From Gammaproteobacteria bacterium (lineage in GTDB: Bacteria; Pseudomonadota; Gammaproteobacteria; S144-34): a stretch of DNA of 64,000 nt. The notes beneath the pieces are model-generated. The model ran no database searches and was not told where the DNA came from. It saw only the letters and a program-made list of their open reading frames with translations. The stretch spans positions 282-64,281 of the forward strand of contig JALSJE010000067.1 in assembly GCA_026989495.1 (NCBI GenBank), given 5' to 3'. Positions 1-64,000 of this stretch are shown here, one piece after another. Positions within the stretch are counted from its first letter, which is position 1; the number at the start of each line of letters is the position of its first letter. The translations under genes and the position numbers were made by a program.

Positions 1-848
1 CCGGATGCGCCGGCGCGCGCCCCATTCCGGGCCACCCCGTCCGGCGGGGGAACGTCGGCGCGCTCCACCTGGACGTCCGCGGCGCCGGCCCGCGGCCCGG
101 GGCCCCGCCCGGGCGCGGGCGGGACCGGCCCCGCGACGGCCTCCCCTGCGGCGGCCCCGGCGGGGGGCGCCTCGGCGGCAGGCCGCGCGCCGGCATGCGG
201 CGCCGGACGCTGCGTTCCCTGCCACCACAGCGCGGCGGCGCCGGCGAGCAGGGCCGCGAGGACGATGGATGCGAGCACGGCCAGGCGGGCCGTGGGCCTC
301 AGGCGCCGCGGGCCCGCCGCCCGCCGCGGAGCAGGCGCCGTGGAAGCGGGCGGCGGCGCGAGGTCGGCCCGCCGGCAACGGAAGCGCAGCCGCACCTCGC
401 CGAGCGTGATCTCGTCGCCGTCGGCAAGGAGCGTCCGCGGCACGCGCTGGCCGTTGACCCGCACCCCGTTGAGGCTGCCGAGATCCTCGATGGCGAAGCC
501 GCCGCCCACCCGCTCGATGCGGGCATGGCGGCGGGAGACGCTGCGGTCGCGCTCGCGCCAGTGGCAGCCCTCGCCCCGGCCCAGGAGGAAAGGCTCCGAC
601 CCTTCCAGGTCGAGGCGCCGCCCGTCGGGCGCCTCGAGCCAGGCCGCGAGACCGGGCACCTCGCCCGGCGTGAGGAGCCGCGTCGGCTCGCCCGCGAGCG
701 GGGCGGACAGGGCCTCGGCCGCTTCCCGACCGGCGGCCTGGCCCAGCGCCACCGAGGCGGCGCCCAGGGGCGGCGTGGCCGCGCCCGCGGCCGGCGCCCC
801 GGCGGCATGCGGCGGCGGCGGGAGCGCGTCCTGCATCCGCGCGGCCAT
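1..848 (-). CDS. FHA domain-containing membrane protein (partial; 3' end lies beyond the window start)
   Basis: Not in the ORF track because the minus-strand frame runs off the window. Manual translation from the ATG at 848 gives MAARMQDALPPPP...EPFLLGRGEGCHWRERDRSVSRRHARIERVGGGFAIEDLGSLNGVRVNGQRVP...EITLGEVRLRF. This is a canonical FHA pattern (GR...C...D..VSRRHA, SxNG). It is followed by a predicted TM helix (LAVLASIVLAALLAGAAALWW) and an Ala/Pro-rich periplasmic tail. The ATG overlaps the stop of the downstream DUF192 gene. Confidence 0.6.
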   Translation of the reverse strand, partial: MAARMQDALPPPPHAAGAPAAGAATPPLGAASVALGQAAGREAAEALSAPLAGEPTRLLTPGEVPGLAAWLEAPDGRRLDLEGSEPFLLGRGEGCHWRERDRSVSRRHARIERVGGGFAIEDLGSLNGVRVNGQRVPRTLLADGDEITLGEVRLRFRCRRADLAPPPASTAPAPRRAAGPRRLRPTARLAVLASIVLAALLAGAAALWWQGTQRPAPHAGARPAAEAPPAGAAAGEAVAGPVPPAPGRGPGPRAGAADVQVERADVPPPDGVARNGARAGAS

Positions 849-1294
849 CAGGCCTCCTCCTCGGCAGGGGTCCTGGCATGGCCGGGCGCGTCGCCGCCCG
901 GCTGGAGCCAGCGGCGCAGCGTGCTGGCGACGCGGGCGTCGGGAGGCTCGGCGAGCCGCAGGAGCTCGCCCACCCGCAGCCCGGCCTGGTCGGCCCCGCC
1001 CGCCGGCAGCTCGAGGACGCAGCAGGCGCTTCGCGGCCCCGGCACCAGCCGGAAGGGCGGCACGTCGCGGCGGATCGCCCGCACCCGCAGGTGGCGGTCG
1101 AGGTGCACCACGTCGATGCGGTAGCGCATGCCGAAGGTGTGGACGCCGCGGCAGGGCCTGAGCAGCAGCCCCTCCCCCGCCTGCAGGCGCGGGGCGAGCA
1201 GCAGCCCCAGAAGGCGGGCGAGGAAGCGCTCGGCGAGCCGCACGCGGGGAACCCGCACGACCTCGCGCTCGTCCACGAGCTGCAGGATGCGCAT
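848..1294 (-). CDS. DUF192 family protein (COG1430-like)
   Basis: 148-aa ORF with the DUF192 hallmark ...CRGVHTFGMRYRIDVVHLD...CVLELPAGGADQAGLRVGE. Lies immediately downstream of tadC in the same operon orientation. Confidence 0.55.
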   Translation of the reverse strand: MRILQLVDEREVVRVPRVRLAERFLARLLGLLLAPRLQAGEGLLLRPCRGVHTFGMRYRIDVVHLDRHLRVRAIRRDVPPFRLVPGPRSACCVLELPAGGADQAGLRVGELLRLAEPPDARVASTLRRWLQPGGDAPGHARTPAEEEA

Positions 1295-1297
1295 GCT

Positions 1298-2218
1298 TCA
1301 GCCTCCTCCCAGCAGGGCGGCGAGGAGCCCGCTGCGTGCGAGCGCCCGCACCGCCGGCAGCATCAGGATCACGAAGGTGACCGGCATGAAGAAGCCGATC
1401 AGGGGCGCGAGCATCTTGACCGGCGCCCGCGCGGCGAGCTTCTCGGCGCGGAGGAAGCGCTCGGCGCGCTGCTGCTCGGCCTGCAGCACCAGGGCGCGGG
1501 CCATCTCGCCGCCGGTCTCCTCGGCCTGGAGCACCGCGCCCACGAAGCCCGCGACCGCGGGCACGTCCACGCGGCGCTCGAGCCGCTGCAGCGCCTCGCG
1601 CAGCACCATGCCCGCGCGCAGCTCGCGCAGCACGCGCCGCATCTCCTCGCGCACGGGCCCCTCGGGCAGGTGCGCGACGGCGCGCGCGAGCGCGCTCTGG
1701 AGGCTGAGGCCGGCGCGCATGGCGAGTGCGACCAGGTCGAGGAAGAAGGGGAAGTCCTTCTCGAAGCGGGCGCGGCGGCGCTGGATGCGGTCGCGCAGCC
1801 AGATGTCGGGGTAGAAGAAGCCCAGCGGCACGGCGAGCCAGGCGAGCGCGTAGACCGGCGCGCCCATGCCGAGGTGGACGAGGGCGGCGAGCGCGGCGGC
1901 GACGGCGGCGGTGAGCCGGCGCAGGGCGACCAGCTCCTCGGGGCGCAGGGCGTAGTCGAGGCCGGCGGCCTGCAGGCGCGCCTCGACGGCCTCGAGGCGG
2001 TCGCGGTCGGCGCGGGCGGCGACCGCCGGGGCCAGCCCACGCACCAGGGGCGCGAAGAGGCGGAAGAGCAGCGGCGGCGGCTCGCGCCAGGCCTCGGCCT
2101 CGGGGTCGGCGCGGCGGGGCCGGGGCACGAGCCGCGGCAGGGCGAGCGCGAGGCAGCCCGCGGAGAGGCCGGCGAGCAGCATCAGGGGCACGGGCGATGC
2201 GGCGAGGGGCTCAGACAT
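1298..2218 (-). CDS. tadC: Tad/Flp pilus assembly inner-membrane protein TadC (GspF/T2SSF family)
   Basis: 306 aa, polytopic membrane protein with a TadB/TadC-type T2SSF domain. Overlaps tadB by 8 nt. Confidence 0.8.
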   Translation of the reverse strand: MSEPLAASPVPLMLLAGLSAGCLALALPRLVPRPRRADPEAEAWREPPPLLFRLFAPLVRGLAPAVAARADRDRLEAVEARLQAAGLDYALRPEELVALRRLTAAVAAALAALVHLGMGAPVYALAWLAVPLGFFYPDIWLRDRIQRRRARFEKDFPFFLDLVALAMRAGLSLQSALARAVAHLPEGPVREEMRRVLRELRAGMVLREALQRLERRVDVPAVAGFVGAVLQAEETGGEMARALVLQAEQQRAERFLRAEKLAARAPVKMLAPLIGFFMPVTFVILMLPAVRALARSGLLAALLGGG

Positions 2219-3077
2219 CGATGCGCACGATCCTCCGAAGCATGAGCGCCCCGGCCACGTACATGAGCGCCAGCACGACCAGCACGGCCAGGCCGATGCG
2301 GGTGGTGTAGAGGACGGCCACGTCCTCGGGGCGGGTGAGGTGGAACCAGGCGGCGATGGCGAAGGGGAGCCCCGCCACCAGCCAGCCCTGCATGCGCCCC
2401 ATGGCGGTGAGCGCGTCGATCTTGCCCTCCAGGCGGGCGGTTTCGCGCAGGGTCTCGGCGAGGGCGTCGAGCGTGTCGGCGAGGTTGCCGCCCACGGCGC
2501 GGGCGATGCCGATCGCGGCGTTCATGAGGTCGATCTCGCGTCGCCCGAGCCGGCGCGCCATGGCCTCGAGCGCCTCCTCGAGGGGGCGGCCCAGGCGGTA
2601 CTCGGCCAGCACGAGGGCGATCTCCTGGGAGAGCGGCGCGGGGTGGCGCGCCGCGATCTGCTCGAGGCCGCGCAGGACGTTGCTGCCGCCGCGCAGGCTC
2701 CCGGCCAGCGCCGTGAGCGCGTCCGGTAGCTGGCGCACGATGCGGCGCGCCCGCCGCGCGCGCAGGCGGGCCACCACGAGGCGCGGCGCCACCAGCGCGG
2801 CGACGGCGGCCGCGAGCCCGGCCGCGGGTCCGGCCGCCCAGGCGGCGAGCGCCCCGAGGGCGAGCGCGGCGGCGGCGGTGAGCGCGAGCAGCAGGCGCGG
2901 GTCGAGATAGACGAAGGCCTCGCGCAGACCGCCCACCACCTGGCGGCGGAAGGCGGCCGAGTAGAGCGCGCCGCCGCGCAGGAGGAAGCGCGCCGCGGCC
3001 GCGAAGCCGAGCGCGCCGGCGAGCCCGCTCGCGAGCAGCAGCAGGGGGACGGCGCCCCCTTCCGCCACGCCGCTCAC
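2211..3077 (-). CDS. tadB: Tad/Flp pilus assembly inner-membrane protein TadB
   Basis: 288 aa, T2SSF-family platform protein. Its start overlaps the tadA stop by 4 nt (ATGA). Confidence 0.8.
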   Translation of the reverse strand: MSGVAEGGAVPLLLLASGLAGALGFAAAARFLLRGGALYSAAFRRQVVGGLREAFVYLDPRLLLALTAAAALALGALAAWAAGPAAGLAAAVAALVAPRLVVARLRARRARRIVRQLPDALTALAGSLRGGSNVLRGLEQIAARHPAPLSQEIALVLAEYRLGRPLEEALEAMARRLGRREIDLMNAAIGIARAVGGNLADTLDALAETLRETARLEGKIDALTAMGRMQGWLVAGLPFAIAAWFHLTRPEDVAVLYTTRIGLAVLVVLALMYVAGALMLRRIVRIDV

Positions 3078-4717
3078 GCCGCGCCCTCCTCCGCCGCCTC
3101 GCCCGGCTCACGGAAGATGGAAAGGTCGAGCGCATGGCCGGCCGCGCGCGCCTCCTCGTAGAAGCGCGGGATGTGGCCGCAGGGGCGGAAGCGCCCCAGC
3201 ACCTCGCCGTTCGGCCCCACGCCCGTGCGCCGGAACTCGAAGATGTCCTGCAGCAGGATCACGTCGCCCTCCATGCCGTCCACCTCGACGATGCGGGTGA
3301 TGCGCCGGCGCCCGTCCTTGAAGCGCGCCTGGTGGATGATCACGTCGATGGCGGAGGCGATCTGCTCGCGCACGGCCCGGTGCGGCAGCTCCATGCCGGC
3401 CATCATGACCATCACCTCGAGGCGCGCGAGGAAGTCGCGCGGGGAGTTGGCGTGGCCGGTGGTGAGCGAGCCGTCGTGGCCGGTGTTCATGGCCTGGAGC
3501 ATGTCGAGCGCCTCGCCGCCGCGGCACTCGCCCACCACGATGCGGTCGGGGCGCATGCGCAGCGCGTTGCGGACGAGGTCGCGGATGGTCACCCGCCCCT
3601 GCCCCTCCGCGTTGGGGGGGCGGGCCTCGAGGGAGACGACGTGGGACTGGTGCAGGCGCAGCTCGGCCGCATCCTCGATGGTGACGATACGCTCGTCCTC
3701 GGGGATGAAGTTGGAGAGCACGTTGAGGGTGGTGGTCTTGCCCGAGCCCGTGCCGCCGGAGACGGCGATGTTGCGCCGCAGCCGCACGCAGACCTCGAGG
3801 AAGCGCGCCATGGCGGGGCTGAGGGTGCCGTTGGCGACGAGGTCCTCGACGCCGAGGAGGCTGCGGCGGAAGCGGCGGATGGTCAGCACCGGGCCGCACA
3901 GGGCCAGCGGCGGGATGATGGCGTTGACGCGCGAGCCGTCGGGCAGGCGCGCGTCCACCATGGGCTGGGCCTCGTCGATGCGCCGGCCGAGCGGCGCGAC
4001 GATGCGGTCGATGACGGCGCGCAGCGCCTCCTCGCCGCTGAAGCGCAGGCCCGTGGGCTCGATGCGGCCGCGACGCTCCACGTAGATGGCGCCCGGGCCG
4101 TTGACCATGATCTCGGTGACCTCGGGGTCGGCCATGAGCGGCTCGAGGGGGCCCAGCCCCACGGCCTCGGCCACCACCTCGGCCACCACACGCTCGCGCG
4201 CCGGTCCGGCGGCCAGCGCGGGCTCGATCTCGGGGAGGATGCGCTCGGCGGCCGCGCGCGCCTCGGCGCGCAGCGCCTCGGGCCGCATGCCCTCGAGCAC
4301 GGCGCGTCGGCGCAGGTCGAGCTCCTCGACCAGCCGCGCGCGCAGGCGCCGCTTGATCGCGTCGTCCGGATGGCCCTGTCCGCCGGGACGCGGGCCGGTG
4401 CCCGCGGCCGGCGCGCGGGGCTCGGGACGCAGGCGCAGCGCGAGCCGGCCGGCGCGCAGCTCGGCCTCGCCCGCGAGGCGCCGCGCGCCGGCGAGGCGCT
4501 CGCCGTCGAGCCAGGTGCCGTTGGTGCTGCCGAGGTCCTCCACCAGCACGCCGCCGTCCTCGCCGGAGGCGACCTCCAGCGCCAGATGGCGGCGCGAGAC
4601 GTGGGGGTCGCTCAGCACCACGTCGCAGTCGGGCGCCTTGCCGAGCACGTGGCGGCCGGGTCCGAGCCGGTGGGTGACCAGGCCGCCCTCGGGGTCGCGA
4701 ATCTCCAGCGCGAGCAT
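3074..4717 (-). CDS. tadA: CpaF/TadA pilus secretion ATPase with N-terminal FHA domain fusion
   Basis: 547 aa. N-terminal residues 1-100 (...GPGRHVLGKAPDCDVVLSDPHVSRRHLALEV...LGSTNGTWLDGERL) form an FHA domain. The C-terminal part is a CpaF/VirB11-type ATPase: Walker A GGTGSGKTT, Asp/His boxes, and the C-terminal CGHIPRF region. Confidence 0.85.
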   Translation of the reverse strand: MLALEIRDPEGGLVTHRLGPGRHVLGKAPDCDVVLSDPHVSRRHLALEVASGEDGGVLVEDLGSTNGTWLDGERLAGARRLAGEAELRAGRLALRLRPEPRAPAAGTGPRPGGQGHPDDAIKRRLRARLVEELDLRRRAVLEGMRPEALRAEARAAAERILPEIEPALAAGPARERVVAEVVAEAVGLGPLEPLMADPEVTEIMVNGPGAIYVERRGRIEPTGLRFSGEEALRAVIDRIVAPLGRRIDEAQPMVDARLPDGSRVNAIIPPLALCGPVLTIRRFRRSLLGVEDLVANGTLSPAMARFLEVCVRLRRNIAVSGGTGSGKTTTLNVLSNFIPEDERIVTIEDAAELRLHQSHVVSLEARPPNAEGQGRVTIRDLVRNALRMRPDRIVVGECRGGEALDMLQAMNTGHDGSLTTGHANSPRDFLARLEVMVMMAGMELPHRAVREQIASAIDVIIHQARFKDGRRRITRIVEVDGMEGDVILLQDIFEFRRTGVGPNGEVLGRFRPCGHIPRFYEEARAAGHALDLSIFREPGEAAEEGAA

Positions 4718-4727
4718 CGGCCCTCCC

Positions 4728-6086
4728 TCAGTCCATCAGCCGGAAGCGCACCGCCTGCAGCCCCGCCCGGTCGAGCTCGCGGTAGCGGCGGATGCCCTCG
4801 CGGTTGTGCGCGCTGCGGGCGTCGACGATGCGCGGCGTGAGCAGCACGAGCAGCTCGGTCTCGTCGTCGCGGAACCTGCGCGACTTGAACAGCTCGCCGA
4901 GGACCGGCAGGTGCCCCAGCCCCGGGAGCTTGGTCACCGCCTTGCTGCGGCTGTTCCTGAGCAGACCGGAGATCACGAGCGTCTGGCCACGGCCCAGGTT
5001 GACCTCGGTGGTCGTGCGCCGTGTGAGGAAGGCCGGGAAGTCGCCCTTGGTGTTCTGCTCGTCGATGTCGCTCACTTCCACAGTGAGCTGGGTGGCGACG
5101 TAGCCGGCTGGATCGACGTCCGGCTCCACGATGAGCCGGATGCCATACTGCTTGTAGACCACGTCCTGCAGCCCCAGCCCCGTGGTCACGACGATCGGCA
5201 CCTCGCCGCCGGCAAGGAACTCGGCCTTGCCGCCGCTGCGGCAGACGAGCCGCGGGTTGGCGAGCTGACGGGCGTAGCCATGGGTCTCGAGCAGGCGCAG
5301 CCGGCTCTCGATGAGCGAATCCCAGCCGAAGAACGACTTCGTCGTCTCGTAGCCGAGCGGCGCGGTCACGCCGAAGGCGCCACCGGGAGGCGGGCGGAAG
5401 GCGGCGTTGCCCTGGAAGGTGCCGATGATGCCGAAACGCGGCCCGGCGTAGTCGCCAGCTACCCGGGCGCCGTTCCGCAGCCACTCGATACCGATCGTGC
5501 GCGACAGGTTGCGGCTGACCTCGAGCACCCGGGCGTCGAACTCGACCATGGCGCGCAGCGGGACGCGCGGCGGGGCGACCTCGTTCACCACCGTGCCCGC
5601 GTGCTCGCGCGCCAGCGTCTCGATGCGCGCGTGGTCCTCCTCGCGCAGGGCCGCGCCCTCGAGGATCACCTTGCCGCCGGCCACGCGCGCGCGCACGCCC
5701 TCGATGTCGCCGATGCGCGCGCGCACCTCCTCCAGCACGGCCTCCGGCGCGGGCGGCGTGACCTCGACGAGGTAGGCCGCCCGCTCCCTGCCCCGCACCC
5801 ACACGCGCAGGTCCGTGAGGCCGGGCTTGCGGCCGATGAGGAGCACCTGGCCGGCGTCCTCGAGCACCTTGACGTCCAGCACGTGCCCGTCGCCCACGGC
5901 CACGCGGTCCACGCCGGGGTGGCGGAGCAGGCGCGTCTGCCCGGCGGGCAGGGCGATGCGGCCGGCATAGCGCGGCTGCGCCTGGCCGGGCGGCGCCGCG
6001 GCCGCGGCGGGCGGCGCGGCGGCCCGGACCGGCATGGCCAGCGCCGCGGCGAGCAGGCAGGCGGCCAGCGGGGCCGGGGCGCGCAT
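4728..6086 (-). CDS. cpaC: Flp pilus secretin CpaC/RcpA
   Basis: 452 aa with a signal peptide, an N-terminal BON-like region and a C-terminal secretin domain (...VISGLLRNSRSKAVTKLPGLGHLPVLGELFKSR...). Confidence 0.85.
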   Translation of the reverse strand: MRAPAPLAACLLAAALAMPVRAAAPPAAAAAPPGQAQPRYAGRIALPAGQTRLLRHPGVDRVAVGDGHVLDVKVLEDAGQVLLIGRKPGLTDLRVWVRGRERAAYLVEVTPPAPEAVLEEVRARIGDIEGVRARVAGGKVILEGAALREEDHARIETLAREHAGTVVNEVAPPRVPLRAMVEFDARVLEVSRNLSRTIGIEWLRNGARVAGDYAGPRFGIIGTFQGNAAFRPPPGGAFGVTAPLGYETTKSFFGWDSLIESRLRLLETHGYARQLANPRLVCRSGGKAEFLAGGEVPIVVTTGLGLQDVVYKQYGIRLIVEPDVDPAGYVATQLTVEVSDIDEQNTKGDFPAFLTRRTTTEVNLGRGQTLVISGLLRNSRSKAVTKLPGLGHLPVLGELFKSRRFRDDETELLVLLTPRIVDARSAHNREGIRRYRELDRAGLQAVRFRLMD

Positions 6087-6859
6087 CAGTCCATCCCTCC
6101 GCGAATGATCTCGACCTCCCCGCGGGCACGCACACGCGCGCGGCCGCCGAGCAGGGTCTCGCGCGTGACGGCGCCGAGGCGCAGCGGCGCGTCGTCGGCC
6201 GGGGCGCGCAGCATGGCCGTGAGCTTGCCGATCTCGCGCGCGTGCACGATGCGGGCGGCCTCCTCGGGGGTGACCAGCACGGTGATGGTGCGGTAGCCCT
6301 CGGGCTGCGCGTGGCCGTCGCCGGTGTCGGCGCCCGTGGCCGCCACCTGGACGTCGCGCAGCAGGGGCAGGGTGACGGGGCGGTCGCCGTCCTGGAGGGT
6401 GACGAGGAGGTCGATGCGGTCGCCGGGGCCGAGGAGCCCGGAGAAGGACGAGGTCTCGTCCACGGGGATCGTGAGCGCGCGCCGCCCCTCGCGCACCCGC
6501 GCCGAGAAGCCGCTGGCGCGGCTGCGCGAGAGATGGGCGTGCAGCACGGTCTCGCCGCGCCGGAGCGGAAACAGCAGGCGCCGGCCCTCGACCTCGGCGA
6601 AGGCCTCGGGGCGCATGGCGTCGTGGTGCACGAAGGTGGCGGGCACCTCGCGCACGGCGACGTTGCCCACGCCGAGCGGCGTGCCGGCGGGCAGGTCTTC
6701 GTTGGCCACGAGCACACGCACGGGCCGGCGCCCGGCGTCGAGGCGGGCGCGGTAGGCCTCGATCTCGCCGGCGACATAGCGCTCGGCGAGGAAGGCGGCC
6801 GCCGTGCCCGAGACCAGGGCGCCCGCCACGAGCAGGAGCGTGATGCGGCTCGTCCTCAT
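6086..6859 (-). CDS. cpaB: Flp pilus assembly protein CpaB/RcpC
   Basis: 257 aa. N-terminal TM anchor followed by SAF/CpaB-like domains. Sits in the conserved position between flp and cpaC. Confidence 0.8.
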   Translation of the reverse strand: MRTSRITLLLVAGALVSGTAAAFLAERYVAGEIEAYRARLDAGRRPVRVLVANEDLPAGTPLGVGNVAVREVPATFVHHDAMRPEAFAEVEGRRLLFPLRRGETVLHAHLSRSRASGFSARVREGRRALTIPVDETSSFSGLLGPGDRIDLLVTLQDGDRPVTLPLLRDVQVAATGADTGDGHAQPEGYRTITVLVTPEEAARIVHAREIGKLTAMLRAPADDAPLRLGAVTRETLLGGRARVRARGEVEIIRGGMD

Positions 6860-6880
6860 CCTCGTCCTTCTCCCTCCACC

Positions 6881-7054
6881 TCAGGGCCTGGCGAGCAGCG
6901 TGAGGAAGCGGCCGAGGTGGCCGCCGAGCGCGTCCACCACGGCCGCGCCCGCCGCGACGGCACCGACGAGCGCGGCGGTCGCGACCAGGTAATGCGCCAG
7001 CGCCGCGCCCCGCGGGCGCGGGCGGCTGCGTGAGCGGTCCGTCTTCGCGTCCAT
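6881..7054 (-). CDS. flp: Flp-family type IVb prepilin (paralog 2; short start chosen)
   Basis: MDAKTDRSRSRPRPRG|AALAHYLVATAALVGAVAAGAAVVDALGGHLGRFLTLLARP. A basic leader ends in G, then four residues, then HY (a variant of the Flp G/XXXXEY motif), then a hydrophobic helix. A GGAGGA RBS sits 6 nt upstream of the ATG at 7054. The track ORF 6881..7081 would use a longer start. Confidence 0.6.
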   Translation of the reverse strand: MDAKTDRSRSRPRPRGAALAHYLVATAALVGAVAAGAAVVDALGGHLGRFLTLLARP

Positions 7055-7067
7055 GGCGTCCTCCCCC

Positions 7068-7775
7068 TCATCGCACGACATGGATCAGCGCGAGGCTCCC
7101 CCGCCGGTGCGGTGCGACGCTGACCTGGCAGAGGCTGCGGCCCCGCTGGAAGGCCTGCTGCACGGCGCCGCGCGCGCGCGCGAGCGAATGCGGCTGCACG
7201 GTCCAGCCCGCCCCGGCCAGCCGCGCGCGGATGCGCTCCAGGGTTGCCTCGGCCCCGTAGGGGCTCTGCAGGGTGAGCGACCAGGCCCGGCGCGGGCCGT
7301 CGAGGCTGTCGAGCCGGTGCAGCACGCGCAGGCCCGCCGGCAGCGGGATGCCGGGCGTCCGCCGGGGCCGCACCGCGTCCGGCCGCAGGCTGATCGTGAG
7401 CACGCCCTCGGCGCCGCGCGCGGTGTCGCGCACGCGCACCGTGCGGTAGTGGCGCCCGTCGCGGTGGCCGATCACGCGCCACGGGCCCTGCCGCTGGCGC
7501 ACGACCTCGCCGCGGCCCAGGCGCGACCAGAGGCGCTCGTACCAGGCGAGCACCGCCTGGGCCGGGGCGTCGGTGCGGAACAGGCGCGCGCTCATGGGCA
7601 GCCCGTTCCAGGCCATGCGCTCGGCGATCCAGCGCGTCTCCATGCCGGGCATGACGCGCATCACCGGCAGCTCGACGGCGAGCGGGTCCTCGAGGGCGGG
7701 CGCGGCCCGAGCGGCGAGCGCCGCCAGCGCGAGCGCGAGGAGAAGGGATCCGCGAGGCCGGCGCGCGGGGCTCAT
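7068..7775 (-). CDS. secreted hypothetical protein of the tad pseudopilin block
   Basis: 235 aa, in-frame part of track ORF 7068..8552 starting at MSPARRPRGSLLLALALAALAARAAP (signal peptide). Its ATG overlaps the tadE-like stop (ATGA). No recognisable domain. Confidence 0.45.
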   Translation of the reverse strand: MSPARRPRGSLLLALALAALAARAAPALEDPLAVELPVMRVMPGMETRWIAERMAWNGLPMSARLFRTDAPAQAVLAWYERLWSRLGRGEVVRQRQGPWRVIGHRDGRHYRTVRVRDTARGAEGVLTISLRPDAVRPRRTPGIPLPAGLRVLHRLDSLDGPRRAWSLTLQSPYGAEATLERIRARLAGAGWTVQPHSLARARGAVQQAFQRGRSLCQVSVAPHRRGSLALIHVVR

Positions 7776-8563
7776 TCCGTCACCTCGTAGCCTTCGGGCA
7801 GCGCCTGCGCCGGCACGGCCGGCTCGAGCGGCAGGGCGTCCCTCCCTTCCTTGTAGAGCGGGAAGGCGGCGATGACCTTCGCCGGCTTGACGAGCGTCTC
7901 GATCCGCTTCGCCAGCGTCGCCCGGCCCACGCGCCGGCGGAAGGCGGCCTCGCGCGCCGCCGACCAGGCGTCGCCCGCGACCGCGGCCCCCGCCTCGAGC
8001 GTGGCCCCGCCGAAGTCCGGCAGCTCCGGATGGGCCCGCAGGCCCACGCGCAGGCGCGATCCGGCGCGGCCCCGGGCGCCGAGCCCGAGCGGGCGGACGG
8101 GGAAAGGAACGCCGCCCCCGCGGGCGACGGCGTCCACCATCTTCCCCGCGAGGCCGCCGCCGCGAAGGCGCGTCTCGTCCAGGTCCTGCGCGGCGCGCGC
8201 GCCGGGGCTGCCCGCCACCACGTCGCGGCCTGCATGATCCAGCCACACGGGGCTCGCGGTCGGGCCCGCCGTGAGCGGCGCCGACGGATGGCCGAGGACG
8301 GCGGTCTCGACCAGGCGCCGGATCTCGCCGTCGCCGCGCACCGCCGGCCCCTCCCCGAGGCTCCAGTCGGAGGCCCGCTCGGCCCACACCGTCCGTTCCC
8401 ACGCGACGGCGCGCGCGGCCTCGATCGTCTTGTGCTCGGCGTCGAGCCAGGCGCCCAGGAGCGGGACGAGAATCAGGAGCAGCACGAAGAGCCCGCCGGC
8501 CGCCACCAGCTCGGCCAGCGCCTGGCCCGCGCAGCCGCGCCGTCCCCGCCATGCGCCGCTCAC
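7772..8563 (-). CDS. tadE: TadE/TadF-like pseudopilin
   Basis: In-frame part of ORF 7772..8815 starting at GTG 8563 (a GTGA overlap with the upstream stop). Its N-terminus, RRGCAG|QALAELVAAGGLFVLLLILVPLLGAW, matches the TadE-like class III signal (G, four residues, E, hydrophobic helix). Confidence 0.55.
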   Translation of the reverse strand: MSGAWRGRRGCAGQALAELVAAGGLFVLLLILVPLLGAWLDAEHKTIEAARAVAWERTVWAERASDWSLGEGPAVRGDGEIRRLVETAVLGHPSAPLTAGPTASPVWLDHAGRDVVAGSPGARAAQDLDETRLRGGGLAGKMVDAVARGGGVPFPVRPLGLGARGRAGSRLRVGLRAHPELPDFGGATLEAGAAVAGDAWSAAREAAFRRRVGRATLAKRIETLVKPAKVIAAFPLYKEGRDALPLEPAVPAQALPEGYEVTE

Positions 8564-9327
8564 GGGCCGGCCCTCCCCTTGCGGGCGTCCACGGGCTTCG
8601 CGCCGGGCGGCGGCCGCATCCCCTTCGTGTCCACGCAGGCGCCCTCCTCCACGCGCTCGGCGCGCATCTCGTAGGGCCTGTGCGAGGTGGCGCCGGCTCC
8701 CACCTGCTCGATGCGCATGACCAGCGCGACCTGCTGACCGCCCAGCTCGGTCATGCACATCCGGTGGCGCAGGCTGTATGATGCGTCTCCTGTGCTGCCG
8801 GCGAACCACCGGCACGGACGCCCCGCCACCGTGGACACATGCCCGGTCTCTTCGCTATCGAACATCCGGGACGGATCGAGGCCCATCGCGCCGATGGCGG
8901 CGAGCAGCTCCGGCGAGGCCGGGGGATAGCGCTTGACTTCCCCGCTCGCCCCGTAGAAGGCGACGCGCGAGCCGTCGGGCATCCGCCATTCCGTGTAGGA
9001 CTGGGACACGAGCCGCACCTTGGGCCACATCGTGAAGCCCGAGCCCATCCATTCGATCCTGGTCGTGAGCGCCTCGAGACGCAGACGCTCGCGGCCCTCC
9101 ATGAGGACGAGCTCCTGGGTGGCCGGGGTGGACTCGAGGGTCTTGAGGAGCTTCCGGTCCTTGAAGAGGAACGCCAGGAGGGTCTCCGTGGGGCTGAAGA
9201 GCACCGGCTGGGTGCCCGTGTAGGTCACGCGGACCGCCGTGCAGCGCACCTCGGCCCGCGCGGGCGCGAGGGCGGCCGCGGCGAGGGCCGCGAAGGCCAG
9301 GAGCAATACCCTGCGGGCCGCGCTCAT
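8560..9327 (-). CDS. secreted hypothetical protein (tad locus)
   Basis: 255-aa frame reading MSAARRVLLLAFAALAAAALAPARAEVRC..., hidden inside the 806-aa shadow ORF 8560..10980. Signal peptide present. Its ATG at 9327 overlaps the tadG-like stop. No recognisable domain. Confidence 0.45.
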   Translation of the reverse strand: MSAARRVLLLAFAALAAAALAPARAEVRCTAVRVTYTGTQPVLFSPTETLLAFLFKDRKLLKTLESTPATQELVLMEGRERLRLEALTTRIEWMGSGFTMWPKVRLVSQSYTEWRMPDGSRVAFYGASGEVKRYPPASPELLAAIGAMGLDPSRMFDSEETGHVSTVAGRPCRWFAGSTGDASYSLRHRMCMTELGGQQVALVMRIEQVGAGATSHRPYEMRAERVEEGACVDTKGMRPPPGAKPVDARKGRAGP

Positions 9328-10580
9328 CGGGCGAGCCTCACCTCCCAGAAGGGGTTGAACAGGTTGGCGTGCTCGCCCTTGCCCGGCAGGGCGAACAGCG
9401 CGCGGTCGGGCCGGCGGTGGTAGACCTGCGCCCGGGCGAGGGCGCGCAGCGGCGCCGGCGCCGCGCCCGGCACGAGCGCACCCGTCTGCAGGCGGCCCGA
9501 AGGCGGCCGCGATGCGAGCGCGCTCACCCACAGCCGCCGGTCGCCGGGACCGTCCCGGAGCGCGTGGTAGCCCGGCACGCCGGCATAGGCCGGATGCAGG
9601 CCGCGGGCCGAAGCCGAGCCCCGGGCGACCGTGCTCCAGCCCGACCAGCCCTTGAAGCACTTGTCCCACCTCCACCAGCTCACCTGCAGCTCGTCGCTCG
9701 CCCGCCAGTCCATCAGGTCGGCGCCGCCCTGCCGCGTGCGGCCCACCTTGCGCACCCGCACCACGAAGGGCACCTTGACCTTCCAGCCGCGCTCGCCCTC
9801 GATCCACCGGCGCGAGCGGTCGAGGGAGGCCCAGCTCAGGGCGGCGATCCGCCCCCCGTCGCCGGCCGGGCCGTAGCGGCGCACGAAGCCCGCGAGCCGC
9901 GCGCCCTCGGCCGCGAGCGAGGCCGAGATCACGGCGCCCTCGGGGCCCTCCTTCGCGAGCTTCGCGAGCTCGGCGGGGCGGTTGACGTCGATGGCCGGGT
10001 CGTGGCGCCGGGCGATCCCGCGCATGAGGCTGCGCAGGGTGAAGGGCTGCAGCGTGGCGCGGGATGCATACTGCGCCATCAGGTAGAGCCGGTTGAGGCC
10101 GTCCACGGCCAAGAGCGCCATGCTCGCCAGATACTTCGTCACCCCATAGCTTGCCGACACCACCTTGCGCGCCGTGCTGGTGGCGGCGTTGACGCCGGGG
10201 ATCCAGGCCGTGAGGAAGGCGACCCTGTCCACCGAGTCGCGCACGTAGCCGAGCCAGGAGACGTAGCTGACCAGGTGGCCTGCGGCGACGTGGTTGGCCA
10301 CCATGGCGCGGTTGGTGTAGGCCATGAAGTTGAGCTGGCGCGCGACCCACAGGCCGCCGCTCCAGGCGGCCGCGTCGGCGGCGTCCTGGAGCTGGGCGCG
10401 CTCGGCGGTGGCCTGGCCGACGTTGTACATCACGAGCGCGCCCGCAAGCCCCGCGCCCAGCAGCGCCAGCGCCAGCACGAGCACTTGCCCGCGCTGGAGG
10501 CGGCAGGCGGGCGGCGGGACCGGTCGGGCCGACGGGGCGCGTTCGGGCATGGCGCGAAACCCTGGCGACGTCCCTGTCAC
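9324..10580 (-). CDS. tadG: TadG-like Tad-domain pilus assembly protein
   Basis: 418 aa. N-terminus QRGQVLVLALALLGAGLAGALVMYNVGQATAERAQLQDAADAAAW is typical of the TadE/G-like N-terminal domain (PF13400-like) that precedes a large periplasmic region. Confidence 0.55.
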   Translation of the reverse strand: MTGTSPGFRAMPERAPSARPVPPPACRLQRGQVLVLALALLGAGLAGALVMYNVGQATAERAQLQDAADAAAWSGGLWVARQLNFMAYTNRAMVANHVAAGHLVSYVSWLGYVRDSVDRVAFLTAWIPGVNAATSTARKVVSASYGVTKYLASMALLAVDGLNRLYLMAQYASRATLQPFTLRSLMRGIARRHDPAIDVNRPAELAKLAKEGPEGAVISASLAAEGARLAGFVRRYGPAGDGGRIAALSWASLDRSRRWIEGERGWKVKVPFVVRVRKVGRTRQGGADLMDWRASDELQVSWWRWDKCFKGWSGWSTVARGSASARGLHPAYAGVPGYHALRDGPGDRRLWVSALASRPPSGRLQTGALVPGAAPAPLRALARAQVYHRRPDRALFALPGKGEHANLFNPFWEVRLAR

Positions 10581-10618
10581 CTCGTACCCTCCCTGTGGAA
10601 CCCTCCTTCTCCGGACCC

Positions 10619-10888
10619 CTACTGCGAGAAGTTCTGCAGGGTCTTCGCCGTGCCGGCGTCGGACTTGGCGTTGCCGGCCGAGGTCTGGGCCGCCGTGGTC
10701 TCCGTCTTGGCCGTGGAGGTGTCGCCGGCGAGCTTGAGGGCCATGGCCGCCATCTGGTGGCGGATCGCGTCGCCGAAGAAGCCGGCCACGGCCACGGTGG
10801 CGACGGCCACCAGCGCGGTGATGACGAGGTACTCGGACATGCCCTGGCCGCGGATGCGGCGGCGATGGGTGCTGGGCTGCTTCCGCAT
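10619..10888 (-). CDS. flp: Flp-family type IVb prepilin (paralog 1) with T/A-rich C-terminal tail
   Basis: MRKQPSTHRRRIRG|QGMSEYLVITALVAVATVAVAGFFGDAIRHQ..., which fits G/XXXXEY. An AGGAGGA RBS lies upstream of the ATG at 10888. The C-terminus TSTAKTETTAAQTSAGNAKSDAGTAKTLQNFSQ is low-complexity. First gene of the minus-strand tad operon. Confidence 0.65.
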   Translation of the reverse strand: MRKQPSTHRRRIRGQGMSEYLVITALVAVATVAVAGFFGDAIRHQMAAMALKLAGDTSTAKTETTAAQTSAGNAKSDAGTAKTLQNFSQ

Positions 10889-11099
10889 GGGGCTTCCTCC
10901 TCTGCTGCCTGCGGCGCGGTGCGGACCGCGCCTTCGTCCATACGGGACGCGAAAGCTACCCAAGGCGTGCCGATGGGCAATTCGAAATTTTTTATGCGCC
11001 ACTCGAAAAACCGGTGTACCAGAAATGAGACACTCGGCCCCGATCACGCGATTCGAGGCATGTGCTGCGGAACCTCAACATCCATTTGCAACTCATTGC

Positions 11100-11260
11100 T
11101 GGAAAGCTTCTTTCAGCGCCACACCCCTGCCGCAGCCGAGCGCGACGTGACGTCAGGCGTCACTTTTTTCATGACGCTCAGCGTCAGTTTTGAAGGGCTT
11201 CGAAGCCACTGAGTGACGCCGCACGTCACCCCCTTTCGGCCCCCTCCCACGGGACGAGCC
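11100..11260. promoter_or_regulatory. Divergent promoter region (flp operon / lnt-like gene) with clustered GTGACG/CGTCAC palindromes
   Basis: A lower-GC 350-bp intergenic region. Contains cgacGTGACGTCAggCGTCACtttttTCATGACGCTCAGCGTCAg ... TGAGTGACGccgcaCGTCACc, and the palindrome GAAAGCTTCTTTC. Confidence 0.3.
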
Positions 11261-11332
11261 GACGAACGGCATTGCCGCGCGTGCCTGCGCGGTGCTACAT
11301 AGCCGCGCGCGCAGCGACGGAGCGCCTGCCGC

Positions 11333-13294
11333 ATGGATGGCACGAGAACCGTGATGGAACCTTTCCGCGCCGGCGCCTGGACGGCGCTCGCGCTCCTGGC
11401 CGCCGCGCTCGCCCTCCCGCCGGCCGGGCTCTGGCCCGCGGCGCCGCTCGCCTGGCTCGCCCTCCTGCACGCCCTCGCGGGCTGCGCCAGGCCCCTGCAT
11501 GCGGCGGCGCTGGGCGCGCTCTTCTGTGGCGGGATCGCGGCGCACGCCTTCCTCGGCGCCCTGAGCTACGGACCCGCCGCCTACGCCGGCGGCGTGACGC
11601 TGCTCGCAGTGCTCGGTGCCGCCTTCGGCGCTTGGGCGGGCCGGGCGCTGACGATGCCCCACACCCCCCTGCGCGCAGCGCTCGCCGTGGCCGGCGCCTG
11701 GACGCTGCTCGAGCTCGTCGCGGTCCACGGATTCGGCGTCCCCTTCCTCGCCGCGGCGACGCTGGACGGCCTCGAGGCGCCGCCGACGCTGCTGCGCTGG
11801 GGCGGACCGCACGCGGTGGGCTTCGTGCTGGCGGCCCTGCCGGCCTGGGCCGTGGCGGGCCACCGCGCCCGTCGCGGCAGCGCCGCGACGCTCGCGGTCC
11901 TCGCGACCGGCGGCATCGCCCTGCTCCTCCTTCCGCCCGGCCCCTCCGTCCCGGAGGGCGCGGACGGCGGGGACCTGAAGGTGGCGGTCGTCCAGACGAC
12001 GCTGCCGGGCTGGCGCTTCCGCGAGCCCGGCCTCGCCGGGGCGCGCCGCCGCTACACGGAGGCCATCGCCGCGGCCGCGCGGCGCGCCGCCTCGGGTGCG
12101 CCCGACCTCGTCGTCTGGCCCGAGCTCGGCTACGCCGGCTATCCGTTCCGCGTGCAGGGCTCGCTGGCGCGCCACCTGCCCCGCGGGACGGCACACCTCA
12201 TCACGGTGCCCGACCTCGACCCCGCCGGCCGCGAGCGGCTCGCCGCCTTCCTCGTCGATGCCGAGGGGCAGGTGCGCGCCGTGCAGGGCAAGTCGCAGCT
12301 CGTGCCCTGGATCGAGCGCGCAGGACCCGCGTCCGCCGCCGCAGCGCCATTGCTGGTGGAGGGGTTACGCCGGCCCGGCGTGCTCATCTGCCTGGAGGGC
12401 ACGCTCCCTCACCGCGTGCGGGCCCTGGCGCGCGCCGGCGCCGGCTGGCTCGTGGTGCCGGCGAGCGACGCCTTCGCGGGACCTTCCTGGCTCGCCCTGC
12501 TGTCGGCAGCGCTGGCCCGGCTGAACGCGGCCGCCGTAGGCCTCCCCCTGGTGCGCGCGGCCAACGGCGGCCCCTCCCTGGTCACCGACGCGTCGGGACG
12601 GATCCGCCGGACGCTTCCGCCCTACGGACCAGGCCTCGTCGAGGCGCGGATCGCGGCAGCCGCTGCGCCATCGCCCTACGCGCGCCTGCCCCTCGAGCCC
12701 GGCTGGCCGCTCGCGGCGCTGGCGGCGCTCGGCATCGTGCGCAACCGCAGGCCTCGCTCCCGCGCGGCGCCACAGCGGACTCTTCCGGCCCTGCCCGCCG
12801 CACTGGGACTGCCGATGGGCCTCATGGTCCTGCTCACCTTCACCCAGACGGAGGCCGCCGGCCGGGCGCTGGCTCGGGCAGGCCTGCCGGCACCGGCGGG
12901 ATACCTCTTCCATGGCCATGCCCGCGCGGCCTGGACGGTGCGGTCGCCGCCGGCCTCCGGAGACCCCTTGCGCGAGGCCTATGCCTTCCTGCTGCGCAGG
13001 TACGGGGTGGACAGTCCGCACCCGCCGACGGGCCGGAAGGCTTCCGGAACCGAAGACGGCTGGCACGGGCTCATGCCCTGGCAGGGCACCCCTGCGGGCT
13101 GGACCGACGCCTTCCTGCCCGCGGTGCTGCGGCTGCGGGACGGGGAAGCCGTCGTCGCCCTGGAGATCGAAGGAAAGGCGGCGCGCGTCTGGCACCCGTC
13201 CCGCGGCGTCATGGACAGGGTGCCGCTGGCCGCGCTCCGCGGACCCGGCCTGGCGCTGGCCACGCGGCCGCGCTGGTGGGACTGGCTCCTCTGA
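11333..13294 (+). CDS. apolipoprotein N-acyltransferase (Lnt)-like CN-hydrolase membrane protein with about 180-aa C-terminal extension
   Basis: 653 aa. N-terminal polytopic TM region, then a CN-hydrolase domain with the Lnt catalytic triad in context: VVWPE (Glu), VQGKSQLVPW (Lys), VLICLEG (Cys). The extra C-terminal domain has no recognisable family. The start could be the ATG at 11354. Confidence 0.7.
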   Translation: MDGTRTVMEPFRAGAWTALALLAAALALPPAGLWPAAPLAWLALLHALAGCARPLHAAALGALFCGGIAAHAFLGALSYGPAAYAGGVTLLAVLGAAFGAWAGRALTMPHTPLRAALAVAGAWTLLELVAVHGFGVPFLAAATLDGLEAPPTLLRWGGPHAVGFVLAALPAWAVAGHRARRGSAATLAVLATGGIALLLLPPGPSVPEGADGGDLKVAVVQTTLPGWRFREPGLAGARRRYTEAIAAAARRAASGAPDLVVWPELGYAGYPFRVQGSLARHLPRGTAHLITVPDLDPAGRERLAAFLVDAEGQVRAVQGKSQLVPWIERAGPASAAAAPLLVEGLRRPGVLICLEGTLPHRVRALARAGAGWLVVPASDAFAGPSWLALLSAALARLNAAAVGLPLVRAANGGPSLVTDASGRIRRTLPPYGPGLVEARIAAAAAPSPYARLPLEPGWPLAALAALGIVRNRRPRSRAAPQRTLPALPAALGLPMGLMVLLTFTQTEAAGRALARAGLPAPAGYLFHGHARAAWTVRSPPASGDPLREAYAFLLRRYGVDSPHPPTGRKASGTEDGWHGLMPWQGTPAGWTDAFLPAVLRLRDGEAVVALEIEGKAARVWHPSRGVMDRVPLAALRGPGLALATRPRWWDWLL

Positions 13295-13342
13295 GGCCCG
13301 CGCGGCCTTGGGGACAGGTGACGGAGACGGAGGTTCAGGACC

Positions 13343-14146
13343 ATGGAGGAATGGGTCTGCTTCAAGACCGGGCGCTACCGGCTGGAGCCGCTGGCGCGAG
13401 GGGGCGTGGCCGACCTCGCCCTGGGCTATCATGAAAGCGACGGGTCGGCCGTCACCTTCAAGTTCCTCAAGCCCCAGCTCGCCCGGGTGCCGCACCTGGT
13501 GGGGCAGCTCCAGCTCGAGTACGCGGTGATGCTGGGCTCCCGGCCCGGGCTCCCCCAGGCGGTCGAATGCGGGATCTACGGAGGACGGCCCTACCTGGCA
13601 TACCGCTACGTCCGCGGCGTCTCCGTCCGGCACCTGCTGGATGCCCTGCACCGCGCCGGCCGCGTGCCCTGCGAGTCCACGGCGCGGCGCATCGTGCATG
13701 GGGCCGCCTGCGCGCTGAACGCGCTGCATCGCGGCCGCCCGCCCGTGGCCCACGGCGACCTCAGCCCGGAAAACGTCATCGTGGGCCGGCGCATGGGGGT
13801 GGCGCTGGTGGACCTGGGATGCGCACGGCGGCTGGACCGCCCGACCGCCGATGCGCCGCTGCTGATGGGCAAGCCGCGCTATCTCTCGCCCGAGCAGGCG
13901 CGCGGCGAGCCCTGGGGCGCCCCGAGCGACGTCTATCAGCTCGGGCTGCTGCTCTACGAGATCGTCACGGGCGAGCCGCTCATCGCGCCCTGGCTGGAGG
14001 TGCCGAGCCCGGCCGAGGCGGCCGCGCCCTCCCTCGAGGCGCTCTCGGCGCTGCCTCCCGCGCTGCGCCTGCTGTGCCGGCGCATGCTCGACCCCGATCC
14101 CGCCGCCCGTCCGGGCGCGGCCGCCGTGGCGCGCGCGCTGCGCTGA
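13343..14146 (+). CDS. Hanks-type serine/threonine protein kinase (kinase domain only)
   Basis: 267 aa with a Gly-rich loop (RGGVADLALGY), an AVTFKFLK lysine, the catalytic loop HGDLSPENVIV, DLG, and YLSPEQ (APE-like). No TM segment or sensor domain. Confidence 0.75.
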   Translation: MEEWVCFKTGRYRLEPLARGGVADLALGYHESDGSAVTFKFLKPQLARVPHLVGQLQLEYAVMLGSRPGLPQAVECGIYGGRPYLAYRYVRGVSVRHLLDALHRAGRVPCESTARRIVHGAACALNALHRGRPPVAHGDLSPENVIVGRRMGVALVDLGCARRLDRPTADAPLLMGKPRYLSPEQARGEPWGAPSDVYQLGLLLYEIVTGEPLIAPWLEVPSPAEAAAPSLEALSALPPALRLLCRRMLDPDPAARPGAAAVARALR

Positions 14147-14152
14147 GCGGCT

Positions 14153-14737
14153 TCAGCCGCCGTAGTAGTCAGGCTCGTTGCCCGGCTTCCACTTGATGTT
14201 GCAGCCGAGGCTCGGCTTCTGGTCCTCGGGGACGGGCCGGCCCTCGAGCAGCGCGTCCACCGCCGCGCGCAGGTCCCTGCCCGTCACCGGCGCGTCGTTG
14301 CGCGGGCGCGCGTCGTCGAACTGGCCGCGATAGACCAGCTTGCGGTCCCTGTCGAAGAGGAAGAAGTCGGGTGTGCAGGCCGCCTTGTAGGCCTTGGCCA
14401 CCTCCTGGGTCTCGTCGAAGAGGTACGGGAAGGTGTAGCCCACCTTCTTGACCTCCTCGATCATCCTTTCCGGGCTGTCGTCGGGATAGTTGGCCACGTC
14501 GTTCGAGTTGATGGCGACGATGGCCAGGCCCTTGCGCTGGTACTCGCGGCCGAACTCGGCCAGCGCATGCTGGATGTGCTTCACGTAGGGGCAGTGGTTG
14601 CAGATGAACATCACCAGCAGCCCCGGGGCGTCCCTGAAGTCGTCGATGGAGACCTCGTGCCCCGTGAGCGGCTCGGGCAGCTTGAAGTACGGAGCCGGCG
14701 TGCCCAGCTCCAGCATGGTGGATTCGGTGCGTGCCAC
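14153..14737 (-). CDS. thioredoxin-fold thiol-disulfide oxidoreductase (AhpC/TSA-like family)
   Basis: 194 aa. Contains a CNHC (CxxC) motif in FICNHCPYVKH within a thioredoxin-like fold. Confidence 0.6.
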   Translation of the reverse strand: MARTESTMLELGTPAPYFKLPEPLTGHEVSIDDFRDAPGLLVMFICNHCPYVKHIQHALAEFGREYQRKGLAIVAINSNDVANYPDDSPERMIEEVKKVGYTFPYLFDETQEVAKAYKAACTPDFFLFDRDRKLVYRGQFDDARPRNDAPVTGRDLRAAVDALLEGRPVPEDQKPSLGCNIKWKPGNEPDYYGG

Positions 14738-14853
14738 TGCGTCTTCCCTCCTGCTCGTGTGGGCCGGTCTGCGGCCGGGGGGCCGCCCCGCGATCGGGCG
14801 CGTATTGTAGCGCGCCTTGCACCGTCCGCTGCCCCGGGCAAGACTGTGCCCCC

Positions 14854-15963
14854 ATGGAGCCGGGGGTTGAAGGCGCGCGGCTGCATGTCGAGCGCGGCGA
14901 TGGCGCCACGCGGCTGCGTGCGCAGGGCCGCTGGACCGTGGACGGCATCGCCGCGCTGGCGCAGGCCCCGGCGCCGGCGCTGCCCGACCGGGGCGAGCTC
15001 GTGCTGGACGGCGGCGCGGTCGAGGCGCTGGACACCGCCGGCGCCTGGCTGCTGTGGCGTCTCATCGGCGGACGGGCGGCGCGGCTCGAGGGCTGGCGCC
15101 CCGGGCAGGCTGCGCTCCTGGAGCTCGTGCGGCGGCATGGCACGGCCTCGGCCCCGCCGCCGGCGCGGCCCGGCCGGCTCGCAAGGCTCGGCGCGCGCGC
15201 GGTACGGCAGGCGCGCGAGGCGGTCTCCCTGGTCTCCTTCGTCGGCGCGGTCACGCTGGAGCTCGCGCGGGCGCTCGCGCGCCCGCGCCGCCTGCGCCTG
15301 CGGCTCGCGCTGGAGGAGGTGCAGCATGCGGGCGTGGAGGCGCTGCCCATCGTCGGGCTGCTCGCCTTCCTCATGGGCATCGTCATCGCCTACCAGGGCG
15401 GCGTGCAGCTGCGCAACTACGGCGCCAACATCTTCGTCGCCGACCTGGTGGGCCTGTCCGTGCTGCGCGAGATCGCCCCCCTCATCACGGCCATCCTGCT
15501 CGCCGGACGCAGCGGATCGGCCTACACGGCCCAGATCGGCACCATGCAGGTGACCGAGGAGATCGACGCCCTGCGCACGCTGGGGCTCTCGCCGCTGGAG
15601 ATCCTGGTGGTGCCGAAGGTGCTGGGGCTGATGCTGGCGCTGCCGCTGCTCACCGTCTATGCCGGGGCGCTGGGCGTGGGCGGAGGCATGATCATGGCCC
15701 AGTGGGTGCTCGAGGTGAGCCCGGCCGCCTTCCTGGAGCGCTTCGAGCAGGCCATCGGCCTCGCCTCCTATCTGGTGGGCGTGGGCAAGGCCCCGGTGTT
15801 CGCGGCCATCATCGCCCTCGTGGGCTGCCACCGCGGCTTCCTCGCCGGCGCCAGCGCCGACAGCGTCGGGCGCCAGACCACCCTCAGCGTGGTGCAGGCG
15901 ATCTTCCTCATCATCGTGGCGGACGCGGCCTTCTCCGTCCTGTTCAGCCGGCTGGGGATATGA
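14854..15963 (+). CDS. mlaE: MlaE-family ABC transporter permease with N-terminal STAS (MlaB-like) domain fusion
   Basis: N-terminal roughly 110 aa (RLHVERGDGATRLRAQGRWTVDGIAAL...LDGGAVEALDTAGAWLLW) resembles a STAS domain. The C-terminal part is MlaE/YrbE permease. The ATG at 14854 was chosen over the upstream Cys-rich start. Confidence 0.75.
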   Translation: MEPGVEGARLHVERGDGATRLRAQGRWTVDGIAALAQAPAPALPDRGELVLDGGAVEALDTAGAWLLWRLIGGRAARLEGWRPGQAALLELVRRHGTASAPPPARPGRLARLGARAVRQAREAVSLVSFVGAVTLELARALARPRRLRLRLALEEVQHAGVEALPIVGLLAFLMGIVIAYQGGVQLRNYGANIFVADLVGLSVLREIAPLITAILLAGRSGSAYTAQIGTMQVTEEIDALRTLGLSPLEILVVPKVLGLMLALPLLTVYAGALGVGGGMIMAQWVLEVSPAAFLERFEQAIGLASYLVGVGKAPVFAAIIALVGCHRGFLAGASADSVGRQTTLSVVQAIFLIIVADAAFSVLFSRLGI

Positions 15964-16748
15964 CGGGCGCAGGCGGCGAGGTCGTGGTCTCCCTGCGCGG
16001 CATCGAGACGCGCTTCGGCAGCCAGCGCGTGCACGCCGGCATCGACCTCGACGTGCGCCGCGGCGAGATCTTCGCGCTCGTGGGCGGAAGCGGCTCCGGC
16101 AAGACCACGCTGCTGCGCGTGATGCTTCTGCTCCACCGTCCCGCGGCCGGTCGGGTGACCCTGCTGGGGCGCGAGGCCGCGCGCATCGGCGGGCACGAGC
16201 TGCCCGCGCTGCGCCGGCGCATGGGCGTGCTCTTCCAGCACGACGCCCTCTTCAGCGGCCTCAGCCTGCTGGACAACGTGCTCGTGCCGCTGCGCGAGCA
16301 CACGCGCCTGCCCCGGGGCTTGATGCGGGAGATCGCCCTGCTCAAGCTTGCGCTCGTGGGCCTGGGGCCCGAAACTGGCCCGCGGCTGCCCGAGGCGCTC
16401 AGCGGCGGCATGCGCAAGCGCGGCGCGCTCGCGCGCGCGCTCGCGCTGGACCCGGAGCTGCTGTTCCTGGACGAGCCGACGGCGGGCCTCGATCCCGTGA
16501 CGGCCGCGGGCTTCGACGAGCTCATCCTGCGGCTGCGCGACAGCCTCGGACTGACGGTGGTGCTGGTGACCCACGACCTCGACACGCTCATGCGCATCGC
16601 CGACCGCGTGGCGCTGCTCGCCGACGGCAGGGTCGCTGCCGTCGGGACCCTGGACGAGGTCCTCGCGAGCGAGGACCCGGCCGCGCGCCGCTTCTTCCAC
16701 GGCCCCCGGGGGCTGGCCGCACGGGAGCGGGCATGGAGCCGCGCCTGA
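15960..16748 (+). CDS. mlaF: MlaF-family ABC transporter ATP-binding protein
   Basis: Walker A GGSGSGKTT, signature LSGGMRKR, Walker B LLFLDEPTAGLD. Its start overlaps the mlaE stop (ATGA). Confidence 0.8.
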   Translation: MTGAGGEVVVSLRGIETRFGSQRVHAGIDLDVRRGEIFALVGGSGSGKTTLLRVMLLLHRPAAGRVTLLGREAARIGGHELPALRRRMGVLFQHDALFSGLSLLDNVLVPLREHTRLPRGLMREIALLKLALVGLGPETGPRLPEALSGGMRKRGALARALALDPELLFLDEPTAGLDPVTAAGFDELILRLRDSLGLTVVLVTHDLDTLMRIADRVALLADGRVAAVGTLDEVLASEDPAARRFFHGPRGLAARERAWSRA

Positions 16749-17674
16749 GCTACACGGCGGTCGGCCTCTTCGTGCTGCTGCTGGCGGCCGCCTTCGTCGG
16801 CGGCGTGCTGTGGCTGTCGTCGGGCACGCTGCGGCGCGACCACGTGATCTATCACATCTACATGTCCGAGTCCGTCTCGGGCCTGAACGTGGACGCCCCG
16901 GTCAAGTACCGCGGCGTGGACGTGGGCCGGGTCCGGGCCATCGAGCTGGTGCCGGACGGCCCGGTGCAGGTGCGCATCGTGGCCGCGATCCGGCGCGACG
17001 TGCCCATCAAGGCCGACACCGTGGCCACCCTGCGCGTGCAGGGGCTGACCGGCATCGCCTACGTGGAGCTCGAGGGGGGGAGCCGCGAGGCTCCGCCCCT
17101 CGAGGCCCTGCCGGGACAGCCGGCACCCGTGATCCCGAGCCGTCCCTCCTTCCTCGCCCGGCTCGACACGCATCTCGACGAGCTCATCGGCAACCTCAAC
17201 CAGGCCGCGCACGGCGTCGCGCGCCTGCTCGACGAGCGAACCCGTGCCCACCTGCGCCATACGCTCGCCAACCTGGAGCGCCTCACGGCCTCGCTCAACG
17301 AGAGCGTGGCGCGCCTCGACCGCGCGCTGGAGGCGGCCGCCCGCACCGCCGACGCCGCCGCGGACGTGGCCGCGCGCGCGGGGCCGGCGCTCGCCCGCAT
17401 CGAGGCCGCGGCCGCCGCGCTCGAGCGCATGGCCGATCGCCTGGGGCGGACCGGCGAGCGCCTGGGCGACGACTACGGGCGGCTCGCCGGCCATCTGCAG
17501 ACGGCCGCCGAGGAGACCCTGCCCGAGGTGCAGCGCGCGATCGCCGATCTGCGCGAGGCGGCCGCCAGCCTGCGGCACTTCGGGCGCGTGCTGGAGCAGG
17601 ACCCGCGGGTGCTGCTGTTCGGCCTGCCCGAGGCCACCCCGGGTCCCGGCGAGGAGGAGGTCCAGCAGCGATGA
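16733..17674 (+). CDS. mlaD: MlaD/MCE-domain protein
   Basis: 313 aa. N-terminal TM anchor followed by an MCE domain (...YRGVDVGRVRAIEL...), then a coiled-coil C-terminal region. Confidence 0.75.
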   Translation: MEPRLSYTAVGLFVLLLAAAFVGGVLWLSSGTLRRDHVIYHIYMSESVSGLNVDAPVKYRGVDVGRVRAIELVPDGPVQVRIVAAIRRDVPIKADTVATLRVQGLTGIAYVELEGGSREAPPLEALPGQPAPVIPSRPSFLARLDTHLDELIGNLNQAAHGVARLLDERTRAHLRHTLANLERLTASLNESVARLDRALEAAARTADAAADVAARAGPALARIEAAAAALERMADRLGRTGERLGDDYGRLAGHLQTAAEETLPEVQRAIADLREAAASLRHFGRVLEQDPRVLLFGLPEATPGPGEEEVQQR

Positions 17675-18444
17675 GGCGCATGCGCGCAAGGTTCTCCGCG
17701 GTGTCCGCCGTGGCACCGGCCTTCCTGGCGCTCCTGCTGCTGGGGGCCTGCACGGGCCTGTCCCAGCGGGCGGTGCATGGAGAGCCGGGCGCGCCCGCGC
17801 GCTTCCTCCTCGCGCCAGCCGTCCCGGCCGAGCCGGAGCGGCCCGGCGCGGGACCCGCCCTCGAGGTCGCGCGCGTGCGGGCGGCAGCAGGCTACGGGAC
17901 CGACGCCATGCTCTACCTGCGCCGCCCGCGCCGGCTCGAGGCCTACGCGCGGGGACGCTGGATGGAGGCGCCCGCGCGCATGCTGCAGCCTGCGCTGGTG
18001 GACGCCCTGGCGGGCTCGGGCCTGTTCCCGGTCGTGGTGCCCGGGCCGGCCTCGGTGCGCGTGCCTCTGCGCCTGGAGACCACGCTGCTGGCCCTGCACC
18101 ACGACCTCACGGGGGCCGTGCCCCAGGTGCGGATCGTGCTGCGGGTGATGCTGGTGGACCGGCACGCGCGGCGCGTGCTCGCCGCCCGGCGCATCGCCGC
18201 CGCCGCCCCGGCCCCGGCCAACGGGGCGGGCGCGATGGCCGACGGCGCCGCCCGCGCCCTCGAGCGGGCGCTCGCGGCGGTGGTGGCCTTCTGCCGCGAG
18301 GTCCTGGCTCAGCCGAAGGCGGTGGCCGACGCGGCGGGCGACACTGCCGCCAGCGCCTCCAGCACCACCTCCGGGTCGGAAGGCCGGCGGCGCGCCTCCT
18401 CCGAGAGCATGCGACGCCAGCGCGCCGCCCCCGGCAGACCCTGA
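17671..18444 (+). CDS. ABC-transport auxiliary lipoprotein (DUF330/COG3218-like)
   Basis: Lipoprotein signal (LALLLLGAC) and the conserved position after the MCE gene. The low-complexity C-terminal tail overlaps the dusA 3' end by about 135 nt on the opposite strand. Confidence 0.55.
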   Translation: MRRMRARFSAVSAVAPAFLALLLLGACTGLSQRAVHGEPGAPARFLLAPAVPAEPERPGAGPALEVARVRAAAGYGTDAMLYLRRPRRLEAYARGRWMEAPARMLQPALVDALAGSGLFPVVVPGPASVRVPLRLETTLLALHHDLTGAVPQVRIVLRVMLVDRHARRVLAARRIAAAAPAPANGAGAMADGAARALERALAAVVAFCREVLAQPKAVADAAGDTAASASSTTSGSEGRRRASSESMRRQRAAPGRP

Positions 18445-19481
18445 AAGAGCCGCAGCAGCGGCTTGACCAGCCGCGGCAGGGGTGTGCCCGCGGCCACCTC
18501 GGGCCGCACGTGCCGCTCGAGGTAGCGGCGCACCACCGTGGCGCGGTCGGCGGTGGGCGCGGGCTCGCCCCAGAGCGCCGGGTCCACGCCGGCGAGCAGC
18601 CAGGGCTCGTCCCAGGCGGCCCGCCCTACCATCACCCCGTCGAGCCCCGCGGCGAGATGGCCGGCCGCGGCCTCCAGCGAGCGCACGCCGCCGTTGAGCA
18701 CGATCGTGAGCGCCGGGAAGTCCCCCTTGAGGCGGCGCACCACCTCATAGCGCAGAGGCGGCACGGTGCGGTTCTCCTCCGGGCTCAGCCCCTGGAGCCA
18801 GGCCTTGCGCGCGTGGACGACGAGCACGCGGCAGCCCGCCGCGGCCACGCGCTCGACGAAACGCGCGAGGTGGTCGTATCCGTCGAGATCGTCCACCCCG
18901 ATGCGCGTCTTCACCGTGACAGGCACCGCCCCGGCCGCCTCGTTCTTTTCCCCCAACGCCAGCGCTTCGAATTCCCCGCCCGGCCGGGCATCGGACGCTC
19001 CGGCGCTCGGCGGCGTGCGGCGCTCCCCGCGGCTGGCCGCTTCGCGGCCCCGTGTCCGCGCCGCTGCTTCGCGCATGGCGGCCACGCACTCGGCCACCAG
19101 GCCCGGCTCCTTCATGAGGCAGGCCCCGAAGCGCCCTGCGCTCACGCGCGGGCTCGGGCAGCCCACGTTGAGGTTCACCTCGTCGTAGCCTGCGGCCACC
19201 GCAGCCGCCGTGGCGGCGGCGAGCAGTCCGGGCTCCGAGCCGCCGAGCTGCGCCGCCACCGGGTGCTCGGCCGGATCGAAGGCGAGCAGGCGCGGACCGG
19301 CGGGCCCCAGCACCGCGCGCGCATGCAGCATCTCGGTGTAGAGGCGCGCGTGCCGCGTGAGCAGGCGCGCGAGGAAGCGGAAGTGACGGTCCGTGCGCTC
19401 CATCATGGGCGCGACGCAGAAGCGCCATCCCGCTTCCGGGGATGCCGGCACCAGGGGCTTCATCTGCGAGCTCAGGGCCAT
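18309..19481 (-). CDS. dusA: tRNA-dihydrouridine synthase A
   Basis: In-frame ATG at 19481 (MALSSQMKPLVPASPEAGWRFCVAPMMERTD...). Dus TIM-barrel motifs are present. A roughly 50-aa low-complexity insertion (REAAARTRGREAASRGERRTPPSAGASDARPGGEFEALALGEKNEAAG) is noted. Confidence 0.8.
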   Translation of the reverse strand: MALSSQMKPLVPASPEAGWRFCVAPMMERTDRHFRFLARLLTRHARLYTEMLHARAVLGPAGPRLLAFDPAEHPVAAQLGGSEPGLLAAATAAAVAAGYDEVNLNVGCPSPRVSAGRFGACLMKEPGLVAECVAAMREAAARTRGREAASRGERRTPPSAGASDARPGGEFEALALGEKNEAAGAVPVTVKTRIGVDDLDGYDHLARFVERVAAAGCRVLVVHARKAWLQGLSPEENRTVPPLRYEVVRRLKGDFPALTIVLNGGVRSLEAAAGHLAAGLDGVMVGRAAWDEPWLLAGVDPALWGEPAPTADRATVVRRYLERHVRPEVAAGTPLPRLVKPLLRLFQGLPGAARWRRMLSEEARRRPSDPEVVLEALAAVSPAASATAFG

Positions 19482-19730
19482 GACGGCTCCAGCGGCGTGC
19501 ACGGTGGACGGTGAACAGTGTACGGTAGCGGACCGTGCGCGGTCGCCCGGGTGCCGCCGTCCAGCGAGTTCCGCCGCCGGCTGAGCCGACCTGCCCCCTG
19601 CAGGGGCCTCGGCGATGCCATGCACCAGCACCCGCCGGGACCTCGTGCCGGCAAGCCGGGAGCGTATCGGTGGGAGGCGGCACGGAATGGGGCGCTTGGG
19701 CAGCGGCCGCGCACGGGAGAAAGAGAAGAA

Positions 19731-19892
19731 AGATCTGAAAAATTCGATTTTTCAGACCTTTCCCGCGGCCAGGGACGGCCGCGGGACGGTTCATGCACAG
19801 GGAAGTGCATGACGACAACCGAAAAATCGAAATGGACCGCGAAGCGCCATAGCGCTGATCGATCCGCGCAGCGGATTGATCAGAGTTTCCAG
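19731..19892 (+). repeat. 165-bp multi-hairpin intergenic repeat, copy A
   Basis: Carries CTGAAAAATtCGATTTTTCAG, CCGCGGCCagggacGGCCGCGG, CATGCACagggaagGTGCATG and CTGATCGATCCGCgcaGCGGATTGATCAG. Nearly identical to the copies at 26529, 27829 and (inverted) 55222. Confidence 0.8.
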
Positions 19893-19910
19893 AAAGGGGA
19901 GGCTGAAGGC

Positions 19911-21353
19911 CTACGGCCGCCGGAGCCGGCCGGCCAGGCTGACGAGGACGGCGGCGGCCAACGCCGCGAAGAAGCCGGGCGCCAGCTCGTAGAGGTCGAA
20001 CCAGCCACCCTCGAGCCGCTTCCATACGATCACAGTGAGGCCGCCCGCGAGCATGCCGGCGAGCGTCCCCGCGCGGCTCAGGCGCGGCCACCACACCGCG
20101 AGCAGGAGCACGGGCCCGAAGGTGGCCCCGAAGCCCGCCCAGGCGTAGGCGACCATGTCGAGCACGCGGCTTGCCGGATCCTGCGCGAGCGCCGCCGCCA
20201 CCACCGCCACGGCCGCCACGGTCGCGCGCCCCATCCACACGAGCTCGCGCGCGCCCGCGCACGGGCGCAGGAAGGCGCGGTAGAAGTCCTCGGTGAGCGC
20301 CGAGGCCGCGACCAGGAGCTGCGAGTCGGCGGTGCTCATGATGGCGGCGAGCACCGCCGCGAGCAGCGCCCCGGCGACGAAGGGATGAAAGACCACCTGC
20401 ACCAGCCGGAGGAAGACCTTCTCCGTGTCGGCGCCTGCGAGCGGCGGCTCGAGGTGGCCGATGCCCGCGAGCCCCACCAGCACCGCGCCGGCGAGGGTGA
20501 GGGTGACCCAGCCCATGGCGATGCGCCGTGCGGGCACGAGCTCCGCCGCCTCGCGCACGGCCATGAAGCGCGCGAGGATGTGCGGCTGGCCGAAGTAGCC
20601 CAGACCCCAGGCCAGCAGCGACAGCAGGGCCACCATCCCCAGGGGCTCGCCGCCGGCCCGGGTCCAGGGATCGAGCAGCGCCGCATCACGCGCCGCCACC
20701 GCCGCCATGGCCGCATCCCATCCGCCCTGGGCCTGCACGGCCGCGAGCGGCGCGGCGATCAGGGCCACGAGCATGAGCAGCCCCTGCACCACGTCCGTCC
20801 ATGACACCGCGAAGAAGCCCCCGAGCAGCGTGTAGGCCACGATCACCGCGCCGCCGGCGAGCACGGCCGCCGTATAGGACAGCCCGAAGACGCTCTCGAA
20901 GAGCTTCCCGCCCGCGGCCAGCCCCGAGGCCGTGTAAAGGGTGAAGAAAAGCAGGATGAAGCCCGCCGCGACCACCCGCAGCAGCGGGTCGCCGCCGAAG
21001 CGCGCCGCGAGGAACTCGGGCAGGGTGAGGGCATCGCCGGCCGCGGCCGTGGCCTCGCGCAGCCGCGCGGCGAGCAGACGCCAGTTGAGCCAGGTGCCCG
21101 CGAGCAGCCCGAGCGCGATCCAGGCCGCCTCCAGCCCCGCGGCGTAGGCGTAGCCAGGCAGGCCCAGCAGCAGCCAGCCGCTCATGTCCGAGGCCTCGGC
21201 CGAGAGCGCCGTCACCCAGCGCCCCAGGCGCCGCCCGCCCAGCAGGTAGTCCGCAAGATCGCGCGTGCGCCGCCAGGCCCACAGCCCGATGGCGAGCATC
21301 CCGGCGAGATAGAGCACGAAGGCGGCGACGACGGCAGGGTCGCTGGCGCGCAC
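19911..21353 (-). CDS. putP: sodium/proline symporter PutP (SSS family)
   Basis: Strong match to PutP, e.g. YLLGGRRLGRWVTALSAEASDMSGWLLLGLPG. The proposed start is the GTG at 21353, chosen by alignment to the PutP N-terminus; the track ORF extends to 21422. Start is uncertain. Confidence 0.75.
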   Translation of the reverse strand: MRASDPAVVAAFVLYLAGMLAIGLWAWRRTRDLADYLLGGRRLGRWVTALSAEASDMSGWLLLGLPGYAYAAGLEAAWIALGLLAGTWLNWRLLAARLREATAAAGDALTLPEFLAARFGGDPLLRVVAAGFILLFFTLYTASGLAAGGKLFESVFGLSYTAAVLAGGAVIVAYTLLGGFFAVSWTDVVQGLLMLVALIAAPLAAVQAQGGWDAAMAAVAARDAALLDPWTRAGGEPLGMVALLSLLAWGLGYFGQPHILARFMAVREAAELVPARRIAMGWVTLTLAGAVLVGLAGIGHLEPPLAGADTEKVFLRLVQVVFHPFVAGALLAAVLAAIMSTADSQLLVAASALTEDFYRAFLRPCAGARELVWMGRATVAAVAVVAAALAQDPASRVLDMVAYAWAGFGATFGPVLLLAVWWPRLSRAGTLAGMLAGGLTVIVWKRLEGGWFDLYELAPGFFAALAAAVLVSLAGRLRRP

Positions 21354-21430
21354 GCGGCTCCTCCGGCGCTGGAAAACCGCGCCGAAGTCTGCCAGATTGC
21401 GCCCGTCCCGGGCCACCGGCATATCCGAAC

Positions 21431-22432
21431 GTGGAGATACGCGCCTTCCGCATCGAGGAAACCCCGGAGGGGCCGCGCGGGCGGCTCGTCACCCTGCCCG
21501 CCGCGCGGCTCACACCGGGCGCGGTGCAGGTGCGCGTGCTCTGGTCGAGCGTCAACTACAAGGACGCGCTCGCGGGCACCGGTCGCGCGCCCATCCTGCG
21601 CCGCTACCCGCTCAACGGGGGCATCGACGCCGCCGGCGTCGTGGCCGCCTCCGAGGACCCGCGCTTCCGCCCGGGCGACCGCGTCGTCGTCACCGGCTGC
21701 GGCCTGAGCGAGACCCGCGACGGCGGCTTCGCCGAGCGGATCAACGTGCCCCCGGAATGCGTGGTGCCCCTGCCCGAAGGGCTCACGCTGCGCGAGGCCA
21801 TGGCCATCGGCACGGCCGGCTTCACGGTGGCGCTCGCCCTCCAGCGCCTGGAGGCCGTGGGCCTCACCCCGGCCCACGGCCCCTTCGTGGTCACCGGCGC
21901 CACCGGGGGCGTGGGCATGCTCGCCGTGGACATCCTCGCGGGCGCCGGCTTCGAGGTGGTCGCGGTCACCGGCAAGCCCGAGCGCGCCGAGGCGCTGCGG
22001 GCCCTCGGCGCCGCCGAGGTGCTGGACCGCCGTACGCTCGACCTCGGCACCCGGCCGCTGGAGCAGGCGCGCTGGGGCGGCGCCCTGGACAACGTGGGCG
22101 GGGAGCTCCTGGGCTGGCTCTCGCGCACCGTGCGCCCCTGGGGCGCCATCGCGTCCGTCGGGCTCGCCGGCGGAATGGAGCTCCGCACCACCGTCATGCC
22201 CTTCATCCTGCGCGGCATCAGCCTCGTGGGGGTGAGCTCGGCCAACTGCCCCGCCGAATGGCGCGCGCGGCTGTGGGCGCGGCTCGCCGGCCCCCTGCGC
22301 CCCCGCCACCTGGACCGCATCGTCACGGGCGCCGTGACGCTCGAGGGGCTGCCCGAGGTGTTCGAGGCCATGCTTGCCGGCCGCCACGTGGGCCGCACCC
22401 TCGTGCGCGTGGCCCCCGGCGACGAGGATTGA
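21431..22432 (+). CDS. acuI: acrylyl-CoA reductase AcuI/YhdH-like zinc-independent MDR oxidoreductase
   Basis: 333 aa with YhdH-family motifs (VRVLWSSVNYKDALA; GATGGVGMLAVDIL). Confidence 0.7.
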   Translation: MEIRAFRIEETPEGPRGRLVTLPAARLTPGAVQVRVLWSSVNYKDALAGTGRAPILRRYPLNGGIDAAGVVAASEDPRFRPGDRVVVTGCGLSETRDGGFAERINVPPECVVPLPEGLTLREAMAIGTAGFTVALALQRLEAVGLTPAHGPFVVTGATGGVGMLAVDILAGAGFEVVAVTGKPERAEALRALGAAEVLDRRTLDLGTRPLEQARWGGALDNVGGELLGWLSRTVRPWGAIASVGLAGGMELRTTVMPFILRGISLVGVSSANCPAEWRARLWARLAGPLRPRHLDRIVTGAVTLEGLPEVFEAMLAGRHVGRTLVRVAPGDED

Positions 22433-22567
22433 GCCTGCCCTACTACACAAGCCGGTCCGGGTCTGCGACAATAACCGAGCGGAACACTTGGTTATGCCCC
22501 ACGCCACGCGGGGTTTGCGCTATCGTGTTGCGCCCCCTGCAGGCCGACCGGAGGAGCCCGATCCAGC

Positions 22568-23710
22568 ATGTCCAGTGCGGTCCGCATCCCGGAGCTGCCC
22601 GAGCTGCCCTCGCCCGCTACCCGCCGGGTGACGCTGCCCGGGCCCTTCCGGATGCGTCGCGGTGGCGTGCTGCCGCTGGTGCACATCGCCTACGAGGCCT
22701 GGGGCCGGCTCGCCCCCGGGCGCGACAACAACGTGGTGCTGGTCTTCACCGGGCTCTCGCCCAGCGCGCACGCGGCCTCCTCGCCCGAGGACCCCTCCCC
22801 GGGCTGGTGGGAGTACATGATCGGCCCCGGGCGTCCCATCGACACCCGGCGCTGGCACGTGGTCTGCGTCAACTCCCTCGGGAGCTGCTTCGGCTCCACC
22901 GGTCCCGCCTCGCCCGACCCGCGCACGGGCGAGCCCTACCGGCTGCGCTTCCCCGAGCTCAGCGTGGAGGACATCGCCGCAGCCGCGCGCGAGGCGCTGC
23001 GCGCCCTGGGCATCACGCGGGTTCACACCGTGATCGGCGCCTCTCTCGGCGGCATGGCCGCGCTCGCCTATGCGATGAGCTTCCCCGAGGAGGTCGAGCA
23101 GCTCGTCACCATCTCCGCGGCAGCGCGCGCCACACCCTTCGCCATCGCCATCCGCTCGCTCCAGCGTGAGATCATCCGCTCCGACCCCGCCTGGCAGGGC
23201 GGCAACTACCCCTTGGGCGCAGGCCCGCGCGAGGGGATGCGGCTCGCGCGCAAGCTCGGCCTCATGTCCTACCGCTCCGCCGAGGAGTGGCTGCACCGTT
23301 TCGGCCGCGAGCGCATCCCGCCCGAGCGGCGCGCGCCTGGCACATTCTCCCCGGAGTTCCAGGTGGAGGCCTACCTGGAGCACAACGCGCTCAAGTTCGT
23401 CGAGCGCTTCGACGCCAACTGCTACCTCTACCTCTCGCGCTCCATGGATCTCTTCGACGTGGCCGAGCACGGCTCCGGCTCCGTGGACGCCGGGCTCGCG
23501 CGGGTGGCCGCCCGCCGCGCGCTCGTGATCGGCGTCACCACCGACTTCCTGTTCCCGCTCTTCCAGCAGGAGGAGCTGGCCGAGGGCCTGCGCGCAGCCG
23601 GCTGCGAGGTGCGCTTCGAGGCCCTGCGCAGCATCCAGGGCCACGACGCCTTCCTGGTGGACGAGGCCCGCTTCGCGCCCGTGGTGGCCGCGTTCATGGC
23701 CGCGCCATGA
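22568..23710 (+). CDS. metX: homoserine O-acetyltransferase (MetX; possibly succinyl-specific MetXS)
   Basis: 380 aa alpha/beta hydrolase. Nucleophile motif GASLGGMAA and the conserved MetX N-terminus (VLPLVHIAYEAWG). Confidence 0.85.
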   Translation: MSSAVRIPELPELPSPATRRVTLPGPFRMRRGGVLPLVHIAYEAWGRLAPGRDNNVVLVFTGLSPSAHAASSPEDPSPGWWEYMIGPGRPIDTRRWHVVCVNSLGSCFGSTGPASPDPRTGEPYRLRFPELSVEDIAAAAREALRALGITRVHTVIGASLGGMAALAYAMSFPEEVEQLVTISAAARATPFAIAIRSLQREIIRSDPAWQGGNYPLGAGPREGMRLARKLGLMSYRSAEEWLHRFGRERIPPERRAPGTFSPEFQVEAYLEHNALKFVERFDANCYLYLSRSMDLFDVAEHGSGSVDAGLARVAARRALVIGVTTDFLFPLFQQEELAEGLRAAGCEVRFEALRSIQGHDAFLVDEARFAPVVAAFMAAP

Positions 23711-24027
23711 ACGACGAGCGCCGCGCGCCCCCCACCTATCCCGGCCTGGAAGCCGACGAGCGCGACGGCCTCACCGAGCTCGGCCGTATCATCCGCGACG
23801 CCTGGGTCTTCGGCATCCTCCCCGAGGGCGAGACCTGCGCCGGCTGGCCGCTACGTCGCCTGCGCGACGTCGCCGAGCAGGTGGCCCGGGCCTGGGAGCG
23901 CCACGGGCTCATCCCGAGCGCATTGCCGCCCGAGCTGCGCGAGCGCCACGCCCGCATCCACGGCGAGGCCTTCGCCCGCGCCAAGGCCGCGGGCTGGGAG
24001 CCCTCCCTCGACGACGAGGAGGTGTGA
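23707..24027 (+). CDS. hypothetical protein translationally coupled to metX (not MetW)
   Basis: 106 aa (MNDERRAPPTYPGLEADERDGLTELGRIIRDAW...), start overlapping the metX stop (ATGA). No methyltransferase motifs. Confidence 0.4.
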   Translation: MNDERRAPPTYPGLEADERDGLTELGRIIRDAWVFGILPEGETCAGWPLRRLRDVAEQVARAWERHGLIPSALPPELRERHARIHGEAFARAKAAGWEPSLDDEEV

Positions 24028-24029
24028 GC

Positions 24030-24257
24030 ATGCGTCACGCCCTTCTGGTCCCCACCCTCGCCGCCCTGGCCCTGCTGCTCGCCTCCTGTGGCGGCGGCGC
24101 GGACGAGGTGGCGGTGGAGCAGCCGCAGAAGAGGGAACGGCGCGAGACCGCCTTCGACGGCCAGCTGCGCGCCCTCGACAAGGCCCGGGACGTGGAGCGC
24201 CGGCTCATGGAGGCCGACGAGGCCCGCCGCCGCGCCCTCGACGAGCAGTCCCGCTAG
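24030..24257 (+). CDS. small lipoprotein
   Basis: 76 aa. Lipobox LLASC, then a charged coiled tail. Confidence 0.4.
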   Translation: MRHALLVPTLAALALLLASCGGGADEVAVEQPQKRERRETAFDGQLRALDKARDVERRLMEADEARRRALDEQSR

Positions 24258-24328
24258 AGCCCCGGACACGCCCGCCCCGTGGGCGATCTCGGCTACAATG
24301 GGATGAGCGGCATTTCGCGGGAAATGGC

Positions 24329-24601
24329 ATGGACACCCACAGCTACATGGTGCGGGTCGACGGGCGCGGCCGGGTCGTGCTGCCGGCAGCGCTGCGTGAG
24401 CGGCTCGGGCTCCACCGCGGCGACACCCTGGTGCTGAGCGTCGAGACGGACGGCACCGTCCGGCTGCTGAACCCGGCGGAAGCCGCCCGTGCCGGCCGGG
24501 GGCTGCTGCGCAGGCTCGCCCCCGCCGCCCGCCGGCGCTCCCTGGCGAAGGAGCTCATCGCCGAGCGGCGGGCGGAGGCGCGCCGTGAGCGCCGTCCTTG
24601 A
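24329..24601 (+). CDS. vapB: AbrB/MazE/SpoVT-family antitoxin (VapB-like)
   Basis: 90 aa. The N-terminal swapped-hairpin motif VRVDGRGRVVLPAALRERLGLHRGDTLVLSV; overlaps the downstream PIN gene. Confidence 0.65.
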   Translation: MDTHSYMVRVDGRGRVVLPAALRERLGLHRGDTLVLSVETDGTVRLLNPAEAARAGRGLLRRLAPAARRRSLAKELIAERRAEARRERRP

Positions 24602-24983
24602 CGCCTCGGCGCCGCTCGCCTACCTGAACGACGAGCCGGGAGCGCGCCGCGTGGAGGCCGTCCTCGCCGAAGGTGCCGTCATCGGTGCCGCCAACTGGGC
24701 GGAGGTGCTGTCCAGGGTCTCGGACGCCGGTATCGCCCCTCCCCGGCTGGTCGCCGAGCTCACGGAAGCCGGTCTGGTCGGCACGGCGCTCCGGATCGAG
24801 CCCTTGCTGCCGGTCGACGGCGAGCGGATCGTCGGGCTGCGTCCCGTCACCCGCCGGCAAGGGCTCTCGCTCGGCGACCGCGCCTGCCTGGCGTTGGCGC
24901 TACGGCTGCAGGCGCCGGTGCTCACCACGGATCGCACGTGGGGTCGCCTGCGGCTGCCTCTCGAGATCGTGACCCTTCGCTGA
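24585..24983 (+). CDS. vapC: PIN-domain toxin VapC
   Basis: GTG start at 24585 (VSAVLDASAPLAYLNDE...) with acidic PIN residues (D6, E, D...TTD). Forms an overlapping TA pair. Confidence 0.65.
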   Translation: MSAVLDASAPLAYLNDEPGARRVEAVLAEGAVIGAANWAEVLSRVSDAGIAPPRLVAELTEAGLVGTALRIEPLLPVDGERIVGLRPVTRRQGLSLGDRACLALALRLQAPVLTTDRTWGRLRLPLEIVTLR

Positions 24984-25002
24984 GGCGTTCCGGCCTTTCC
25001 GG

Positions 25003-25395
25003 TCATTCGTCGCCGCTGCCGCCTTGCGGGGAATCGTCGCAGGGGCGCAGGCGGTCGAGGATGAGCCCGTGGAAGGCCGCCGCCCCGTTGTAGCGCCAGC
25101 CCAGGTGCTCGCCGCAGGCCCGGCACACCGCCACCTGCCAGCGGCAGCCGGGGAACCAGGTCCACTCCAGGGCAGGGAGACCGAGGGCAGCGCACCCTGG
25201 TGCCTGCGCGAAGCAGCCGATGACGAACACGACGCCCGCCGGGTTCATGAAGCTGTGCACATGGGTGCCCTCGCAGGCGATGGCCGCGTCCTCGTCCGTG
25301 ACGTGCGCGCCGCAGGCCGCGCAGCAGAGTCGCCGCCCCTGCCCGGCCGCCGCCTCCCCGGCCCCGGCGAGCGGCGCCTCCTCCGTGACCGCCAC
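25003..25395 (-). CDS. Yippee/CULT-like zinc-binding domain protein
   Basis: 130 aa. Two CxxC pairs with Yippee-type spacing: CAACGAHVTDEDAAI ... FMNPAGVVFVI ... CRACGEHLGWRY, compared with Yippee CxxC...CxxCxxxLGWKYE. Confidence 0.45.
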   Translation of the reverse strand: MAVTEEAPLAGAGEAAAGQGRRLCCAACGAHVTDEDAAIACEGTHVHSFMNPAGVVFVIGCFAQAPGCAALGLPALEWTWFPGCRWQVAVCRACGEHLGWRYNGAAAFHGLILDRLRPCDDSPQGGSGDE

Positions 25396-25398
25396 CGC

Positions 25399-26523
25399 TC
25401 AGCCCCCCGCGAGCCAGCGGCCCACGGCCGTGCCCAGGAAGGTGCCGCCGGCGTAGCCCAGCGTCCCGCAGAGCACCGCGGGTGTCACCAGGCCCCGCCA
25501 GCCGGCCGCACTCGCCATCGCCGCCGCCGTGGTGGGCCCGCCCGCGTTGGCGTTGGAGGCCACCACCACCTCGCGCAGGTCCAGCCGCAGCAGCCGGCCC
25601 GCGAGCAGGATCACGGCCAGGTGCACCGCGAGCACCGTGCCGGCGAAGGCGAGCAGCGCAGGACCCGCCCGCAGCACCGTGCCCACGTGGGCGCTCGCGC
25701 CGATGGCGGCGAAGAAGACCTGCATCAGCAGCACGCCGATGCGCTCCGCATCCGCCAGCCGCCGCGCCGCGTCCGGCGCGAGCGTGGCGAAGGCGACCGC
25801 CAGCGCCGTCAGCCACAGCACGGCGCTCCCCCGCAGTCCCGTGAGGGCCTCGAGCGCATAGCCCGCCGCGCACGCGGCGGCCGCGAGCGCGAGCGCCGCC
25901 GCGGCCGGCAGCGGCCCGGGGAGGGCCGCCTCCGCGCCCCTCATCCCGCCGTCGCCCTCGACGCCCGGCCGGTCCGGGTAGCGCCGCCGCAGGGCGCGCA
26001 CCCCGGGCAGGGCGAACAGCACCACGAACAGCACCGTCATGAGCAGGTTGTCCGCCGCCATGCCGGCGGCGAGCAGGCCCGCATCATGCAGGCCCAGCGC
26101 CTCGGCGGTGGCCACATAGTTCATGGAGCCGCCCGTGTAGGTGGCGGTGAAGACGCCCGCGAGCCGCGCCGCCTCAGGGACGGGCACCAGCGCATGGGCG
26201 GCGAGCGCCCCCAGCACCGTGCCCGCGGCGCCGGCCACGTAGGCCGCGAGCAGCGGGCCCGCCTCGCGCACGATGCGCCGCAGGTCCGCGCGCAGGAGCA
26301 GCAGCGGGATGGCGAGCGGAACCAGCCACTGCCACACGCGGTCGTAGATCGGTGAGGCGGCGGGGATCAGCCCCAGGTTGGAGAGGGCGAAGGTCGCAGC
26401 GATGGCCACCACCGGGGCGGACAGGCGCGCGCCCCAACGTGTGCCCTCGGCCCATAGCCCGAAGGCCCCGGCGCCCAGGAGCACCGCCCACAGGCCCCAT
26501 TCGGATGCGATTCCTGCGCTCAT
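25399..26523 (-). CDS. DUF819-family integral membrane protein (putative transporter)
   Basis: Start MSAGIASEWGLWAVLLGAG at 26523. The track ORF extends into repeat copy B, and the extension was rejected. Polytopic membrane protein. Confidence 0.6.
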   Translation of the reverse strand: MSAGIASEWGLWAVLLGAGAFGLWAEGTRWGARLSAPVVAIAATFALSNLGLIPAASPIYDRVWQWLVPLAIPLLLLRADLRRIVREAGPLLAAYVAGAAGTVLGALAAHALVPVPEAARLAGVFTATYTGGSMNYVATAEALGLHDAGLLAAGMAADNLLMTVLFVVLFALPGVRALRRRYPDRPGVEGDGGMRGAEAALPGPLPAAAALALAAAACAAGYALEALTGLRGSAVLWLTALAVAFATLAPDAARRLADAERIGVLLMQVFFAAIGASAHVGTVLRAGPALLAFAGTVLAVHLAVILLAGRLLRLDLREVVVASNANAGGPTTAAAMASAAGWRGLVTPAVLCGTLGYAGGTFLGTAVGRWLAGG

Positions 26524-26528
26524 ACAGA

Positions 26529-26694
26529 TGGACGGTCTGAAAAATCCCGATTTTTCAGACCGTCCCCGCGGCCAGGGACGGCCGCGGGACGGCCCATGCA
26601 CAGGGAAGTGCATGACAACTTGGAGAAAAATCGAATGGACCGCGAAGCACTATCGCGCTGATCGATCCGCGCAGCGGATTGATCAGAGATTCCA
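26529..26694 (+). repeat. 165-bp multi-hairpin intergenic repeat, copy B
   Basis: Begins with a perfect 17-bp-stem hairpin, GGACGGTCTGAAAAATCccGATTTTTCAGACCGTCC, followed by the CCGCGGCC, CATGCAC and GATCGATC hairpins. Confidence 0.8.
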
Positions 26695-26810
26695 GATGCT
26701 TGCGGTGTGTGTTTCATGTGAGGGCGGAGCTTGCCTGCAAGCCGCGCATCTGGCAAGGTTCCGCCTTCGCTACCAGGCGGCCCACGAGAAGGAAAAGGCA
26801 GGAGGCCGGC

Positions 26811-27725
26811 GTGACGACGGACAACGACCGTCCCCATCCCCTCCTCGACGAGGACAAGCCGCGCCGGATCCAGGTGCGCCGGCGTGTGAGCGCCACGGAT
26901 CCGCGCACGGCCGCCGACTTCCTCGCGCTCTACTCGGGCCTGAGCAAGCGGCAGGTCAAGGAGGCCATGAGCAAGGGGGCGGCGTGGATCACCCGCGCCC
27001 GGCCCGGCAGCAGGCGCACCCGCCTGCGGCGCGCCAAGTCGCCGCTCACGCCCGGCGACTACGTGGAGCTCTACTACGACCCGCGCATCCTCGCGGTGGA
27101 ACCGCTTCCGGCGCGCTGCATCGCCGACCGCGAGGCCTACAGCGTGTGGTTCAAGCCGGCGGGCCTGCTCGCCGAGGGCACCAGCTACGGCGACCATGTC
27201 TCCATCCAGCGGCAGGTGGAGAAGGCCGTGGCCCCGAGGCGCAAGGTCCACCTGGTCCACCGCCTCGACCGCGAGGCGCAGGGGCTCATGGTCTTCGCCC
27301 ACACGCGCGCGGCCGCCGCCAGCCTCTCGCGGCAGTTCCAGGCCATGCAGGTGGACAAGGTCTACCTGGCGGTGGTGAAGGGCGACCTCGCTGCCGTCCA
27401 CGATCAGGAGGGCCGCATCGAGCTGCCGCTCGACGGGCAGCCCGCCATCACCGACTACGAGGTGCTGAGCTACGACCCAAGCGAGGACGCAAGCCTGGTG
27501 CGCGTGCGCATCGCCACCGGGCGGCTGCACCAGATCCGGCGCCACATGGAGGCGCTCGGCTTCCCGGTGATGGGCGATCCCCGCTACGGGCGCGGCAACA
27601 AGAACACGGCGGGCATGCGGCTCGCCGCCATGGGGCTGGGCTTCCGCGACCCCGTCACGGGCGAGCCTGTGCGCTTCGAGCTCGATCCCGCCGAGCTCGG
27701 CTTCGACCTGCCCGCCACCGGCTGA
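26811..27725 (+). CDS. RluA-family pseudouridine synthase
   Basis: GTG at 26811 preceded by AGGAGG. Catalytic HRLDREAQGLMVF motif and an S4-like N-terminus. The longer track start inside the repeat was rejected. Confidence 0.75.
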   Translation: MTTDNDRPHPLLDEDKPRRIQVRRRVSATDPRTAADFLALYSGLSKRQVKEAMSKGAAWITRARPGSRRTRLRRAKSPLTPGDYVELYYDPRILAVEPLPARCIADREAYSVWFKPAGLLAEGTSYGDHVSIQRQVEKAVAPRRKVHLVHRLDREAQGLMVFAHTRAAAASLSRQFQAMQVDKVYLAVVKGDLAAVHDQEGRIELPLDGQPAITDYEVLSYDPSEDASLVRVRIATGRLHQIRRHMEALGFPVMGDPRYGRGNKNTAGMRLAAMGLGFRDPVTGEPVRFELDPAELGFDLPATG

Positions 27726-27828
27726 CTGCCACCGTCCCGCTTCCCGAGGCGCAGGCCGTTCCCCCGCTCACGTGTGCCGCTTGCTTGACGATAGACACCC
27801 GATACGCTTTACTCCTCAGTAAAGCAAT

Positions 27829-27995
27829 TGGAAGGACTGAAAAATCACGATTTTTCAGCCCTTCCCCGCGGCCACGGACGGCCGCGGGACGGCCCATGCA
27901 CAGGGAAGTGCATGACGACACGTGAAAAATCGAAATGGACCGCGAAACACTATCGCGCTGATCGATCCGCGCAGCGGATCGATCAGCGTTTCCAA
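27829..27995 (+). repeat. 165-bp multi-hairpin intergenic repeat, copy C
   Basis: GGAAGGaCTGAAAAATCacGATTTTTCAGcCCTTCC, then CCGCGGCCacggacGGCCGCGG, CATGCACagggaagGTGCATG and the GATCGATC hairpin. Ends 24 nt before vapB-2. Confidence 0.8.
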
Positions 27996-28019
27996 TTCCG
28001 TCCACGAAGGCACACGGCC

Positions 28020-28250
28020 ATGCCCACCGCCCGCCTGAGCAGCAAGTCGCAGATCGTGATCCCGGCGGCCATCCGCAGGCGGCTGGGACTGTCCCCGGGC
28101 GATCTCCTGGAGATCAGCCAGGAAGGCGACAGGATCGTCCTGAGGAAGGTCCGGCGATCGGCGCTCGAGTCGCTGGAGCGGGTCGGCGGACCGCTCTGGC
28201 GTGGGTACGCGAACGAGCTGGTGCGTGCCCGGGACGAATGGGACGGCTGA
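28020..28250 (+). CDS. vapB: AbrB/MazE-type antitoxin (VapB-like), module 2
   Basis: 76 aa. MPTARLSSKSQIVIPAAIRRRLGLSPGDLLEI is a SpoVT/AbrB swapped-hairpin. Overlaps the PIN gene. Confidence 0.65.
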   Translation: MPTARLSSKSQIVIPAAIRRRLGLSPGDLLEISQEGDRIVLRKVRRSALESLERVGGPLWRGYANELVRARDEWDG

Positions 28251-28699
28251 CCCCTCCGGAGATCCCCGCCGGCTCCCTGGTGGGCATCGACACCGTCGCG
28301 TGGATCCACCTGCTGGAGCGCCACCCCGTGCACCACGGGACGGCGCATGCGTTCTTCGCCCGCCTGGAGGCGGGCGAGGTGCGTGGCGTGATCTCGACGC
28401 TGGTGCTGGCCGAGCTCCTGGTGCCAGCTTACCGGGATGGCGACCCGGAGCGTGCAGCCGAGCTGGTCCGGGTCCTCGAACGGTTTCCCAACCTCCACAT
28501 CGTGGGGCTCGACGGCGCCATCGCCGCCCGTGCCGCCGAGCTCCGGGCCCGCTATGGGCTGCGGACCCCGGACGCGATCCACTGCGCCACCGCCATCCGC
28601 TCCGGATGCGACGTGTTCCTCACGAACGACGCGAAGCTGCGCAGCGTCTCGCCGGAACTGTCCGTCTGCCTGTTCGAGGGAGAGACGCGGCCCGCATGA
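28238..28699 (+). CDS. vapC: PIN-domain toxin VapC, module 2
   Basis: 153 aa with GIDTVAWIHLLE...LVLAELL...FLTNDAKL (PIN acidic quartet). Confidence 0.7.
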   Translation: MGRLTPPEIPAGSLVGIDTVAWIHLLERHPVHHGTAHAFFARLEAGEVRGVISTLVLAELLVPAYRDGDPERAAELVRVLERFPNLHIVGLDGAIAARAAELRARYGLRTPDAIHCATAIRSGCDVFLTNDAKLRSVSPELSVCLFEGETRPA

Positions 28700-28786
28700 G
28701 CGGTGCATCCCCGCAGGCCTCGGTGCGGCGGCGGCCGGCGTCCCCGTGCGGCATCCCCGCCGCTTCCGCCAGGGGCGAGCCCCGGG

Positions 28787-30097
28787 CTACGGCACCCCGC
28801 GGACCGTGACCCGCAGGAAGTGGGTGGCGCAGGAGATGCACGGATCGTAGTTGCGCACCACCCGCTCGGCCGCGGCGCGCAGGGTGTCCGGGTCGCGGTC
28901 GAGGCCCAGCGCCTCCAGGCTCGCGCGCAGGTCCTGCTCGATGTGGGCCTGGTTCTGGCTCGTGGGCGGCACGATGCGCGCGGCGCGCACCGTGCCGTCG
29001 CCGGCGACCTCGTAGCGGTGCCAGAGCACCCCGCGCGGGGCTTCCGTCGCCCACACGGCCACACCTGCGCGCGGCGCGGGCTCGGCGAAGGGCCGCTCCG
29101 GCACCTCGTATCCGTCCAGCAGGTCGGCGGCTTCGGCCACCGCATGCAGCACCTCCACCGCCCGCACCACGATGGCGTCGTGCAGGCTGCGCACCGGCAG
29201 CGCAAGCCCCGTGCGCGCCAGGGCCGCGCGCGCCACGGGATGGAGCCGCTCGTGGTTCAGGTTGAGCCGCGCCACCGGCCCCGTGAGGTAGGGCGCGCCG
29301 TCCAGCAGGGCATGCAGCGCGGTCGAGTGCGGCACCTGCCGCTCGGCGACGTGACGCTCAAAGCCGTCGAAGGCGAAGGCGTGGCCCTCGGTGCTGGCGA
29401 GCCCGCCGTCGTTCATGGGGTATTCCTCCGGATGCCGCAGCGCGAGACAGCGCAGCGGCGGCGCGTCCGCGGGCGCGGCCGGGCGGTCGAGCGAGGCGGT
29501 CCAGGCCACCAGGGCCTCGGCCTCGGGCACGGCGTCGGCCAGGCGCGCGCGCAGGGCGGCGACCGCATCCGCCCCGGGGGCGGCGTGGAAGCCGCCCACG
29601 CGCACGCCCACGGGGTGCACCGAGCGCCCGCCGAAGAGCGCGATCAGGTCGTTGCCGAGCGCCTGCAACGCCAACCCCCGGCGCACGGCCTCGGGCGCCC
29701 GCCGCGAGAGCTCGACCACGCTGTCGCAGCCCAGGAAGTCCGGCGCCGCCAGCAGGTGGATGTGCAGGCTGTGGCTCTGGATCCACTCGCCGCAGTAGAG
29801 CACGCGCCGCATGCGCCGCACCCACGGCCCCGGATCGCAGCCGAACAAGGCCTCGAAGGCATGCACGGCGCTCATCTGGTAGGCCACGGGGCAGATGCCG
29901 CAGATGCGCGCCACGAGGTCCGGCACCTCCTCGAAGGTACGCCCTTCCAGCAGCCGCTCGAACAGGCGCGGGGGCTCGTAGATGCGCAGCCGCAGCGCAC
30001 GGATGCGGCCCGCGGCCACCCCGATCTCCAGCGCACCCTCCCCCTCCACGCGGGTGAGCGCCGGCACCTCGATATGCAGCTCGCGCTCATCGGCCAT
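28787..30097 (-). CDS. hyhL: [NiFe]-hydrogenase large (alpha) subunit, cytoplasmic group 3b-like (sulfhydrogenase type)
   Basis: 436 aa. N-terminal RICGICPVAY (L1 Ni-binding CxxC) and C-terminal DPCISCATH (L2 CxxC...H). Confidence 0.85.
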   Translation of the reverse strand: MADERELHIEVPALTRVEGEGALEIGVAAGRIRALRLRIYEPPRLFERLLEGRTFEEVPDLVARICGICPVAYQMSAVHAFEALFGCDPGPWVRRMRRVLYCGEWIQSHSLHIHLLAAPDFLGCDSVVELSRRAPEAVRRGLALQALGNDLIALFGGRSVHPVGVRVGGFHAAPGADAVAALRARLADAVPEAEALVAWTASLDRPAAPADAPPLRCLALRHPEEYPMNDGGLASTEGHAFAFDGFERHVAERQVPHSTALHALLDGAPYLTGPVARLNLNHERLHPVARAALARTGLALPVRSLHDAIVVRAVEVLHAVAEAADLLDGYEVPERPFAEPAPRAGVAVWATEAPRGVLWHRYEVAGDGTVRAARIVPPTSQNQAHIEQDLRASLEALGLDRDPDTLRAAAERVVRNYDPCISCATHFLRVTVRGVP

Positions 30098-30917
30098 CGC
30101 CGTCCTCCTCCCCGACCTGGCGCAGCGCCGCCTGCTGGAAGGCCGGCACGCCGGCGTGGATCGCGAGCAGCCGTCGGCGCACGGCCGCGGCGTCCAGCCC
30201 CAGCGCGCGCAGGCGCGCCGCCAGCGCGCCCGCCTCCGGCAGCTCCGAGGGGCCGAAGCAGCCGTAGCAGCCCCGGCCCAGACCCGGACACAGCGCCCCG
30301 CAGCCCGCCGCCGTCACGGGGCCCAGGCAGGGCTCGCCGCGCGACACCATCACGCAGGCGAGGCCTGCGCGCTTGCACTCGAGGCACAGCTTCTCGTGCC
30401 GGGGCGCCGGCAGGGCGCCGCGCAGGAGCGAGGCCACGGTCTCCGTCACGGCCCGGGTCGTGACGGGGCAGCCCGCGAGCTCCAGGTCCACGGCCACGTG
30501 CGCCCGCACGGGCGCGGACTCCGGCAGCACGTGCACCCGGTCCGGCTCCGGGTAGGTGCGCGCCACCCAGCCGCCGGCGTCGGCCAGGTTGCGCAGGGCC
30601 TGCACCCCGCCCGTGGTGGCGCAGGCGCCGATCGCCACCAGCACGCGCGCGCGCTCGCGCACGGCGCGGATGCGCTCGGCCTCCTCGGAGGTGCCGATGC
30701 TACCCTCGACGAAGGCCACGTCCACACGCGCGTCCGGATCGTCGAGCCCGGCCTCGAGGAAGTGGACGAGCTCCACCGCCTCGGCGAGCGCCAGCAACGC
30801 CGGCCCCGCGTTGAGGAAGGCGAGCTGGCAGCCGTCGCAGGAGCCGAACTTGTGCACCGCCACGCGCAGCCGCGCCGCGCCGTCGGAGAAACCAGCCCCC
30901 GGCTCCCGACGGTCCAT
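30087..30917 (-). CDS. hyhS: [NiFe]-hydrogenase small (delta) subunit, group 3b-like
   Basis: 276 aa. NuoB-like proximal cluster motif HKFGSCDGCQ plus further Cys clusters (CLECK...; CGALCPGLGRGCYGCFGP). Confidence 0.8.
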   Translation of the reverse strand: MDRREPGAGFSDGAARLRVAVHKFGSCDGCQLAFLNAGPALLALAEAVELVHFLEAGLDDPDARVDVAFVEGSIGTSEEAERIRAVRERARVLVAIGACATTGGVQALRNLADAGGWVARTYPEPDRVHVLPESAPVRAHVAVDLELAGCPVTTRAVTETVASLLRGALPAPRHEKLCLECKRAGLACVMVSRGEPCLGPVTAAGCGALCPGLGRGCYGCFGPSELPEAGALAARLRALGLDAAAVRRRLLAIHAGVPAFQQAALRQVGEEDGDGR

Positions 30918-30918
30918 C

Positions 30919-31753
30919 TCAGAACCCCCTCACGCCCAGCAGCGGGCGGATCCGGTCGTAGCGGAACACGGGCCCGTCGCGGCACACGAACCAGGGCCCG
31001 ATCTGGCAGTGCCCGCAGCGGCCCAGGGCGCACTGCATGTTGCGCTCCATGCTGAGGTGGATGGCCGCCGCGGGCACGCCCAGCGCCTCCAGCCGGCGCG
31101 CGGCCGCGATCATCATGGGCTCGGGCCCGCACATGAGCACGGTGCAGCGGCCGCGGTCGAAGCGGGCCCCCTCCAGCAGCTCCGTCACCGGACCCACGTT
31201 CCACGGCCAGTCGCCGCCGGCCACGTCCGCGGCGAGCAGCACCTGCACGTCGGGCTCGCGCGCCCAGGCCTCGTACTGCGCGCGCCAGATGAGGTCCTCG
31301 GCGTGCTTGACGCCCTGCATCACCACCAGCCGCCCGTAGTCCCGGCGGCGGTGCAGCACGTAGCGGACCGCCCCCACCACCGGGGCGCAGCCGAGGCCGC
31401 CTGCGAGCACCACCACGTCGCCGCCCCGGGCCGCCTCCAGCGGCCAGCCACGCCCGAAGGGCCCGCGCACGCCGAGACGCGCGCCCACGGGCAGCCGCGC
31501 GAGCGCCCGCGTGACGCGCCCCACCATGCGCACCGTGTGGCCGAGGAAGGTGTCGTGGTCCGGGTCGGAGGAGATGGAGATCGGCACCTCCCCCACCCCG
31601 GGCAGGTGGAGCATGTTGAACTGGCCCGGCGCGAAGCGGAAGGCCGCCTGCCGCGCCGGGTCCTCCAGCTCGAGGCGCAGGGTGACGATGGTGGGCGACT
31701 CCTGCACCCGCCCGGCCACGCGCGCGGGCACGGGAAGGTCGATGCCGGGCACG
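30919..31753 (-). CDS. hyhG: sulfhydrogenase gamma-like subunit (FNR-like FAD/NAD(P)H domain with C-terminal 2Fe-2S)
   Basis: In-frame part of ORF 30919..32463, GTG start at about 31753. RFAPGQFNML, GGLGCAPV and a C-terminal CALGRCGHCQ. Confidence 0.7.
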
Positions 31754-31756
31754 GGC

Positions 31757-32845
31757 TCAGGCGTCGCCAACGATCGCCTCCATCTCCTCGACGAGGTCGA
31801 TGGCCGCCGGGCACCAGGCGATGCAGCGCCCGCAGCCCACGCATCCGGAGCGGCCGTATTGCGCATGCCAGGCGCCGAGCTTGTGGGTGAGCCACTGGCG
31901 GTAGCGGCTGCGGGCGTCCGGCCGCAGCACGATGCCGTGGATATAGCTGTGGCCCTCGGTGAAACAGGAGCTCCAGCGGCGCACGCGCGCGCTGGAGCCG
32001 TCGAGCCCCGGCCGCTCCTCGGCGGCATGGCAGAAGCAGGTGGGGCAGACGGCGGTGCAGCTCCCGCAGGCGAGGCAGCGCTCACCCACCTGCGCCCAGC
32101 GCGGATGGTCCAGCCGCTCGAAGAGCCGCGCCTGCAGCGGGCCTTCCGGCAGCCGGCGGGTCTGGGCCGCTGCGGCCGCCGCCACCTCGGTGCGGGCCCG
32201 CTCGGCGGCGCCGGCCGGCGGGGCCTCCAGCGGCAGCGCCGCAAGGAGCCGCTCGCCCGCCGCGCCCGCCGCCTCCACCAGCCAGCCCTCCTCCAGCTCC
32301 CACAGGGCGAGGTCGTGGCCCTCGCGCGCCTCGGGCCCGTCCCCCGTGGAGGCGCAGAAGCAGGTCGCCGCCGGGTGGGTGCAGTGCACCGCCACCAGGA
32401 GCAGCCCCGACCGCCGCGCCGCGTACCAGGGATCCTCGCGACCCGGGCGCAGGAAGTGCGCATCCAGGAGGGCGAGGGCGGCGAGGTCGCAGGCGCGCAC
32501 GCCGATCACGGCCGTGGGCGGAGGCGCCTCGGGCGCCTGCGGCGCGGGCCGGCCGTCCGCGTCCGTGCGCCACAGGGTCTCCTCGGGGGCGAACAGGAGC
32601 GGCTTGAGCGCCTGGGGGCCGTTGGCCCAGGCGAAGGCGCGCCCTTCGCCCGTGCGCCGCAGGCGCCAGCGGCCCGCATCCGCCTCCACGCGCACACCCC
32701 AGGGGAGCGCGGCGGCCTCCCCGAGCGGGCCGTAGCGGATGATCCCGTCGGCGACCTGGGGGCCCACCACGCGGTAGCCGGCCTCGCGGAGCGTCGCGAG
32801 CAAGGCGTCGGCCCGCTGCAGGGGCAGCCATCCGGGCTCAGGCAC
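31757..32845 (-). CDS. hyhB: sulfhydrogenase beta-like subunit (4Fe-4S dicluster)
   Basis: 362 aa with CLACGSCTAVCPTCFC and CVGCGRCIAWCP ferredoxin-like motifs. Confidence 0.75.
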   Translation of the reverse strand: MPEPGWLPLQRADALLATLREAGYRVVGPQVADGIIRYGPLGEAAALPWGVRVEADAGRWRLRRTGEGRAFAWANGPQALKPLLFAPEETLWRTDADGRPAPQAPEAPPPTAVIGVRACDLAALALLDAHFLRPGREDPWYAARRSGLLLVAVHCTHPAATCFCASTGDGPEAREGHDLALWELEEGWLVEAAGAAGERLLAALPLEAPPAGAAERARTEVAAAAAAQTRRLPEGPLQARLFERLDHPRWAQVGERCLACGSCTAVCPTCFCHAAEERPGLDGSSARVRRWSSCFTEGHSYIHGIVLRPDARSRYRQWLTHKLGAWHAQYGRSGCVGCGRCIAWCPAAIDLVEEMEAIVGDA

Positions 32846-33362
32846 GGCCAGGGCCTCCTCCGCTCCGCCCCAGGCGGGCGAGCAGCTCGAGCACGCGGGC
32901 GGCGGCCCGGGCGGCCACCGCGTCCAGCCCGTCCGAGGCCGGCATGCCGGGCTCGCACCAGGCCGCGTCCACGCCGACGCCTAGCACATGCGCCGCGCGC
33001 AGGCGGCCCGCGGCCCGCGCCGTCTCCAGCACCTCGGCGAGCCCCACCCCGTGGCTCGACAGCGCCGCCGGTCCGCGCCGGAGCCGCTCGGGCGGAAGCT
33101 CCACGACCGCCCCCGCGGGAATGCCCTCGGCGGCGTCCACGACGACGGCCAGGACCGCGTCGGCGAGCCCCGGCAGGAGCGTGCCCGGCGCCCCGGCCCG
33201 CACGACGGGCACATCCGGGCGGCGGTCCGCGACGACCTCCACCACCCGCCACCCCACGACGTCGTCGCCGTGCGGGCTGCCCAGCCCCGCCACCAGCACG
33301 CCGGGGCGCCTGTCCGCCGCCGGCGCCGTGGGCGTGCCTCCGTTCCTCCCGTCTCCTGTCAC
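32838..33362 (-). CDS. hydrogenase maturation endopeptidase (HycI/HoxW family)
   Basis: 174 aa with VLVAGLGSPHGDDVVGW at the N-terminus. Lies between hyhB and hypE. Confidence 0.55.
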   Translation of the reverse strand: MTGDGRNGGTPTAPAADRRPGVLVAGLGSPHGDDVVGWRVVEVVADRRPDVPVVRAGAPGTLLPGLADAVLAVVVDAAEGIPAGAVVELPPERLRRGPAALSSHGVGLAEVLETARAAGRLRAAHVLGVGVDAAWCEPGMPASDGLDAVAARAAARVLELLARLGRSGGGPGRA

Positions 33363-33381
33363 ACGAGGCCCCTTCTCCCGC

Positions 33382-34392
33382 TCAGCAGATCCTCGGCAGG
33401 GGGTCGTCCTCGAGCTCCTCGAGGGCGCGCTCGCCCCCGAGGGCGGTCTCCAGCGCCACCGGCACGGCCTGCCCCGCCACCACCGTGCCGATGCAGGCCG
33501 CCTCGGCGCCCTCGGGCAGCGCTTGCCAGGCGGCGAGCGCCGCCTCGGCCGCCTCCGGCGCCGCCACCGCCACTACGCGCCCCTCGCAGGCCAGGTACAG
33601 GGGATCGTAGCCCAGCATCTCGCACACGGCGCGCACCGGCTCGCGCACGGGGATGGCGGCCTCCTCGAGCCGCACGCCGAGGCCGGTCGCGCGCGCGATC
33701 TCGTGGCAGACGGTGGCCAGCCCCCCGCGCGTGGGATCGCGCAGGAAACGGACACCGGGCAGCGCGCGCACCGCACGCGCAAGCGGCAGCACGCTCGCGC
33801 AGTCCGAGGCCAGGTCGCCGCGCAGGCCGAACTGCTCGCGCGCCAGCATCACCGCCACGCCGTGGTCGCCCACCGGCCCGCTCACCAGCACCCGGTCGCC
33901 GGGGCGGACAAGCGCGAGATCCAGGACGATCCCCGACGGACGCAGACCGAGTCCGGTCACCGTGAAGTAGAGGCCGCCCCCCTCGCCGCGGCGCACGACC
34001 TTGGTGTCGCCGGCGGCCACGCGCACGCCCGCCGCGCGCGCCGCCCGCGCGAAGGCGGCCACGTGCCGGCGCAGATCCTCGATCGCGAAGCCCTCCTCCA
34101 CCAGCACGCCCAGGGTCAGGTAGCGCGGATCGGCGCCGGCGACGGCGAGGTCGTTCACGGTGCCGTGGACGGCGAGGGCGCCGATGTCGCCGCCGGGGAA
34201 GCTCAGGGGCTGGACCGTGAAGCCGTCGGTGGTCACCACGAGCCCGCCCTCGCCCGGCCACGGAACCGCGGCCGCGTCCGCCCGGCTGTCCACCAGGAGC
34301 GCCCCCAGCTCCGCGGCGAAGACGGTCTCGATCAGCTCGCGCATGAGGCGGCCGCCGTTGCCGTGGGCGAGCCCGATGCGCGCCGCGTCCAC
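33382..34392 (-). CDS. hypE: hydrogenase maturation protein HypE
   Basis: AIR-synthase-like fold ending in the diagnostic PRIC C-terminus. The GTG start at 34392 (after the hypF stop) was chosen; the track ORF extends to 34491. Confidence 0.8.
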   Translation of the reverse strand: MDAARIGLAHGNGGRLMRELIETVFAAELGALLVDSRADAAAVPWPGEGGLVVTTDGFTVQPLSFPGGDIGALAVHGTVNDLAVAGADPRYLTLGVLVEEGFAIEDLRRHVAAFARAARAAGVRVAAGDTKVVRRGEGGGLYFTVTGLGLRPSGIVLDLALVRPGDRVLVSGPVGDHGVAVMLAREQFGLRGDLASDCASVLPLARAVRALPGVRFLRDPTRGGLATVCHEIARATGLGVRLEEAAIPVREPVRAVCEMLGYDPLYLACEGRVVAVAAPEAAEAALAAWQALPEGAEAACIGTVVAGQAVPVALETALGGERALEELEDDPLPRIC

Positions 34393-34396
34393 CGCC

Positions 34397-36745
34397 TCAC
34401 CCTCCCGCCGTCCGCGCGGCGTGCTCGACGGCCTGCCCGAAGGCGAGGCCGCCATCGTTGGCGGGCACGGCGCGCGGCAGCCGCAGCGCAAGCCCCCGCT
34501 CCGCCAGCAGCGCCGCGCAGCGCTCCACCAGCAGGCGGTTCTGGAACACGCCGCCCGCGAGCCCCACCACGAGCGGACCCGCCTCGCGCGCGACGCGCGC
34601 CGCCAGCGCCGCCACCGCCTGCGCCAGGGCCTCGTGGAAGGCGGCGGCGCGCTCGCCGGGCGGCCGCGAGACGTCGGCGAGGAATGGCAGCAGCGGCGCC
34701 CAGTCCAGCCTGGGCAGGCCCGTCGCGTCCGGGCGCCATGCGAGCGCCGGCGGCGCAGGATACGCGCCCGCCGCGGCGGCCGCGGCCTCCAGGCGCATGG
34801 GTCCCTCGCCCTCGTGGCTCGCCGTCACGCACAGGCCCGTGAGGGCGGCTGCGGCGTCGAACAGCCGCCCGACCGCGCTCGTCACGGGCGCCTGCACACC
34901 CCGCGCCCAGGCCGCGCGCAGGAGCCCGACGTCCGCCGGTGCCCCGGCGACCGCGGCCTCGAGCCCCGCCTCCCACAGCGCGCCCAGGGCGCTGCGCCAG
35001 GGCTCGCGCGCGGCGCGCTCGCCGCCCGGCAGCCGGAAGGGCCGCAGGCTCGCCACCCGGCGCCAGCCGCCCGGGGCGCCCAGCAGGACCTCCCCGCCCC
35101 ACAGGGTGCCGTCGTCCCCGTAGCCGACGCCGTCCCAGGCGAAGACGAGCCAGCGGCCCGCCTCCGGGTGCTCGCCGGCGAGCGCGGAGGCGTGGGCGCG
35201 GTGGTGCTGGACCGCGGCCGCGGGCAGCCCCTGCTCCCGCGCCCAGCGCGTGGTGAAGTAGCCCGGGTGCAGGTCGTGGACGATGCGCCGCGCCCTCACG
35301 CCGTAGAGACGCTGCAGGTCGGCCGCCACCTGCTCGAAGACGGCCCGGGCCCGTGGCACCTCCAGGTCGCCGATGTGGGGCGAGACCACGATGCGATCCT
35401 CCCAGGCGAGCGCCACCGTCGCCTTCATGTGCCCGCCCGTGGCCAGCACCGGCTCGCGCAGCCGCCCCGGCAGCGCGCGCTCCAGCGGCGCGGTGCCCCG
35501 CCCCAGCCGCAGCGCCCGCGCGGCGCCGGCCATGGGGCGCAGCACCGGGTCGTCGGCGGGCCTCGCGATGGGCCGGTCGTGGTGGAGGAAGCCGTCGGCC
35601 ACTGCGCCCAGCCGGGCCTCGGCCTCGGCCGGATCCGTGATCACGGGCTCGCCGCTCACGTTGCCCGAGGTCGCCACCAGCGGGGCGCCGAAGCCGCGCG
35701 CCAGCAGGTGGTGCAGCGGGCTGTAGGGCAGAAGCGCGCCCACCTCGCCCAGGCCCGGCGCTATCCCTGAGGCGAGCCCCGCGTCCGGCCGCAGCGGCAC
35801 GAGCACGATGGGGCGGGCGGGGTCCATGAGCGCGGCCTCAGCCACGGCATCGAGACGCGCGGCGCGCCGGACGGCCGCGAGATCCGGAAACAGCACCGCG
35901 AGCGGCTTGGCCGGCCTGCGCTTGCGGGCCCGCAGGCGCGCCACCGCGGCGGGGCTCCGGGCGTCGCACAGGAGGTGATAGCCGCCGATGCCGCGCACGG
36001 CCACGATGCCGCCCGCCCGCAGGCACGCGAGCGCGGCCCGGAGGGCCTCCTCCGAGCCGGCCCGTCCGCCGCCGGGCTCCAACGCATCGGCTCCGGCCGA
36101 CGCCTCGTCTCTACCGACCTCGACGGACGCACCGCCCGCCGCCTCCCCCTCCGAGCCGCGCCAGGCCAGCCGCGGGCCGCAGGTGGGGCAGGCCACGGGC
36201 TCGGCGTGGAAGCGCCGGTCGGCGGGATCGGCGTACTCGCGCGCGCACGCCGGGCACAGGGCGAAGCGCGCCATGGTGGTGTTGGGCCGGTCGTAGGGCA
36301 GGCGCTCGATGATCGTGTAGCGCGGCCCGCACTGGGTGCAGTTGATGAAGGGGTAGCGGTGACGGCGGTCGCGCGGGTCGGCGAGCTCGCGCAGACAGTC
36401 CTCGCACACGAAGTGGTCCGGCGGCACGTGGACGCGCGCCTCGCCATCCGCATCCGAGGCGAGGATGCGGAAACCACCCTCCCCCGTCGGCGGCTCGTCC
36501 ACGGCCTCGGCCACGCGCGGGCGCGCGAGCGGCGGGGCCTCCCGGACCAGCGCCTCGGCGAAGCGCGCCAGCGCCCCGGGCTCGCCCTCGGCCCGCACCA
36601 CCACGCGCCCGAGGCGGTTCTGCACCCAGCCCGCCAGCCCGTGGCGCAGGGCGAGGCGGTGCACGAAGGGGCGGAAGCCCACGCCCTGCACCCGCCCCTC
36701 CAGCACCCAGCGCCGCGCCGCCACCTCGTCGCGGCCATCCAGCAT
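34397..36745 (-). CDS. hypF: carbamoyltransferase HypF
   Basis: Acylphosphatase domain, two Zn-finger-like CxxC pairs, YrdC and Kae1-like domains. ATG at 36745 (MLDGRDEVAARRWVLEGRVQGVGFRP). A Gly/Ala/Glu-rich insertion is noted. Confidence 0.85.
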   Translation of the reverse strand: MLDGRDEVAARRWVLEGRVQGVGFRPFVHRLALRHGLAGWVQNRLGRVVVRAEGEPGALARFAEALVREAPPLARPRVAEAVDEPPTGEGGFRILASDADGEARVHVPPDHFVCEDCLRELADPRDRRHRYPFINCTQCGPRYTIIERLPYDRPNTTMARFALCPACAREYADPADRRFHAEPVACPTCGPRLAWRGSEGEAAGGASVEVGRDEASAGADALEPGGGRAGSEEALRAALACLRAGGIVAVRGIGGYHLLCDARSPAAVARLRARKRRPAKPLAVLFPDLAAVRRAARLDAVAEAALMDPARPIVLVPLRPDAGLASGIAPGLGEVGALLPYSPLHHLLARGFGAPLVATSGNVSGEPVITDPAEAEARLGAVADGFLHHDRPIARPADDPVLRPMAGAARALRLGRGTAPLERALPGRLREPVLATGGHMKATVALAWEDRIVVSPHIGDLEVPRARAVFEQVAADLQRLYGVRARRIVHDLHPGYFTTRWAREQGLPAAAVQHHRAHASALAGEHPEAGRWLVFAWDGVGYGDDGTLWGGEVLLGAPGGWRRVASLRPFRLPGGERAAREPWRSALGALWEAGLEAAVAGAPADVGLLRAAWARGVQAPVTSAVGRLFDAAAALTGLCVTASHEGEGPMRLEAAAAAAGAYPAPPALAWRPDATGLPRLDWAPLLPFLADVSRPPGERAAAFHEALAQAVAALAARVAREAGPLVVGLAGGVFQNRLLVERCAALLAERGLALRLPRAVPANDGGLAFGQAVEHAARTAGG

Positions 36746-36803
36746 CTTCGGTGGCCGGGTTTCGTGCGGCAGACACGCGCTCTGGAACTCGGTGGCCGTG
36801 CGG

Positions 36804-36976
36804 CGCTCCCCGCACCTGCGCGCTCCGCGCGCCCGTGTCCGCGCCGCCCGCCCTGCCGGGGTCCCAGCCTGCACCTCGGGGTTCGGGCAACGCGGCAAGG
36901 CTCAGCCTCCCCGCCTGCGGGCGCTGCGCCGCTCCCCGCGCCTGCGCGCTCCGCGCGCCCGTGTCCGCGCCGCCCG
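36804..36976. repeat. two copies of a 47-bp direct repeat (36804-36850 and 36930-36976) in the hypD-hypF intergenic region
   Basis: cgctccccgcAcctgcgcgctccgcgcgcccgtgtccgcgccgcccg versus cgctccccgcGcctgcgcgctccgcgcgcccgtgtccgcgccgcccg (1 mismatch), spaced 126 bp apart. Confidence 0.7.
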
Positions 36977-36998
36977 GTCCGCGCACATCCGTCGCAGC

Positions 36999-38222
36999 TC
37001 ACTCATCTGCCTTAGTCCCATCGAGGCCGGGGAGGCGGGATGCGCGGGCGTCGGCGGCAAGCGTTGGCCGCCGTCGAGCGCCAGGGACGGTCTTCGCGTC
37101 CCGCGCAGACCGGCTCCCCGGCCTCGTCGACCGCCGGCTTGCGACGCCGCCCGCCCACCAGATGCGGCAGGCGCCCTCGTCCGAGACCATGCACGGGCCG
37201 ATGGGGCGGCGCGGCGTGCACGCGCGCCCGTAGAGGCGGCACTGGTCGGGGTAGATGCGGCCGAGCACGACGCGCGCGCAGTCGCAGCCCGGGGGCATCC
37301 GGCCCGCGCGCCGGCGCCCTTCTTCCTCGTAGGCGGGAAAGCGCGCGCGTGCGTCGTGGGCCCGCCAGGCCATGCGCAGGCGCAGGCCCGAGCGCGGCAG
37401 GGTGCCGATGCCGCGCCAGGGCGCGTCGCAGACCTCCATGACCTCCGCGAGCAGCCGGCGCGCGGAGGGGTTGCCGCCGGGACGCGCCACCTCCGCGTAG
37501 CAGTTGTCGAGGAAGGGCCTGGCCTCCAGGTGCTGGCGCAGCACGGAGTAGAAGGCCGCGAGCAGGCTCTCGGGCGTGAAGCCCGCCACGGCCGCGGGGA
37601 TGCCGTGGCGCTCGGGCACGAAGCGCCACTCCTCCGGGCCCATGACGGTGGAGACGTGGCCGGGCGCGACCAGGGCGTCGAAGCCCGGGGTCTCGGACTC
37701 CAGGAGCATGGCCACCGCGGGCCAGGTGAGGCGCCCCGAGAGCAGGACGAAGAGGTTCTCCGGCGCGCCCTCGGCGAGCATGGCCGCCACCGGCGCCATG
37801 GTGGTCTCGAAGCCGGCGGCGAAGAAGACCACGGGGCGCGGGGCCTCGGCGCGGGCGACGGCGGCGGCCTCCATGGGGGAGGCGACGGGCCTGACGTCGG
37901 CGCCCGCCGCACGCGCCTGCTCCAGCGAGCGCGGCACGCGCCGCGGCACGTTGACAGGCACGCGCAGCATGTCGCCGAAGGCGACCAGCACCACGTCCTC
38001 GCGCAGGGCGAGCTGCACGGCCTGGTGCACGTCCTCCTCGGGGCAGACACACACCGGGCAGCCCGGCCCCGGGATGAGCTCGATGCCGGGGGGGAGCAGG
38101 CGGCGGAGCCCCGCCATGGTGATGGCGCGCTCGTGGCCGCCGCAGACGTTCATGATGCGGAAGCGCTCCGGAAGCGGCAGCGCGCGGATGCGCTCGAGCC
38201 AGCGGCGGGCCTCCGCGCTCAT
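36999..38222 (-). CDS. hypD: hydrogenase maturation protein HypD
   Basis: ATG at 38222 (MSAEARRWLERIRALPLPERFRIMNVCGGHERAIT). CGGH, GPGCPVCV and C-terminal CDC...CRIWW motifs. Carries a roughly 50-aa low-complexity tail after CRIWW. Confidence 0.8.
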   Translation of the reverse strand: MSAEARRWLERIRALPLPERFRIMNVCGGHERAITMAGLRRLLPPGIELIPGPGCPVCVCPEEDVHQAVQLALREDVVLVAFGDMLRVPVNVPRRVPRSLEQARAAGADVRPVASPMEAAAVARAEAPRPVVFFAAGFETTMAPVAAMLAEGAPENLFVLLSGRLTWPAVAMLLESETPGFDALVAPGHVSTVMGPEEWRFVPERHGIPAAVAGFTPESLLAAFYSVLRQHLEARPFLDNCYAEVARPGGNPSARRLLAEVMEVCDAPWRGIGTLPRSGLRLRMAWRAHDARARFPAYEEEGRRRAGRMPPGCDCARVVLGRIYPDQCRLYGRACTPRRPIGPCMVSDEGACRIWWAGGVASRRSTRPGSRSARDAKTVPGARRRPTLAADARASRLPGLDGTKADE

Positions 38223-38273
38223 GCCGCCACCCACACCGCCCGGCGGAAAGCGGGGAACGGCGCGCTTCCGTCC

Positions 38274-38298
38274 ATCCACCGTCCACCGTCCACCGTCA
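38274..38298. repeat. (CACCGTC)x3 tandem microsatellite between hypD start and hypB stop
   Basis: tccatccaccgtccaccgtccaccgtcaacc. Confidence 0.4.
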
Positions 38299-39036
38299 AC
38301 CCCTCACCAAGGCACGCAGCCAGCCGAGCCAGCGTTCCATGCCCTCGCCGGTGCGGGCCGAGACCGGCCACACCGGCGCGCCGCTGGCGAGCGCGCGCAG
38401 GTGGCGCTCGGCCGCGGCCGGGTCGAAGTCGTCCAGCACCGGGATCAGGTCCGCCTTGCTGAGCAGCACCAGATCGGCCGCCCGGAACATGACGGGGTAC
38501 TTGGCGGGCTTGTCGTCGCCCTCGGTGGCCGAGAGCAGCACCACGCTGCGGTGCTGGCCCAGGTCGAAGCCCGCCGGGCAGACCAGGTTGCCCACGTTCT
38601 CGATGAAGAGGAGGTCCAGCCCCTCGAGGTCGAGGCGGTGCAGGGCCTCGTGGACCAGATGGGCGTCCAGATGGCATGCCGAGCCGGTGGCGATCTGGAC
38701 GGCGGGCACACCCCTGGCGCGGATGCGCGTGGCGTCACGCTCGGTGGCGAGATCGCCCTCGATCACGGCGATGGCGAGCTCGCCCGCGAGCGCCTCGATC
38801 GTCGCCTCCAGCAGCGCCGTCTTGCCCGAGCCCGGCGCGGACATGAGGTTCACCGCCACCACGCCGTGGCGCGCCAGGTGCGCGCGGTTGTGGGCGGCGG
38901 CACGGTCGTTGGCCGCGAGCAGCCCCTCCAGCACCTCCACCGCCGTGCTTCCGTCGGCGGTGCGCGCGAGCGGTCCGTCCGCCTCCACCAGGTGGGCGTT
39001 GCCGGAGGTCACGTTGCAGCCGCAGCTCTCACACAT
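38296..39036 (-). CDS. hypB: hydrogenase nickel-incorporation GTPase HypB
   Basis: N-terminal metal-binding MCESCGC, P-loop SAPGSGKT, and G-domain motifs. Confidence 0.85.
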   Translation of the reverse strand: MCESCGCNVTSGNAHLVEADGPLARTADGSTAVEVLEGLLAANDRAAAHNRAHLARHGVVAVNLMSAPGSGKTALLEATIEALAGELAIAVIEGDLATERDATRIRARGVPAVQIATGSACHLDAHLVHEALHRLDLEGLDLLFIENVGNLVCPAGFDLGQHRSVVLLSATEGDDKPAKYPVMFRAADLVLLSKADLIPVLDDFDPAAAERHLRALASGAPVWPVSARTGEGMERWLGWLRALVRG

Positions 39037-39406
39037 GGGCGCCCTCCTCCGCAGGCGTGATGCCTGCGAGCGCCACGCGCACCAGCAGCAGCTCGTCGCC
39101 GGAGACGAGCCGCGTGCGCCAGCCGCCGCAGGCCGGGCACAGCAGGCGGTTCGGCGCCGCCGCAGGCCCGCGCGTGCCGCAAGACTCGCACTCGACCTCC
39201 AGCGGGACCTCCACCAGCCGAAGCTCGGCGCCCTCGGCCACGGTGCCCGCGCGCGCCAGCGCGAAGGCCTCGCGCAGCAGCTCGGGCACCACCCCGGAGA
39301 GCGGGCCCACGCGCAGCTCGATGCGGGTCACGGTACGCGCACCGTGGGCGCGGGCGACGGCCTCGACCTGCCCGATCAGGGCCCGGCACACAGTGAGCTC
39401 ATGCAT
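39029..39406 (-). CDS. hypA: hydrogenase nickel-insertion protein HypA
   Basis: MHELTVCRALIGQVE at the N-terminus and a zinc site CESCG...CPACG. Overlaps hypB (ATGTGTGA). Confidence 0.75.
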   Translation of the reverse strand: MHELTVCRALIGQVEAVARAHGARTVTRIELRVGPLSGVVPELLREAFALARAGTVAEGAELRLVEVPLEVECESCGTRGPAAAPNRLLCPACGGWRTRLVSGDELLLVRVALAGITPAEEGAHV

Positions 39407-39653
39407 CGGCCGCGCCCGGCGTCGGGCCGTCTCCGGCGGCCAGCGCCTCGTCGTGGAGCTCCCAGGCGCTGCGCGCCTCGGCCTCGGTCATGCGCTGGAT
39501 GGCGTAGCCGACGTGGACCATGACCCAGTCGCCGGGGCCCACGGGCTCGTGCTGAAGGAGAAAGAGGCTCACGTCCCGCTCCACGCCGCGCGCGGCGCAG
39601 CGCGCCGTATGGCCCTCCACGGCGAGCACCTGCATGGGGACTCCCAGACACAT
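39399..39653 (-). CDS. hypC: hydrogenase assembly chaperone HypC
   Basis: In-frame ATG giving MCLGVPMQVLAVEG..., the HypC MCL(A/G)(I/V)P signature. The track ORF 39399..39755 uses an upstream start. Confidence 0.75.
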   Translation of the reverse strand: MCLGVPMQVLAVEGHTARCAARGVERDVSLFLLQHEPVGPGDWVMVHVGYAIQRMTEAEARSAWELHDEALAAGDGPTPGAADA

Positions 39654-39801
39654 CGCGCGCCGCCTCCTCTGCGGGCCGGAGCTCCCCGCACCTATAGCGC
39701 GCCCCGCAAGGCCCGTCAAACCCGCAGCGCAGCTCGCCCGATCCCGCGCAGGCACGGCCGGATGGGCTCGTGCTGCGTCATGCGGCCCGAGGAGGCCGGG
39801 C

Positions 39802-40359
39802 TCAGCGGCGGCGGGCGTAGGTGCCGACGAGCTCGGCGCGGGCGATGACGTGGCCCTCCATCGCGCGCTCCACCTCGGCCTTGGTGGGCGTGCCCAGGTC
39901 CGGGAGCACGGTGTCCAGGGCGTAGAGCTTGTGGAAGTAGCGGTGGCGGCCGATGGGCGGGCACGGGCCGCCGTAGCCGGTGCGCTTCCAGTCGTTGAGG
40001 CCCTGTCGCGTGCCCGGCGGCAACGCCGTCTCGTCCACGCCTTCGGGCAGGCCCGTGCTGTCCGGCGGGAGGTTGTAGAGCACCCAGTGGACCCAGGTCA
40101 TGCGCGGATTGGCCGGGTCCGGAGCGTCCGGGTCGTCCACGATCAGCACCAGGCTGCGCGTGCCCTCCGGCACGCCCGACCACTCGAGCGGCGGCGAGAC
40201 GTCGGCGCCGTCGCAGGTGTAGCGCACAGGGATCTCGCCCTGGTGCGCGAAGGCGGGTGAGCGGATCTCGAGCGTCATGGCCCCTCCTCCCGCGGCCGGC
40301 GTGGCGGCGGCCGCCCACAGGCATGCCCCCATCAGGATGGCCACCGGGCGCCAGGCCAT
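39802..40359 (-). CDS. YbhB/YbcL-family PEBP (Raf-kinase-inhibitor-like) periplasmic protein
   Basis: Signal peptide (MAWRPVAILMGACLWAAAA) and PEBP motifs (DPDAP...HWV, GYGGPCPPIGRHRYFHKLYALD). Confidence 0.7.
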   Translation of the reverse strand: MAWRPVAILMGACLWAAAATPAAGGGAMTLEIRSPAFAHQGEIPVRYTCDGADVSPPLEWSGVPEGTRSLVLIVDDPDAPDPANPRMTWVHWVLYNLPPDSTGLPEGVDETALPPGTRQGLNDWKRTGYGGPCPPIGRHRYFHKLYALDTVLPDLGTPTKAEVERAMEGHVIARAELVGTYARRR

Positions 40360-40363
40360 GGCC

Positions 40364-40648
40364 TCAGCCCCCGGCCGCGCGGCCCGAGACCAGGGCGTCG
40401 AGCCGCGCCACGCCCTCGGCCCAGGCACGGGTCTCGTTCTCGCCCGTGGCCACGGCCTCCATCACGGCGTAGGCCAGCCGCCGGTCCTCGGGATCCAGCC
40501 CGCGCAGCTTGCTGAGCAGGAACAGGTACTGGCCCCGGCCGGTCGAGACCGTCTTCACGAGGCTGTAGAGGACCAGCGCCGGGCCGGAAGCCGGGGCCTG
40601 CGCGATGCGGGCCTCGAGCCGCGCCAGCACATCGGCCGCGTCGGTCAT
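40364..40648 (-). CDS. small hypothetical protein
   Basis: 94 aa (MTDAADVLARLEARIAQAPASGPALVLYSLVKTV...), in-frame within ORF 40364..41425. No recognisable domain. Confidence 0.35.
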   Translation of the reverse strand: MTDAADVLARLEARIAQAPASGPALVLYSLVKTVSTGRGQYLFLLSKLRGLDPEDRRLAYAVMEAVATGENETRAWAEGVARLDALVSGRAAGG

Positions 40649-40826
40649 GGGCTCTGCAGAAATCGCATACTCAGCGAGCCATCCGGACCAGCTTAATGAT
40701 AGGGACTCTCGGATCCCTGAGAAACGGAGGTCTCCTTTATGTGGGTACTGTGACTCGCCCGGCCGGCCGCCGGCGGAGGGACGGTGCGCACCGGCGATGG
40801 CGCGTGGCGGGGTGCAGGCAGCCGAC

Positions 40827-41507
40827 TCAGCGCGGGGTGTCTGCCACGCGGGTGCGCAGGTACACCGGGACGCCACCTTCCGGCGGCACGGCCTCGCCGC
40901 GTGCGAGCGCCACCTGCGCGAGCCGCGCCACCCGCCCCGCCCAGGGCAGGCGTTCGGGCTCCACGGCCACGAGCGCGTTCCCGGCGCGGGCCCGCAGGGC
41001 TTCTCCGTGGGCCGCCCAGCCGGGGCCCGCACCGACCCAGCCACCGCCTTCCGGCACCGCCACCGCGTGCGGCGGGCACACGGCCTCCGCCCCCGCCGGA
41101 GCCGCCAGGTCTGCCGCGTCCGCCGTGAAGGCGCCCCAGTAGACCTCGCCCATGCGCGCGTCCAGCGCCGCCAGCACGCGCGCGGCACCCGCCTCCACGG
41201 CGTCCTGGGCCAGCGCCGCGAGCGTGGACACCGGCACCACCGGCAGGCCCCACGCGAGCGCGAGCCCCTGGGCCACGCCCGCGGCGATGCGCAGGCCCGT
41301 GAAAGAGCCCGGTCCGCGCCCGAAGGCGAGGGCGTCGAGGCCGGTGCCCACGAGCCCCGCCTCCGCCAGCACCGCCTCCACCAGGGACAGGATGCGCGCG
41401 GCGTGCTCGCGGGGGGCCACCACACGCCGCTCCACGGTCTCGCCGCACACGCGCAGCGCCACCGAGCAGGCGTCGGTGGCAGTCTCCAAGGCGAGGATGC
41501 GGCTCAT
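40827..41507 (-). CDS. tsaB: tRNA t6A biosynthesis protein TsaB (YeaZ)
   Basis: 226 aa. MSRILALETATDACSVAL; ASKHA-fold inactive Kae1 homolog. Adjacent to yoaA, as in E. coli. Confidence 0.8.
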   Translation of the reverse strand: MSRILALETATDACSVALRVCGETVERRVVAPREHAARILSLVEAVLAEAGLVGTGLDALAFGRGPGSFTGLRIAAGVAQGLALAWGLPVVPVSTLAALAQDAVEAGAARVLAALDARMGEVYWGAFTADAADLAAPAGAEAVCPPHAVAVPEGGGWVGAGPGWAAHGEALRARAGNALVAVEPERLPWAGRVARLAQVALARGEAVPPEGGVPVYLRTRVADTPR

Positions 41508-41522
41508 CCGGTGTCCTCGGCT

Positions 41523-43487
41523 TCAGGACAGGGCATCCGCTTCCCTCAGGGCCGCCAAGAAGCTGGTCACATCGTCAAGGCGCCGCGTCCAGCGCATGTC
41601 AGGAAGGCTTTCCTTGAAGATTTTTCCATATCCCATTGTCTCAATTCTAGAATCACATACAACGACCACGCCGCGGTCGTCCTCCCCGCGGATCAGTCGC
41701 CCAACCCCCTGGCGGAGGGTTACCACTGCCTGGGGCAGCAGGAGGTCTCGGAAGGCGTTCCCGCCGCGCCGCTCCAGCGCGCGCCCACGCGCCTGGATCA
41801 CCGGATCGTCCGGCGCCCCAAAAGGCAGCTTGTCGATGATGACACACGAGAGAGCGGGACCTGGCACATCGACCCCCTCCCAGAAGCTGTAGGTGCCGAG
41901 CAGGACGGCGTCTCCCCGCGTCCGGAAGCGTGCCAGAAGCGCCTCGCGCGGTGCGTCCCCCTGCACGAGCAGGGGAAAATCCAGCCTGCCTTCGAGGCCC
42001 TGGCGCGCCAGACGCAACGCATCCCAGCTCGTGAACAGGATGAAGGTGCGGCCGCGCGCGGCCTCAATGACTGGCACGATCGCATCCAGCATGCGGGGCA
42101 CAAAGGTGCGGTCCCGAGGCGGCGGAAGGTATTCTGGTATATACATCAAGGCGTTGCGCCTGAAATCAAATGGACTTTCGAAGATGTGGCTGCGGCAGCT
42201 CCCCGGCTCGACACCCACGCGGGCACAGAAATGGTCGAAACGGCCGCAGACGGTGAGGGTGGCCGAGGTATAGATCCAGGCACGGGCGCAGCCTTCCCGC
42301 AAGCTCTGCATCATGGGCCCGGTTTCCACGGGGGTGGCATGAAAGGTGAAGCTCTGTCCCGTGCGCTCGTACCATCGCACCAGTTCTGCATGAGCTCCGT
42401 CTTCCGCCTCCGCCTCCGCTTCGCCCAGTATGAGCCTGCGGCAGGCGTGCTCCAGCCGCCTGGCCCGTCGCGCGCAGCCATCCAGCCCCGGGCCCCGTCC
42501 CGAGACGGCCGCAAGCCCTTCACGCATAGCTGCCAGTGAGTCGGCAAGCCGCTTTGCCGCATCCAGGACGGGACCTGCGGGGGCGCCCGGCGGCCAAGCC
42601 CCACGCTCGGGCACAGCCTCGAGCGCGAGCCGCAATCGGCGGGTTTCTGCGAGCAAGGTATCCGCGAGTGTCCTGAGCCCGGGGGTATCCGGCGCTTCGG
42701 CGAGCTGCTCCTGCCGGACGTCCCGCGCCAGATCCCGGAGCTGGCCGGCCGTCAGCCCTTCGCCGAGGAAGCGCGCGGCGATGTCGGGGAGCTGATGGGC
42801 TTCGTCGATCACGAAGGCGTCGGCCTGGGGCAGCACCTCGCCCCGTCCCTCCTCGCGCAGAGAGAAGTCGGCCATCAGAAGATGGTGATTGACCACGACC
42901 ACATCGGCCTCCTGCGCCTTGCGACGAGCCCGGAAGACGAAACAGCGCGTGAAGTGGTGGCAGTCCGCTCCGAGGCAGCGTTCGGCCGGTGCCGTCAGGC
43001 GCGTCCAGAAAGGATCGTCCTCGGCCATGCCCGGGAAACCGGCGCGGTCGCCGGTGACGGTCCGTCCGGCCCATTCGGCCACCTGCCTCAGCCGCTCCGC
43101 CTGCTCACCGGTCGACCCCTCGGCGCACGCACGCTCCAGCCGGTGCAGGCAGAGGTAATTGGCCCGGCCCTTGAGGAGGGCCACGCGACCGCCGCAGCCG
43201 AGCGCCTCGCGCACCCGCGGCAGGTCGCGCACATAGAGCTGGTCCTGGAGGTTGCGGGTGCCGGTGGAGATGACCACCTGGCGTCCGGAAAGGAGCGCGG
43301 GGACGAGGTAGGCGAAGGTCTTGCCGGTGCCCGTGCCCGCCTCGACGAGCAGCGTCTCGCGCCCCTGCAGGGCCTGCGCGACAGCCTCGGCCATGGCGAG
43401 CTGCTGCGCCCGGGGCCGGAAGCCGGGAACTGCGCGCGCCAGCGGCCCATCCGGCCCCAGGGCCTGCCGCACCGCCTCGATATCCAT
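41523..43487 (-). CDS. yoaA: ATP-dependent DNA helicase, DinG/YoaA family
   Basis: 654 aa. DEAD_2-type helicase with Walker A GTGKTF, a DEAH-like box, and a helicase C_2 C-terminal domain. Confidence 0.75.
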   Translation of the reverse strand: MDIEAVRQALGPDGPLARAVPGFRPRAQQLAMAEAVAQALQGRETLLVEAGTGTGKTFAYLVPALLSGRQVVISTGTRNLQDQLYVRDLPRVREALGCGGRVALLKGRANYLCLHRLERACAEGSTGEQAERLRQVAEWAGRTVTGDRAGFPGMAEDDPFWTRLTAPAERCLGADCHHFTRCFVFRARRKAQEADVVVVNHHLLMADFSLREEGRGEVLPQADAFVIDEAHQLPDIAARFLGEGLTAGQLRDLARDVRQEQLAEAPDTPGLRTLADTLLAETRRLRLALEAVPERGAWPPGAPAGPVLDAAKRLADSLAAMREGLAAVSGRGPGLDGCARRARRLEHACRRLILGEAEAEAEDGAHAELVRWYERTGQSFTFHATPVETGPMMQSLREGCARAWIYTSATLTVCGRFDHFCARVGVEPGSCRSHIFESPFDFRRNALMYIPEYLPPPRDRTFVPRMLDAIVPVIEAARGRTFILFTSWDALRLARQGLEGRLDFPLLVQGDAPREALLARFRTRGDAVLLGTYSFWEGVDVPGPALSCVIIDKLPFGAPDDPVIQARGRALERRGGNAFRDLLLPQAVVTLRQGVGRLIRGEDDRGVVVVCDSRIETMGYGKIFKESLPDMRWTRRLDDVTSFLAALREADALS

Positions 43488-43500
43488 CGCGCACTCCGCC

Positions 43501-44013
43501 TCAGCGGCCCGGATGCTCCCAGACCTCGTCCTCGATCTCGCCCTCCTCCCGGGTCCACACCAGCCGCCCGATGCGCTTGAAGCGTGCCACGCTCAGGGCG
43601 CCGCGGCGGCTGCGCGCCCCGCGCGAGGCGGCCACGGCCTCCTCCACATCGGGCCGCTCGGCCTCCCAGATCTCGAAGGGCTCGAAGTTCTCGTCGAAAA
43701 GGACCAGCATCACGCTGTCCCACTCCTTGTCCAGCTTGAGCTGGCCGATGCGGTGGCCGGACTTGCGCTCGTCGAAGATGGCGCGGGCCTTGATCTGGAT
43801 GCGCTTGCCCGCGCGCCGCCCGCGCCCGATGGCGTCCCAGCCGCCGGGTCGCTCGGTGCAGAGCTCGAGGTCGAGCAGGCGCGCGGCGTCGTGCTCGGCG
43901 ATCTCGCTGCTGACCCCAGCGAGCGGCCGCCCCGTGGCCCGGCGGTACTCGGCGGCGAGCCGGCGCGCCTCGGCGATGAGGCGGTCCAGGTCGTAGGGGC
44001 CGGCGCCGCTCAT
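43501..44013 (-). CDS. hypothetical protein
   Basis: 170 aa beginning MSGAGPYDLDRLIAEARRL... (in-frame part of ORF 43501..44223). No family recognised. Confidence 0.4.
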   Translation of the reverse strand: MSGAGPYDLDRLIAEARRLAAEYRRATGRPLAGVSSEIAEHDAARLLDLELCTERPGGWDAIGRGRRAGKRIQIKARAIFDERKSGHRIGQLKLDKEWDSVMLVLFDENFEPFEIWEAERPDVEEAVAASRGARSRRGALSVARFKRIGRLVWTREEGEIEDEVWEHPGR

Positions 44014-44540
44014 CCGGCCATGCCCTCGAGGGCCTCGGCCCGGCGCTCGGCGGCGCGGGCACCGGCGGCATCGCCCCGTGCCCGGCGGGCGGCGGCGATC
44101 AGGCGCCAGTTGCGCGCACCCAGGGCCCGGTCCCGGGGCGCGAGCGCCAGCGAGCGGCGCGCGAGCGCCTCGGCCCGCCGCCACATCCCCTGTCCGAGGC
44201 GAATGCGCGCCAGCCGGTGCCACAGGGCCGCATCCCGCGGGGCGATGCGCAGCGCCCGCTCCACGGCGGCGGCGGCCGCCTCCAGGTCGCCGCGGCGCTC
44301 GGCCGCGCGCGAGCGGTCCAGCAGCGCGAGCACGGGCCCGCGCGCGGGGCGGGGTGCTGGCGTCGCCGCGGCCGGCGGGGGCTGCGGCGCCCGCTCCTCC
44401 ACCGGAGGCGGCCCGACCCCTTCCACCGGCGCCGCGGGACCGGAGCCCGTGGCTGCGCAGCCGGCCGCCAGCGCCGCCAGCGAGGCGGCGGGCAGCAGAA
44501 GGGTCGCAGGGACGCTCACTCGAAGATGCGGCGCAGCCAT
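44010..44540 (-). CDS. lpoP: TPR-repeat outer-membrane lipoprotein, LpoP-like (candidate PBP1B activator)
   Basis: Lipobox LAALAAGC, a Pro-rich linker, then TPR-like helices (AAAAVERALRIAPRDAALWHRLARIRLGQGMWRRAEALARRSLALAP). Located directly downstream of, and overlapping, mrcB. Confidence 0.5.
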   Translation of the reverse strand: MAAPHLRVSVPATLLLPAASLAALAAGCAATGSGPAAPVEGVGPPPVEERAPQPPPAAATPAPRPARGPVLALLDRSRAAERRGDLEAAAAAVERALRIAPRDAALWHRLARIRLGQGMWRRAEALARRSLALAPRDRALGARNWRLIAAARRARGDAAGARAAERRAEALEGMAG

Positions 44541-46846
44541 CTCAGCGGATTCGGAGCGCCGGCACAGGGGGCCCGTTCCGCGGGCGCCGATCCGGCGATG
44601 AAGGGCAATTCTACGCTGCCTGTGCAGCCCGAGTCAGCGCGCAGCCCCGTCTCCGGATCCACCCGCACCCATTCGATGCCCTCCGGCTCCACCGGGGCGA
44701 AGGGCTCCAGCGTGGGCGCGAGCGCGCGCATGAGCAGGCCCCAGACCTGCAGCGCCCCGGCTGCCCCGCTCAGGCCCACGGGGGCATTGTCGTCGCGCCC
44801 CAGCCACACCACCGCCACGCGGTTGCCCGTGAAGCCCGCAAACCAGGAGTCGCGCAGGTCGTCCGTGGTGCCGGTCTTGCCGGCCACACCCAGCGCCGCC
44901 ACGGGCAGGTAGGCCGCGAGGCCGCGGCCCGTGCCCTCGCGCACCGCGCGCTGCAGCGCGTGATCGACGAGGAACACCACCCGGGGGTCGAGGGCGGGCT
45001 CGGTCTCCAACGGATAGCGCGAGAGGGGCTCGCCCGCGGCGGTGAGCACCGCGCGCGTGGCACGCACGGGCGTATGGAAGCCTCCGCCCGCCAGCGTCAG
45101 GTACATGCGCGCCACCTCCAGGGGCGAGAGGCTCACCGCGCCCAGCAGCAGCGCCGGGTAGGGCCGCAGCGGCCGCCCCACGCCGAGGCGGCGCAGCGTG
45201 TCCACCACCGCGGGCACGCCCACCGCGAGCCCCACCCGCGCCGTGGGCACGTTCAGCGACTCCGCCAGCGCCCGGTACAGGGGCACGGGGCCGCGGAAGC
45301 GCTCGTCGTAGTTGCGCGGGGCCCATACCTTGCCGTCGTCGAGGCGCACCTCGAGCGGGTCGTCCTCCACCAGGGTGGCCAGGGTCCAGCGCCGGGGGTG
45401 CACGAGCGCCGCCAGATACACCGCGGGCTTGACCAGCGAGCCCACGGGCCGGCGTGCGTCCAGCGCGCGGTTGAAGCCCGCGAAGCGCGGCGCGCGCCCG
45501 CCCACCACCGCGAGCGCCTCGCCCGTGCCCGCGTCCAGCACCACCACCGCCCCCTGGAGGCTGCCCCGCGGGAGACCGTGGCCACGCTCGAGGGCGGCGA
45601 TCCCCCGCGTGAGCGCGCGCTCCGCCGCCGCCTGCAGGAGGGGGTCGAGCGTGGTGAAGATGCGCAGCCCCTGGGTGCGCAGGTCCTCCTCCCGGTACTC
45701 GCGCGCGAGCTGGCGCCGCACGAGGTCCATGAAGGCGGGGTACTCGGCGAGCGCGGGCGGCTGTGGAACGACCCCCAGGGGCGCGCGCCGCGCGCGCGCC
45801 GCCTCGGCCCGGCTGATCACGCCCCGCTCGGCCAGCACCCCCAGCACCACGTTCCGCCGCCGCCGCGCACGCTCCGGATGCCGCCGCGGGTCGTAGTACG
45901 AGGGCCCCTTGACCAGCCCCACCAGCAGGGCGATGCGCGGCAGGTCCAGCTCCGAGAGCGGGCGGCCGAAGTAGAAATGGCTCGCGAGCCCGAAGCCGTG
46001 GATGGCGCGGCGCCCGTCCTGCCCCAGGTAGACCTCGTTCAGGTAGGCCTCGAGGATCTCCTCCTTGCCGTAGTGCAGCTCCAGCAGCAGGGCCATCACC
46101 GCCTCGGTGGCCTTGCGCCTGAGCGTGCGCTCGGAGCCGAGGAAGAAGTTCTTGACGAGCTGCTGCGTGAGGGTGCTGCCGCCCTGCACCAGCGCACGCG
46201 CGCGGATGTCCGCCCACAGGGCGCGCAGCACCGCCCTGGGATCCACGCCGTGGTGGCGCCAGAAGCCGCGGTCCTCCACCGCCACCAGCGCGTCCACCAG
46301 CAGACGGGGCGCATCCTGGAGGCGGATCAGGACGCGATCCTCGTGGTGACGCGGGTAGAACTTGCCGACCAGCACGGGATCGAGGCGCACGAGCGCGGGC
46401 GCGCGGCCGCCGGCGGCCGCCTCCAGCGCCGCCACGCGGCCGGCGGCGAAACGCACGCGCACGCGCCGCGCCGGCTCCTCGCCGTCCCAGAAGCGGAAGC
46501 GGCGCGTATGGAGCAGGACCGCCTCGCCGGCCACGGCATAGCTGCCGGGCCGGCGCGCCCCCGCTGCGCGCACGTAGCCCAGACGCGCGAGCTCGTCCAG
46601 CAGCGCGCGCCGGCCCACCGGCGCGCCCGGGTAGAGCTCCAGCGCCCGCGCGTACACGCGCGCCGGGAGCTCCCAGCGCCGGCCCTCGAACTCGCTGCGG
46701 ATGCGCAGGTCGAGCCAGGCGGTCCAGGCCGCCAGCAGCAGCAGCGCCGCCACGGCCGCGCGCCAGGCGAGCCGGCGCGGCCAGCCGCGTCCGGCCTTCC
46801 CGCGGCGCCGTCCGCCGCGCCGCCTGCGCCGGCGCCGCGCGCTCAT
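44516..46846 (-). CDS. mrcB: penicillin-binding protein 1B (bifunctional glycosyltransferase/transpeptidase)
   Basis: ATG at 46846. N-terminal TM, UB2H-like region, GT51 motifs (EDRGFWRHHGVD; GGSTLTQQLVKN) and the TPase motifs SLVKP and KTGTT. Confidence 0.85.
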   Translation of the reverse strand: MSARRRRRRRGGRRRGKAGRGWPRRLAWRAAVAALLLLAAWTAWLDLRIRSEFEGRRWELPARVYARALELYPGAPVGRRALLDELARLGYVRAAGARRPGSYAVAGEAVLLHTRRFRFWDGEEPARRVRVRFAAGRVAALEAAAGGRAPALVRLDPVLVGKFYPRHHEDRVLIRLQDAPRLLVDALVAVEDRGFWRHHGVDPRAVLRALWADIRARALVQGGSTLTQQLVKNFFLGSERTLRRKATEAVMALLLELHYGKEEILEAYLNEVYLGQDGRRAIHGFGLASHFYFGRPLSELDLPRIALLVGLVKGPSYYDPRRHPERARRRRNVVLGVLAERGVISRAEAARARRAPLGVVPQPPALAEYPAFMDLVRRQLAREYREEDLRTQGLRIFTTLDPLLQAAAERALTRGIAALERGHGLPRGSLQGAVVVLDAGTGEALAVVGGRAPRFAGFNRALDARRPVGSLVKPAVYLAALVHPRRWTLATLVEDDPLEVRLDDGKVWAPRNYDERFRGPVPLYRALAESLNVPTARVGLAVGVPAVVDTLRRLGVGRPLRPYPALLLGAVSLSPLEVARMYLTLAGGGFHTPVRATRAVLTAAGEPLSRYPLETEPALDPRVVFLVDHALQRAVREGTGRGLAAYLPVAALGVAGKTGTTDDLRDSWFAGFTGNRVAVVWLGRDDNAPVGLSGAAGALQVWGLLMRALAPTLEPFAPVEPEGIEWVRVDPETGLRADSGCTGSVELPFIAGSAPAERAPCAGAPNPLRWLRRIFE

Positions 46847-46942
46847 CGCCCGCCTGCCTCGCGCCGGCCTCGCACGGTGCCGGCGCATCCCCTATGATGG
46901 CCGACCGCACCCGCGGCCTGCGGCGCTGACGAGGATCTCGGC

Positions 46943-48526
46943 ATGGAAGAGGCGATGCGCATCCAGGAAAAGCTGGTGGCGGCGCTCGGCGATCCCGCGC
47001 GCTACCACCACCCGGTGGACCAGGTCGAGATTATAGAGACGCACATCTCCCACGTCCTGCTGGCTGGCGACTACGCCTACAAGATCAAGAAGCCCCTCGA
47101 CCTGGGCTTCCTCGACTTCGGCACCCTCGAGAAGCGCCGGCGCTGCTGCGAGGAGGAGCTGCGCCTCAACCGCCGCCTGGCGCCGGACTGGTACCTCGAG
47201 GTGGTGCCCATCACGGGCACGCCAGAGGACCCGGCCCTGGGCGGGACGGGCGATGCCATCGAGTACGCCGTGCGCATGCGCCGCTTCCCGCAGGAGAGCC
47301 TGCTCGACCACCTGCTCGCCGAGGGCCGTGTGGATGCCGCTCTCGTGGACCGCATCGCGCGCACCGCGGCGGCCTTCCATGCCCGCGTGGCCACGGCAGG
47401 CCCGGACACGCCCTTCGGCGAGCCCGAGCGGGTCCACTTCCCGGTGCGACAGAACTTCGACCAGATCGCGCCCCTGCTGGAGACCGACGCCGAGCGCGCC
47501 CGGCTCGAGCGCCTGCGCGCCTGGGCCGAGGCGGCCTACGCGCGCCTCGAGCCCGTGCTCGCCGCGCGCAAGCGCGAGGGCTACGTGCGCGAGTGCCACG
47601 GCGACATGCACCTCGGCAACATGGCGCTGGTGGACGGCGAGCTCGTGATCTTCGACTGCATCGAGTTCAACGAGAACCTGCGCTGGATCGACGTCATGAG
47701 CGAGGCGGCCTTCTTCGTCATGGACATGGAGGCACGCGCCCATCCGGCGCTGGCCGCCCGCTTCCTCGATACCTACCTCACCCACACCGGCGACTATGCC
47801 GGCGTGGCCGTGCTGCGCTACTACCAGGCCTACCGCGCCCTGGTGCGCGCCAAGGTGGCGCGCATCCGCCTCGCCCAGCCCGGCCTGGACCCGGCGGAGG
47901 CCGATGACGCCCGCGCCCAGTACGTCGCCTACGTGGCGCTCGCCGAGCGCTACGCCGCCCCGCCCCGCCCCGCCCTGCTGCTCACGGCCGGGGTGGCCGG
48001 CGCCGGCAAGACCACCGGCAGCGAGGCGCTGCTGCATGCGCAGGATGCGATCCGTGTCCGCTCCGACGTGGAGCGCAAGCGCCTGTATGGCCTCCCGCCG
48101 GAGGCCCGCACCGGCTCCGCCACGGACCAGGGCATCTACACGCCCGAGGCCCACCGGCGCACCTACGCGCGGCTGCTGGAGCTCGCCGGGGAGGTGCTGG
48201 ACGCGGGGCTGCCCGTGGTGGTGGACGCCACCTTCCTCCTGCCCGAGCACCGCGCCCCCTTCCGCGAGCTCGCCCGCCGCAGGGGCATCCCCTTCGCCAT
48301 CCTCGCCTTCGAGGCGCCGGAGGCGGCGCTCGCGGCGCGGATCGAGATGCGCCTGCGCGCCGGCGCCGACCCCTCCGAGGCCGACGTGGAGGTGATGCGT
48401 CGCCAGCTGGAGCGCTGGCGTCCGCCCGCCGACGACGAGGCCGACCTCGTGCTGCGCTTCGGCCCGGGGGACGGCCCCGAGCAGGTGGCGGCCGCCGTGC
48501 GCGCCTGGCTGGGATCCGGGGCCTGA
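46943..48526 (+). CDS. bifunctional aminoglycoside-phosphotransferase-like kinase / P-loop (AAA-type) kinase protein
   Basis: 527 aa. N-terminal APH-like kinase fold (HGDMHLGN, IFDCIEFN), C-terminal P-loop GVAGAGKTT. Confidence 0.6.
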   Translation: MEEAMRIQEKLVAALGDPARYHHPVDQVEIIETHISHVLLAGDYAYKIKKPLDLGFLDFGTLEKRRRCCEEELRLNRRLAPDWYLEVVPITGTPEDPALGGTGDAIEYAVRMRRFPQESLLDHLLAEGRVDAALVDRIARTAAAFHARVATAGPDTPFGEPERVHFPVRQNFDQIAPLLETDAERARLERLRAWAEAAYARLEPVLAARKREGYVRECHGDMHLGNMALVDGELVIFDCIEFNENLRWIDVMSEAAFFVMDMEARAHPALAARFLDTYLTHTGDYAGVAVLRYYQAYRALVRAKVARIRLAQPGLDPAEADDARAQYVAYVALAERYAAPPRPALLLTAGVAGAGKTTGSEALLHAQDAIRVRSDVERKRLYGLPPEARTGSATDQGIYTPEAHRRTYARLLELAGEVLDAGLPVVVDATFLLPEHRAPFRELARRRGIPFAILAFEAPEAALAARIEMRLRAGADPSEADVEVMRRQLERWRPPADDEADLVLRFGPGDGPEQVAAAVRAWLGSGA

Positions 48527-48647
48527 GCCCCTCCCTCGGAACGCGGCGGCGTCACGCCCGGGGCGAGGCCCGATCCCCGAAGGACACCCGCGGAAAGGCG
48601 GCGGGGGACCTATACTCCAGGAAGGGGGGCGGGACGGAGGACGCGAC

Positions 48648-49154
48648 ATGGCGGGCAGGCTGCGCTGGGGGCTGATGGCGCTGCTCGCGGCGGCCTGCGC
48701 CGCAGGCGCCGGCGAGCGGGTGCAGACGCCCTACACGCCGCAGAAGGTGGTCTTCGATTTCTACTTCGACGACCCGCGCAAGATCGGCCCCGCCCTCTAC
48801 TGGATACGCTCCCTCATGAACCCGCTGCTGGCCGAGCCCTACGGCTACGCGCCGGAGGCGCTCGACATCAAGGTGGTGCTGCACGGGCAGGAGCTCGTCA
48901 CCCTCGCCCGGCGGAACTACGCGCGCTACCGTGACGCGGTCGAGCGCATGCGCTACTACGCCTCGCTCGGGGTCGAGTTCCGGGTCTGCGGCCTTTCGCT
49001 GGACGACTACGGCTACCGCCCCGAGGATCTGCAGGACTTCGTGCTGGTGGTCCCCTCGGCCATAACCGAGCTCGCCCACTGGCAGCTCCAGGGCTACGCC
49101 CTGATCCGCCCCCGCATCCTGGAGAAGCGCCTCTCCATCGAGGAGATCCGATGA
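48648..49154 (+). CDS. DsrE/DsrF-like family protein, secreted
   Basis: 168 aa. Signal peptide, then KVVFDFYFD ... KVVLHG ... RVCGLS, a pattern reminiscent of the DsrE/YchN fold. Low certainty. Confidence 0.4.
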   Translation: MAGRLRWGLMALLAAACAAGAGERVQTPYTPQKVVFDFYFDDPRKIGPALYWIRSLMNPLLAEPYGYAPEALDIKVVLHGQELVTLARRNYARYRDAVERMRYYASLGVEFRVCGLSLDDYGYRPEDLQDFVLVVPSAITELAHWQLQGYALIRPRILEKRLSIEEIR

Positions 49155-49906
49155 CCACCGCGGCGATCCGGGTCGGCACCTCGGGCTGGCACTACCCGCA
49201 TTGGCGCGGGCCCTTCTATCCGCGCGACCTCCCCCCGGAACGCTGGCTCGCGTGGTACGCCGAACGCTTCCCCGCCGTGGAGATCAACAACAGCTTCTAC
49301 CGCACGCCGGACACCGCGACCTGCGCCGCCTGGGCCGCCGCGGTGCCGCGCGGCTTCCGTTTCGCGGTCAAGGCCAACCGGGTCATCACCCACCGCAAGA
49401 AGCTCAAGGATGCCGGCCCCATCGTGGCGGGCTTCCTCGAGCGCATCGCCCCCCTGGGCCGGCGCCTGGGACCGATCCTGTTCCAGCTCCCGCCGCGCTG
49501 GCGCTGCAACCTGGACCGCCTGGCGGGCTTCCTCGAGGTCCTGCCCCCCGGCCTGCCCTGCGCCTTCGAGTTCCGCGACCCCGACTGGCACCGCGACGCC
49601 GTCTACCGGCTGCTGGAGCGTCACGGCGCCGGCTTCTGCATCTTCGACCTCGCGGGCCTGCGCGCGCCGCTCGCGGTGACCTCGCCCCTGGTGTACCTGC
49701 GGCTGCACGGGCCCGACGGGCCCTACGCGGGCAGCTACGCCGTGACCACGCTGCGCGCCTGGGCGCGCCGCGCGAGCGCCTGGGCGCGCGAGGGCCACGA
49801 GGTGTGGATCTTCTTCGACAACGACGAGCGCGGTCATGCACCGCGCAACGCGGCCACCCTCAAGCGCCTCCTTGCCGACGGCCCCGGACGGCGCGCGGCC
49901 GGCTGA
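49151..49906 (+). CDS. DUF72 (YecE-like) family protein
   Basis: 251 aa. IRVGTSGWHYPHWRGPFYP and EINNSFY are DUF72 hallmarks. Confidence 0.75.
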   Translation: MTTAAIRVGTSGWHYPHWRGPFYPRDLPPERWLAWYAERFPAVEINNSFYRTPDTATCAAWAAAVPRGFRFAVKANRVITHRKKLKDAGPIVAGFLERIAPLGRRLGPILFQLPPRWRCNLDRLAGFLEVLPPGLPCAFEFRDPDWHRDAVYRLLERHGAGFCIFDLAGLRAPLAVTSPLVYLRLHGPDGPYAGSYAVTTLRAWARRASAWAREGHEVWIFFDNDERGHAPRNAATLKRLLADGPGRRAAG

Positions 49907-49910
49907 ACGC

Positions 49911-51278
49911 TCAGCGCGCTAGCGCCGCCTCCAGCGCCGTCACCACCTCGGCGAAGCGCTCCAGGTCCACGTCCCGGATCGGCGCCTCGGGGAAGCGGCG
50001 GTCGGCATAGAGCAGCCCCACGGTGCCGCCGCGCCCCCGCACCGCGGCCGCGAGGAACACCGGCACCTGGACGAGCTCGCGCACGGCTTCCGGCACCTCG
50101 CTCCAGCGCTCGGCGTCTTCCTTGCACACCCGCAGGCAGCCGCCCTCCTCCACGAGGCGGCTGAACAGGTGCCCGCCCCACAGGGGCAGCTCGAAGCGGT
50201 TGAATGCCGGGCTGTGCTCGGTGCCCCGGAAGCGGTGCGCGCGCAGCGCCTCGCCGTGGCGCACTAGCCGCGCGAAGACCACGCGGTTCAGCCCCAGCCC
50301 GTCATGCAGGGCATCCAGCGCGAGCTCCACGGCCGCGTCCAGGGGCGTGGCACCGGCCTCCCCCAGGGCCGCCAGCGCCTGCCGGAAGAGGTCGGGACGC
50401 GGCGCGAGCAGATAGGGCACCGCCGGTCCCCGCGGCTCCGCGGCCTCGGGCACCGCGAGCCCGGCCTCGGCCAGAGTCTCTTGCGCGCGCGCCTCCAGCT
50501 CCGCCACGGGAAGCTCGATCCACGCCGCCGCCTCCGCCAGGGCCTGTCGGGCCGCCCGGGATCCCCATCCCCGCTCCAGCGCCCGGGCGAGCTCCACGGC
50601 CAGCATCACCCCGTAGGGGCGCGGCTGGAGCGCGTTGGCGGGCTCCAGCGCCTGGAGCGCCAGCGGGGGCAGGCTCCAAAGGTACGCAAGCAGCGAGCTG
50701 AGGCGGACGAGCGCGCACCCCAGGGCCAGGTACTCCGCATCCTCGGACGCGATCCCGTCCGCCATCATGGCCTCCACCTGCACCATCCCCTCCGGCTCCC
50801 AGGCCCATGCGGCGAGCTCGCCCGCGAAGGCGGCGAGCGCCGCGGCATAGACCTCGTCCGGGAGCTGGTCGCCACGCCAGCCCGCCCAGTCGCGGGCCAG
50901 CACCCCGGCGCGCCGCGCCCTGGCGGCGGCGCGCCGGTAGCCCGCCAGGGCCTCCCCCGTCAGCGCCTCCTCGTCCACCGGCAGCGCCCGGGCCATGGGG
51001 AAGATGCGCGCCGTGCCCAGCATGAGAGCCGCATGACGGATGGTCCCCACCTCGTTGTCGAGGTGCAGGTGCTCCACGCTGTTGGCGCTGCTGAGAAGGT
51101 GCAGGGTCAGGGCCGGGTCGCGCTCGACCACCTCGGCGATCTCGTCCGGGTCGGCGTCCGCCAGGCCTCCGGCCTCCATGGCGCGGAGGGCCTCCCGCAC
51201 CACGCGGCCCACGGGCAGGCGCGCGGCGTCGGCCCGCTGCGCCCAGCGCTCCATCCCTCTGTGCATGGCCTCGACCAT
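49911..51278 (-). CDS. HDOD-domain signalling protein
   Basis: 455 aa. N-terminal HDOD-like region with a C-terminal GAF-like region. Divergent from motAB. Confidence 0.55.
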   Translation of the reverse strand: MVEAMHRGMERWAQRADAARLPVGRVVREALRAMEAGGLADADPDEIAEVVERDPALTLHLLSSANSVEHLHLDNEVGTIRHAALMLGTARIFPMARALPVDEEALTGEALAGYRRAAARARRAGVLARDWAGWRGDQLPDEVYAAALAAFAGELAAWAWEPEGMVQVEAMMADGIASEDAEYLALGCALVRLSSLLAYLWSLPPLALQALEPANALQPRPYGVMLAVELARALERGWGSRAARQALAEAAAWIELPVAELEARAQETLAEAGLAVPEAAEPRGPAVPYLLAPRPDLFRQALAALGEAGATPLDAAVELALDALHDGLGLNRVVFARLVRHGEALRAHRFRGTEHSPAFNRFELPLWGGHLFSRLVEEGGCLRVCKEDAERWSEVPEAVRELVQVPVFLAAAVRGRGGTVGLLYADRRFPEAPIRDVDLERFAEVVTALEAALAR

Positions 51279-51365
51279 GGTGCGGGTGCCTCACCCGGGT
51301 TTCGGCCGCCGGCGGCCACTCTTTAGGCCTGCGCGCCTCTCAGGCCGCGCCCGGGCCGCTCGCGC

Positions 51366-51393
51366 TCAAGTTCGGACCGCCGGACGCCGATAA
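51366..51393 (+). promoter_or_regulatory. sigma-28 (FliA)-type promoter upstream of motA
   Basis: TCAAGTTC, a 12-nt spacer, then GCCGATAA. The -10 element matches the FliA consensus GCCGATAA exactly. Located 45 nt upstream of the motA ATG. Confidence 0.45.
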
Positions 51394-51437
51394 GCGGTCG
51401 CGAGCCCCATCCGTAGAGAGAAGGACGGCATCCACCC

Positions 51438-52301
51438 ATGAACCTGATCCTGGGCATCCTGATCGTGATCGGATCGGTCGCCGGGGGATATGTCCTGTCC
51501 CACGGCAACCTGGCAGCCCTGTGGCAGCCATACGAGCTGCTCGTCATCGGCGGAGCGGCCTTCGGGGCCTTCATCATCGCCAATCCCATGAAGGTGGTGA
51601 TGCGGGTGATCAAGAGCTGGCCGATCCTCATGAAGGGCTCGAAGTACGACAAGAAGGCCTACATGGACCTCCTGTCGCTGCTCTACGACCTCTTCGCCAA
51701 GGCCCGCAAGGAGGGCCTGATGGCGATCGAGAACGACGTGGAGGAGCCCGAGAACAGCGAGATCTTCAAGAAGTACCCGCGCATCCTCAAGGACCATCAT
51801 GCCGTCGAGTTCATCACGGACTATCTGCGCCTCATGGTGGGCGGCAACATGAACCCCTTCGAGCTCGAGAACCTCATGGACGTGGAGATCGAGACACACC
51901 ACCAGGAGGCCGAGCTGCCCGCCTCGGCCATCAACAAGGTGGCCGAGGCCCTGCCCGGGTTCGGTATCGTCGCCGCCGTGCTCGGAATCACCATCACCAT
52001 GGCCTCGATCGGCGGCCCCATCGAGCAGATCGGCGCCCACGTGGCCGCCGCCCTGGTCGGCACCTTCCTCGGCATCCTGCTCGCCTACGGCTTCGTGGGC
52101 CCGATGGGGCAGGCGCTCGAGCACGTCGTGCGCGAGGAGGGCAAGTTCTTCGAGGTCATCAAGGTGTGCCTGCTCGCCACCGTCAACGGCTACAGCCCGC
52201 AGGTGGCGGTGGAGTTCGGACGCAAGGCCATGTACCCGGGCATGCGCCCGAGCTTCCGCGAGCTCGAGGAGCACATCAAGCAGAAGAAGGCCGGCGGTTG
52301 A
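51438..52301 (+). CDS. motA: flagellar motor stator protein MotA
   Basis: 287 aa, collinear with E. coli MotA (YMDLLSLLY; PGFGIVAAVLGI; GTFLGILLAYGF). Confidence 0.9.
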   Translation: MNLILGILIVIGSVAGGYVLSHGNLAALWQPYELLVIGGAAFGAFIIANPMKVVMRVIKSWPILMKGSKYDKKAYMDLLSLLYDLFAKARKEGLMAIENDVEEPENSEIFKKYPRILKDHHAVEFITDYLRLMVGGNMNPFELENLMDVEIETHHQEAELPASAINKVAEALPGFGIVAAVLGITITMASIGGPIEQIGAHVAAALVGTFLGILLAYGFVGPMGQALEHVVREEGKFFEVIKVCLLATVNGYSPQVAVEFGRKAMYPGMRPSFRELEEHIKQKKAGG

Positions 52302-52322
52302 GGCGAGGCCGGGGCACGGGCG

Positions 52323-53294
52323 ATGGCCGACGACAAGAAGCACACGATCGTCGTCAAGAAGGTCAAGAAGGGCGGACACGGCCACCACGGCGGCGCCTGG
52401 AAGGTGGCGCTCGCCGATTTCGTCACGGCGATGATGGCCTTCTTCCTCCTCATGTGGCTGCTCGAGGCCACCACCGAGGAGCAGCTCGGCGCCATCTCGG
52501 CGTATTTCCGCAACCCGAGCGCGGTGCAGGGCTCGAGCGCCACGCCCTCAACCAGCCCCAGCATCCAGGGCCCGGGCGGCGCGAGCGACAGCATGATCGA
52601 CTTCGGCGGCACCATGGACGTGCCCAAGGGGCGCGACGGCGAGCCCTGGAAACAGGGCTCGCCCGACGAGCTCGAGCGGCTCGCGCGCGAGCTGGAGCGC
52701 AAGCGCCTGGAGGAGCTCATGGCCCAGCTGAAGGCCGCCCTGGAGCGCAGCCAGGCGCTCAAGCCCTTCAAGGACCAGCTCCTGCTGGACATCACCCCGG
52801 AGGGGCTGCGCATCCAGATCGTGGACAAGGAAAACCGTCCCATGTTCGATCTGGGCTCGGCCCAGCTCAAGGGCTATACGGTCGCCATACTCCACGAGCT
52901 CGCCAAGTTCATCAACGAGGTCCCCAACCGCATCAGCATCAGCGGCCACACCGACGCGCGTCCCTATGTCAATCGCGACGACTACAGCAACTGGGAGCTC
53001 TCCACCGACCGCGCCAACGCAGCCCGCCGCGAGCTCATCCGCGGCGGCATGGACCCCAAGAAGGTCGGCCGCATCGTCGGCTTCGCCTCGACGGTGCTCT
53101 TCGACAAGCAGGACCCCTACAACCCCATCAACCGGCGCATCAGCATCATCGTCATGACCAAGGCCACGGAGGAGGCCATGCGGGGCATGGAGTCGGCCCA
53201 CCCGCCCGTGCCGACGGACGGCAAGCCCACGGGTCAGGCGGAGGCGCAACCCGCGGGCGCCGCACATGCCGAAGGAGGGAGCCGCCAGCCGTGA
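52323..53294 (+). CDS. motB: flagellar motor protein MotB (OmpA-like peptidoglycan-binding)
   Basis: N-terminal TM with Asp (WKVALADFVTAMMAFFLLMWLL) and an OmpA-like domain (SGHTDARP...STDRANAAR). Confidence 0.85.
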   Translation: MADDKKHTIVVKKVKKGGHGHHGGAWKVALADFVTAMMAFFLLMWLLEATTEEQLGAISAYFRNPSAVQGSSATPSTSPSIQGPGGASDSMIDFGGTMDVPKGRDGEPWKQGSPDELERLARELERKRLEELMAQLKAALERSQALKPFKDQLLLDITPEGLRIQIVDKENRPMFDLGSAQLKGYTVAILHELAKFINEVPNRISISGHTDARPYVNRDDYSNWELSTDRANAARRELIRGGMDPKKVGRIVGFASTVLFDKQDPYNPINRRISIIVMTKATEEAMRGMESAHPPVPTDGKPTGQAEAQPAGAAHAEGGSRQP

Positions 53295-53299
53295 GCCGG

Positions 53300-53920
53300 C
53301 GCTCGCGCCGGGGAGGCCGGGAGCCTCAGCCGCCGGCCGGGGCCGCTGCGCAGCGGCCCCGCAGCATGCCCAGGCGCGCGCGGGCCCTTGGGACCTGACC
53401 ACAGCAGCGGCGCACCGAGGTAGAGCCCCGACAAGAAGACCAGGTAGCTGTACCTGGTGAGCACACCGATCCCGGCCAGCAGCCCCAGGGCGAGATAGCC
53501 ACCCATGCCGGGACGTTCCAGCAGCTGCAGGGCGGTGAGCGCGAGCCGCCCGTCGCCCAGCAGGCGCAGCGCGATGCGGTGGAGCGCGAACGCCGTGAGG
53601 AAGAGCGGCGCGTAGCGGAGCAGGAGGTGCGCGGCCAGGCCCGGCCCCAGGAGCGCGTACTGCCCCGCCAGCAGCCAGGTGTAGAGCGGCGGCTGGCGGA
53701 AGCCGTGGCTCCAGTCGATCGACTGGGTGAAGATGGCCTGTTCGACGCCGTCCGGCCCGAGCACTGGCGGGCCGGCGATGCGGATGGCCGCGTGCGCGGC
53801 CAGCCACAGCAACAGGAGGAGAAGAAAACGCCGCTCGCTCACCTGCCGGCCATCCGCAAGGCGCCTCAGGATTGCCGCCGCTGCCCCGCCTGTCGCCCCG
53901 GATCGGTAGAATGTCGCCAT
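53300..53920 (-). pseudogene. C-terminally truncated ArnT/PMT-like (GT-C) glycosyltransferase fragment
   Basis: The first 200 aa (TM helix, motif GPDGVEQAIFTQSIDW...RQPPLYTWLL, further TM helices) resemble the N-terminus of GT39/GT83 enzymes. The frame then decays into nonsense overlapping the motB 3' end. Far too short for this family. Confidence 0.4.
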
Positions 53921-54521
53921 GCGCGCCGGTCAGATCGCCTTTGCCTGCCTCGCGCTCGCCCTGGCATCCGCCACCCGGGCCGGAGGGCTGGCCTTGCGCA
54001 CCGGCACCGATCCGGAGACCGGCCTGCGCTGGTGGCGATGGCAGGCGGGCGGGGTCTCGGTCTACCTCGCCCAGCGTCTGCCGGACCAGACACGCGCCTT
54101 CTTCCTCGCGCGCGGCTTCGACCGGGCCAGCGTGGACCGCATCGCGGCCGCCTGCGTGCTCCAGCTCGAGATCCGCAACCTGGGCGATGCCGTCGTGGAG
54201 GCCGACCTGCGCCGGTGGCGCACGCAGGATCCGGACGGCACGCGCCGCCCCCTGCTGCTGCGCGAGCACTGGGAGCAGGTCTGGCAGCGGCTCGGCCTGC
54301 CGCGGGCGCAGCGCATTGCCTTCCGCTGGGCGCTCTTTCCGAGCCGCGTGCGCTACGGGTCCGGCGACTACAACTGGGGCATGATCCTGCTCGGGCGCCC
54401 GCCCGGCGCACGCGTGGACCTGGCGGTGCGCCTCGCCGTCGGTGGACGTCCGGTGGCGGCGGTGCTCCCCGGCATCGAGTGCGCCCCGGACGTGGCGCGG
54501 CTGCGCCCCGAACCCCCTTGA
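53919..54521 (+). CDS. secreted hypothetical protein
   Basis: 200 aa with a signal peptide (MRAGQIAFACLALALASATRA). No recognisable domain. Confidence 0.4.
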   Translation: MRAGQIAFACLALALASATRAGGLALRTGTDPETGLRWWRWQAGGVSVYLAQRLPDQTRAFFLARGFDRASVDRIAAACVLQLEIRNLGDAVVEADLRRWRTQDPDGTRRPLLLREHWEQVWQRLGLPRAQRIAFRWALFPSRVRYGSGDYNWGMILLGRPPGARVDLAVRLAVGGRPVAAVLPGIECAPDVARLRPEPP

Positions 54522-54552
54522 GCAGGCCCTGAACTCGTACAGAGGCGACACA

Positions 54553-55200
54553 ATGGAGGAGCCCCGCATGCGCCGTCGCAAGCTGCACACGATCGCCGCG
54601 CCATGCCTCGCCCTTTCCCTGTGGGCCCCGCCCGGCGGCGGCGCCGAGCCCGCCCTCACCAAAGGCCTGACGGCCGTGCATCCCCCGGTCCCGGCGCCGG
54701 ACTTCACGCTGAAGGACATGGACGGCAAGGCCCACCGGCTCGCCGGTTGGCGCGGCAAGGCCGTGATCCTGAATTTCTGGGCCACCTGGTGCCCGCCCTG
54801 CCGCAAGGAGATGCCATCCATGGAGCGCGCCTGGCGCAAGCTGCGGGAGGAGAAGGCGCCGGTGGTGCTGGTAGCGGTCAACGTGGGCGAGGACGCCGAC
54901 ACCATCTTCGGCTTCACCGCGCAAATGGATCTGAGCTTCCCTATCCTGCTCGACGAGCGCTCCGAGGTGGCCGACCGCTACCGCCAGCTCACGGGCATCG
55001 GGACCATGGCCTTGCCCACCACCTTCGTGATCGATCCCGAGGGACGCGTCGTGTACCGGGCCGTAGGCGGGCGCGAGTGGGACGACCCCGCCCTGCTCGC
55101 GCGTGTGCGCGCCCTGGTGCCCCCTGGCGCAGGCGACACGGCGCCGGCGCCCGGCGCGCCGACCGTCGAGCCCGCTCCCGCGTCACGCCGCCCCGGCTGA
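54553..55200 (+). CDS. TlpA/ResA-family periplasmic thiol:disulfide interchange protein
   Basis: Signal peptide, WCPPC active site, thioredoxin fold. The ATG at 54553 or 54568 is the likely start; the track ORF begins earlier. Confidence 0.75.
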   Translation: MEEPRMRRRKLHTIAAPCLALSLWAPPGGGAEPALTKGLTAVHPPVPAPDFTLKDMDGKAHRLAGWRGKAVILNFWATWCPPCRKEMPSMERAWRKLREEKAPVVLVAVNVGEDADTIFGFTAQMDLSFPILLDERSEVADRYRQLTGIGTMALPTTFVIDPEGRVVYRAVGGREWDDPALLARVRALVPPGAGDTAPAPGAPTVEPAPASRRPG

Positions 55201-55221
55201 TGCGTGCGCCTCCCGTGATGG

Positions 55222-55366
55222 AAAAGGAAACGCTGATCAATCCGCTGCTCGGATCGATCAGCGCGATAGTGCTTCGCGGTCCATTCTGATTTTCCTTGAG
55301 TCGTCATGCACTTCCCTGTGCATGGACCGTCCCGCGGCCGTCCCTGGCCGCGGGGAAGGCGATCGA
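55222..55366 (-). repeat. multi-hairpin intergenic repeat, copy D (inverted, lacking the TGAAAAATC hairpin)
   Basis: Reverse-complement of the core: ...CTGATCAATCCGCtgcTCGGATCGATCAG...CATGCACttccctGTGCATG...CCGCGGCCgtccctGGCCGCGG. Confidence 0.75.
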
Positions 55367-55419
55367 CGCCGGAGGCGGGCCCCGCGGGCCGGCACCGTCC
55401 AAGGCCCAGGCCGCCCCTC

Positions 55420-56070
55420 GCGCACGCTGCACGACGCTTGCCAGCGTCCTGGGCGCCCTCCTCGCGCTGCTCGCCTACGCCTTCGCCTTCCAGGGCAGCC
55501 GCGGGTTGTGTGAGCCGGACGAGGGGCACTACACGGAGGTGGCGCTGGAGATGCTGCGTCTGGGCGACACGCTCGTGCCGATGCTCAACCACGAGCACCC
55601 CACCACACCAAGCCGCCGCTCACCTGCTGGGCCTTGGCCACGGCCCTCACCCTCGGCGGGCCCAGCGAGTGGGGCCGCGCGCGCACCCAATGTCCTCGCC
55701 TTCGCCGCCACCGTCCTGCTGCTCGCCCTCCTGGGCCGCCGCCAGCGATGACGTCGAGATCGTCTTCGTGGACGACGAGGCGCGCTACGGCCTCGCGTTC
55801 TACCTGGGGCGCGAGGTCGAGCGCGTGTGCCTCGAGGCGAGCTGCCGCTCGCGCACGCGTTTCGGCGGGGACGAGCTGCTGGCGGTGGAGCTGCGGCACG
55901 ATCCCGTGCCGCAGATCTACCTCTACCGGCCCAGGCTGCGGAAGGCCCTGCAGGCGGAGCTGGCGCGCGCGGGCTTTGCGCTCGAGCCTCTGGGGCACGT
56001 CGGGCGGTGGGAGGCGGCGCTCTCGCGCCGCGGCGCGAGAGCGCCTCCGGCTGGCCGCTCAGGCGCCCTC
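55420..56070 (+). pseudogene. degraded ArnT/PMT-like (GT-C) glycosyltransferase remnant with frameshifts and internal deletion
   Basis: Frame A gives LLALLAYAFAF...CEPDEGHYTEVALEMLRLGDTLVPMLNHEHP. Frame B continues HHTKPPLTCWALATALTLGG. A third frame gives a C-terminal-like DDVEIVFVDDEARYGLAFYLGREVERV...IYLYRPRLRKALQAELARAGF. The pieces match the N- and C-terminal ends of GT83 enzymes, but about 350 internal codons are missing. Confidence 0.5.
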
Positions 56071-59000
56071 CGCGCGCCTCAGCACGTGCGTGAGCCACAG
56101 GTCGCCGAGGCGGTCCTGGAGCCGGTTCTGGGCCTGGCGTGCGGCGAGGTTGTCCAGGTCCACCCGCAGCAGCGGCTGGTCCTGCTCCGCGCAGGAGAAG
56201 ACCGCGCGCGTGCGCCGGCCGGTGCGCGGGTCCACCTGCCACTGCAGGCACTGGGCGCACACGCCCTTGAGCATGCACTGCATGGGGCTGCCCACGGTGC
56301 CGAAGGCCTCCACCCCCGGGCGGAAGGCGCCCGCGAGCGCACCCCCTGGCGCCAGCGCCCGCTGGAAGGCGCGCAGCAGGCCCGTGCCGCCCATCACCAG
56401 CACCTCGTCCACCGCGGCGAGCGGGATGAGCGGCCTCCCCTCCGCGGGCCTCAGCGCACCCTCGGCGTAGCGACGCAGCACGGCCACCAGGTCGGCCTCC
56501 ACCACGCCGAGATCCTGTGGCCGCCGCGGCTCGATGCCGGGCGCCCGCGCCGTGGCCCAGATGACCTGGTCGGCCGCTGCCTCCAGCTCCTCGCGGTGCA
56601 GCACCTGCCCCGCCTCGGCGAAGGCGGCGAGCAGCAACACGCGGTCGCCTGCCGCCCGCAGGGCCGGACCCAGGCCGAGCATGACCGCCGCGCCCCAGCT
56701 CCCCGTGACCACGAGCACCGTGCGCCCGCGCCCGGTGGGGGTGGGCGCACCCGAGGGCCCCATGAGCACGATGCGCTCACCTGGCCGCAACCGCGCGACC
56801 AGGCGCGAGGGCCCGCCGAAGCGGAAGACGAACAGCCGCAGCGCCTCATCCTCCACGCCCGCGCCGCTCACCGTCTGCAGGGGGATGGCGAGCCGCGTCC
56901 CCTCCACCACCGGCGCCGCCGACTCGTAGGTCTGCAGGCGGAAGAACTGGCCTGCGGCGAAGCTGCGCGCGGCCATGGGCGCGCGCACGTAGAGCTCGGT
57001 CACCCCTCCGCGATCCTCGGCACGCTCCACCCGCGCGGTGAGCAGGTCCTCCATGCGGGCCCGGAAGCGTGCGAGCGCCGCCTCGTCCGCCGGGCGCGCC
57101 GGCAGCCGCGCCATGGCTTCCACGACGTGGGGCCAGCTCCGCGCAGCCGAGGCGATGGCCTTGACCACGCTGCCGTGGAAGACGGGATGGGTGTCTCCCA
57201 CGAAGCTCACCAGGCGGCCCTCGCGCTCGTAGGAGGTGAAGGGGCCGAAGACGGGCTCCTTGCAGTGCGCGGCCACCGCCACCGGCTGCAGCCCGTCCGG
57301 CTGCAGCACGTGCGGGCGGAAGTGGTCTTCGTCGAGGGCGAAGGTGCCGGGGTGCTCGCGCTCGTAGAGCGTGTTGGGCAGGGCGCCGGCGGCGACGAAG
57401 ACCGAGCGCGCGCGCAGCCGCACCTCCTCGCGCGTGTCCAGCCACCGGCCGGCCTCCTTGCGCCGGCGCCGGAAGACGACGGCCTCCACGTGGCCCCAGC
57501 GGTCGAGCTCGAGCCTCAGGGGATCCAGGCCCTCGCGGTAGTAGATCCCCTCCTCCATGGCCTTGACGATCTCCTCGTGGTTGCGGATGTAGGCGGGCGA
57601 TTCGTTGAGGCCGCGCCGGTAGCAGATGGTCACGCCGCCCCAGCGCCTGAGCAGCGGCACGAAGTCCGGCGCCTCGCCGACCGCGGCCGCGCGCGCGCGC
57701 TCGGCGCGTACCGCCTCGGCATGCGCCAGGAACTCGTCGAGGATGGCGCGGTCCTCCTCCTCGAGCAGGCCGCGCACCCGATCCTCGCCCAGCTCCGCCA
57801 CCAGGCGCTCGTAGCGCGCGGCGACCTTCTCCACCTGGCGGATGTAGTAGGCCTGCACTTCGGTGGCGGTGTCCACGGCGGTGAGCCCCCCGCCGATCAC
57901 CACCGCGGGCAGGCGCACCTGCAGGTTGGCGAGGCTGTCGTCCTTGGCTGCGCCCGTCAGCTGCAGGGCCATGAGGAAGTCGCTCGCCTGGCGCATGCCG
58001 CGGGCGAGGCTGTTGCCGATGTTGAGCACGCGCGGCAGGCCCGTGCCGCAGGCGTTGACCACGTGGTCGAAGCCCAGCGCCCAGGCGTCCTCGATCGTGA
58101 GCGTGCCGCCGAAGCGCACCCCGCCGAAGACCTGGAAAGTGGGCCGGCGCAGGAGCGTGAGGTAGATCAGCTTGAGCAGGTTCTTGTCCCAGCGCACCGT
58201 GATGCCGTACTCGGCCACGCCGCCGAAGCCGTAGAGGATGCGCCGGTCGAGCGGCTCGACCATCTCCTGCCAGTCGCGCACGGGCCCCCGCACCCAGGCC
58301 TCCGGGAGGGGCTCGATCTTGAGCCCGTCGATGCCCACCACGGCGCAGCCCTCCATGGTGAGGTGGTGCGCCATGGTGAAGCCGGCCGGCCCCATGCCTG
58401 CCACCAGCACACGCCGCCCGTTCCATGGCCGCATGCGGTGCTGGCGATGGCGCAGCGGGTTCCAGCGCGTGAGCAGGTCGTAGACCTCCACCCCCCAGGG
58501 CAGGGCCAGGACATCGGTGAGCACGCGCGTCTCGATCTGCGGGATGTCCACCGGGTCCTGCTTCTGGTAGATGCAGCCCTTCATGCAGTCGTTGCAGATG
58601 CGGTGCCCGGTCGCGGGCAGCATGGGGTTGTCGGCCATGGCCATGGCGAGCGCGGCGATGGTGCGCCCTTCGCGCTTGAGCCAGTGCATCTCCGAGATGC
58701 GCTCGTCGAGCGGACAGCCCGTGAGCACCACGCCGAGGGGATTGACCTTGAGGCCCGCGGACTGGTCGCCCTTGCGCTCGGGAAAGCCGCGGGAGCAGAA
58801 GTCGCCCTCGTGGGTGTGGCAGTAGACGCAGTAGTGGACCTGGTCCTGGACCTCTCGCGCGCTCGCGCGCGGATCGGTGAGGGCGAAGCCGTCGCGCCGG
58901 CGCAGACGCTCGACCTCGCCGATGCAGCGCCGCCCGACGGCGTCCTCATGGCACTCCACCGGCACGAGCCGCGCGTAGTCGACGCGTGCAGGGAGGCGAA

Positions 59001-59580
59001 AGCTCACCCAGCCGCGCACGGCCGCGCTTCCTGCGGGATCCTGCAACGCCAGGGCGCACCACTCGGTGAGGCGCTCGACGAGGTCGGCGTTGGCGTCCTC
59101 GTCTTCGAGCAGGGCGAGCCCGTAGCGTGCCACGGCCAGCTCGCGGTCCAGGTCCGCGAGCCCGGCGCCAGCGAGCGCCTCGTCCAGCCAGCGGTCCAGC
59201 GCCTCGAAGCTGTGGCGGAAGGGGCCGCGCCGGCGGCGCGCGCGCTTGAGCACGAAGCTCTCCTTGAAGCGCGCCACCGCGTTCTCGGCGAGCGTCGCCC
59301 CGCGCGAGGCCGCCAGCTCGGCCTCGATGCCGAAGAGCCAGGCGAGGAAGCCCTCCACGTGCGGCGCCAGCGCCAGCAGGAAGGCGCTGGCATGGCGGTC
59401 GCGCGGCGGCTCGGGGCCCGCGCGCCAGTCCTCGAGCCGCCCCCGCAACGCTGGCGCCTCGCGCCCGAGCCGCTCCAGGAAGGCCGCATCGAGCCGCGCC
59501 AGCCCCTCGGCCGTGCGCAGGTCCTCGTAGGCCATGCCGAGCTCGCGCAGCCCGGGGAATGCCTGCCCGCCCATGCTCAT
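56059..59580 (-). CDS. large fused oxidoreductase: N-terminal unknown domain + GltD/NfnB-like (Fe-S, FAD/NAD(P)H) + PyrK/NfnA-like FNR module with 2Fe-2S
   Basis: 1173 aa. Cys motifs (CVYCHTHEGDFC; CNDCMKGCIYQ), two dinucleotide-binding GxGxxG regions (VLVAGMGPAGFT; VVIGGGLTAVD), an FNR-like block (GQFFRLQ), and a C-terminal CMLKGVCAQC. Confidence 0.55.
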   Translation of the reverse strand: MSMGGQAFPGLRELGMAYEDLRTAEGLARLDAAFLERLGREAPALRGRLEDWRAGPEPPRDRHASAFLLALAPHVEGFLAWLFGIEAELAASRGATLAENAVARFKESFVLKRARRRRGPFRHSFEALDRWLDEALAGAGLADLDRELAVARYGLALLEDEDANADLVERLTEWCALALQDPAGSAAVRGWVSFRLPARVDYARLVPVECHEDAVGRRCIGEVERLRRRDGFALTDPRASAREVQDQVHYCVYCHTHEGDFCSRGFPERKGDQSAGLKVNPLGVVLTGCPLDERISEMHWLKREGRTIAALAMAMADNPMLPATGHRICNDCMKGCIYQKQDPVDIPQIETRVLTDVLALPWGVEVYDLLTRWNPLRHRQHRMRPWNGRRVLVAGMGPAGFTMAHHLTMEGCAVVGIDGLKIEPLPEAWVRGPVRDWQEMVEPLDRRILYGFGGVAEYGITVRWDKNLLKLIYLTLLRRPTFQVFGGVRFGGTLTIEDAWALGFDHVVNACGTGLPRVLNIGNSLARGMRQASDFLMALQLTGAAKDDSLANLQVRLPAVVIGGGLTAVDTATEVQAYYIRQVEKVAARYERLVAELGEDRVRGLLEEEDRAILDEFLAHAEAVRAERARAAAVGEAPDFVPLLRRWGGVTICYRRGLNESPAYIRNHEEIVKAMEEGIYYREGLDPLRLELDRWGHVEAVVFRRRRKEAGRWLDTREEVRLRARSVFVAAGALPNTLYEREHPGTFALDEDHFRPHVLQPDGLQPVAVAAHCKEPVFGPFTSYEREGRLVSFVGDTHPVFHGSVVKAIASAARSWPHVVEAMARLPARPADEAALARFRARMEDLLTARVERAEDRGGVTELYVRAPMAARSFAAGQFFRLQTYESAAPVVEGTRLAIPLQTVSGAGVEDEALRLFVFRFGGPSRLVARLRPGERIVLMGPSGAPTPTGRGRTVLVVTGSWGAAVMLGLGPALRAAGDRVLLLAAFAEAGQVLHREELEAAADQVIWATARAPGIEPRRPQDLGVVEADLVAVLRRYAEGALRPAEGRPLIPLAAVDEVLVMGGTGLLRAFQRALAPGGALAGAFRPGVEAFGTVGSPMQCMLKGVCAQCLQWQVDPRTGRRTRAVFSCAEQDQPLLRVDLDNLAARQAQNRLQDRLGDLWLTHVLRRAEGA

Positions 59581-59645
59581 ACCCGTGGAACGCCGGAAGG
59601 GGCGTCCATGCTACGCGAGCCTCTGCGCGGCCGCCACCGCACGGG

Positions 59646-60551
59646 CTAGCCCTCGTTGGCCACGCCATGGGGCACGTGGCCGGTGGGCACGCGGCCGGCG
59701 GCCGACTCGCAGTGCACGCGCTGGTCGTCGAAGAAGATGTCGGCGCCGAAGGCCTCCAGGAAGTCGCCCTTGTCGAGCCCGCCCAGGAAGAGTGCCTCGT
59801 CGATGCGGATGCTCCAGGCGCGCAGCGTGCGAATGACGCGCTCGTGGGCCGGAGCCGAGCGCGCGGTGACGAGCGCCGTGCGGATGGGGCAGTCCTCGGG
59901 CGGGAAGGCCGACTGCAGACGGTTGAGCGCCGCGAGAAAGCCCTTGAAGGGCCCGCCGGGCAGCGGCTCGCGCGCCGCGTCGCGCTCGGCGCGCGCGAAG
60001 GCCTCGAGGCCGTCGCGCTTGTAGATGCGCTCGGCCACGTCCGCGAACAGCACCGCATCCCCGTCGAAGGCGATGCGCACCACCTCGTCGCCCGCAGCGC
60101 GGGTGTGGCGGCCCGGCAGCAGGGTTGCGGCAGCGAAGCCCGCCTCCAGGGCGCGGCGCACGTCCTCCGGGTCGGCGGATAGGAAGAGGTCCGCCCCGAA
60201 GGGACGCACGTAGCGGTAGGGCGAGGCCCCGCCCGTGAAGGCCGCGCGCGTGATGGCGAGCCCGTGGAGCTGGATGGAGTTGAACACGCGCAGGCCCGTA
60301 TCGGCGCTGTTGCGCGAGAGCAGGATCACCTCCACCGCAGGGCGCCCGAGCCGCTCGTTGAGCGCGAGCAGCTTGCGCACCAGGGGGAAGGCCACCCCGG
60401 GCTCCAGGGGGTCGTCCTCGTGCTCTATCTGGTAGCGGCAGTAGGCCTCGACGCCCTCTTGCTCGAAGACCCGGTGGCTCTCCTCCAGGTCGAAGAGGGC
60501 GCGCGAGGAGATCGCCACCACCAGCCTGTCGTCAAGCCGCTCCGGCATCGC
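59646..60551 (-). CDS. 5'-nucleotidase (HAD-like, Legionella-type 5_nucleotid family)
   Basis: Start MPERLDDRLVVAISSRALFDLEE, in-frame within ORF 59646..60689. Motifs match the cytosolic 5'-nucleotidase family (pfam06189-like). Confidence 0.6.
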   Translation of the reverse strand, partial: AMPERLDDRLVVAISSRALFDLEESHRVFEQEGVEAYCRYQIEHEDDPLEPGVAFPLVRKLLALNERLGRPAVEVILLSRNSADTGLRVFNSIQLHGLAITRAAFTGGASPYRYVRPFGADLFLSADPEDVRRALEAGFAAATLLPGRHTRAAGDEVVRIAFDGDAVLFADVAERIYKRDGLEAFARAERDAAREPLPGGPFKGFLAALNRLQSAFPPEDCPIRTALVTARSAPAHERVIRTLRAWSIRIDEALFLGGLDKGDFLEAFGADIFFDDQRVHCESAAGRVPTGHVPHGVANEG

Positions 60552-60633
60552 CTTCCCCTGCTTTCCGTGCGGATGAGCCCCGGGGGGCCGGCCGCTACAA
60601 TGGCCCGGGACATTCTCGCACAGGCGGCCCCCC

Positions 60634-62112
60634 GTGACGGCATCCAAGACCGAAACCGCTCTCGCAGGCACCTGCTGCACGGCCGGCACGCCCCCCCGGC
60701 GCGCCGGCGGGCCCGCGCAGGTGGTGCTGATCAGTCCCTACGAGATTGGCCGCCAGCCCTTCGCGCTGGCGCACGCGGCCGCGTGGCTGCGGCGCGCGGG
60801 CCTCAGCGTGGACTGCCTGGACCTGGCGGTGGAGCGCCTCGATCCGGCGCGGCTGTCGGGCGCACGGCTCGTGGCCGTGCACCTCGCCATGCACACCGCG
60901 ACGCGGCTCGCCGCCGCGGCACTCCCCCTGATCCGTGAGGCCGCGCCTGGAGCGCACCTGTGCGCCTTCGGCCTCTACGCGCCCGTGAACGAACGGTACC
61001 TCCGCGGCCTCGGCTTCGAGAGCGTGCTGGGCGGCGAGTGCGAGCCCGACCTCACGGAGCTGGCGCGCGAGATCGTGGCAGGGGGCGGCGACGGCGCCGC
61101 TGGAAGCCGTGTCGCGGCCCACGTGCGGCTCGAGCGCGTGCCTTTCCTGCTCCCGGCCCGGGACACGCTGCCTCCCCTCGAGCGCTACGCGCGCCTGCTC
61201 CTGCCTGGCGGCGGCGAGCGCACCGTGGGCTTCGCCGAGACCACGCGCGGCTGCAAGCACCTGTGCCGCCACTGCCCGGTGGTGCCGGTCTACCGCGGCC
61301 GCTTCTGGGCCATCCCGGTCGAGACCGTGCTCGCCGACATCGCCCAGCAGGTCGAGGCGGGCGCCGAGCACATCTCCTTCGGCGACCCGGACTTCCTCAA
61401 CGGCCCCACCCACGCCCTGCGCGTGGTCCGCGCCCTGCACGAGCGCTTCCCACATCTGAGCTGGGACTGCACGGTGAAGATCGAGCACCTGCTGCGCCAC
61501 CGTGACCTCCTCCCGGAGCTGCGCAAGCGGGGCTGCCTCTTCGTCATCTCCGCCGTGGAAGCGGTGGACGACGCCATACTCGCCCGGCTGGACAAGGGCC
61601 ACACGGCGGCGGACCTGGAACGGGCGGTGACGCTCATGCGCGCAGCCGGGCTCGCGCTCGCCCCCACCTTCGTGCCCTTCACGCCCTGGACCACCCTCGA
61701 AGGCTACGTGCTTCTGCTCGAGACGCTGGTGCGCCTCAGGCTGGTTGAGGCGGTGGCGCCGGTGCAGCTCGCCATCCGGCTGCTGGTCCCGGCCGGCTCG
61801 CGCCTGCTGGAGCTCGAGGCGCTGCACCCGCACCTCGGCCCCTTCGACCCGGCGCTGCTGGGCCATCCCTGGCGCCATCCGGATCCCCGCGTGGACGCGC
61901 TCCAGCGCCGGGTGCAGGCCTGGGCGGCCGAGGCCGAGCGCCGCGGGCTCCCGCGCCGGGAGGCCTTCGCCGGTGTCTGGCGCCTGGCCCACGAGGCGCT
62001 GGGCCGCGCCGCTCCCGCGCTGCCCGAGGACCTGGGCGAGCCCGTGCCGCGCCTGTCCGAGCCCTGGTACTGCTGCGCCGAGCCCACCGAGGACCAACTC
62101 ACCAAACTTTGA
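60634..62112 (+). CDS. B12-binding-domain radical SAM protein
   Basis: N-terminal B12-binding-like region (VVLISPYEIG...LVAVH) and a Cx3Cx2C cluster motif, GCKHLCRHC. The start could be further downstream. Confidence 0.65.
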   Translation: MTASKTETALAGTCCTAGTPPRRAGGPAQVVLISPYEIGRQPFALAHAAAWLRRAGLSVDCLDLAVERLDPARLSGARLVAVHLAMHTATRLAAAALPLIREAAPGAHLCAFGLYAPVNERYLRGLGFESVLGGECEPDLTELAREIVAGGGDGAAGSRVAAHVRLERVPFLLPARDTLPPLERYARLLLPGGGERTVGFAETTRGCKHLCRHCPVVPVYRGRFWAIPVETVLADIAQQVEAGAEHISFGDPDFLNGPTHALRVVRALHERFPHLSWDCTVKIEHLLRHRDLLPELRKRGCLFVISAVEAVDDAILARLDKGHTAADLERAVTLMRAAGLALAPTFVPFTPWTTLEGYVLLLETLVRLRLVEAVAPVQLAIRLLVPAGSRLLELEALHPHLGPFDPALLGHPWRHPDPRVDALQRRVQAWAAEAERRGLPRREAFAGVWRLAHEALGRAAPALPEDLGEPVPRLSEPWYCCAEPTEDQLTKL

Positions 62113-62152
62113 GCGGGATGGTTGGCTGCACCGCGCCGGCGACCGTGGGAAA

Positions 62153-62638
62153 ATGGTGCCGGGAGGGCCTTCCTTGAGCCACGCGACCGATCACGACCCC
62201 TTTCTGACCGCCTGGCGCGGCAGCTTCACCGGCATCCTGCGCTGGTCACAGCTGGAAGCGCTATGGACACGCATCCGGGCCCGCGCCCACGAGGGCTGGT
62301 ACATCTATGCCGTCGGCGAGCCCCCTCCCACCGAGCCGGCCGCCCCCCAGTCACTGGCCCGTTTTCTGGTCGAGATCGACAGCCTACTGCGCTCGGAGCA
62401 CCGGGAGGACTACTGCGGCATCGTCTACGCAGACGATCCTGAGCAACCTTCCCTCGTCAAGATCTATGATCCTGGCAAACTGGGCGCCGTGTGCGGCACC
62501 AGCGGACAGCCGCCATTGCCGGGCTGGGTGCTCTCCCTGATGCCTCCGGTAGACCTGCAGGTGACGGCATCCCCGCCGGCGGGACGCCGGCGGTGGTGGC
62601 GTCGGCTGTTCGGCATCCGGCACCAGCAAGGCAGGTGA
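62153..62638 (+). CDS. hypothetical protein
   Basis: 161 aa (MVPGGPSLSHATDHDPFLTAWRGSFTGILRWSQLEALW...), in-frame within ORF 61745..62638. No recognisable domain. Confidence 0.35.
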   Translation: MVPGGPSLSHATDHDPFLTAWRGSFTGILRWSQLEALWTRIRARAHEGWYIYAVGEPPPTEPAAPQSLARFLVEIDSLLRSEHREDYCGIVYADDPEQPSLVKIYDPGKLGAVCGTSGQPPLPGWVLSLMPPVDLQVTASPPAGRRRWWRRLFGIRHQQGR

Positions 62639-62707
62639 CCGCTGCCGCCATGCATGCCAGAATCGCACATAGGCCAGACGGACAGAATGAGGAGAGGAGC
62701 GATCCCG

Positions 62708-64000
62708 ATGAGTGAGGAGAAGGTCTATCCGGTGCCCCCCGAGGTGGCCGCGCGCGCCTGGATCACCGAGAAGCAGTACCAGGAGATGTATGCGCGCTCC
62801 CTGCAGGACCCGGAGGGCTTCTGGGCCGAGCAGGCGCGCGCGTTCGTCACCTGGCACCGGGAGTGGGACCGCGTCCTCGACTGGGACTACTCCCGCGGCC
62901 ACATCCGCTGGTTCGAGGGCGCCCAGCTCAACGCCTGCCACAACTGCGTGGACCGCCACCTGGAGGCCCGCGGCGACCAGGTCGCCATCATCTGGGAGGG
63001 CGACGACCCGGCCCAGGACCGGCGCATCACCTATCGCGAGCTGCACGAGCAGGTCTGCCGCCTGGCCAACGCCCTCAAGGCGCGCGGCGTCGGGAAGGGC
63101 GACCGCGTCTGCATCTACATGCCCATGATCCCGGAGGCGGCCTACGCCATGCTCGCCTGCGCGCGCATCGGGGCCATCCATTCGGTGGTCTTCGGCGGCT
63201 TCTCGCCCGAGTCCCTCAAGGACCGCATCCTCGACTCCGACTGCCGCACCGTCATCACCGCCGACGAGGGCGTGCGTGGGGGCAGGCGCGTGCCGCTCAA
63301 ACGCAACACCGACGAGGCCCTTCGGCACTGCCCCGACGTGCACACGGTCCTCGTGGTGCGGCGCACCGGGGCCGACATCCCGTGGCAGGAAGGGCGCGAC
63401 GTCTGGTACCACGAAGCGGTGGAGGCCGCCTCCACCGAGTGCGCACCCGAGGTGATGGACGCCGAGGACCCGCTCTTCATCCTCTACACCTCAGGCTCCA
63501 CCGGCAAGCCCAAGGGCGTGCTGCACACCACGGGCGGCTACCTGCTCTACGCCGCCATCACGCACAAGTACGTCTTCGACTACCACGACGGCGACATCTA
63601 CTGGTGCACCGCCGACGTGGGCTGGATCACGGGCCACAGCTACATCGTCTACGGGCCGCTGGCCAACGGCGCCACCACGCTCATGTTCGAGGGCGTGCCC
63701 ACCTGGCCCAGCCCCTCGCGCTTCTGGGAGGTGGTGGACAAGCACCAGGTCAACATCTTCTACACCGCGCCCACCGCCATCCGCGCCCTCATGCGCGAGG
63801 GCGACGAGCCCGTCAAGCGCACCTCGCGCAGGAGCCTGCGGCTGCTCGGCACCGTGGGCGAGCCCATCAACCCCGAGGCCTGGGAGTGGTACTACCACGT
63901 GGTGGGTGAAAGCCGCTGTCCCATCGTGGACACCTGGTGGCAGACCGAGACCGGCGGTATCCTCATCACGCCCCTGCCGGGCGTCACCGCCCTCAAGCCC
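62708..64000 (+). CDS. acs: acetyl-CoA synthetase (partial; continues beyond the window end)
   Basis: [32 protein letters not shown]... collinear with Acs. The AMP-binding motif [12 protein letters not shown] is present. No stop codon before the window end. Confidence 0.9.

Follow-up and report, generated by a model that had tools for sequence, protein, structure and literature searches.

Switching and positioning of the Tad pilus, and its coupling to a single bifunctional motor, are known only for systems that depend on TadZ/CpaE. Type VI secretion systems (T6SS) possess a threonine-phosphorylation pathway made of the kinase PpkA, the PP2C phosphatase PppA and Fha, as in the H1-T6SS of P. 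aeruginosa and in TssL-Fha of A. tumefaciens. This pathway is used here as a term of comparison (PMC5995506). FHA-bearing CpaF proteins and an FHA-rich system are already published: cryo-EM work on CpaF defined a mostly betaproteobacterial class III with the architecture FHA-IDR-3HB-NTD-CAD, represented by Achromobacter xylosoxidans E3HIW0 and described for its architecture only, with no mention of a relationship to TadZ/CpaE or of a kinase (PMC12019362). The Kil system of Myxococcus xanthus, involved in prey killing, is a Tad-like apparatus with the secretin KilC, the FHA-ATPase KilF and the FHA and TPR protein KilD, and its authors already suggested a signalling cascade through the FHA domains (PMC8460266). 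In Bdellovibrio, TadZ and CpaF are fused in TadZA, whose localisation cue is RomR (bioRxiv 10.64898/2026.07.08.737194).

Here we analyzed a Tad locus lying at the beginning of a 64-kb stretch of DNA (the window). Our broadest hypothesis, which could fall either way, is that it represents a widespread, undescribed gammaproteobacterial Tad subtype where a reversible threonine-phosphorylation switch (an HGD kinase and an operon-encoded PP2C), and not TadZ, decides when and where CpaF engages the platform, the signal being read by the FHA domain on the motor and by a membrane FHA/TPR hub, with FHA and TadZ modules as evolutionary alternatives at the CpaF N-terminus. Neither the kinase/PP2C module nor the FHA/TadZ exclusivity was found in the literature searchable here.

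Organization of the Tad locus

As the window DNA is 75 % GC, genes were called by GC3/codon-usage frame analysis. The genes of the Tad operon overlap or abut, and an Lnt-like gene, divergent from flp, is followed by the kinase:

10619-10888, minus strand: flp, Flp-type prepilin of 89 aa, operon gene 1, motif RG/QGMSEY
9324-10550, minus strand: TadG-like pseudopilin or pilus-associated protein, 408 aa, N-terminal TM segment (Pfam PF13400 Tad)
8560-9324, minus strand: secreted protein of unknown family with signal peptide, coding frame from GC3
7772-8563, minus strand: TadE/TadF-like pseudopilin candidate, N-terminus GQALAELV and then a TM segment (residues 12-30)
7068-7775, minus strand: secreted protein of unknown family with signal peptide, conserved in L003, L005, L007 and L014
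6881-7054, minus strand: mini Flp-like ORF, 57 aa, G/AALAHY and then a hydrophobic helix, read directly from the sequence
6086-6859, minus strand: rcpC/cpaB (Pfam RcpC E=4.1e-23, SAF E=2.9e-8)
4728-6086, minus strand: cpaC/rcpA secretin (Pfam Secretin E=1.8e-37, T2SS-T3SS_pil_N E=4.1e-15)
3074-4717, minus strand: FHA-CpaF/TadA motor ATPase, 547 aa (Pfam T2SSE and FHA)
2211-3077, minus strand: tadB platform protein (Pfam T2SSF E=7.5e-15)
1298-2218, minus strand: tadC platform protein (Pfam T2SSF E=6.8e-20)
848-1294, minus strand: DUF192 protein (Pfam DUF192 E=1.4e-14)
1-848, minus strand: FHA-TM hub protein, first 282 of 521 aa in the window (FHA E=7.5e-18, residues 88-150)
11333-13294, plus strand: Lnt-like N-acyltransferase paralog with a Cys-less C39-like C-terminal domain (Pfam CN_hydrolase E=1.3e-9)
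13343-14146, plus strand: soluble stand-alone Hanks-type kinase, 267 aa (Pfam Pkinase E=2.7e-20)

An earlier note on this DNA had placed FHA-CpaF at 3074-4717, a membrane FHA protein at <1-848 and a Hanks kinase at 13343-14146, and all three positions hold; the spacing between cpaC and cpaF is exactly 10 nt, as it had reported.

The prepilin, which bears a C-terminal extension of about 40 aa, matched Pfam Flp_Fap only weakly (E=0.005, below cut-off), and in an alignment with the Flp genes of 60 Tad loci its G/QGM[ST]EY motif and its hydrophobic helix line up with theirs. The TadG-like protein, whose 408-aa call was taken from L168, matched PF13400 Tad at E=1.7e-6 (28.7 bits, cut-off 22.3), and its gene follows flp in all FHA-type loci. 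No Pfam or NCBIfam match was obtained for the 8560-9324 product, a gene of the same size occupying this position in L166/L167 and L084, and no significant match to a Pfam or NCBIfam family for that of 7068-7775. The window copy of the TadE/TadF-like candidate had no Pfam match; its positional equivalent in L083 matched PF07811 TadE weakly, without a sequence match between the two. A small ORF upstream of rcpC, placed as the mini Flp-like one, is also present in L001, L083-L085 and L166. RcpC/CpaB scored above cut-off with NCBIfam pilus_cpaB (E=1.1e-44, 152.6 bits, cut-off 71). The DUF192 gene, a widely conserved companion of Tad operons, comes after tadC in the majority of loci, whether with or without FHA, while the Lnt-like gene (NCBIfam lnt E=1.8e-31, below cut-off) is accessory and found in only some relatives, with orthologs in L084, L091, L131 and L170. 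Domain content and gene order lead us to favor, with moderate confidence and jointly with the replacement of TadZ by FHA and the kinase/PP2C switch proposed below, the view that the locus encodes the whole machinery of a Gram-negative Tad/Flp pilus, and that this pilus is a subtype of its own.

The operon beyond the window edge

The metagenome contig L001, 99.6 % identical to window positions 1-9075, runs on past the window edge, where it completes the FHA-TM protein (521 aa in full) and adds genes for a TPR lipoprotein, for a PP2C phosphatase and for a TadE-like protein (PF07811 TadE above cut-off). The FHA membrane protein had been taken for the end of the operon, which was an artefact of the window edge, and so was the reported lack of a TPR lipoprotein, for one is encoded just beyond position 1. 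The TPR lipoprotein in question (215 aa, lipobox LVAGC) is conserved in relatives; it is only weakly similar to the pilotin-type lipoproteins Tgl and PilW, and no TadD-specific model matched it. A canonical tadZ, tadV and tadD set immediately beyond position 1, with a kinase not conserved in relatives, would have spoken against the signalling proposal: a tadD-like gene is indeed there, tadZ and tadV are absent, and the kinase is conserved. The phosphatase (239 aa, PP2C_2 E=2e-17) has legible metal-binding motifs (NED, DGVG, TDG and DD), and its gene lies inside the Tad operon in L001, L084, L085 and L166.

Within the window, the FHA-TM protein shows the following features:

399-587 (approximate), minus strand: canonical FHA domain with GR, SRRH and SLNG
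222-284, minus strand: single hydrophobic/TM segment, residues 189-209
672-683, minus strand: cytoplasmic tail with conserved T56 in EPTRLL

A second, membrane-anchored FHA protein, as noted earlier, is encoded, with one hydrophobic segment and complete pocket residues; its periplasmic TPR-like domain lies beyond the window, and TagH, an FHA protein of T6SS, is among its best NCBIfam matches (E=1e-13, below cut-off). A conserved Thr with a hydrophobic residue at +3 was present in 7/7 FHA-competent orthologs, in a tail that is poorly alignable. T56 (E-x-T-x-x-L/I) may be the best candidate phosphosite, a suggestion resting on seven sequences and no phosphorylation data.

An FHA domain as probable replacement of TadZ

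The motor ATPase carries these landmarks:

4424-4717, minus strand: CpaF FHA domain, residues 1-98, pocket G26 K27 / S41 R42 H44 / S64 T65 N66
3731-3757, minus strand: CpaF Walker A, GGTGSGKTT

The fusion of an FHA domain to the CpaF ATPase was borne out by Pfam, which placed T2SSE on residues 185-463 (E=3.9e-66) and FHA on residues 24-81 (E=1.3e-15), with scores exceeding the gathering threshold in both cases. The protein matched the solved C. crescentus CpaF structures (PDB chains) at E~1e-120, it shares 47-48 % identity with solved CpaF over the ATPase core, and the Foldseek top matches of the model were CpaF. AlphaFold predicted an FHA beta-sandwich over residues 1-98 (strands 2-98, pLDDT ~90), a low-confidence or disordered linker (101-115) and helices (117-186), followed by the NTD and CAD.

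No ParA/MinD-type TadZ and no TadV (A24 prepilin peptidase) were found by Pfam and jackhmmer in the locus or in the whole 64 kb, in agreement with what had been read from the locus alone. Beyond the window, 80 CpaF loci from species-representative genomes were sampled, 57 without FHA and 23 with FHA-CpaF. TadZ (REC plus ParA/MinD) lay directly upstream of CpaF, or was fused to it, in 56/57 non-FHA loci and in 0/23 FHA-CpaF loci (Fisher p=3.5e-19); the profile that detects TadZ in 56/57 of the others detects none in the window or in 29 FHA-type loci. The only profile match among the 23 FHA loci, in L030, was rejected as a sigma-54 activator matched through its receiver domain alone, and so was that in L084, a separately fetched relative, where a REC-MMPL protein matched in the same way. 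With an E. coli GspO seed, jackhmmer found A24 genes in 23/57 TadZ-type loci and none in the 64-kb window or in any gamma- or betaproteobacterial FHA-type locus, the rest of the genomes being outside the search.

In a neighbor-joining tree, FHA-CpaF proteins form essentially one clade, so that the exclusivity of FHA and TadZ may stem from a single ancient event, or from a few, and not from 23 separate ones. TadZ-CpaF fusions, including that of a Bdellovibrionales locus, are their nearest non-FHA relatives, which puts FHA and TadZ modules at the same N-terminal position of CpaF. Comparative genomics supports the suggestion that FHA stands in for TadZ, without experimental evidence. For annotation, any model of Tad systems in which TadZ is mandatory would overlook or wrongly score a common FHA subtype.

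This replacement does not need phosphorylation in general, since 12 FHA-CpaF loci (from betaproteobacteria, Acidithiobacillus and some others) with a degenerate pocket and no kinase also lack TadZ. Kinase control, as proposed here, would be a feature of the window's gammaproteobacterial clade.

The kinase and its linkage to the Tad locus

The call of a stand-alone Hanks kinase was well supported (73 bits with Pkinase against a cut-off of 31.7). Its motifs are placed as follows:

13751-13774, plus strand: kinase catalytic loop, HGDLSPEN
13811-13819, plus strand: kinase DFG motif, which reads DLG

K40 (beta3 Lys), E59 (alphaC Glu), D139, N144 and D157 (DFG Asp) are invariant across five Tad-linked kinases. 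The enzyme has no sensor domain, and its loop (HGD-L-S-P-E-N) has neither the HRD Arg nor the DLKPxN Lys, so that its activity and its specificity for Ser/Thr or Tyr are uncertain.

In relatives at 55-80 % CpaF identity the kinase sits beside the same Tad subtype (L084, L085, L083, L003, L166/L170), and the same architecture recurs there, including on one contiguous 22-kb scaffold. With the kinase as query, 14/19 of its closest metagenomic relatives proved to be flanked by Tad genes; of the remaining five, four lie on contigs of less than 2.5 kb, and the fifth is <300 nt from a contig end, its 10-kb upstream flank being without a Tad gene. Among the 80 species-representative loci a Hanks kinase occurred in 4/23 FHA loci and 0/57 non-FHA loci (Fisher p=0.006), and PP2C in FHA-type loci only. 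Kinase, PP2C and FHA are all encoded in the window plus L001, and in L084, L085 and L166/L170; judged by its domains, the operon PP2C would complete a kinase/phosphatase/FHA triad.

The neighborhood could in principle be fortuitous, with the kinase belonging to the Lnt-like gene or to housekeeping signalling and merely lying beside the Tad operon: it starts 48 nt after the Lnt-like gene, on the strand opposite to the operon, and the pair recurs in L084, L091, L131 and L170. However, the kinase lies beside Tad genes without the Lnt-like gene in L085, L087, L092-L095, L100, L107 and L159, remains Tad-linked at the other end of the operon in L003, L083, L088 and L090, and is next to FHA-TM/TPR alone in L097 and L098, the linkage being kept through at least four gene arrangements, and no TadZ-type locus of the 57 has such a kinase. 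A chance neighborhood is thus already disfavored and appears very improbable. The wiring of the Tad locus to a kinase, put forward in the earlier note, is instead supported by conserved synteny, by the search from the kinase and by the PP2C of the operon, in the absence of experimental evidence.

Whether the FHA domains act by reading phosphothreonine (pThr) is a separate matter. As a phospho-independent scaffold they would tether the ATPase to the platform without pThr, while kinase and PP2C would serve a different end, for instance the control of expression or of another substrate. Structural FHA domains have precedents in the FHA-fold cytoplasmic domains of T3SS YscD/PrgH and in those of T7SS EssC, and the Pfam T3SS model Yop-YscD_cpl scored the CpaF N-terminus as well as FHA did (E=1.9e-15). 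The canonical Arg contacting the phosphate is replaced by an invariant Lys in the clade (G-K for G-R), and the atypical kinase loop and the 12 kinase-less loci with a degenerate pocket and no TadZ are also consistent with a scaffold. Nevertheless, S41, R42, H44, S64, T65 and N66 are invariant in the clade (G67 is also kept), and the pocket signature G-K-S-R-H-S-T-N tracks the HGD kinase, often with PP2C and a canonical second FHA: it occurs in every HGD-kinase locus except L131 (Ser for Lys), and the pocket is degenerate in every locus of the CpaF scan without kinase, PP2C or second FHA protein. The best superpositions of the modelled CpaF FHA were with pThr-binding FHA domains, GarA and FhaA among them (TM 0.83-0.89, rmsd ~2 A), the kinase retains beta3 Lys, alphaC Glu, catalytic Asp, Asn and DFG Asp, and the PP2C gene is within the operon. 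We therefore consider a pure scaffold unlikely, though not to be dismissed; pThr binding by the CpaF FHA despite the Arg to Lys change is plausible but unproven.

Proposed mechanism and significance

Our preferred interpretation, rather probable in our judgment, is that the TadZ hub has been replaced by the CpaF-fused FHA domain and the membrane FHA/TPR protein, with a dedicated kinase/PP2C pair in the gammaproteobacterial (Chromatiales-like) clade. Since the FHA motor is accompanied by kinase, PP2C and a further FHA protein in the membrane, phosphorylation probably acts as an on/off switch of pilus assembly, for which no experimental data exist. In a first step the kinase would phosphorylate a Thr on a cytoplasmic part of the machine, with FHA-TM T56 as best candidate; the FHA of CpaF, or that of a neighboring FHA-TM, would then dock on the pThr, and docking would recruit or license the hexameric ATPase at the TadB/TadC platform, under the envelope complex of RcpC, CpaC and TPR lipoprotein; finally, the PP2C phosphatase would undo the phosphorylation. 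Domain content, gene order, conservation, co-occurrence and residue conservation were observed directly, while who phosphorylates whom, pThr binding and recruitment controlled by binding are inferred only.

The output of the machine could also differ from that of a pilus. In a Kil-like contact-dependent weapon or secretion device, FHA-TM/TPR, as KilD analogue, would nucleate on cell contact and the kinase cascade would carry the signal. The hallmarks in common are a secretin beside the FHA-ATPase (KilF), no TadZ, an FHA and TPR protein (KilD) following the ATPase, and additional FHA proteins (PMC8460266; locus L047), and KilD clusters precede the rest of the machine (PMC8460266). Conversely, all core genes, tadB and tadC included, are in one operon here, the Flp/TadE/TadG pilin set is conventional apart from TadV, which no locus of the clade encodes, and no evident effector or toxin gene is in the flanks. 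The hosts of the relatives are marine, saline and other environmental gammaproteobacteria (Marinobacter, Halofilum, Ketobacter), none of which is, to our knowledge, a predator. Such a device seems improbable to us; as an alternative for what the machine does, it is compatible with the phosphorylation switch.

That switch would bring to the type IV filament superfamily the Hanks-kinase/PP2C/FHA logic that has until now been established in T6SS, and may also explain the FHA-rich, kinase-less Kil system. This locus type offers a compact and testable alternative to TadZ-dependent control, with a putative pThr-reading motor, a kinase/phosphatase pair and a candidate phosphosite, and the degenerate pockets of betaproteobacteria are natural controls.

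Comparison with known systems

Canonical Tad/Cpa systems (A. actinomycetemcomitans tad, C. crescentus cpa, P. aeruginosa flp-tad-rcp) share with this locus the Flp G/XXXXEY motif, TadE/TadG-type pseudopilins, RcpC/CpaB, secretin, CpaF/TadA, TadB, TadC and a TPR lipoprotein, but the latter lacks TadZ/CpaE and a locus-encoded TadV/CpaA, and has DUF192, FHA-TM, PP2C and kinase in addition. The T6SS threonine-phosphorylation pathway likewise encodes a Hanks kinase, PP2C and FHA reader(s) inside the locus of a secretion or filament machine, and the proposed Tad switch would be mechanistically analogous to it, by comparison alone and without experimental evidence. There is no homology past the shared domains: here the machine is a type IV filament and not a contractile sheath, the motor ATPase itself carries the FHA reader, and the kinase is soluble and consists of the kinase domain only, rather than being a membrane receptor kinase.

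Kil and the window both have a secretin directly followed by an FHA-fused ATPase, no TadZ, and an FHA and TPR protein after the ATPase. Kil is, however, split over two clusters, with its own prepilin peptidase and no kinase or PP2C listed (PMC8460266), whereas the window has a single operon without local TadV and a dedicated HGD-type kinase with PP2C. TadZA resembles FHA-CpaF in bearing an N-terminal recruitment module on the CpaF motor, although the module is a ParA/MinD ATPase domain and the cue is RomR, not phosphorylation. Class III CpaF has the same domain order as the window CpaF (FHA, disordered linker, helical bundle, NTD and CAD); the betaproteobacterial members sampled have a degenerate pThr pocket and no kinase, while the window's gammaproteobacterial clade has kept the pocket together with the kinase, PP2C and a second FHA protein.

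Organization of the locus

Since the window has a G+C content of about 75 %, raw ORF lists were swamped by spurious frames; genes were called by GC3 frame analysis together with a codon-usage model for which the unambiguous genes served as training set. Both delineate a single long minus-strand operon, running from 10888 down to and past position 1, whose gene junctions are mostly overlaps of 1-8 nt or gaps of at most about 20 nt, the sole wider gap (about 70 nt) following flp. Pfam and NCBIfam back the assignments of the Tad operon, the Lnt-like gene and the kinase, and all the features listed by the earlier note are present, including the 10 nt separating cpaC from cpaF.

Genes of the Tad operon and the divergent Lnt-like and kinase genes
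10619-10888, minus strand, flp, first gene of the operon
9324-10550, minus strand, TadG-like
8560-9324, minus strand, no family assignment, signal peptide
7772-8563, minus strand, no family assignment, pseudopilin-like N-terminus
7068-7775, minus strand, no family assignment, signal peptide
6881-7054, minus strand, Flp-like mini-ORF of 57 aa, G/AALAHY followed by a hydrophobic helix
6086-6859, minus strand, rcpC/cpaB
4728-6086, minus strand, secretin cpaC
3074-4717, minus strand, FHA-cpaF
2211-3077, minus strand, tadB
1298-2218, minus strand, tadC
848-1294, minus strand, DUF192 gene
start 848, off the window edge, minus strand, FHA membrane protein (FHA-TM)
11333-13294, plus strand, Lnt-like gene, divergent from flp
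13343-14146, plus strand, Hanks kinase of 267 aa, divergent from flp, after the Lnt-like gene

The mini-ORF carries a His where Flp keeps a conserved Glu and has no family match; a small ORF occupies the same position 5' of rcpC in the fetched loci L001, L083-L085 and L166. In most fetched Tad loci, whichever the type and in several phyla (Firmicutes, Chloroflexi, Proteobacteria), tadC is followed by the DUF192 gene, which has the look of a near-core accessory gene of Tad loci not recognised so far. The remaining window genes include Mla, Dus, a hydrogenase/hyp cluster, MotAB, PBP1 and other unrelated genes. Among them are two VapBC-like pairs of MazE/AbrB-type antitoxin and PIN-domain toxin (24329-24983 and 28020-28699, plus strand) and a [NiFe]-hydrogenase (28787-39635, minus strand) with diaphorase-like FAD/NAD and Fe-S subunits, a maturation protease and hypA-F maturation genes.

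In the protein starting at 848 the proposed FHA domain is canonical (E=7.5e-18), and a single transmembrane segment is present. Metagenome contig L001, 99.6 % identical to window 1-9075, extends the locus to the left of position 1, and there FHA-TM is complete at 521 aa, its periplasmic C-terminal domain being TPR-like. After it come a TPR lipoprotein of 215 aa, a PP2C phosphatase of 239 aa (PP2C_2, E=2e-17; Stp1-type, E=4.6e-22; metal-binding motifs readable) and a TadE-like gene. The claims that FHA-TM terminates the operon and that a TadD-like TPR lipoprotein is lacking were therefore truncation artefacts, as L001 continues past the window edge. The phosphatase, which lies outside the window, adds an important new part.

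FHA and TadZ as apparent alternatives on CpaF

The N-terminus of the window CpaF is indeed an FHA domain (Pfam E=1.3e-15). In the AlphaFold model residues 1-98 form a confident beta-sandwich, from which a short disordered linker leads on to a helical bundle and two ATPase domains, the layout published as "class III" CpaF (PMC12019362). The ATPase core matches solved CpaF structures at E~1e-120, and the modelled FHA domain superposes at about 2 A on the phosphothreonine-dependent FHA domains of GarA, FhaA and MDC1. A homolog search also retrieved a protein identical to the window CpaF (P0001).

A profile search of genome contigs with a CpaF alignment gave, among the matches listed, 80 CpaF loci from many phyla, a sample poor for close synteny, being phylum-wide rather than made of close relatives, and good, because unbiased, for testing the distribution of TadZ. 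Iterated profile searches of their six-frame ORFs separated 23 loci with FHA-CpaF from 57 without FHA; single-pass phmmer missed many FHA domains and iterated jackhmmer was required. The TadZ profile was seeded from a gene with Pfam-confirmed REC-like and ParA/MinD domains. Among these listed matches, 56 of the 57 non-FHA loci have a TadZ gene directly upstream of CpaF or as a fusion with it, the remaining one having its CpaF at a contig end; none of the 23 FHA-CpaF loci has one (Fisher p=3.5e-19). The earlier note had likewise seen no ParA/MinD-type TadZ, and none occurs anywhere in the window. Two TadZ-profile matches were rejected as aligning via the receiver domain only: a sigma-54 activator in L030, the only match in the 23 FHA loci, and a REC-MMPL protein in the separately fetched locus L084.

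In a rough NJ tree built on the ATPase cores, nearly all FHA-CpaFs fall into a single clade, whose sole non-FHA members are five TadZ-CpaF fusions, one from Bdellovibrionales. Single ORFs joining ParA/MinD (Pfam CbiA/ParA) to CpaF (T2SSE) were found in L019, L039, L040, L044 and L059. Given the exclusive distribution and the fusions within the clade, FHA and TadZ look like alternatives at the same N-terminal position; the grouping of the fusions with FHA-CpaF suggests that recruitment modules are exchanged especially often at the N-terminus of CpaF. The exclusivity may nonetheless trace back to few evolutionary events.

Competent and degenerate FHA pockets

When the FHA domains of all loci were aligned, the window clade showed an invariant pocket signature, G-K / S-R-x-H / S-T-N-G, canonical except for a Lys in place of the phosphate-contacting Arg. 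Every locus with a kinase of the window family, whose catalytic loop reads HGD instead of HRD, has this signature, with one partial exception (L131, Ser for Lys). In 12 loci of the CpaF-based scan, among the matches listed, the pocket Ser is replaced by Ala or Gly and the Asn is lost; they come from Burkholderiales, Thauera, Acidithiobacillus, Oleiphilus and others, and an HGD-family kinase, a PP2C and a second FHA protein are absent near all 12, one of them (L014) being flanked by an HRD-type kinase of the ordinary kind. A scaffold function of FHA that needs no phosphorylation, as for YscD of T3SS or EssC of T7SS, must hold for these degenerate-pocket loci and, as the main rival to phosphothreonine recognition, cannot be excluded. 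The distribution of pockets and kinases indicates that FHA replaced TadZ clade-wide, and that phospho-control, as inferred from sequence, would be specific to a sub-clade including the window. Class III CpaF has been described as "mostly betaproteobacterial" and phosphothreonine-binding (PMC12019362), a remark that the split between competent and degenerate pockets, as read from sequence, refines.

Linkage of the kinase to Tad loci

Within the 80 listed loci, a Hanks kinase lies within 10 kb in 4/23 FHA loci versus 0/57 non-FHA loci (p=0.006), and PP2C genes are restricted to FHA-type loci among those examined. Relatives at 55-80 % CpaF identity were checked for the kinase. The full architecture recurs in L084 and L085 (kinase on the upstream side of flp; FHA-TM, TPR, PP2C and TadE downstream), and a 76-80 % relative has all parts contiguous on one 22-kb scaffold (L166/L170), one member of its kinase cluster being annotated "Chromatiales bacterium"; in Marinobacter confluentis (L083) and Halofilum (L003) the kinase sits instead at the 3' end of the operon. 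In the reverse direction, an alignment of five Tad-linked kinases (A2) was scanned against metagenome contigs, and Tad-locus genes flank 14 of the 19 best matches within the sequence available. Of the other five, four lie on contigs of less than 2.5 kb, and the fifth, within 300 nt of a contig end, shows no Tad gene in the 10 kb upstream; the weaker matches are HRD kinases of the ordinary kind, with no Tad genes. Both searches place the kinase beside Tad loci. It occurs in four arrangements: divergent from flp, alone or with the Lnt-like gene, adjoining the tadE/PP2C end, or divergent from FHA-TM/TPR. When genes stay linked through such rearrangement, this is classically read as a sign that they are functionally coupled.

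The Tad-linked kinases can be recognised as a family by their catalytic loop, HGD[ILV][SA]xxN, which is non-RD and has no Lys; they retain the beta3 Lys, alphaC Glu, catalytic Asp, Asn and DFG Asp. The loop is at 13751-13774 (plus strand) in the window, and recurs in the kinases of L003, L083-L085 and L092-L159; that of Halofilum (HGDVAARN) resembles the DLAARN motif of tyrosine kinases. Their substrate may be Thr or Tyr, both being conceivable.

Candidate phosphosite and proposed mechanism

The truncated FHA-TM retrieved few full-length relatives as a query. Its cytoplasmic tail is poorly conserved apart from T56 with a hydrophobic residue at +3 (E-P-T56-R-L-L, nt 672-683), kept in 7/7 orthologs with a competent FHA; in the Halofilum ortholog FHA is degenerate and T56 missing. 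Among FHA ligands the motif pT-x-x-(L/I) is common. The CpaF linker was likewise searched for a conserved Thr, and none was found. Over and above the observed parts, their conservation and the coupling of pocket integrity with kinase presence, we infer a route in which the kinase would phosphorylate the hub or platform, with T56 of FHA-TM the best candidate, the phosphothreonine would be bound by the FHA of CpaF and/or of neighbouring hub molecules, the motor would be recruited or licensed at TadB/TadC, and PP2C would reset the system. The proposed mechanism is directly testable.

Prepilin processing and the Lnt-like gene

Flp carries a canonical processing site, G/QGM[ST]EY, so a prepilin peptidase is needed. 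The window lacks an A24 peptidase, as had been noted for its first 14 kb, and none was present in any gamma- or betaproteobacterial FHA-type locus examined; it occurs in 23/57 TadZ-type loci, among the matches listed, and also in FHA loci of Myxococcota and Lentisphaerae. The enzyme is likely encoded elsewhere in the genome; in Bdellovibrio, PilD does this job (bioRxiv 10.64898/2026.07.08.737194). Flp of the FHA-type, TadZ-less loci (window and L003-L159) has this processing site in common and bears a C-terminal extension of about 40 aa, rich in Ser, Thr and Ala and ending in L-x-N-[YF]; Flp of TadZ-type loci is without the extension.

The gene at 11333-13294 (plus strand) encodes a second, Lnt-like apolipoprotein N-acyltransferase keeping the CN-hydrolase Glu/Lys/Cys triad; with the kinase the gene forms a pair conserved in some relatives, and it is absent from others.

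Orthologs of the Lnt-like gene
L084, 1912-3888
L091, 4789-6873
L131, 7992-9995
L170, 8106-10004

Its C-terminal domain of about 130 aa matches Peptidase_C39 in the L084 ortholog (E=1e-8, catalytic Cys absent) and has no Pfam match for C39 in the window protein. As a replacement for TadV this domain was ruled out, since it has no catalytic Cys and many loci are without the gene. A role in dedicated lipoprotein or pilin acylation is perhaps conceivable.

Comparison with known systems

FHA-CpaF is already published as an architecture (PMC12019362), and the authors describing Kil, the Tad-like apparatus of Myxococcus xanthus, speculated on FHA signalling (PMC8460266). In a search of open-access and bioRxiv literature, only these two papers and the Bdellovibrio preprint came up on Tad and FHA, kinase or PP2C; neither a dedicated kinase/PP2C pair in Tad loci, nor the FHA/TadZ exclusivity, nor the competent/degenerate pocket split was found there, and earlier mention elsewhere is possible. 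Bdellovibrio TadZA is a TadZ-CpaF fusion (bioRxiv 10.64898/2026.07.08.737194) comparable to those of our NJ tree. A Kil-like output of the machine, in place of an adhesive one, is also a possibility: with the window, the Kil clusters share the core of secretin, FHA-ATPase and FHA+TPR protein, also without TadZ, but they list neither kinase nor phosphatase (PMC8460266).

Follow-up and report, generated by a model that had tools for sequence, protein, structure and literature searches.

The pilus operon

The window, by which we mean the whole 64-kb stretch of DNA that was analysed (G+C 74.5%), contains a Tad (type IVc) pilus operon of 12 genes on the minus strand, in the order Flp1, TadG-like, p255, TadE-like p263, p235, Flp2, CpaB, secretin, FHA-ATPase, TadB, TadC and DUF192. 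The half of the operon of interest here encodes the pilins and tip proteins. The bacterium is uncultured, and its nearest relatives that carry Flp2 are MAGs labelled "Gammaproteobacteria bacterium". The features are given below in the direction of transcription (a slash in a motif marks the predicted cleavage site).

10889..11332, minus strand: intergenic region upstream of the operon, likely promoter/regulatory, 444 nt, G+C 55-58% vs. 74.5% for the window
10619..10888, minus strand: Flp1, 89-aa long Flp-type prepilin, presumptive major pilin; first operon gene, strong Shine-Dalgarno (SD) sequence
9324..10550, minus strand: TadG-like large minor pilin or pseudopilin, 408 aa (PF13400 Tad, E=1.5e-7)
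8560..9327, minus strand: p255, Sec-type signal-peptide-like N-terminus, clade-restricted
7772..8563, minus strand: p263, TadE-like pseudopilin, class III signal RGCAG/QALAELVAAGGLFVLLLIL (from its N-terminus and homologues)
7068..7775, minus strand: p235, conserved, Sec-type signal-peptide-like N-terminus, always directly upstream of the small Flp
6881..7054, minus strand: Flp2, 57-aa Flp-like prepilin without Glu5, putative minor or adapter pilin (single helix, synteny, dN/dS)
6086..6859, minus strand: CpaB/RcpC (TIGR03177, E=1.2e-44; PF16976 and SAF)
4728..6086, minus strand: CpaC/RcpA-type secretin, 452 aa (PF00263, E=1.8e-37; PF13629)
3074..4717, minus strand: TadA/CpaF-type ATPase, 547 aa (PF00437, E=3.9e-66), with an N-terminal FHA domain
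2211..3077, minus strand: TadB-like platform protein (PF00482 T2SSF)
1298..2218, minus strand: TadC-like platform protein (PF00482 T2SSF)
848..1294, minus strand: DUF192 protein (PF02643), conserved in the related locus L015
1..848, minus strand: 5' part of an FHA-domain protein gene (full product 521 aa), truncated by the window edge

On the overlapping contig k141_96930 (locus L019, for which the window coordinate equals 9076 minus the L019 coordinate) the operon extends further and encodes a TPR protein, a PP2C phosphatase and a member of the TadE family. The FHA domain of the ATPase occupies residues 24-81 (PF00498, E=1.3e-15). Since the operon, the other scanned ORFs of the window and the 2.9 kb past the window on the overlapping contig yielded no Peptidase_A24 (prepilin peptidase) gene, processing of Flp1 and Flp2 lacks local support. 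The upstream intergenic region holds three TGACG-N5-CGTCA palindromes (11148-11162, 11172-11186 and 11214-11228), which are all the copies in the window, where 0.09 would be expected; a sigma-70 consensus was not found in this region.

The proteins encoded between the two Flp genes differ in how widely they are shared. The TadG-like protein, with the N-terminus RG/QVLVL and thus Leu in place of Glu at +5, is 39-41% identical to the product of the second gene of related operons. Homologues of p263 with G/xxxxE N-termini are found in every related operon, while p263 itself has no Pfam match. Zero Pfam, NCBIfam or PDB matches were obtained for p255, and a homologue is absent from four related loci (L006, L010, L008 and L011); its counterpart in L005 has 258 aa, and the local G+C at p255 drops to 66-72%. 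For p235, searches of Pfam and the PDB gave no match. Related operons also encode fusions of TadE pilins to polymorphic toxins.

Flp1 and its C-terminal tail

Both open reading frames exist on the minus strand as the initial annotation had quoted them, with identical boundaries from public gene callers, and the strong ribosome binding sites that it noted are present as AGAGGAGGAAGcccc-ATG for Flp1 and GGGGGAGGAcgcc-ATG for Flp2. A six-frame scan of the window for the pattern G-x4-[EHQ]-[YF], with 18 hydrophobic or small residues after it and a stop-free Met-containing leader before it, returned Flp1 and Flp2 as the only prepilin-like ORFs, and 50 codon-block shuffles of the window gave 0 matches.

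Flp1 reads MRKQPSTHRRRIRG/QGMSEYLVITALVAVATVAV..., ending DTSTAKTETTAAQTSAGNAKSDAGTAKTLQNFSQ, and has a 14-aa leader with the motif G/QGMSEY. It carries the class III signal RIRG/QGMSEYLVITALVAVATVAVAGFF, with a basic leader, Gly-1, Glu5, Tyr6 and a hydrophobic stretch of ~20 residues. Alignment to Pfam Flp_Fap (PF04964), which had been proposed as a check, gave a divided answer: Flp1 scores 17 bits (E=0.005), below the gathering threshold of 32.2 bits, and Flp2 has no match to any Pfam or NCBIfam model, but the weak match of Flp1 is accompanied by similarly weak matches in 6 of the 12 members of its family (best E=2.8e-5). NCBIfam likewise holds no model that Flp1 matches at its cutoff. The leader of Flp1 had been called atypical, a description that does not hold, as the homologue P0018 shares the G/QGMSEY motif and has a precomputed Flp_Fap domain. 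The best sequence match in the PDB is the Caulobacter Tad pilin 8u1k (E=0.15), with Glu5-Tyr6 in register. These matches, together with those of the homologues, support the assignment of Flp1 as a putative Flp-family pilin. Its homologues form a family of long Flp pilins, and in every related locus the first gene encodes one of them. The Arg-rich basic leaders of Flp1 and Flp2 are present as described, though they are not unusual and reflect base composition, because lower-GC relatives have Lys-rich leaders instead (e.g., MKKIIKKQLG).

The Thr/Ala-rich tail is also a real feature of Flp1, albeit one conserved family-wide and not peculiar to this protein. The pattern AAQTSAG..A..L.N[FY].Q is kept in homologues at only 44-49% identity, and the conservation is position-specific and similar to that of the rest of the protein. 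The AF2 model, which is of low confidence (pLDDT 58), has a helix at 17-55 and a weak helix at 62-87. The suggestion that the tail becomes O-glycosylated or acts as an adhesin-like extension, which would add to the explanation given below and does not compete with it, could appeal to the Thr and Ser content (12 of 34 residues), to the location outside the hydrophobic helix and to a precedent for modification of Flp pilins, namely the post-translational phosphorylcholine reported on Aggregatibacter Flp1 (PMC6182317). On the other hand, the scanned proteins of the operon and its continuation include no Pfam match to glycosyltransferase or oligosaccharyltransferase families, the tail is non-repetitive, conserved position by position and weakly predicted to be helical, and many of its Thr residues are swapped for Gln, Ser or Gly in homologues. 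We found no support for this suggestion and consider it unlikely. By analogy, the tail bears more resemblance to the exposed alpha2 segment at the C-terminus of the 97-aa Kil major pilin KilP (PMC12075869) than to an adhesin or glycosylation extension.

Flp2 and the replacement of Glu5

Flp2 reads MDAKTDRSRSRPRPRG/AALAHYLVATAALVGAV..., with a 16-aa leader, the motif G/AALAHY and the C-terminal sequence GGHLGRFLxLLxxP. All elements of the class III signal are present except Glu5: HY stands in place of EY, as noted initially, with a His encoded by CAT at +5. AF2 predicts one helix over residues 15-55 (mean pLDDT 81.6, about 97 in the core), of the size of a Tad pilin.

The window is full of spurious long ORFs and Flp2 matches no curated model, which would be in keeping with an ORF that arose by chance at high G+C; against this, the gene has a GC3 of 0.94, a strong SD and a dN/dS of 0.17-0.23 at a dS of 0.2-0.8 (five loci), which indicates purifying selection. 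The codon of His5 itself varies synonymously between CAT and CAC among loci. Moreover, about ten orthologues and 27 remoter family members exist, and independent pipelines called Flp2. Flp2 is a real gene, and the conservation data rule out a chance ORF, to which we attach practically no probability.

The 35 sequences of the Flp2 family give a gap-free alignment between Gly-1 and the C-terminal Pro, with Y22, L54 and P57 invariant and G16, L29, H46 and F50 nearly so; the conserved features are Gly-1, Tyr6 and, at the C-terminus, the motif F/W-x-L-x-x-P. Flp_Fap is matched by 0 of 8 members of the Flp2 clade and 0 of 27 Glu5-type members. Position 5 is Glu in 27 sequences, His in 7 and Gln in 1, and the His and Gln residues are restricted to a narrow high-GC clade. 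This clade also lacks the acidic residues of the HHDEF motif of the family, so Flp2 may have changed its role beyond tolerating the substitution.

The slot of Flp2, between the p235 homologue and cpaB, holds 51-56-aa proteins in the distant relatives L006 and L010, with flanks homologous to those of Flp2 (29-32% identity for p235, 44-45% for CpaB). There the stop of the p235 homologue overlaps the start of the small Flp gene; a further p235 homologue, in L011, is 22% identical. The third such ORF, of 60 aa in L008, directly follows the p263 homologue in a locus without a p235 or CpaB homologue. The small ORFs in L006, L010 and L008 read G/WGTSEY, G/WGATEY and G/MSMTEY, respectively, and share with Flp2 the C-terminal [FW]xLxxxP. 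Aligned by hhalign, the His5 clade and the Glu5 members match over the full 48 columns (P=5.5e-4), with a modest probability of 30%, and synteny therefore carries much of the weight of the link between them. When the profile of the Flp2 clade was run in an exhaustive HMMER search, it gave no matches beyond its own cluster. Judged from sequence and gene order, short Flp-like proteins with a canonical G/xxxxEY in distant relatives are the positional orthologues of Flp2, and together with the predicted single long helix this fits the earlier proposal of a non-canonical or minor pilin.

To call Flp1 and Flp2 paralogs, as was done initially, overstates their relation. They belong to separate conserved families whose detectable similarity is confined to the prepilin N-terminus: hhalign gives a probability of 14.5% for the Flp2 clade against the Flp1 family, and the 82% (P=1e-5) obtained for the Glu5-bearing branch applies to 23 residues only, namely the leader, cleavage site and helix start.

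Proposed pilin roles and comparison with known pili

We consider it probable that Flp1 is the major pilin and Flp2 a minor Flp, tip-proximal or adapter, with a derived loss of Glu5. A TadV-type prepilin peptidase would cut Flp1 behind Gly14, leaving a mature protein of 75 residues that would polymerise via its hydrophobic alpha1 (roughly precursor residues 17-55), and its conserved Thr/Ala/Lys-rich C-terminal segment would be exposed on the outside of the filament, as in the model of KilP. Cleavage behind Gly16 would turn Flp2, presumably of low copy number, into a single helix of 41 residues, located at or just below the tip, where it may link the Flp1 shaft to the tip proteins (the TadG-like one and the TadE-like p263) or prime shaft assembly. 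Genetic work on the Kil pilus has shown such a role for KilO (59 aa) and KilK, its partner. Because the TadG-like protein is likewise without Glu5 and makes the more obvious cap, Flp2 may be sub-terminal. The exchange of Glu5 for His or Gln would be a derived change of a single narrow clade, and it seems tolerable because Tyr6, which is invariant in Flp2, keeps the register in the Caulobacter Tad filament while Glu5 faces outward (PMC10710030), and because the capping subunit in the tip complexes of type IV filaments is generally without Glu5 (PMC10191384).

The same loss could instead mark a lost pilin function in the His5 clade, with Flp2 a pilin-derived, non-polymerising inner-membrane factor that is accessory to, or regulates, the CpaB/secretin alignment complex or the platform. 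The joint loss of Glu5 and of the HHDEF acidic residues in one clade, the missing Pfam or NCBIfam pilin match, the constant position directly upstream of cpaB and the lack of a nearby peptidase gene would all agree with this. However, Gly-1, Tyr6, the exact length from Gly to the C-terminus and the C-terminal motif are kept under purifying selection, which is what continued pilin recognition and packing would produce. In addition, Glu5 makes no packing contact in the solved Tad filament, and pilins without it are a known class of tip subunits. We regard an accessory factor as possible, if rather doubtful.

Several tad loci have two or more Flp genes, and Flp1 and Flp2 might accordingly be alternative major pilins, with one machine building two filaments, of which the Flp2 fibre would be thinner and tail-less. 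Both genes have a strong SD, and the mature forms of Flp2 (41 aa) and of the Caulobacter Tad pilin (45 aa) differ little in size. Nevertheless, the two are different conserved families, each at a fixed operon position; Flp2 is the sixth gene, adjoins genes for the tip and for assembly and, in relatives, shows translational coupling to p235; and major pilins without Glu5 are not known. Two interchangeable shafts therefore seem very improbable.

GspK of type II secretion is an example of a tip-capping minor pilin without Glu5. Flp2 resembles this class (PMC10191384) in its non-acidic position 5, in the location of its gene among minor-pilin genes and in its presumed role at the start of assembly, but those proteins are large with globular domains, whereas Flp2 would be a bare helix. 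With canonical Flp pilins (PF04964; Caulobacter PilA, Aggregatibacter Flp1) both proteins share a basic leader, Gly-1, a continuous hydrophobic helix, a small size and a location within a tad locus with CpaB, secretin, TadA, TadB and TadC, with Glu5-Tyr6 in Flp1 and only Tyr6 in Flp2. They differ in falling under the Pfam threshold, in having Leu in place of the Gly at position 7 of the Flp motif, in the polar tail that lengthens mature Flp1 relative to Caulobacter PilA and in the His5 of Flp2. Relative to the usual size (about 50-80 aa, fully alpha-helical), Flp2 fits and Flp1 is longer than typical, yet still shorter than the accepted KilP.

The closest comparison is the Tad-like Kil pilus of Myxococcus xanthus, with the major Flp KilP, the short adapter Flps KilK and KilO and the KilLMN tips (PMC8460266, PMC12075869). 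In Kil, an FHA domain is fused to the N-terminus of the central ATPase, and further FHA proteins occur (PMC8460266); here too the ATPase has an N-terminal FHA domain, with an extra FHA protein encoded downstream. Shared as well are an unusually long major Flp with a second C-terminal segment, a second, fully helical Flp of roughly 57-59 aa encoded beside TadE/TadG-like minor pilin genes, the lack of TadZ/CpaE among the operon genes and, in related operons, toxin domains that would fit a putative contact-killing role. Between the pilins here and KilP, KilK and KilO the likeness consists of length, helical prediction and gene neighbourhood only. The host, in contrast, is a gammaproteobacterial MAG lineage and not one of the Myxococcota, Bdellovibrionales or Bradymonadales, and a single operon replaces several clusters. 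Of genes that may correspond to the heterotrimeric KilL/M/N tip (TadE/F/G-like), the operon has one TadG-like (PF13400) and one TadE-like (p263), and p255 and p235, between the TadG-like gene and Flp2, have N-termini like Sec-type signal peptides and not like pilins. Finally, Flp2 lacks Glu5, while KilK and KilO are described with a conserved cleavage motif. The operon of Flp1 and Flp2 most likely encodes a pilus of known type in an unusual form.

Gene content and setting of the Tad operon

Flp1 (10888-10619, minus strand, 89 aa) and Flp2 (7054-6881, minus strand, 57 aa) exist as the initial annotation described them, with translations identical to those it quoted, boundaries that are the same in independent public gene calls, and a strong Shine-Dalgarno sequence 4-5 nt 5' of each ATG that bears out its claim of strong ribosome binding sites. 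A six-frame scan of all 64 kb (window G+C 74.5%) for a relaxed class III signal (a stop-free leader with Met, G-x4-[E/H/Q]-[Y/F], then 18 hydrophobic or small residues) returned these 2 ORFs only, while codon-block shuffles (n=50) gave 0 matches. The two ORFs are genes 1 and 6 of a single minus-strand operon.

Genes of the minus-strand Tad operon (a slash marks the predicted cleavage site)
10888-10619, minus strand: Flp1, Flp-type prepilin
10550-9324, minus strand: TadG-like protein, PF13400, N-terminus RG/QVLVL
9327-8560, minus strand: p255, Sec-signal-peptide-like N-terminus, no family match
8563-7772, minus strand: p263, TadE-like N-terminus G/QALAEL
7775-7068, minus strand: p235, Sec-signal-peptide-like N-terminus, no family match
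7054-6881, minus strand: Flp2, short Flp-like prepilin
6859-6086, minus strand: CpaB, TIGR03177
6086-4728, minus strand: secretin, PF00263 and PF13629
4717-3074, minus strand: TadA-type ATPase with an FHA domain at its N-terminus
3077-2211, minus strand: TadB, PF00482
2218-1298, minus strand: TadC, PF00482
1294-848, minus strand: DUF192 protein, PF02643

Beyond the window, an overlapping contig of the same organism (L019) continues with a 521-aa FHA protein, a TPR protein, a PP2C phosphatase and then a TadE-family gene cut by the contig end. The operon and the remaining window ORFs scanned contain neither TadZ/CpaE nor a prepilin peptidase, and PDB sequence searches with the TadG-like protein and with p235, p255 and p263 (named by their length in amino acids) gave no match. 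The p255 gene (8560-9327, minus strand) has no counterpart in more distant related operons and a local G+C down to 66-72%; it has the look of an insertion confined to the narrow group of close Flp2 relatives described below. The idea that one related locus, L013, is without the upstream module was dropped, as its gene labelled 'Hist_deacetyl' is a p263 homologue by BLAST.

In the 444 nt upstream of Flp1 the G+C falls to 55-58%, and the divergent intergenic region there holds three TGACG-N5-CGTCA palindromes (11148-11162, 11172-11186 and 11214-11228), all those observed, against 0.09 expected in the whole window. They probably serve as operators for a dimeric regulator, and none was seen in more distant related loci. 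A sigma-70 promoter and terminator scan upstream of Flp1 gave no convincing match, no sigma-54 promoter was seen there by eye, and an attenuator hairpin between Flp1 and the TadG-like gene is unsupported (z=+1.16 vs. shuffles).

Genes for phospho-signalling surround the operon, namely the FHA-fused ATPase, the 521-aa FHA protein (window 1-848, minus strand) and the PP2C phosphatase (within L019:8228-11153), with a Ser/Thr protein kinase gene (window 13343-14146, plus strand) approximately 2.5 kb upstream of Flp1. These surroundings resemble the FHA-rich clusters of Kil, the Tad-like pilus of Myxococcus xanthus, and also the switch by threonine phosphorylation in type VI secretion. Elsewhere in the window (28787-39327, minus strand) lies a [NiFe]-hydrogenase subunit and maturation cluster with large- and small-subunit-like genes, HypF, HypD and a HypB/CobW-like gene, which has no relation to the pilins.

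Flp1 and the long-Flp family

The comparison with PF04964 (Flp_Fap) proposed in the initial annotation gives a weak match for Flp1 (17 bits, E=0.005, below threshold) and none for Flp2. Scanned against Pfam and NCBIfam, the two ORFs and their families returned nothing beyond sub-threshold Flp_Fap matches in the Flp1 family, which occur in 6 of 12 members. Homologues of Flp1 are 44-49% identical to it and all carry GQGM[ST]EY; source annotation names some of them 'Flp pilus assembly pilin Flp', and PF04964 is a precomputed domain of one. Against PDB sequences, the best match of the family profile is the Caulobacter Tad pilin at an E of 0.15 only, with Glu5 and Tyr6 (numbered from the predicted cleavage site) in register. 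The cleavage motif of Flp1 is therefore ordinary, given the family matches, the shared GQGM[ST]EY and the Caulobacter register, and its Arg-rich leader reflects a 74.5%-GC genome, since Lys stands there instead in lower-GC relatives. The description of the leaders as atypical does not stand.

The C-terminal tail of Flp1 is present in 12 of 12 family members and is about as conserved as the helix, with position-specific conservation of an AAQTSAG core, several Ala positions and L-x-N-[FY]-x-Q. The AF2 model consists of a helix at residues 17-55, a break and a helix at 62-87, at low confidence (pLDDT 58). A tail with a predicted second helix agrees with KilP, the major Flp of Kil, as it has been described: a 97-aa protein with its C-terminal alpha2 placed on the filament surface by modelling (PMC12075869). 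Glycosylation of the tail, though it may occur, finds no support here. In every related operon the Flp1 homologue is the first gene. From these comparisons we conclude that Flp1 is probably the major pilin, in a family of long Flps.

Flp2 and a family of short Flp-like proteins

Flp2, which has no match in Pfam or NCBIfam, yielded only seven close relatives in a first homologue search (67-83% identical), all with R-G-[AV]-A-L-A-[HQ]-Y-L-V and a C-terminal ALGGHLGRFL..L..P. An exhaustive HMMER search with this clade's profile against 1.84 billion representatives returned its own cluster and one repetitive 2479-aa protein, which was judged spurious. Metagenome and genome scans for more relatives with His at position 5 added four further loci only, all with His5, so the clade (hereafter the His5 clade) is narrow; it is high in G+C and comprises approximately ten sequences across all collections searched. 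Two of the relatives, in MAGs labelled 'Gammaproteobacteria bacterium', have an identical gene order. A dN/dS of 0.17-0.23 at dS up to 0.8 shows purifying selection on the gene, and the His codon varies synonymously (CAT/CAC), the sole Gln variant being CAG.

The decisive evidence on the relatives of Flp2 comes from synteny in distant operons that were found via the Flp1 family. In two of them, L006 and L010, the genes on either side are homologues of the window's (TadG-like 40-41%, p263 28-32%, p235 29-32% and CpaB 44-45% identical), and the exact position of Flp2 is occupied by ORFs of 56 aa (L006, ...QQG/WGTSEYLAVLLGLMAVW...HHDEFSWVLMLPL) and 51 aa (L010, ...QRG/WGATEYIAVLLSMMVVW...HHDEFSWALMMPL). 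The L008/L009 locus has homologues of Flp1, the TadG-like protein (39%) and p263 (27%), with no p235 or CpaB homologue found in it; in L008, from a Methylococcales MAG, a 60-aa ORF (...QLG/MSMTEYVVMGGALVISF...YDEYMWTLAMPL) lies directly 3' of the p263 homologue. At the Flp2 position of a further related locus (L011:5311-5736) stands a 141-aa protein starting MQG/QAMIEYVVILAAL, a variant that is pilin-like but larger and nearly leaderless.

Only with a mixed profile, built after synteny had supplied members bearing Glu5, could the wider family be retrieved. It has 35 members of 44-66 aa, of which 34 are gap-free from Gly-1 to the C-terminal Pro, the exception being a Methylococcales sequence (P0035) with a one-residue insertion. 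In the numbering of the Flp2 precursor, Y22, L54 and P57 are invariant and G16, L29, H46 and F50 nearly so; at position 5 of the mature protein, 27 members have Glu, 7 His and 1 Gln. By hhalign the His5 clade aligns with the Glu5 members over the full length (P=5.5e-4). The Glu5 members align with the Flp1 family at P=1e-5 (probability 82%) over the leader, cleavage site and helix start, the only region in which the profiles are similar; Flp1 and Flp2 belong to separate conserved families, and to call them paralogs was mistaken. With the family alignment, AF2 predicts Flp2 as one continuous helix (residues 15-55, core pLDDT about 97). Foldseek of the Flp1 and Flp2 models against PDB gave no match, as expected of bare helices. 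The small-Flp gene always comes after the minor-pilin genes and stands directly 5' of cpaB wherever the locus has one; no model in Pfam or NCBIfam matches the family, and sources that name its members call them 'hypothetical'.

Synteny, family profile and helix prediction together therefore place Flp2 as a derived member of an unannotated short Flp-like family. From the distribution of residues it appears that Glu5 is ancestral in this family, His or Gln being a change confined to the narrow high-GC clade, and that Flp2 and its family are an unannotated variant of the known Flp pilin type. What stands of the initial interpretation is Flp2 as a minor, non-canonical pilin, with His at a position and in a locus where relatives have Glu5-bearing small Flps. 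The His5 clade is also without the Asp-Glu of the family's HHDEF motif, and the calculated net charge of the mature protein moves from about -3 in the family to about +1 in the clade. The best PDB match of the small-Flp profile, the M13/fd major coat protein (ATEYIGYAWAMVVVIVGA...), was rejected at an E of about 0.25; the likeness of two short filament-forming helices is curious, with a similarity at chance level.

Proposed pilus architecture and possible cargo

We infer as the best explanation an arrangement in which the shaft would consist of Flp1 and the tip of p263 (Glu5) and the TadG-like protein (no Glu5), with Flp2 as a tip-proximal adapter or primer; a peptidase whose gene lies elsewhere is assumed to cut Flp1 after Gly14 and Flp2 after Gly16. 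In pairing a long, putatively major Flp with a short putative adapter, the window system resembles a Tad/Kil-type pilus. The Myxococcus genes for KilO, a Flp of 59 aa, and for its partner KilK adjoin TadE/F/G-like tip genes and have low expression, and both proteins are required for priming KilP polymerisation and coupling tips to the shaft (PMC12075869); Flp2 is like KilO in size, predicted fold and kind of gene neighbourhood, as compared by description. The window operon also shares with Kil an FHA-fused ATPase and an extra FHA protein, features singled out for Kil (PMC8460266). Published work confines Kil systems to the predatory Myxococcales, Bdellovibrionales and Bradymonadales (PMC12075869); the window lineage is gammaproteobacterial by MAG labels.

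Neither Flp1 nor Flp2 passes the Flp_Fap threshold, and Flp2 is without Glu5. In the cryo-EM structure of the Caulobacter Tad pilus, Glu5 faces the surface without subunit contact and Tyr6 lies under the N-terminus of the next subunit, keeping register (PMC10710030); Tyr6 is invariant in Flp2. The main rival to the arrangement above is that Flp2 is now a non-polymerising membrane accessory, which we consider unlikely.

In the related operons L006 (15306-17564) and L010 (15507-20297), a gene between those of the secretin and the ATPase, the latter visible only in L006 as L010 ends inside the fusion gene, encodes a protein that joins a TadE pseudopilin to a polymorphic toxin. The N-termini read RG/AAIVEAV... 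and G/AAIIETA..., respectively. The L006 fusion (752 aa) begins RHRG/AAIVEAVIALPILL (PF07811 TadE), continues with PT-HINT and Tox-REase-5, and is followed by a gene with a weak, sub-threshold match to the Imm52 immunity family; in that of L010 (>1,597 aa), TadE is combined with DUF6531 and Rhs repeats, and precomputed annotation adds a Tle1-like lipase. In the window's own organism, the TadE-family ORF cut by the contig end (L019:11200-11934, RIRG/ASVVELLVALPVVLLL...ARIRILNPT), approximately 2.1 kb beyond the window start and 3' of the PP2C gene, is a homologue of the N-terminal domain in both fusions. No published description of pilin-toxin fusions was found in the literature searched.

This gene content suggests that the operon family may encode a toxin-delivering pilus. 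A fuller version, which we regard as doubtful, is a Kil-like toxin pilus outside the predators: on a Flp1 shaft, the tips would be TadE-family pilins, fused in relatives to PT-HINT/Tox-REase-5 or to Rhs plus a Tle1-like lipase; a short Flp of the Flp2 family would be a dedicated adapter docking these cargo pilins, re-tuned in the His5 clade; and FHA, PP2C and Ser/Thr-kinase signalling would fire it when cells touch, by analogy with the type VI pathway of threonine phosphorylation.

Glu5 is regarded as a near-universal signature of bacterial type IV pilins. Flp2 is a selected, conserved Flp-like protein with His or Gln in its place, yet with Gly-1 and Tyr6 fixed, and so lends support from natural variation to Tad filaments relying on Tyr6 rather than on a Glu5 salt bridge, and to the idea that tip-proximal subunits can do without Glu5. 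Since its family is without any Pfam or NCBIfam model, a conserved component has been missed by Tad annotation pipelines, one that may be the counterpart of the KilK/KilO adapters. The FHA-ATPase, the PP2C and FHA genes and the TadE-toxin fusions of relatives suggest that Kil-like contact weapons may extend beyond predatory lineages. If the toxin-pilus reading were true, pilin-fused toxins would form a class of effectors new to type IV filaments, and would hint at the kind of toxin to be expected in Myxococcus, where that of Kil was unidentified as of 2021.

Follow-up and report, generated by a model that had tools for sequence, protein, structure and literature searches.

Lnt is usually regarded as a single-purpose housekeeping enzyme and as a drug target. 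In the stretch of DNA analysed here (64,000 nucleotides; hereafter the window), a gene for an Lnt-like protein lies beside a Tad pilus operon, and its product carries a C-terminal extension. We asked whether this gene encodes the organism's housekeeping apolipoprotein N-acyltransferase or an accessory enzyme that serves the neighbouring locus, as a preliminary description of the same DNA had suggested when it proposed an N-acyltransferase acting on a secreted protein of the locus or on the pilin itself. The gene order given there, with the gene divergent from the flp/tad operon and a kinase gene downstream, agrees with the features found:

11333..13294, + strand: Lnt-like/C39-like fusion protein, 653 aa (open reading frame, Pfam, NCBIfam, structure match, alignment)
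13343..14146, + strand: Hanks-type kinase of 267 aa consisting of the kinase domain only, with HGDLSPEN as its catalytic loop; preceded at 10 nt by a GGAGG ribosome-binding site
10889..11332, no strand: lower-GC intergenic region (by composition) between the divergent flp/tad and Lnt-like/kinase operons; presumed promoters
10619..10888, - strand: 89-aa Flp-type pilin with the motif RGQGMSEYLVI; identity with the sister lineage 97.5-98.8%
9324..10550, - strand: TadG-like protein, 408 aa (Pfam Tad domain)
8560..9327, - strand: u255, a secreted protein of 255 aa with four Cys and no recognised family; accompanies the Lnt-like gene; candidate partner or substrate of the enzyme
7772..8563, - strand: TadE/F-like protein, 263 aa; no Pfam match, conserved in all loci
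7068..7775, - strand: u235, a secreted 235-aa protein
6881..7081, - strand: second small Flp-like gene, 66 aa
848..6859, - strand: Tad machinery overall, comprising the next six features
6086-6859, - strand: RcpC
4728-6086, - strand: secretin
3074-4717, - strand: FHA-CpaF ATPase
2211-3077, - strand: TadB
1298-2218, - strand: TadC
848-1294, - strand: DUF192
2..848, - strand: second FHA-domain membrane protein, 5' part, leaving the window

The Lnt-type enzyme core

The composition of the open reading frame at 11333-13294 (GC3 0.91 versus GC2 0.62, in DNA of 75% GC) indicates that this reading is the true coding frame. Met8 (11354) may be the real start of the 653-aa protein, in agreement with the N-termini of its relatives. 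The protein matches the Pfam CN_hydrolase family over residues 216-441 (38.2 bits; cutoff 23.2) and solved Lnt structures (E 3e-10). It scores 18.5 bits with Pfam LNT_N, under the cutoff of 27.1 that two relatives (L012 and L014, at 30.2 and 29.6 bits) exceed, and 109.7 bits (E 1.8e-31) with the NCBIfam lnt model TIGR00546, under the equivalog cutoff of 132.9. The parts of the coding sequence, all on the + strand, are as follows:

11333..11962: polytopic membrane domain of about seven helices, LNT_N-like, aa 1-210 (hydropathy; LNT_N scores)
11963..12682: periplasmic CN-hydrolase (Nit) domain, aa 211-450 (Pfam and alignment with E. coli Lnt)
12122-12124, 12290-12292, 12314-12316 and 12389-12391: catalytic codons for E264, K320, E328 and C353, respectively
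12698..12844: TM8 (aa 456-469), Arg-rich cytoplasmic loop (aa 470-482) and extra helix TM9 (aa 483-504) (hydropathy)
12845..13291: C39-like domain without catalytic Cys or His; core aa 547-645 at 12971-13267

E. coli Lnt (b0657; TIGR00546; PDB 5N6H, 5XHQ, 5VRG) likewise combines a polytopic domain with a periplasmic CN-hydrolase domain and ends in a helix that corresponds to TM8. The proteins related to ours, hereafter the Lnt-like/C39 family, are just 18-22% identical to it and, in contrast to it, have added TM9 and a C39-like domain and lost the lid. The motifs quoted in the preliminary description, VVWPE, GKSQLVPW and LICLE, are all found in the 653-aa protein, and its reservation that the catalytic residues might misalign is removed by an alignment of ten family members with E. 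coli Lnt, in which E264, K320, E328 and C353 fall on E. coli E267, K335, E343 and C387 and are invariant. Also conserved in the family are E. coli V339, E389, P147 and G417. Its members are mutually just 22-35% identical, yet the E, K, E and C are unchanged, which argues that catalysis has been retained.

The spacer from E343 to C387 (E. coli numbering) measures 24-25 aa in every family member, versus 43-48 aa in five canonical Lnts and 40 aa in AatD. From E328 to C353 the 653-aa protein has 25 aa, and the Lnt lid loop is thus absent from it. From the Lnt-specific helix alpha5-6 and the amphipathic lid loop, all family members have lost about 20 residues, among them R352 and F357/F358. In E. 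coli Lnt, the segment that holds these elements (E348-Q372) closes the cavity, and the variants R352A, F357A/F358A, F416A, G342A and Y388A are inactive (PMC5500890). Aligned in the same numbering, all family members have Ala for F416 and Tyr or Phe for W415, and the acceptor cavity is changed family-wide by the replacement of W148, conserved in canonical Lnts, with Phe, Leu, Val or Ser and of G342 with Ile, Leu or Val. The 653-aa protein itself has Ile at G342, Leu at Y388, Ala at F416 and Phe at W148, the change at Y388 holding in its own lineage.

With TIGR00546, the sister lineage scores 67.6 and 69.4 bits and the other lineages 103.7-157.2 bits, versus 191-307 bits for canonical Lnts, two of them from very high-GC organisms. 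Some family members narrowly exceed the cutoff (141.6-157.2 versus 132.9 bits), so automated annotation would probably label several of them as housekeeping Lnt; the one database member with a name, HHQ42281.1 from the sister lineage, is called 'hypothetical protein'. These results bear on the reading that the gene is the organism's sole, housekeeping Lnt, that its C-terminal extension is peculiar to the lineage and that its position beside tad has no functional meaning. The complete catalytic set would suit such an enzyme, as would family scores that reach 132-157 bits, around the cutoff. Against it stand the lower scores of the 653-aa protein (109.7 bits) and of the sister lineage (68-69 bits) relative to canonical Lnts, and the absence or replacement of the lid loop and of R352, F357/F358, F416 and G342, all essential in E. 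coli (PMC5500890). With the genomic evidence given below, we consider this reading unlikely.

The C-terminal extension

Beyond TM8, the protein continues with the cytoplasmic loop RNRRPRSRAAPQR, then TM9 and finally a domain of roughly 150 residues (aa 505-653), a layout that is identical in all lineages. On a topology read from hydropathy and the positive-inside rule only, TM9 should put the C-terminal domain in the periplasm. The extension that had been described earlier is genuine: it is under purifying selection, with a dN/dS of 0.41 versus 0.19-0.26 in the enzyme core.

The view that this domain has no obvious family did not survive the inclusion of lower-GC relatives, through which alone its affiliation becomes visible. 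Judged by profile comparison, it belongs to the Peptidase_C39 family (PF03412) and is catalytically dead. The Pfam model PF03412 matches the C-terminal domains of five lower-GC members at 25.5-36.5 bits (cutoff 22), and hhalign aligns the family with C39 at a probability of 96.5% (E 7e-10; score 63.4, versus 15.4+/-2.8 and a maximum of 25.2 in 200 block shuffles). The 653-aa protein's own domain is in turn tied to those of the other lineages by an HMM built from them (23.2 bits; maximum of 3.3 in 1000 shuffles) and by hhalign (95.3%, E 2e-8). Structural support is weak: PCAT1 was the best Foldseek PDB match for a partly confident model, and the structure predictions reached a pLDDT of only 34 and 54. 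Searches with the domain of the 653-aa protein alone returned no Pfam match at E<=10 and nothing from PDB sequences, and an exhaustive HMMER search of 1.84 billion representatives with a three-sequence profile of it returned only its own cluster and compositional matches; the same profile failed to recover true relatives identified later. Alignment with HlyB alone by hhalign was not significant (E 0.16 and 0.37); the relationship emerged only with a deep C39 profile and a wider range of family members.

At the position of the catalytic Cys of ComA (C17), the C39-like domains of the family have Pro, Ala, Ser, Thr or Glu and no Cys. The position of the catalytic His (H96) is a gap beside a Glu, which is conserved in the motif SGE(T/A)VV, and that of the Asp (D112) is occupied by His, Asp or Ser, mostly Ser. 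Since the catalytic Cys is absent, as in the C39-like domain (CLD) of HlyB, the domain is expected to bind and not to cleave. The same domain family includes the C39 peptidase domains of PCAT-type ABC transporters (ComA, PCAT1) and the HlyB CLD (PF03412; PDB 8HF7, 3K8U, 4RY2, 3ZUA). In ABC transporters, C39 domains are N-terminal fusions and cytoplasmic, whereas that of the Lnt-like/C39 family is C-terminal on an Lnt-type protein, is predicted to be periplasmic and has lost the His too, and the operon holds no ABC exporter.

To our knowledge, every characterised C39-family domain is a polypeptide-binding module (PCAT1, ComA, HlyB). This counts against the reading that the acyl acceptor is a lipid or some other amine of the envelope, with N-acylated lipids being made locally around the Tad machine, for instance, and the co-occurrence with a secreted protein described below likewise suggests a protein target. 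Lnt acyl-enzyme chemistry could in principle serve any amine, and the residues of the lipoprotein-acceptor cavity are altered; nevertheless, we regard a lipid substrate as very unlikely.

Conservation of the locus and its partners

The Lnt-like/C39 proteins are an undescribed subfamily found in at least nine lineages of 35-75% GC. A comparison of loci places the Lnt-like gene in lineages across this range in the same order, beside a tad operon of the FHA-CpaF ('class III') type with the kinase next. The contigs that carry the family include NPIE01000512.1 (assembly GCA_015657915.1) and JALTML010000221.1, and further carriers are GCA_027058865.1, GCA_027004845.1, WFOW01, WGBS01 and VAPH01. The architecture of the operon is that of published class III (FHA-domain) CpaF Tad loci; the description of these mentions neither a linked kinase nor a second FHA protein, an Lnt-like/C39 gene or u255 (PMC12019362). 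Two orthologous tad and kinase loci, L015 and L017, are without the Lnt-like gene.

The kinase is short, has an atypical catalytic loop and follows the Lnt-like gene in all family members; in most relatives, the end of the Lnt-like gene and the start of the kinase gene share 4 bp. The two genes are co-transcribed. In the intergenic region at 10889..11332, no sigma-70-like promoter matching the consensus was found. As the kinase itself is devoid of sensor and membrane segments and its translation is coupled to that of the Lnt-like protein, the latter could be its membrane sensor or anchor: the periplasmic Nit and C39-like domains would bind a ligand or protein and signal to the kinase, catalysis being secondary or absent, and the kinase would phosphorylate a partner recognised by FHA domains (CpaF and the second FHA protein), gating pilus assembly. 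The two FHA-domain proteins of the tad operon fit this account, and the dead C39-like domain means that the family tolerates pseudo-enzyme domains. However, orthologous kinases lie beside the same tad operon in L015 and L017, so the kinase does not need the Lnt-like protein, whose cytoplasmic parts are very short loops; the invariance of E, K, E and C at 22-35% identity also speaks for catalysis. A role as sensor is improbable in our judgement.

The Lnt-like protein evolves fast relative to its surroundings. It is 55% identical to its counterpart in L001, versus 69-98% for its neighbours; among the products of the window, AhpC is 93% identical, the pilin 98%, CpaF 80%, the kinase 76% and u255 46%. 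This rate argues against a housekeeping Lnt, as do the tad/kinase position, which lineages of 35-75% GC share along with the translational coupling of the two genes, and the absence of the gene from L015 and L017. Canonical lnt typically lies in a ybeZYX-lnt context, whereas the family gene lies at a tad/kinase locus, and neither the window nor 332 kb of related DNA contained ybeZYX. In the same DNA there is no second lnt, which favours the housekeeping reading, and fusion of Lnt to another domain has a mycobacterial precedent (Rv2051c). Two high-GC Lnts (P0005 and P0017), considered as the canonical lnt of the same organism, were set aside because they come from unrelated samples.

The earlier premise that housekeeping lnt is a single essential gene was too strong: second homologues occur in Streptomyces, in mycobacteria and in the Aat system, and plasmid-borne lnt genes are common. 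A Phaeobacter plasmid match annotated as an ABC transporter proved to be merely an lspA-lnt pair in a copper-resistance island.

Linking the enzyme to the 'secreted unknowns' of the locus, as had been proposed, is supported for one of the two. While u235 is kept in every locus, whether or not the Lnt-like gene is there, eight lineages with the enzyme have u255 homologues, L015 has none and L017 retains just a truncated remnant, a comparison that has only two loci without the enzyme and a small, phylogenetically non-independent sample. The rearranged 8-kb locus L027 has no u255 in its available DNA. u255 carries a Sec-type signal peptide; its predicted mature N-termini are not conserved (KTCP, EVRC, ERC and others) and do not begin with Gly. 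We dropped the idea that it is a classical lipoprotein, since a canonical lipobox is found in one paralogue only (L019, VAG|C), most having K-T-C, E-V-R-C or similar sequences; the conserved N-proximal Cys may form a simple disulfide. u255 would be the leading candidate for the acylated protein.

The Flp pilin itself is a far less attractive target. In every locus, the divergent gene directly adjacent is that of the pilin, whose periplasmic tail has several Lys residues. However, the invariant RGQGMSEY(L/I)I and the overall pattern of the pilin do not differ between loci that have the enzyme and loci that lack it, and at 98% identity for the pilin and 55% for the enzyme the two do not co-vary. 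The processed N-terminus of type IV pilins, made by prepilin peptidase, lies at the cytoplasmic face, while the Lnt active site is periplasmic. We therefore hold acylation of the pilin to be highly improbable.

A proposed acylation step and its precedents

We conclude that 11333-13294 probably encodes an accessory, Tad-module-specific acyltransferase derived from Lnt and not the housekeeping apolipoprotein N-acyltransferase, which a canonical lnt elsewhere in the genome would presumably supply. The constant setting with a kinase and an FHA-CpaF tad operon, the loss of the lid and the dead C39 domain point to a dedicated, undescribed protein-acylation step. This agrees with the accessory, locus-specific N-acyltransferase proposed earlier, which gains from the conserved tad/kinase position, the absence of the gene from two loci, lid loss, fast evolution and the co-occurrence of u255; the pilin, the other suggested target, is an unlikely one.

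In the mechanism that we envisage, Cys353, like its counterpart in Lnt, would be acylated from a membrane phospholipid, and the active site, without a lid, would open to the periplasm. The periplasmic dead C39-like domain, like that of HlyB, could bind and hold a Sec-exported protein of the Tad locus, and the acyl chain would pass to an amine of the captured protein. The likeliest target would be u255 after cleavage by signal peptidase I, comparable to AatD with CexE/Aap, and the adjacent kinase would most likely couple the acylation module, in either direction, to the two FHA-domain Tad proteins. As a whole, this scheme of Tad-linked lipidation without Lgt or Lsp, in which a lid-less enzyme captures fast-evolving u255 through its pseudo-C39 domain and transfers acyl chains from phospholipid while kinase and FHA proteins (CpaF and the second FHA protein) couple it to the pilus motor, is put forward tentatively, as one possibility.

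The best functional precedent would be AatD of the Aat dispersin/CexE system (EAEC 042, pAA), by analogy of function and not by shared ancestry. Like the family described here, AatD is an accessory Lnt homologue encoded with the system that it serves, and it acylates the non-cysteine N-terminus of a protein that Sec exports and signal peptidase I processes (PMC7943197, PMC7478709). In the Nit domain, it is 15-18% identical to the family, no closer than canonical Lnts are (BLASTP E >= 0.2). Unlike family members, AatD has 404 aa and a 40-aa spacer and is without the terminal helices and the C39 domain; its partners are AatPABC (LolCDE/MacAB-like), whereas the family stands beside a Tad pilus and a kinase; and its substrates begin with an invariant Gly, which u255 does not have. 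AatP was considered as a carrier of C39 and rejected, as it is described as LolC/E-like with no mention of C39 (PMC7943197).

Second Lnt homologues of actinobacteria, namely Streptomyces Lnt2, mycobacterial BCG_2279c and the Lnt-Ppm1 fusion Rv2051c (PMC3850990), resemble our case in that lnt-family genes have been duplicated, are sometimes non-essential and are sometimes fused to another domain. They differ in having no tad or kinase context. The partner in Rv2051c is a cytoplasmic polyprenol-phosphate mannose synthase, unlike the C39-like domain, and BCG_2279c is without the catalytic Cys that the Lnt-like/C39 family keeps.

The Lnt-like/C39 family thus represents a second, unrelated Lnt offshoot that has lost the lid, gained a helix and acquired a dead C39 domain predicted to face the periplasm, and in environmental bacteria of 35-75% GC its genes are constantly partnered with those for a kinase, an FHA-regulated Tad pilus and a secreted protein. 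If the proposed activity is true, it would be a new route of protein lipidation, with the C39 fold put to a new use that involves neither ABC exporters nor the cytoplasm, and it would offer a concrete handle on the control of class III (FHA-CpaF) Tad pili.

An Lnt-like enzyme beside a tad operon and a kinase gene

The Lnt-like open reading frame has a GC content of 0.91 at third versus 0.62 at second codon positions, a difference that, in DNA of 75% GC, marks the reading frame as genuine. Pfam CN_hydrolase (the Nit domain) matches residues 216-441 of its product (38.2 bits), Pfam LNT_N matches weakly, solved Lnt structures match with E about 3e-10, and the NCBIfam model TIGR00546 'lnt' scores 109.7 bits (E 1.8e-31), under its curated cutoff of 132.9. 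As E264, K320, E328 and C353 align with E267, K335, E343 and C387 of E. coli Lnt, the catalytic core was correctly recognized in the preliminary description, which also placed the gene correctly, with a divergent Tad/Flp operon upstream and a kinase downstream on the same strand.

Features around the Lnt-like gene; the complete Tad/Flp operon, upstream of it on the opposite (-) strand, is listed going away from it
11333-13294, +, Lnt-like open reading frame, 653 codons
13343-14146, +, kinase-domain-only Hanks kinase, 267 aa, downstream of the Lnt-like gene
14153-14737, -, AhpC/redoxin-like gene
10619-10888, -, Flp pilin, first gene of the operon
between Flp pilin and u255, -, TadG-like protein
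8560-9327, -, u255, secreted 255-aa protein
next after u255, -, TadE-like protein
between TadE-like protein and second small Flp, -, secreted 235-aa protein
between 235-aa protein and RcpC, -, second small Flp
beyond these, -, RcpC, secretin, FHA-CpaF, TadB, TadC and DUF192, in that order
3074-4717, -, the CpaF ATPase with its N-terminal FHA domain
2-848, -, second FHA-domain membrane protein, last of the operon, runs off the window

The operon has the 'class III' CpaF architecture (PMC12019362). The tad-linked kinases (that of the window and the retrieved proteins P0037 and P0039-P0043) form one orthologous group of 267-335 aa with a kinase domain only. They keep the beta3 Lys, the Asp and D(F/L)G, and their catalytic loop reads HGD(L/V/I)(S/T)(P/A)EN in place of HRDxKxxN, with Ser/Thr instead of the loop Lys and without an Arg before the catalytic Asp. 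Together with the two FHA proteins, these kinases suggest that the pilus motor is under phospho-threonine control. Just past the AhpC/redoxin-like gene lies an Mla/Mce-type lipid-transport operon (14731-18165, +) comprising an MlaE permease with N-terminal STAS, an ABC ATPase, MlaD and an auxiliary lipoprotein component, and NiFe-hydrogenase-related genes occupy 28787-36898 (-), with large and small subunit-like proteins, an Fe-S protein and the maturation genes HypE-like and HypF.

A family that departs from canonical Lnt

When 5.8 billion proteins were covered by a word-indexed search with the Lnt-like protein as query, only two clusters of full-length relatives were found (about 56% identity), the remaining matches being canonical Lnt (E about 1e-5). 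Because the Lnt-like protein evolves fast, the better-conserved kinase was used as the search handle. A second lineage (L012, L013 and L014; 68-69% GC) has kinases 38-42% identical and the same architecture as the window, and its Lnt-like proteins (664-667 aa) are 33% identical to the window protein; L019 represents a third lineage with the gene, and a metagenome scan with a broadened alignment gave six further loci, with GC down to 35%. The only named database member is HHQ42281.1 of the sister lineage ('hypothetical protein [Chromatiales bacterium]'). All relatives show the same tad and kinase context, and in most of them the end of the Lnt-like gene and the start of the kinase gene overlap by 4 bp. 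Gene order is common throughout except in L019, where all genes lie on one strand in the order Lnt-like, kinase, u255a, pilin, TadG, u255b. By these comparisons, the Lnt-like protein belongs to a family with fixed partners and is not a singleton. TadG and the Lnt-like gene are separated by two small genes of 88 and 83 aa (9278-9838, -) in L001, the sister lineage; in the window, a single pilin gene has been called there, along with a lower-GC spacer of 445 nt.

Across 10 family members and five canonical Lnts, E267, K335, E343, C387, P147 and G417 are invariant, so the misalignment of catalytic residues that would have spoken against the assignment does not occur; position V339 is V/I/L among family members, and one of the five canonical Lnts has Asp in place of E389. 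The equivalents of E343 and C387 are separated by 24-25 residues in every family member, versus 43-48 in canonical Lnts. In E. coli this segment forms helix alpha5-6 and the amphipathic lid loop, and the R352A and F357A/F358A mutants are inactive (PMC5500890). F416 is replaced by A in all members, with W415 to Y/F, W148 to F/L/V/S and G342 to I/L/V also family-wide, and Y388 to L in the window lineage; the E. coli mutants F416A, G342A and Y388A do not complement, and Y388 has a role in the second, acceptor step (PMC5500890). TIGR00546 scores are 68-157 bits for the family versus 191-307 for canonical Lnts, a gap not explained by composition, because two of the latter come from organisms as GC-rich as the window organism. 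The family has lost structural elements and residues needed by E. coli Lnt.

A C-terminal C39-like domain

In all lineages, TM8, which follows the Nit domain, leads into an Arg/Lys-rich loop, a second hydrophobic segment (TM9) and ~150 residues. Since the C-terminus of Lnt is cytoplasmic, the extra helix should place this domain in the periplasm, beside the Nit domain. The domain is coding and constrained, less tightly than the enzyme core (dN/dS 0.41 vs 0.19-0.26).

A C39-type fold was suspected from sequence and then tested stepwise with the growing family. For the window lineage alone, Pfam, PDB sequence and profile searches and hhalign gave no significant match; the top Foldseek match of a partly confident model was PCAT1, a C39 domain protein. 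With the second lineage added, hhalign against a C39 profile (PDB-verified baits plus database matches) gave P = 0.003 over 99 columns, a score equalled by 0/600 shuffles. Pfam PF03412 Peptidase_C39 matches five lower-GC members (25.5-36.5 bits; cutoff 22), and the 11-sequence family profile matches C39 with 96.5% probability (E 7e-10; score 63.4 vs 15.4+/-2.8 for shuffles). The profile and structure comparison proposed for the C-terminal 180 aa, previously described as of no obvious family, has therefore led through lower-GC relatives to Peptidase_C39. The window domain scores 23.2 bits against an HMM of the other lineages' domains (best of 1000 shuffles, 3.3) and 95.3% by hhalign (E 2e-8), and is homologous to the C39-matching domains. 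Within the family, P, A, S, T or E occupies the position of the C39 nucleophile, a gap adjoining a conserved Glu takes the place of the His, and the Asp is mostly Ser; the domain is therefore catalytically dead, as is the C39-like domain of HlyB. Within the literature library searched, no paper names Lnt together with C39.

A probable accessory role and a candidate substrate

Loci L015 and L017 carry the same tad operon and orthologous kinase without the Lnt-like gene. Between window and sister lineage, the Lnt-like protein is 55% identical (AhpC 93%, pilin 98%, TadB 86%, CpaF 80%, kinase 76%); its gene's position and kinase coupling persist despite very large differences in sequence and GC content. 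Neither a second lnt nor a ybeZYX context was found in the 332 kb of related DNA searched. Locus absence, fast rate, lost Lnt features and conserved position are indirect evidence, all pointing to an accessory role, which we consider somewhat probable. Plasmid-borne lnt homologues are common, especially on Roseobacter, Rhodococcus and related plasmids (297 plasmid records), and Phaeobacter inhibens plasmid pP78_b (L030; NZ_CP010631.1) has an unlisted lnt after lspA in a copper-resistance island, a further indication that lnt is in some cases not a single chromosomal gene.

Where the Lnt-like gene is present, the locus has an extra gene, u255 in the window, between the TadE-like and TadG-like genes. 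In L015 this interval leaves no room for u255, and in L017 exactly this position holds a 134-codon remnant (7252-7653, -) that covers HMM positions 39-97 only and lacks the Cys-rich half. Homology of the u255 proteins across lineages is shown by BLASTP (4e-5, 2e-6, 4e-5 and 1e-5) and by the family HMM, which finds all of them. They match no Pfam family and carry a Sec-type signal peptide and four Cys, of which the N-proximal one is aligned; u255 is the fastest-evolving gene of the locus (46% identity between window and sister lineage). A classical lipoprotein was considered and rejected: of all u255 proteins, including the two paralogues of L019 (2097-2981, +, and 4943-5782, +), only u255a of L019 has a canonical lipobox (PVAG|CSG). 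The Flp pilin, also proposed as a target, is unusually conserved: its identity between lineages is 97.5-98.8%, against 69-86% for their other Tad proteins, and its motif RGQGMSEY(L/I)I(I/V)(T/V)AL(I/V)A stays almost unchanged across GC contents of 39 to 75% (window, L012, L015, L017, L019, L021, L023, L025, L026 and L028). Because the motif is the same with or without the enzyme, the pilin is unlikely to be its specific substrate.

We propose that C353, in an active site without a lid and facing the periplasm, would form an Lnt-type thioester from a phospholipid, and that the dead C39-like domain would hold a Sec-exported protein, most likely u255, for N-acylation by the Lnt-like enzyme; our confidence in this substrate is below that in the accessory role. 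AatD, the accessory Lnt homologue of the Aat (dispersin/CexE) system, offers a precedent for the acylation step, although it is no relative of the family (15-18% identity), its spacer is 40 aa long and it lacks a C39 domain. The original observation is thus confirmed and its interpretation partly supported: the accessory acyltransferase gains support from its absence in L015 and L017, its rate and its lost lid, while the pilin target does not; the 'unknown' domain is identified, a family with fixed partners is defined, and u255 is put forward as the candidate substrate.
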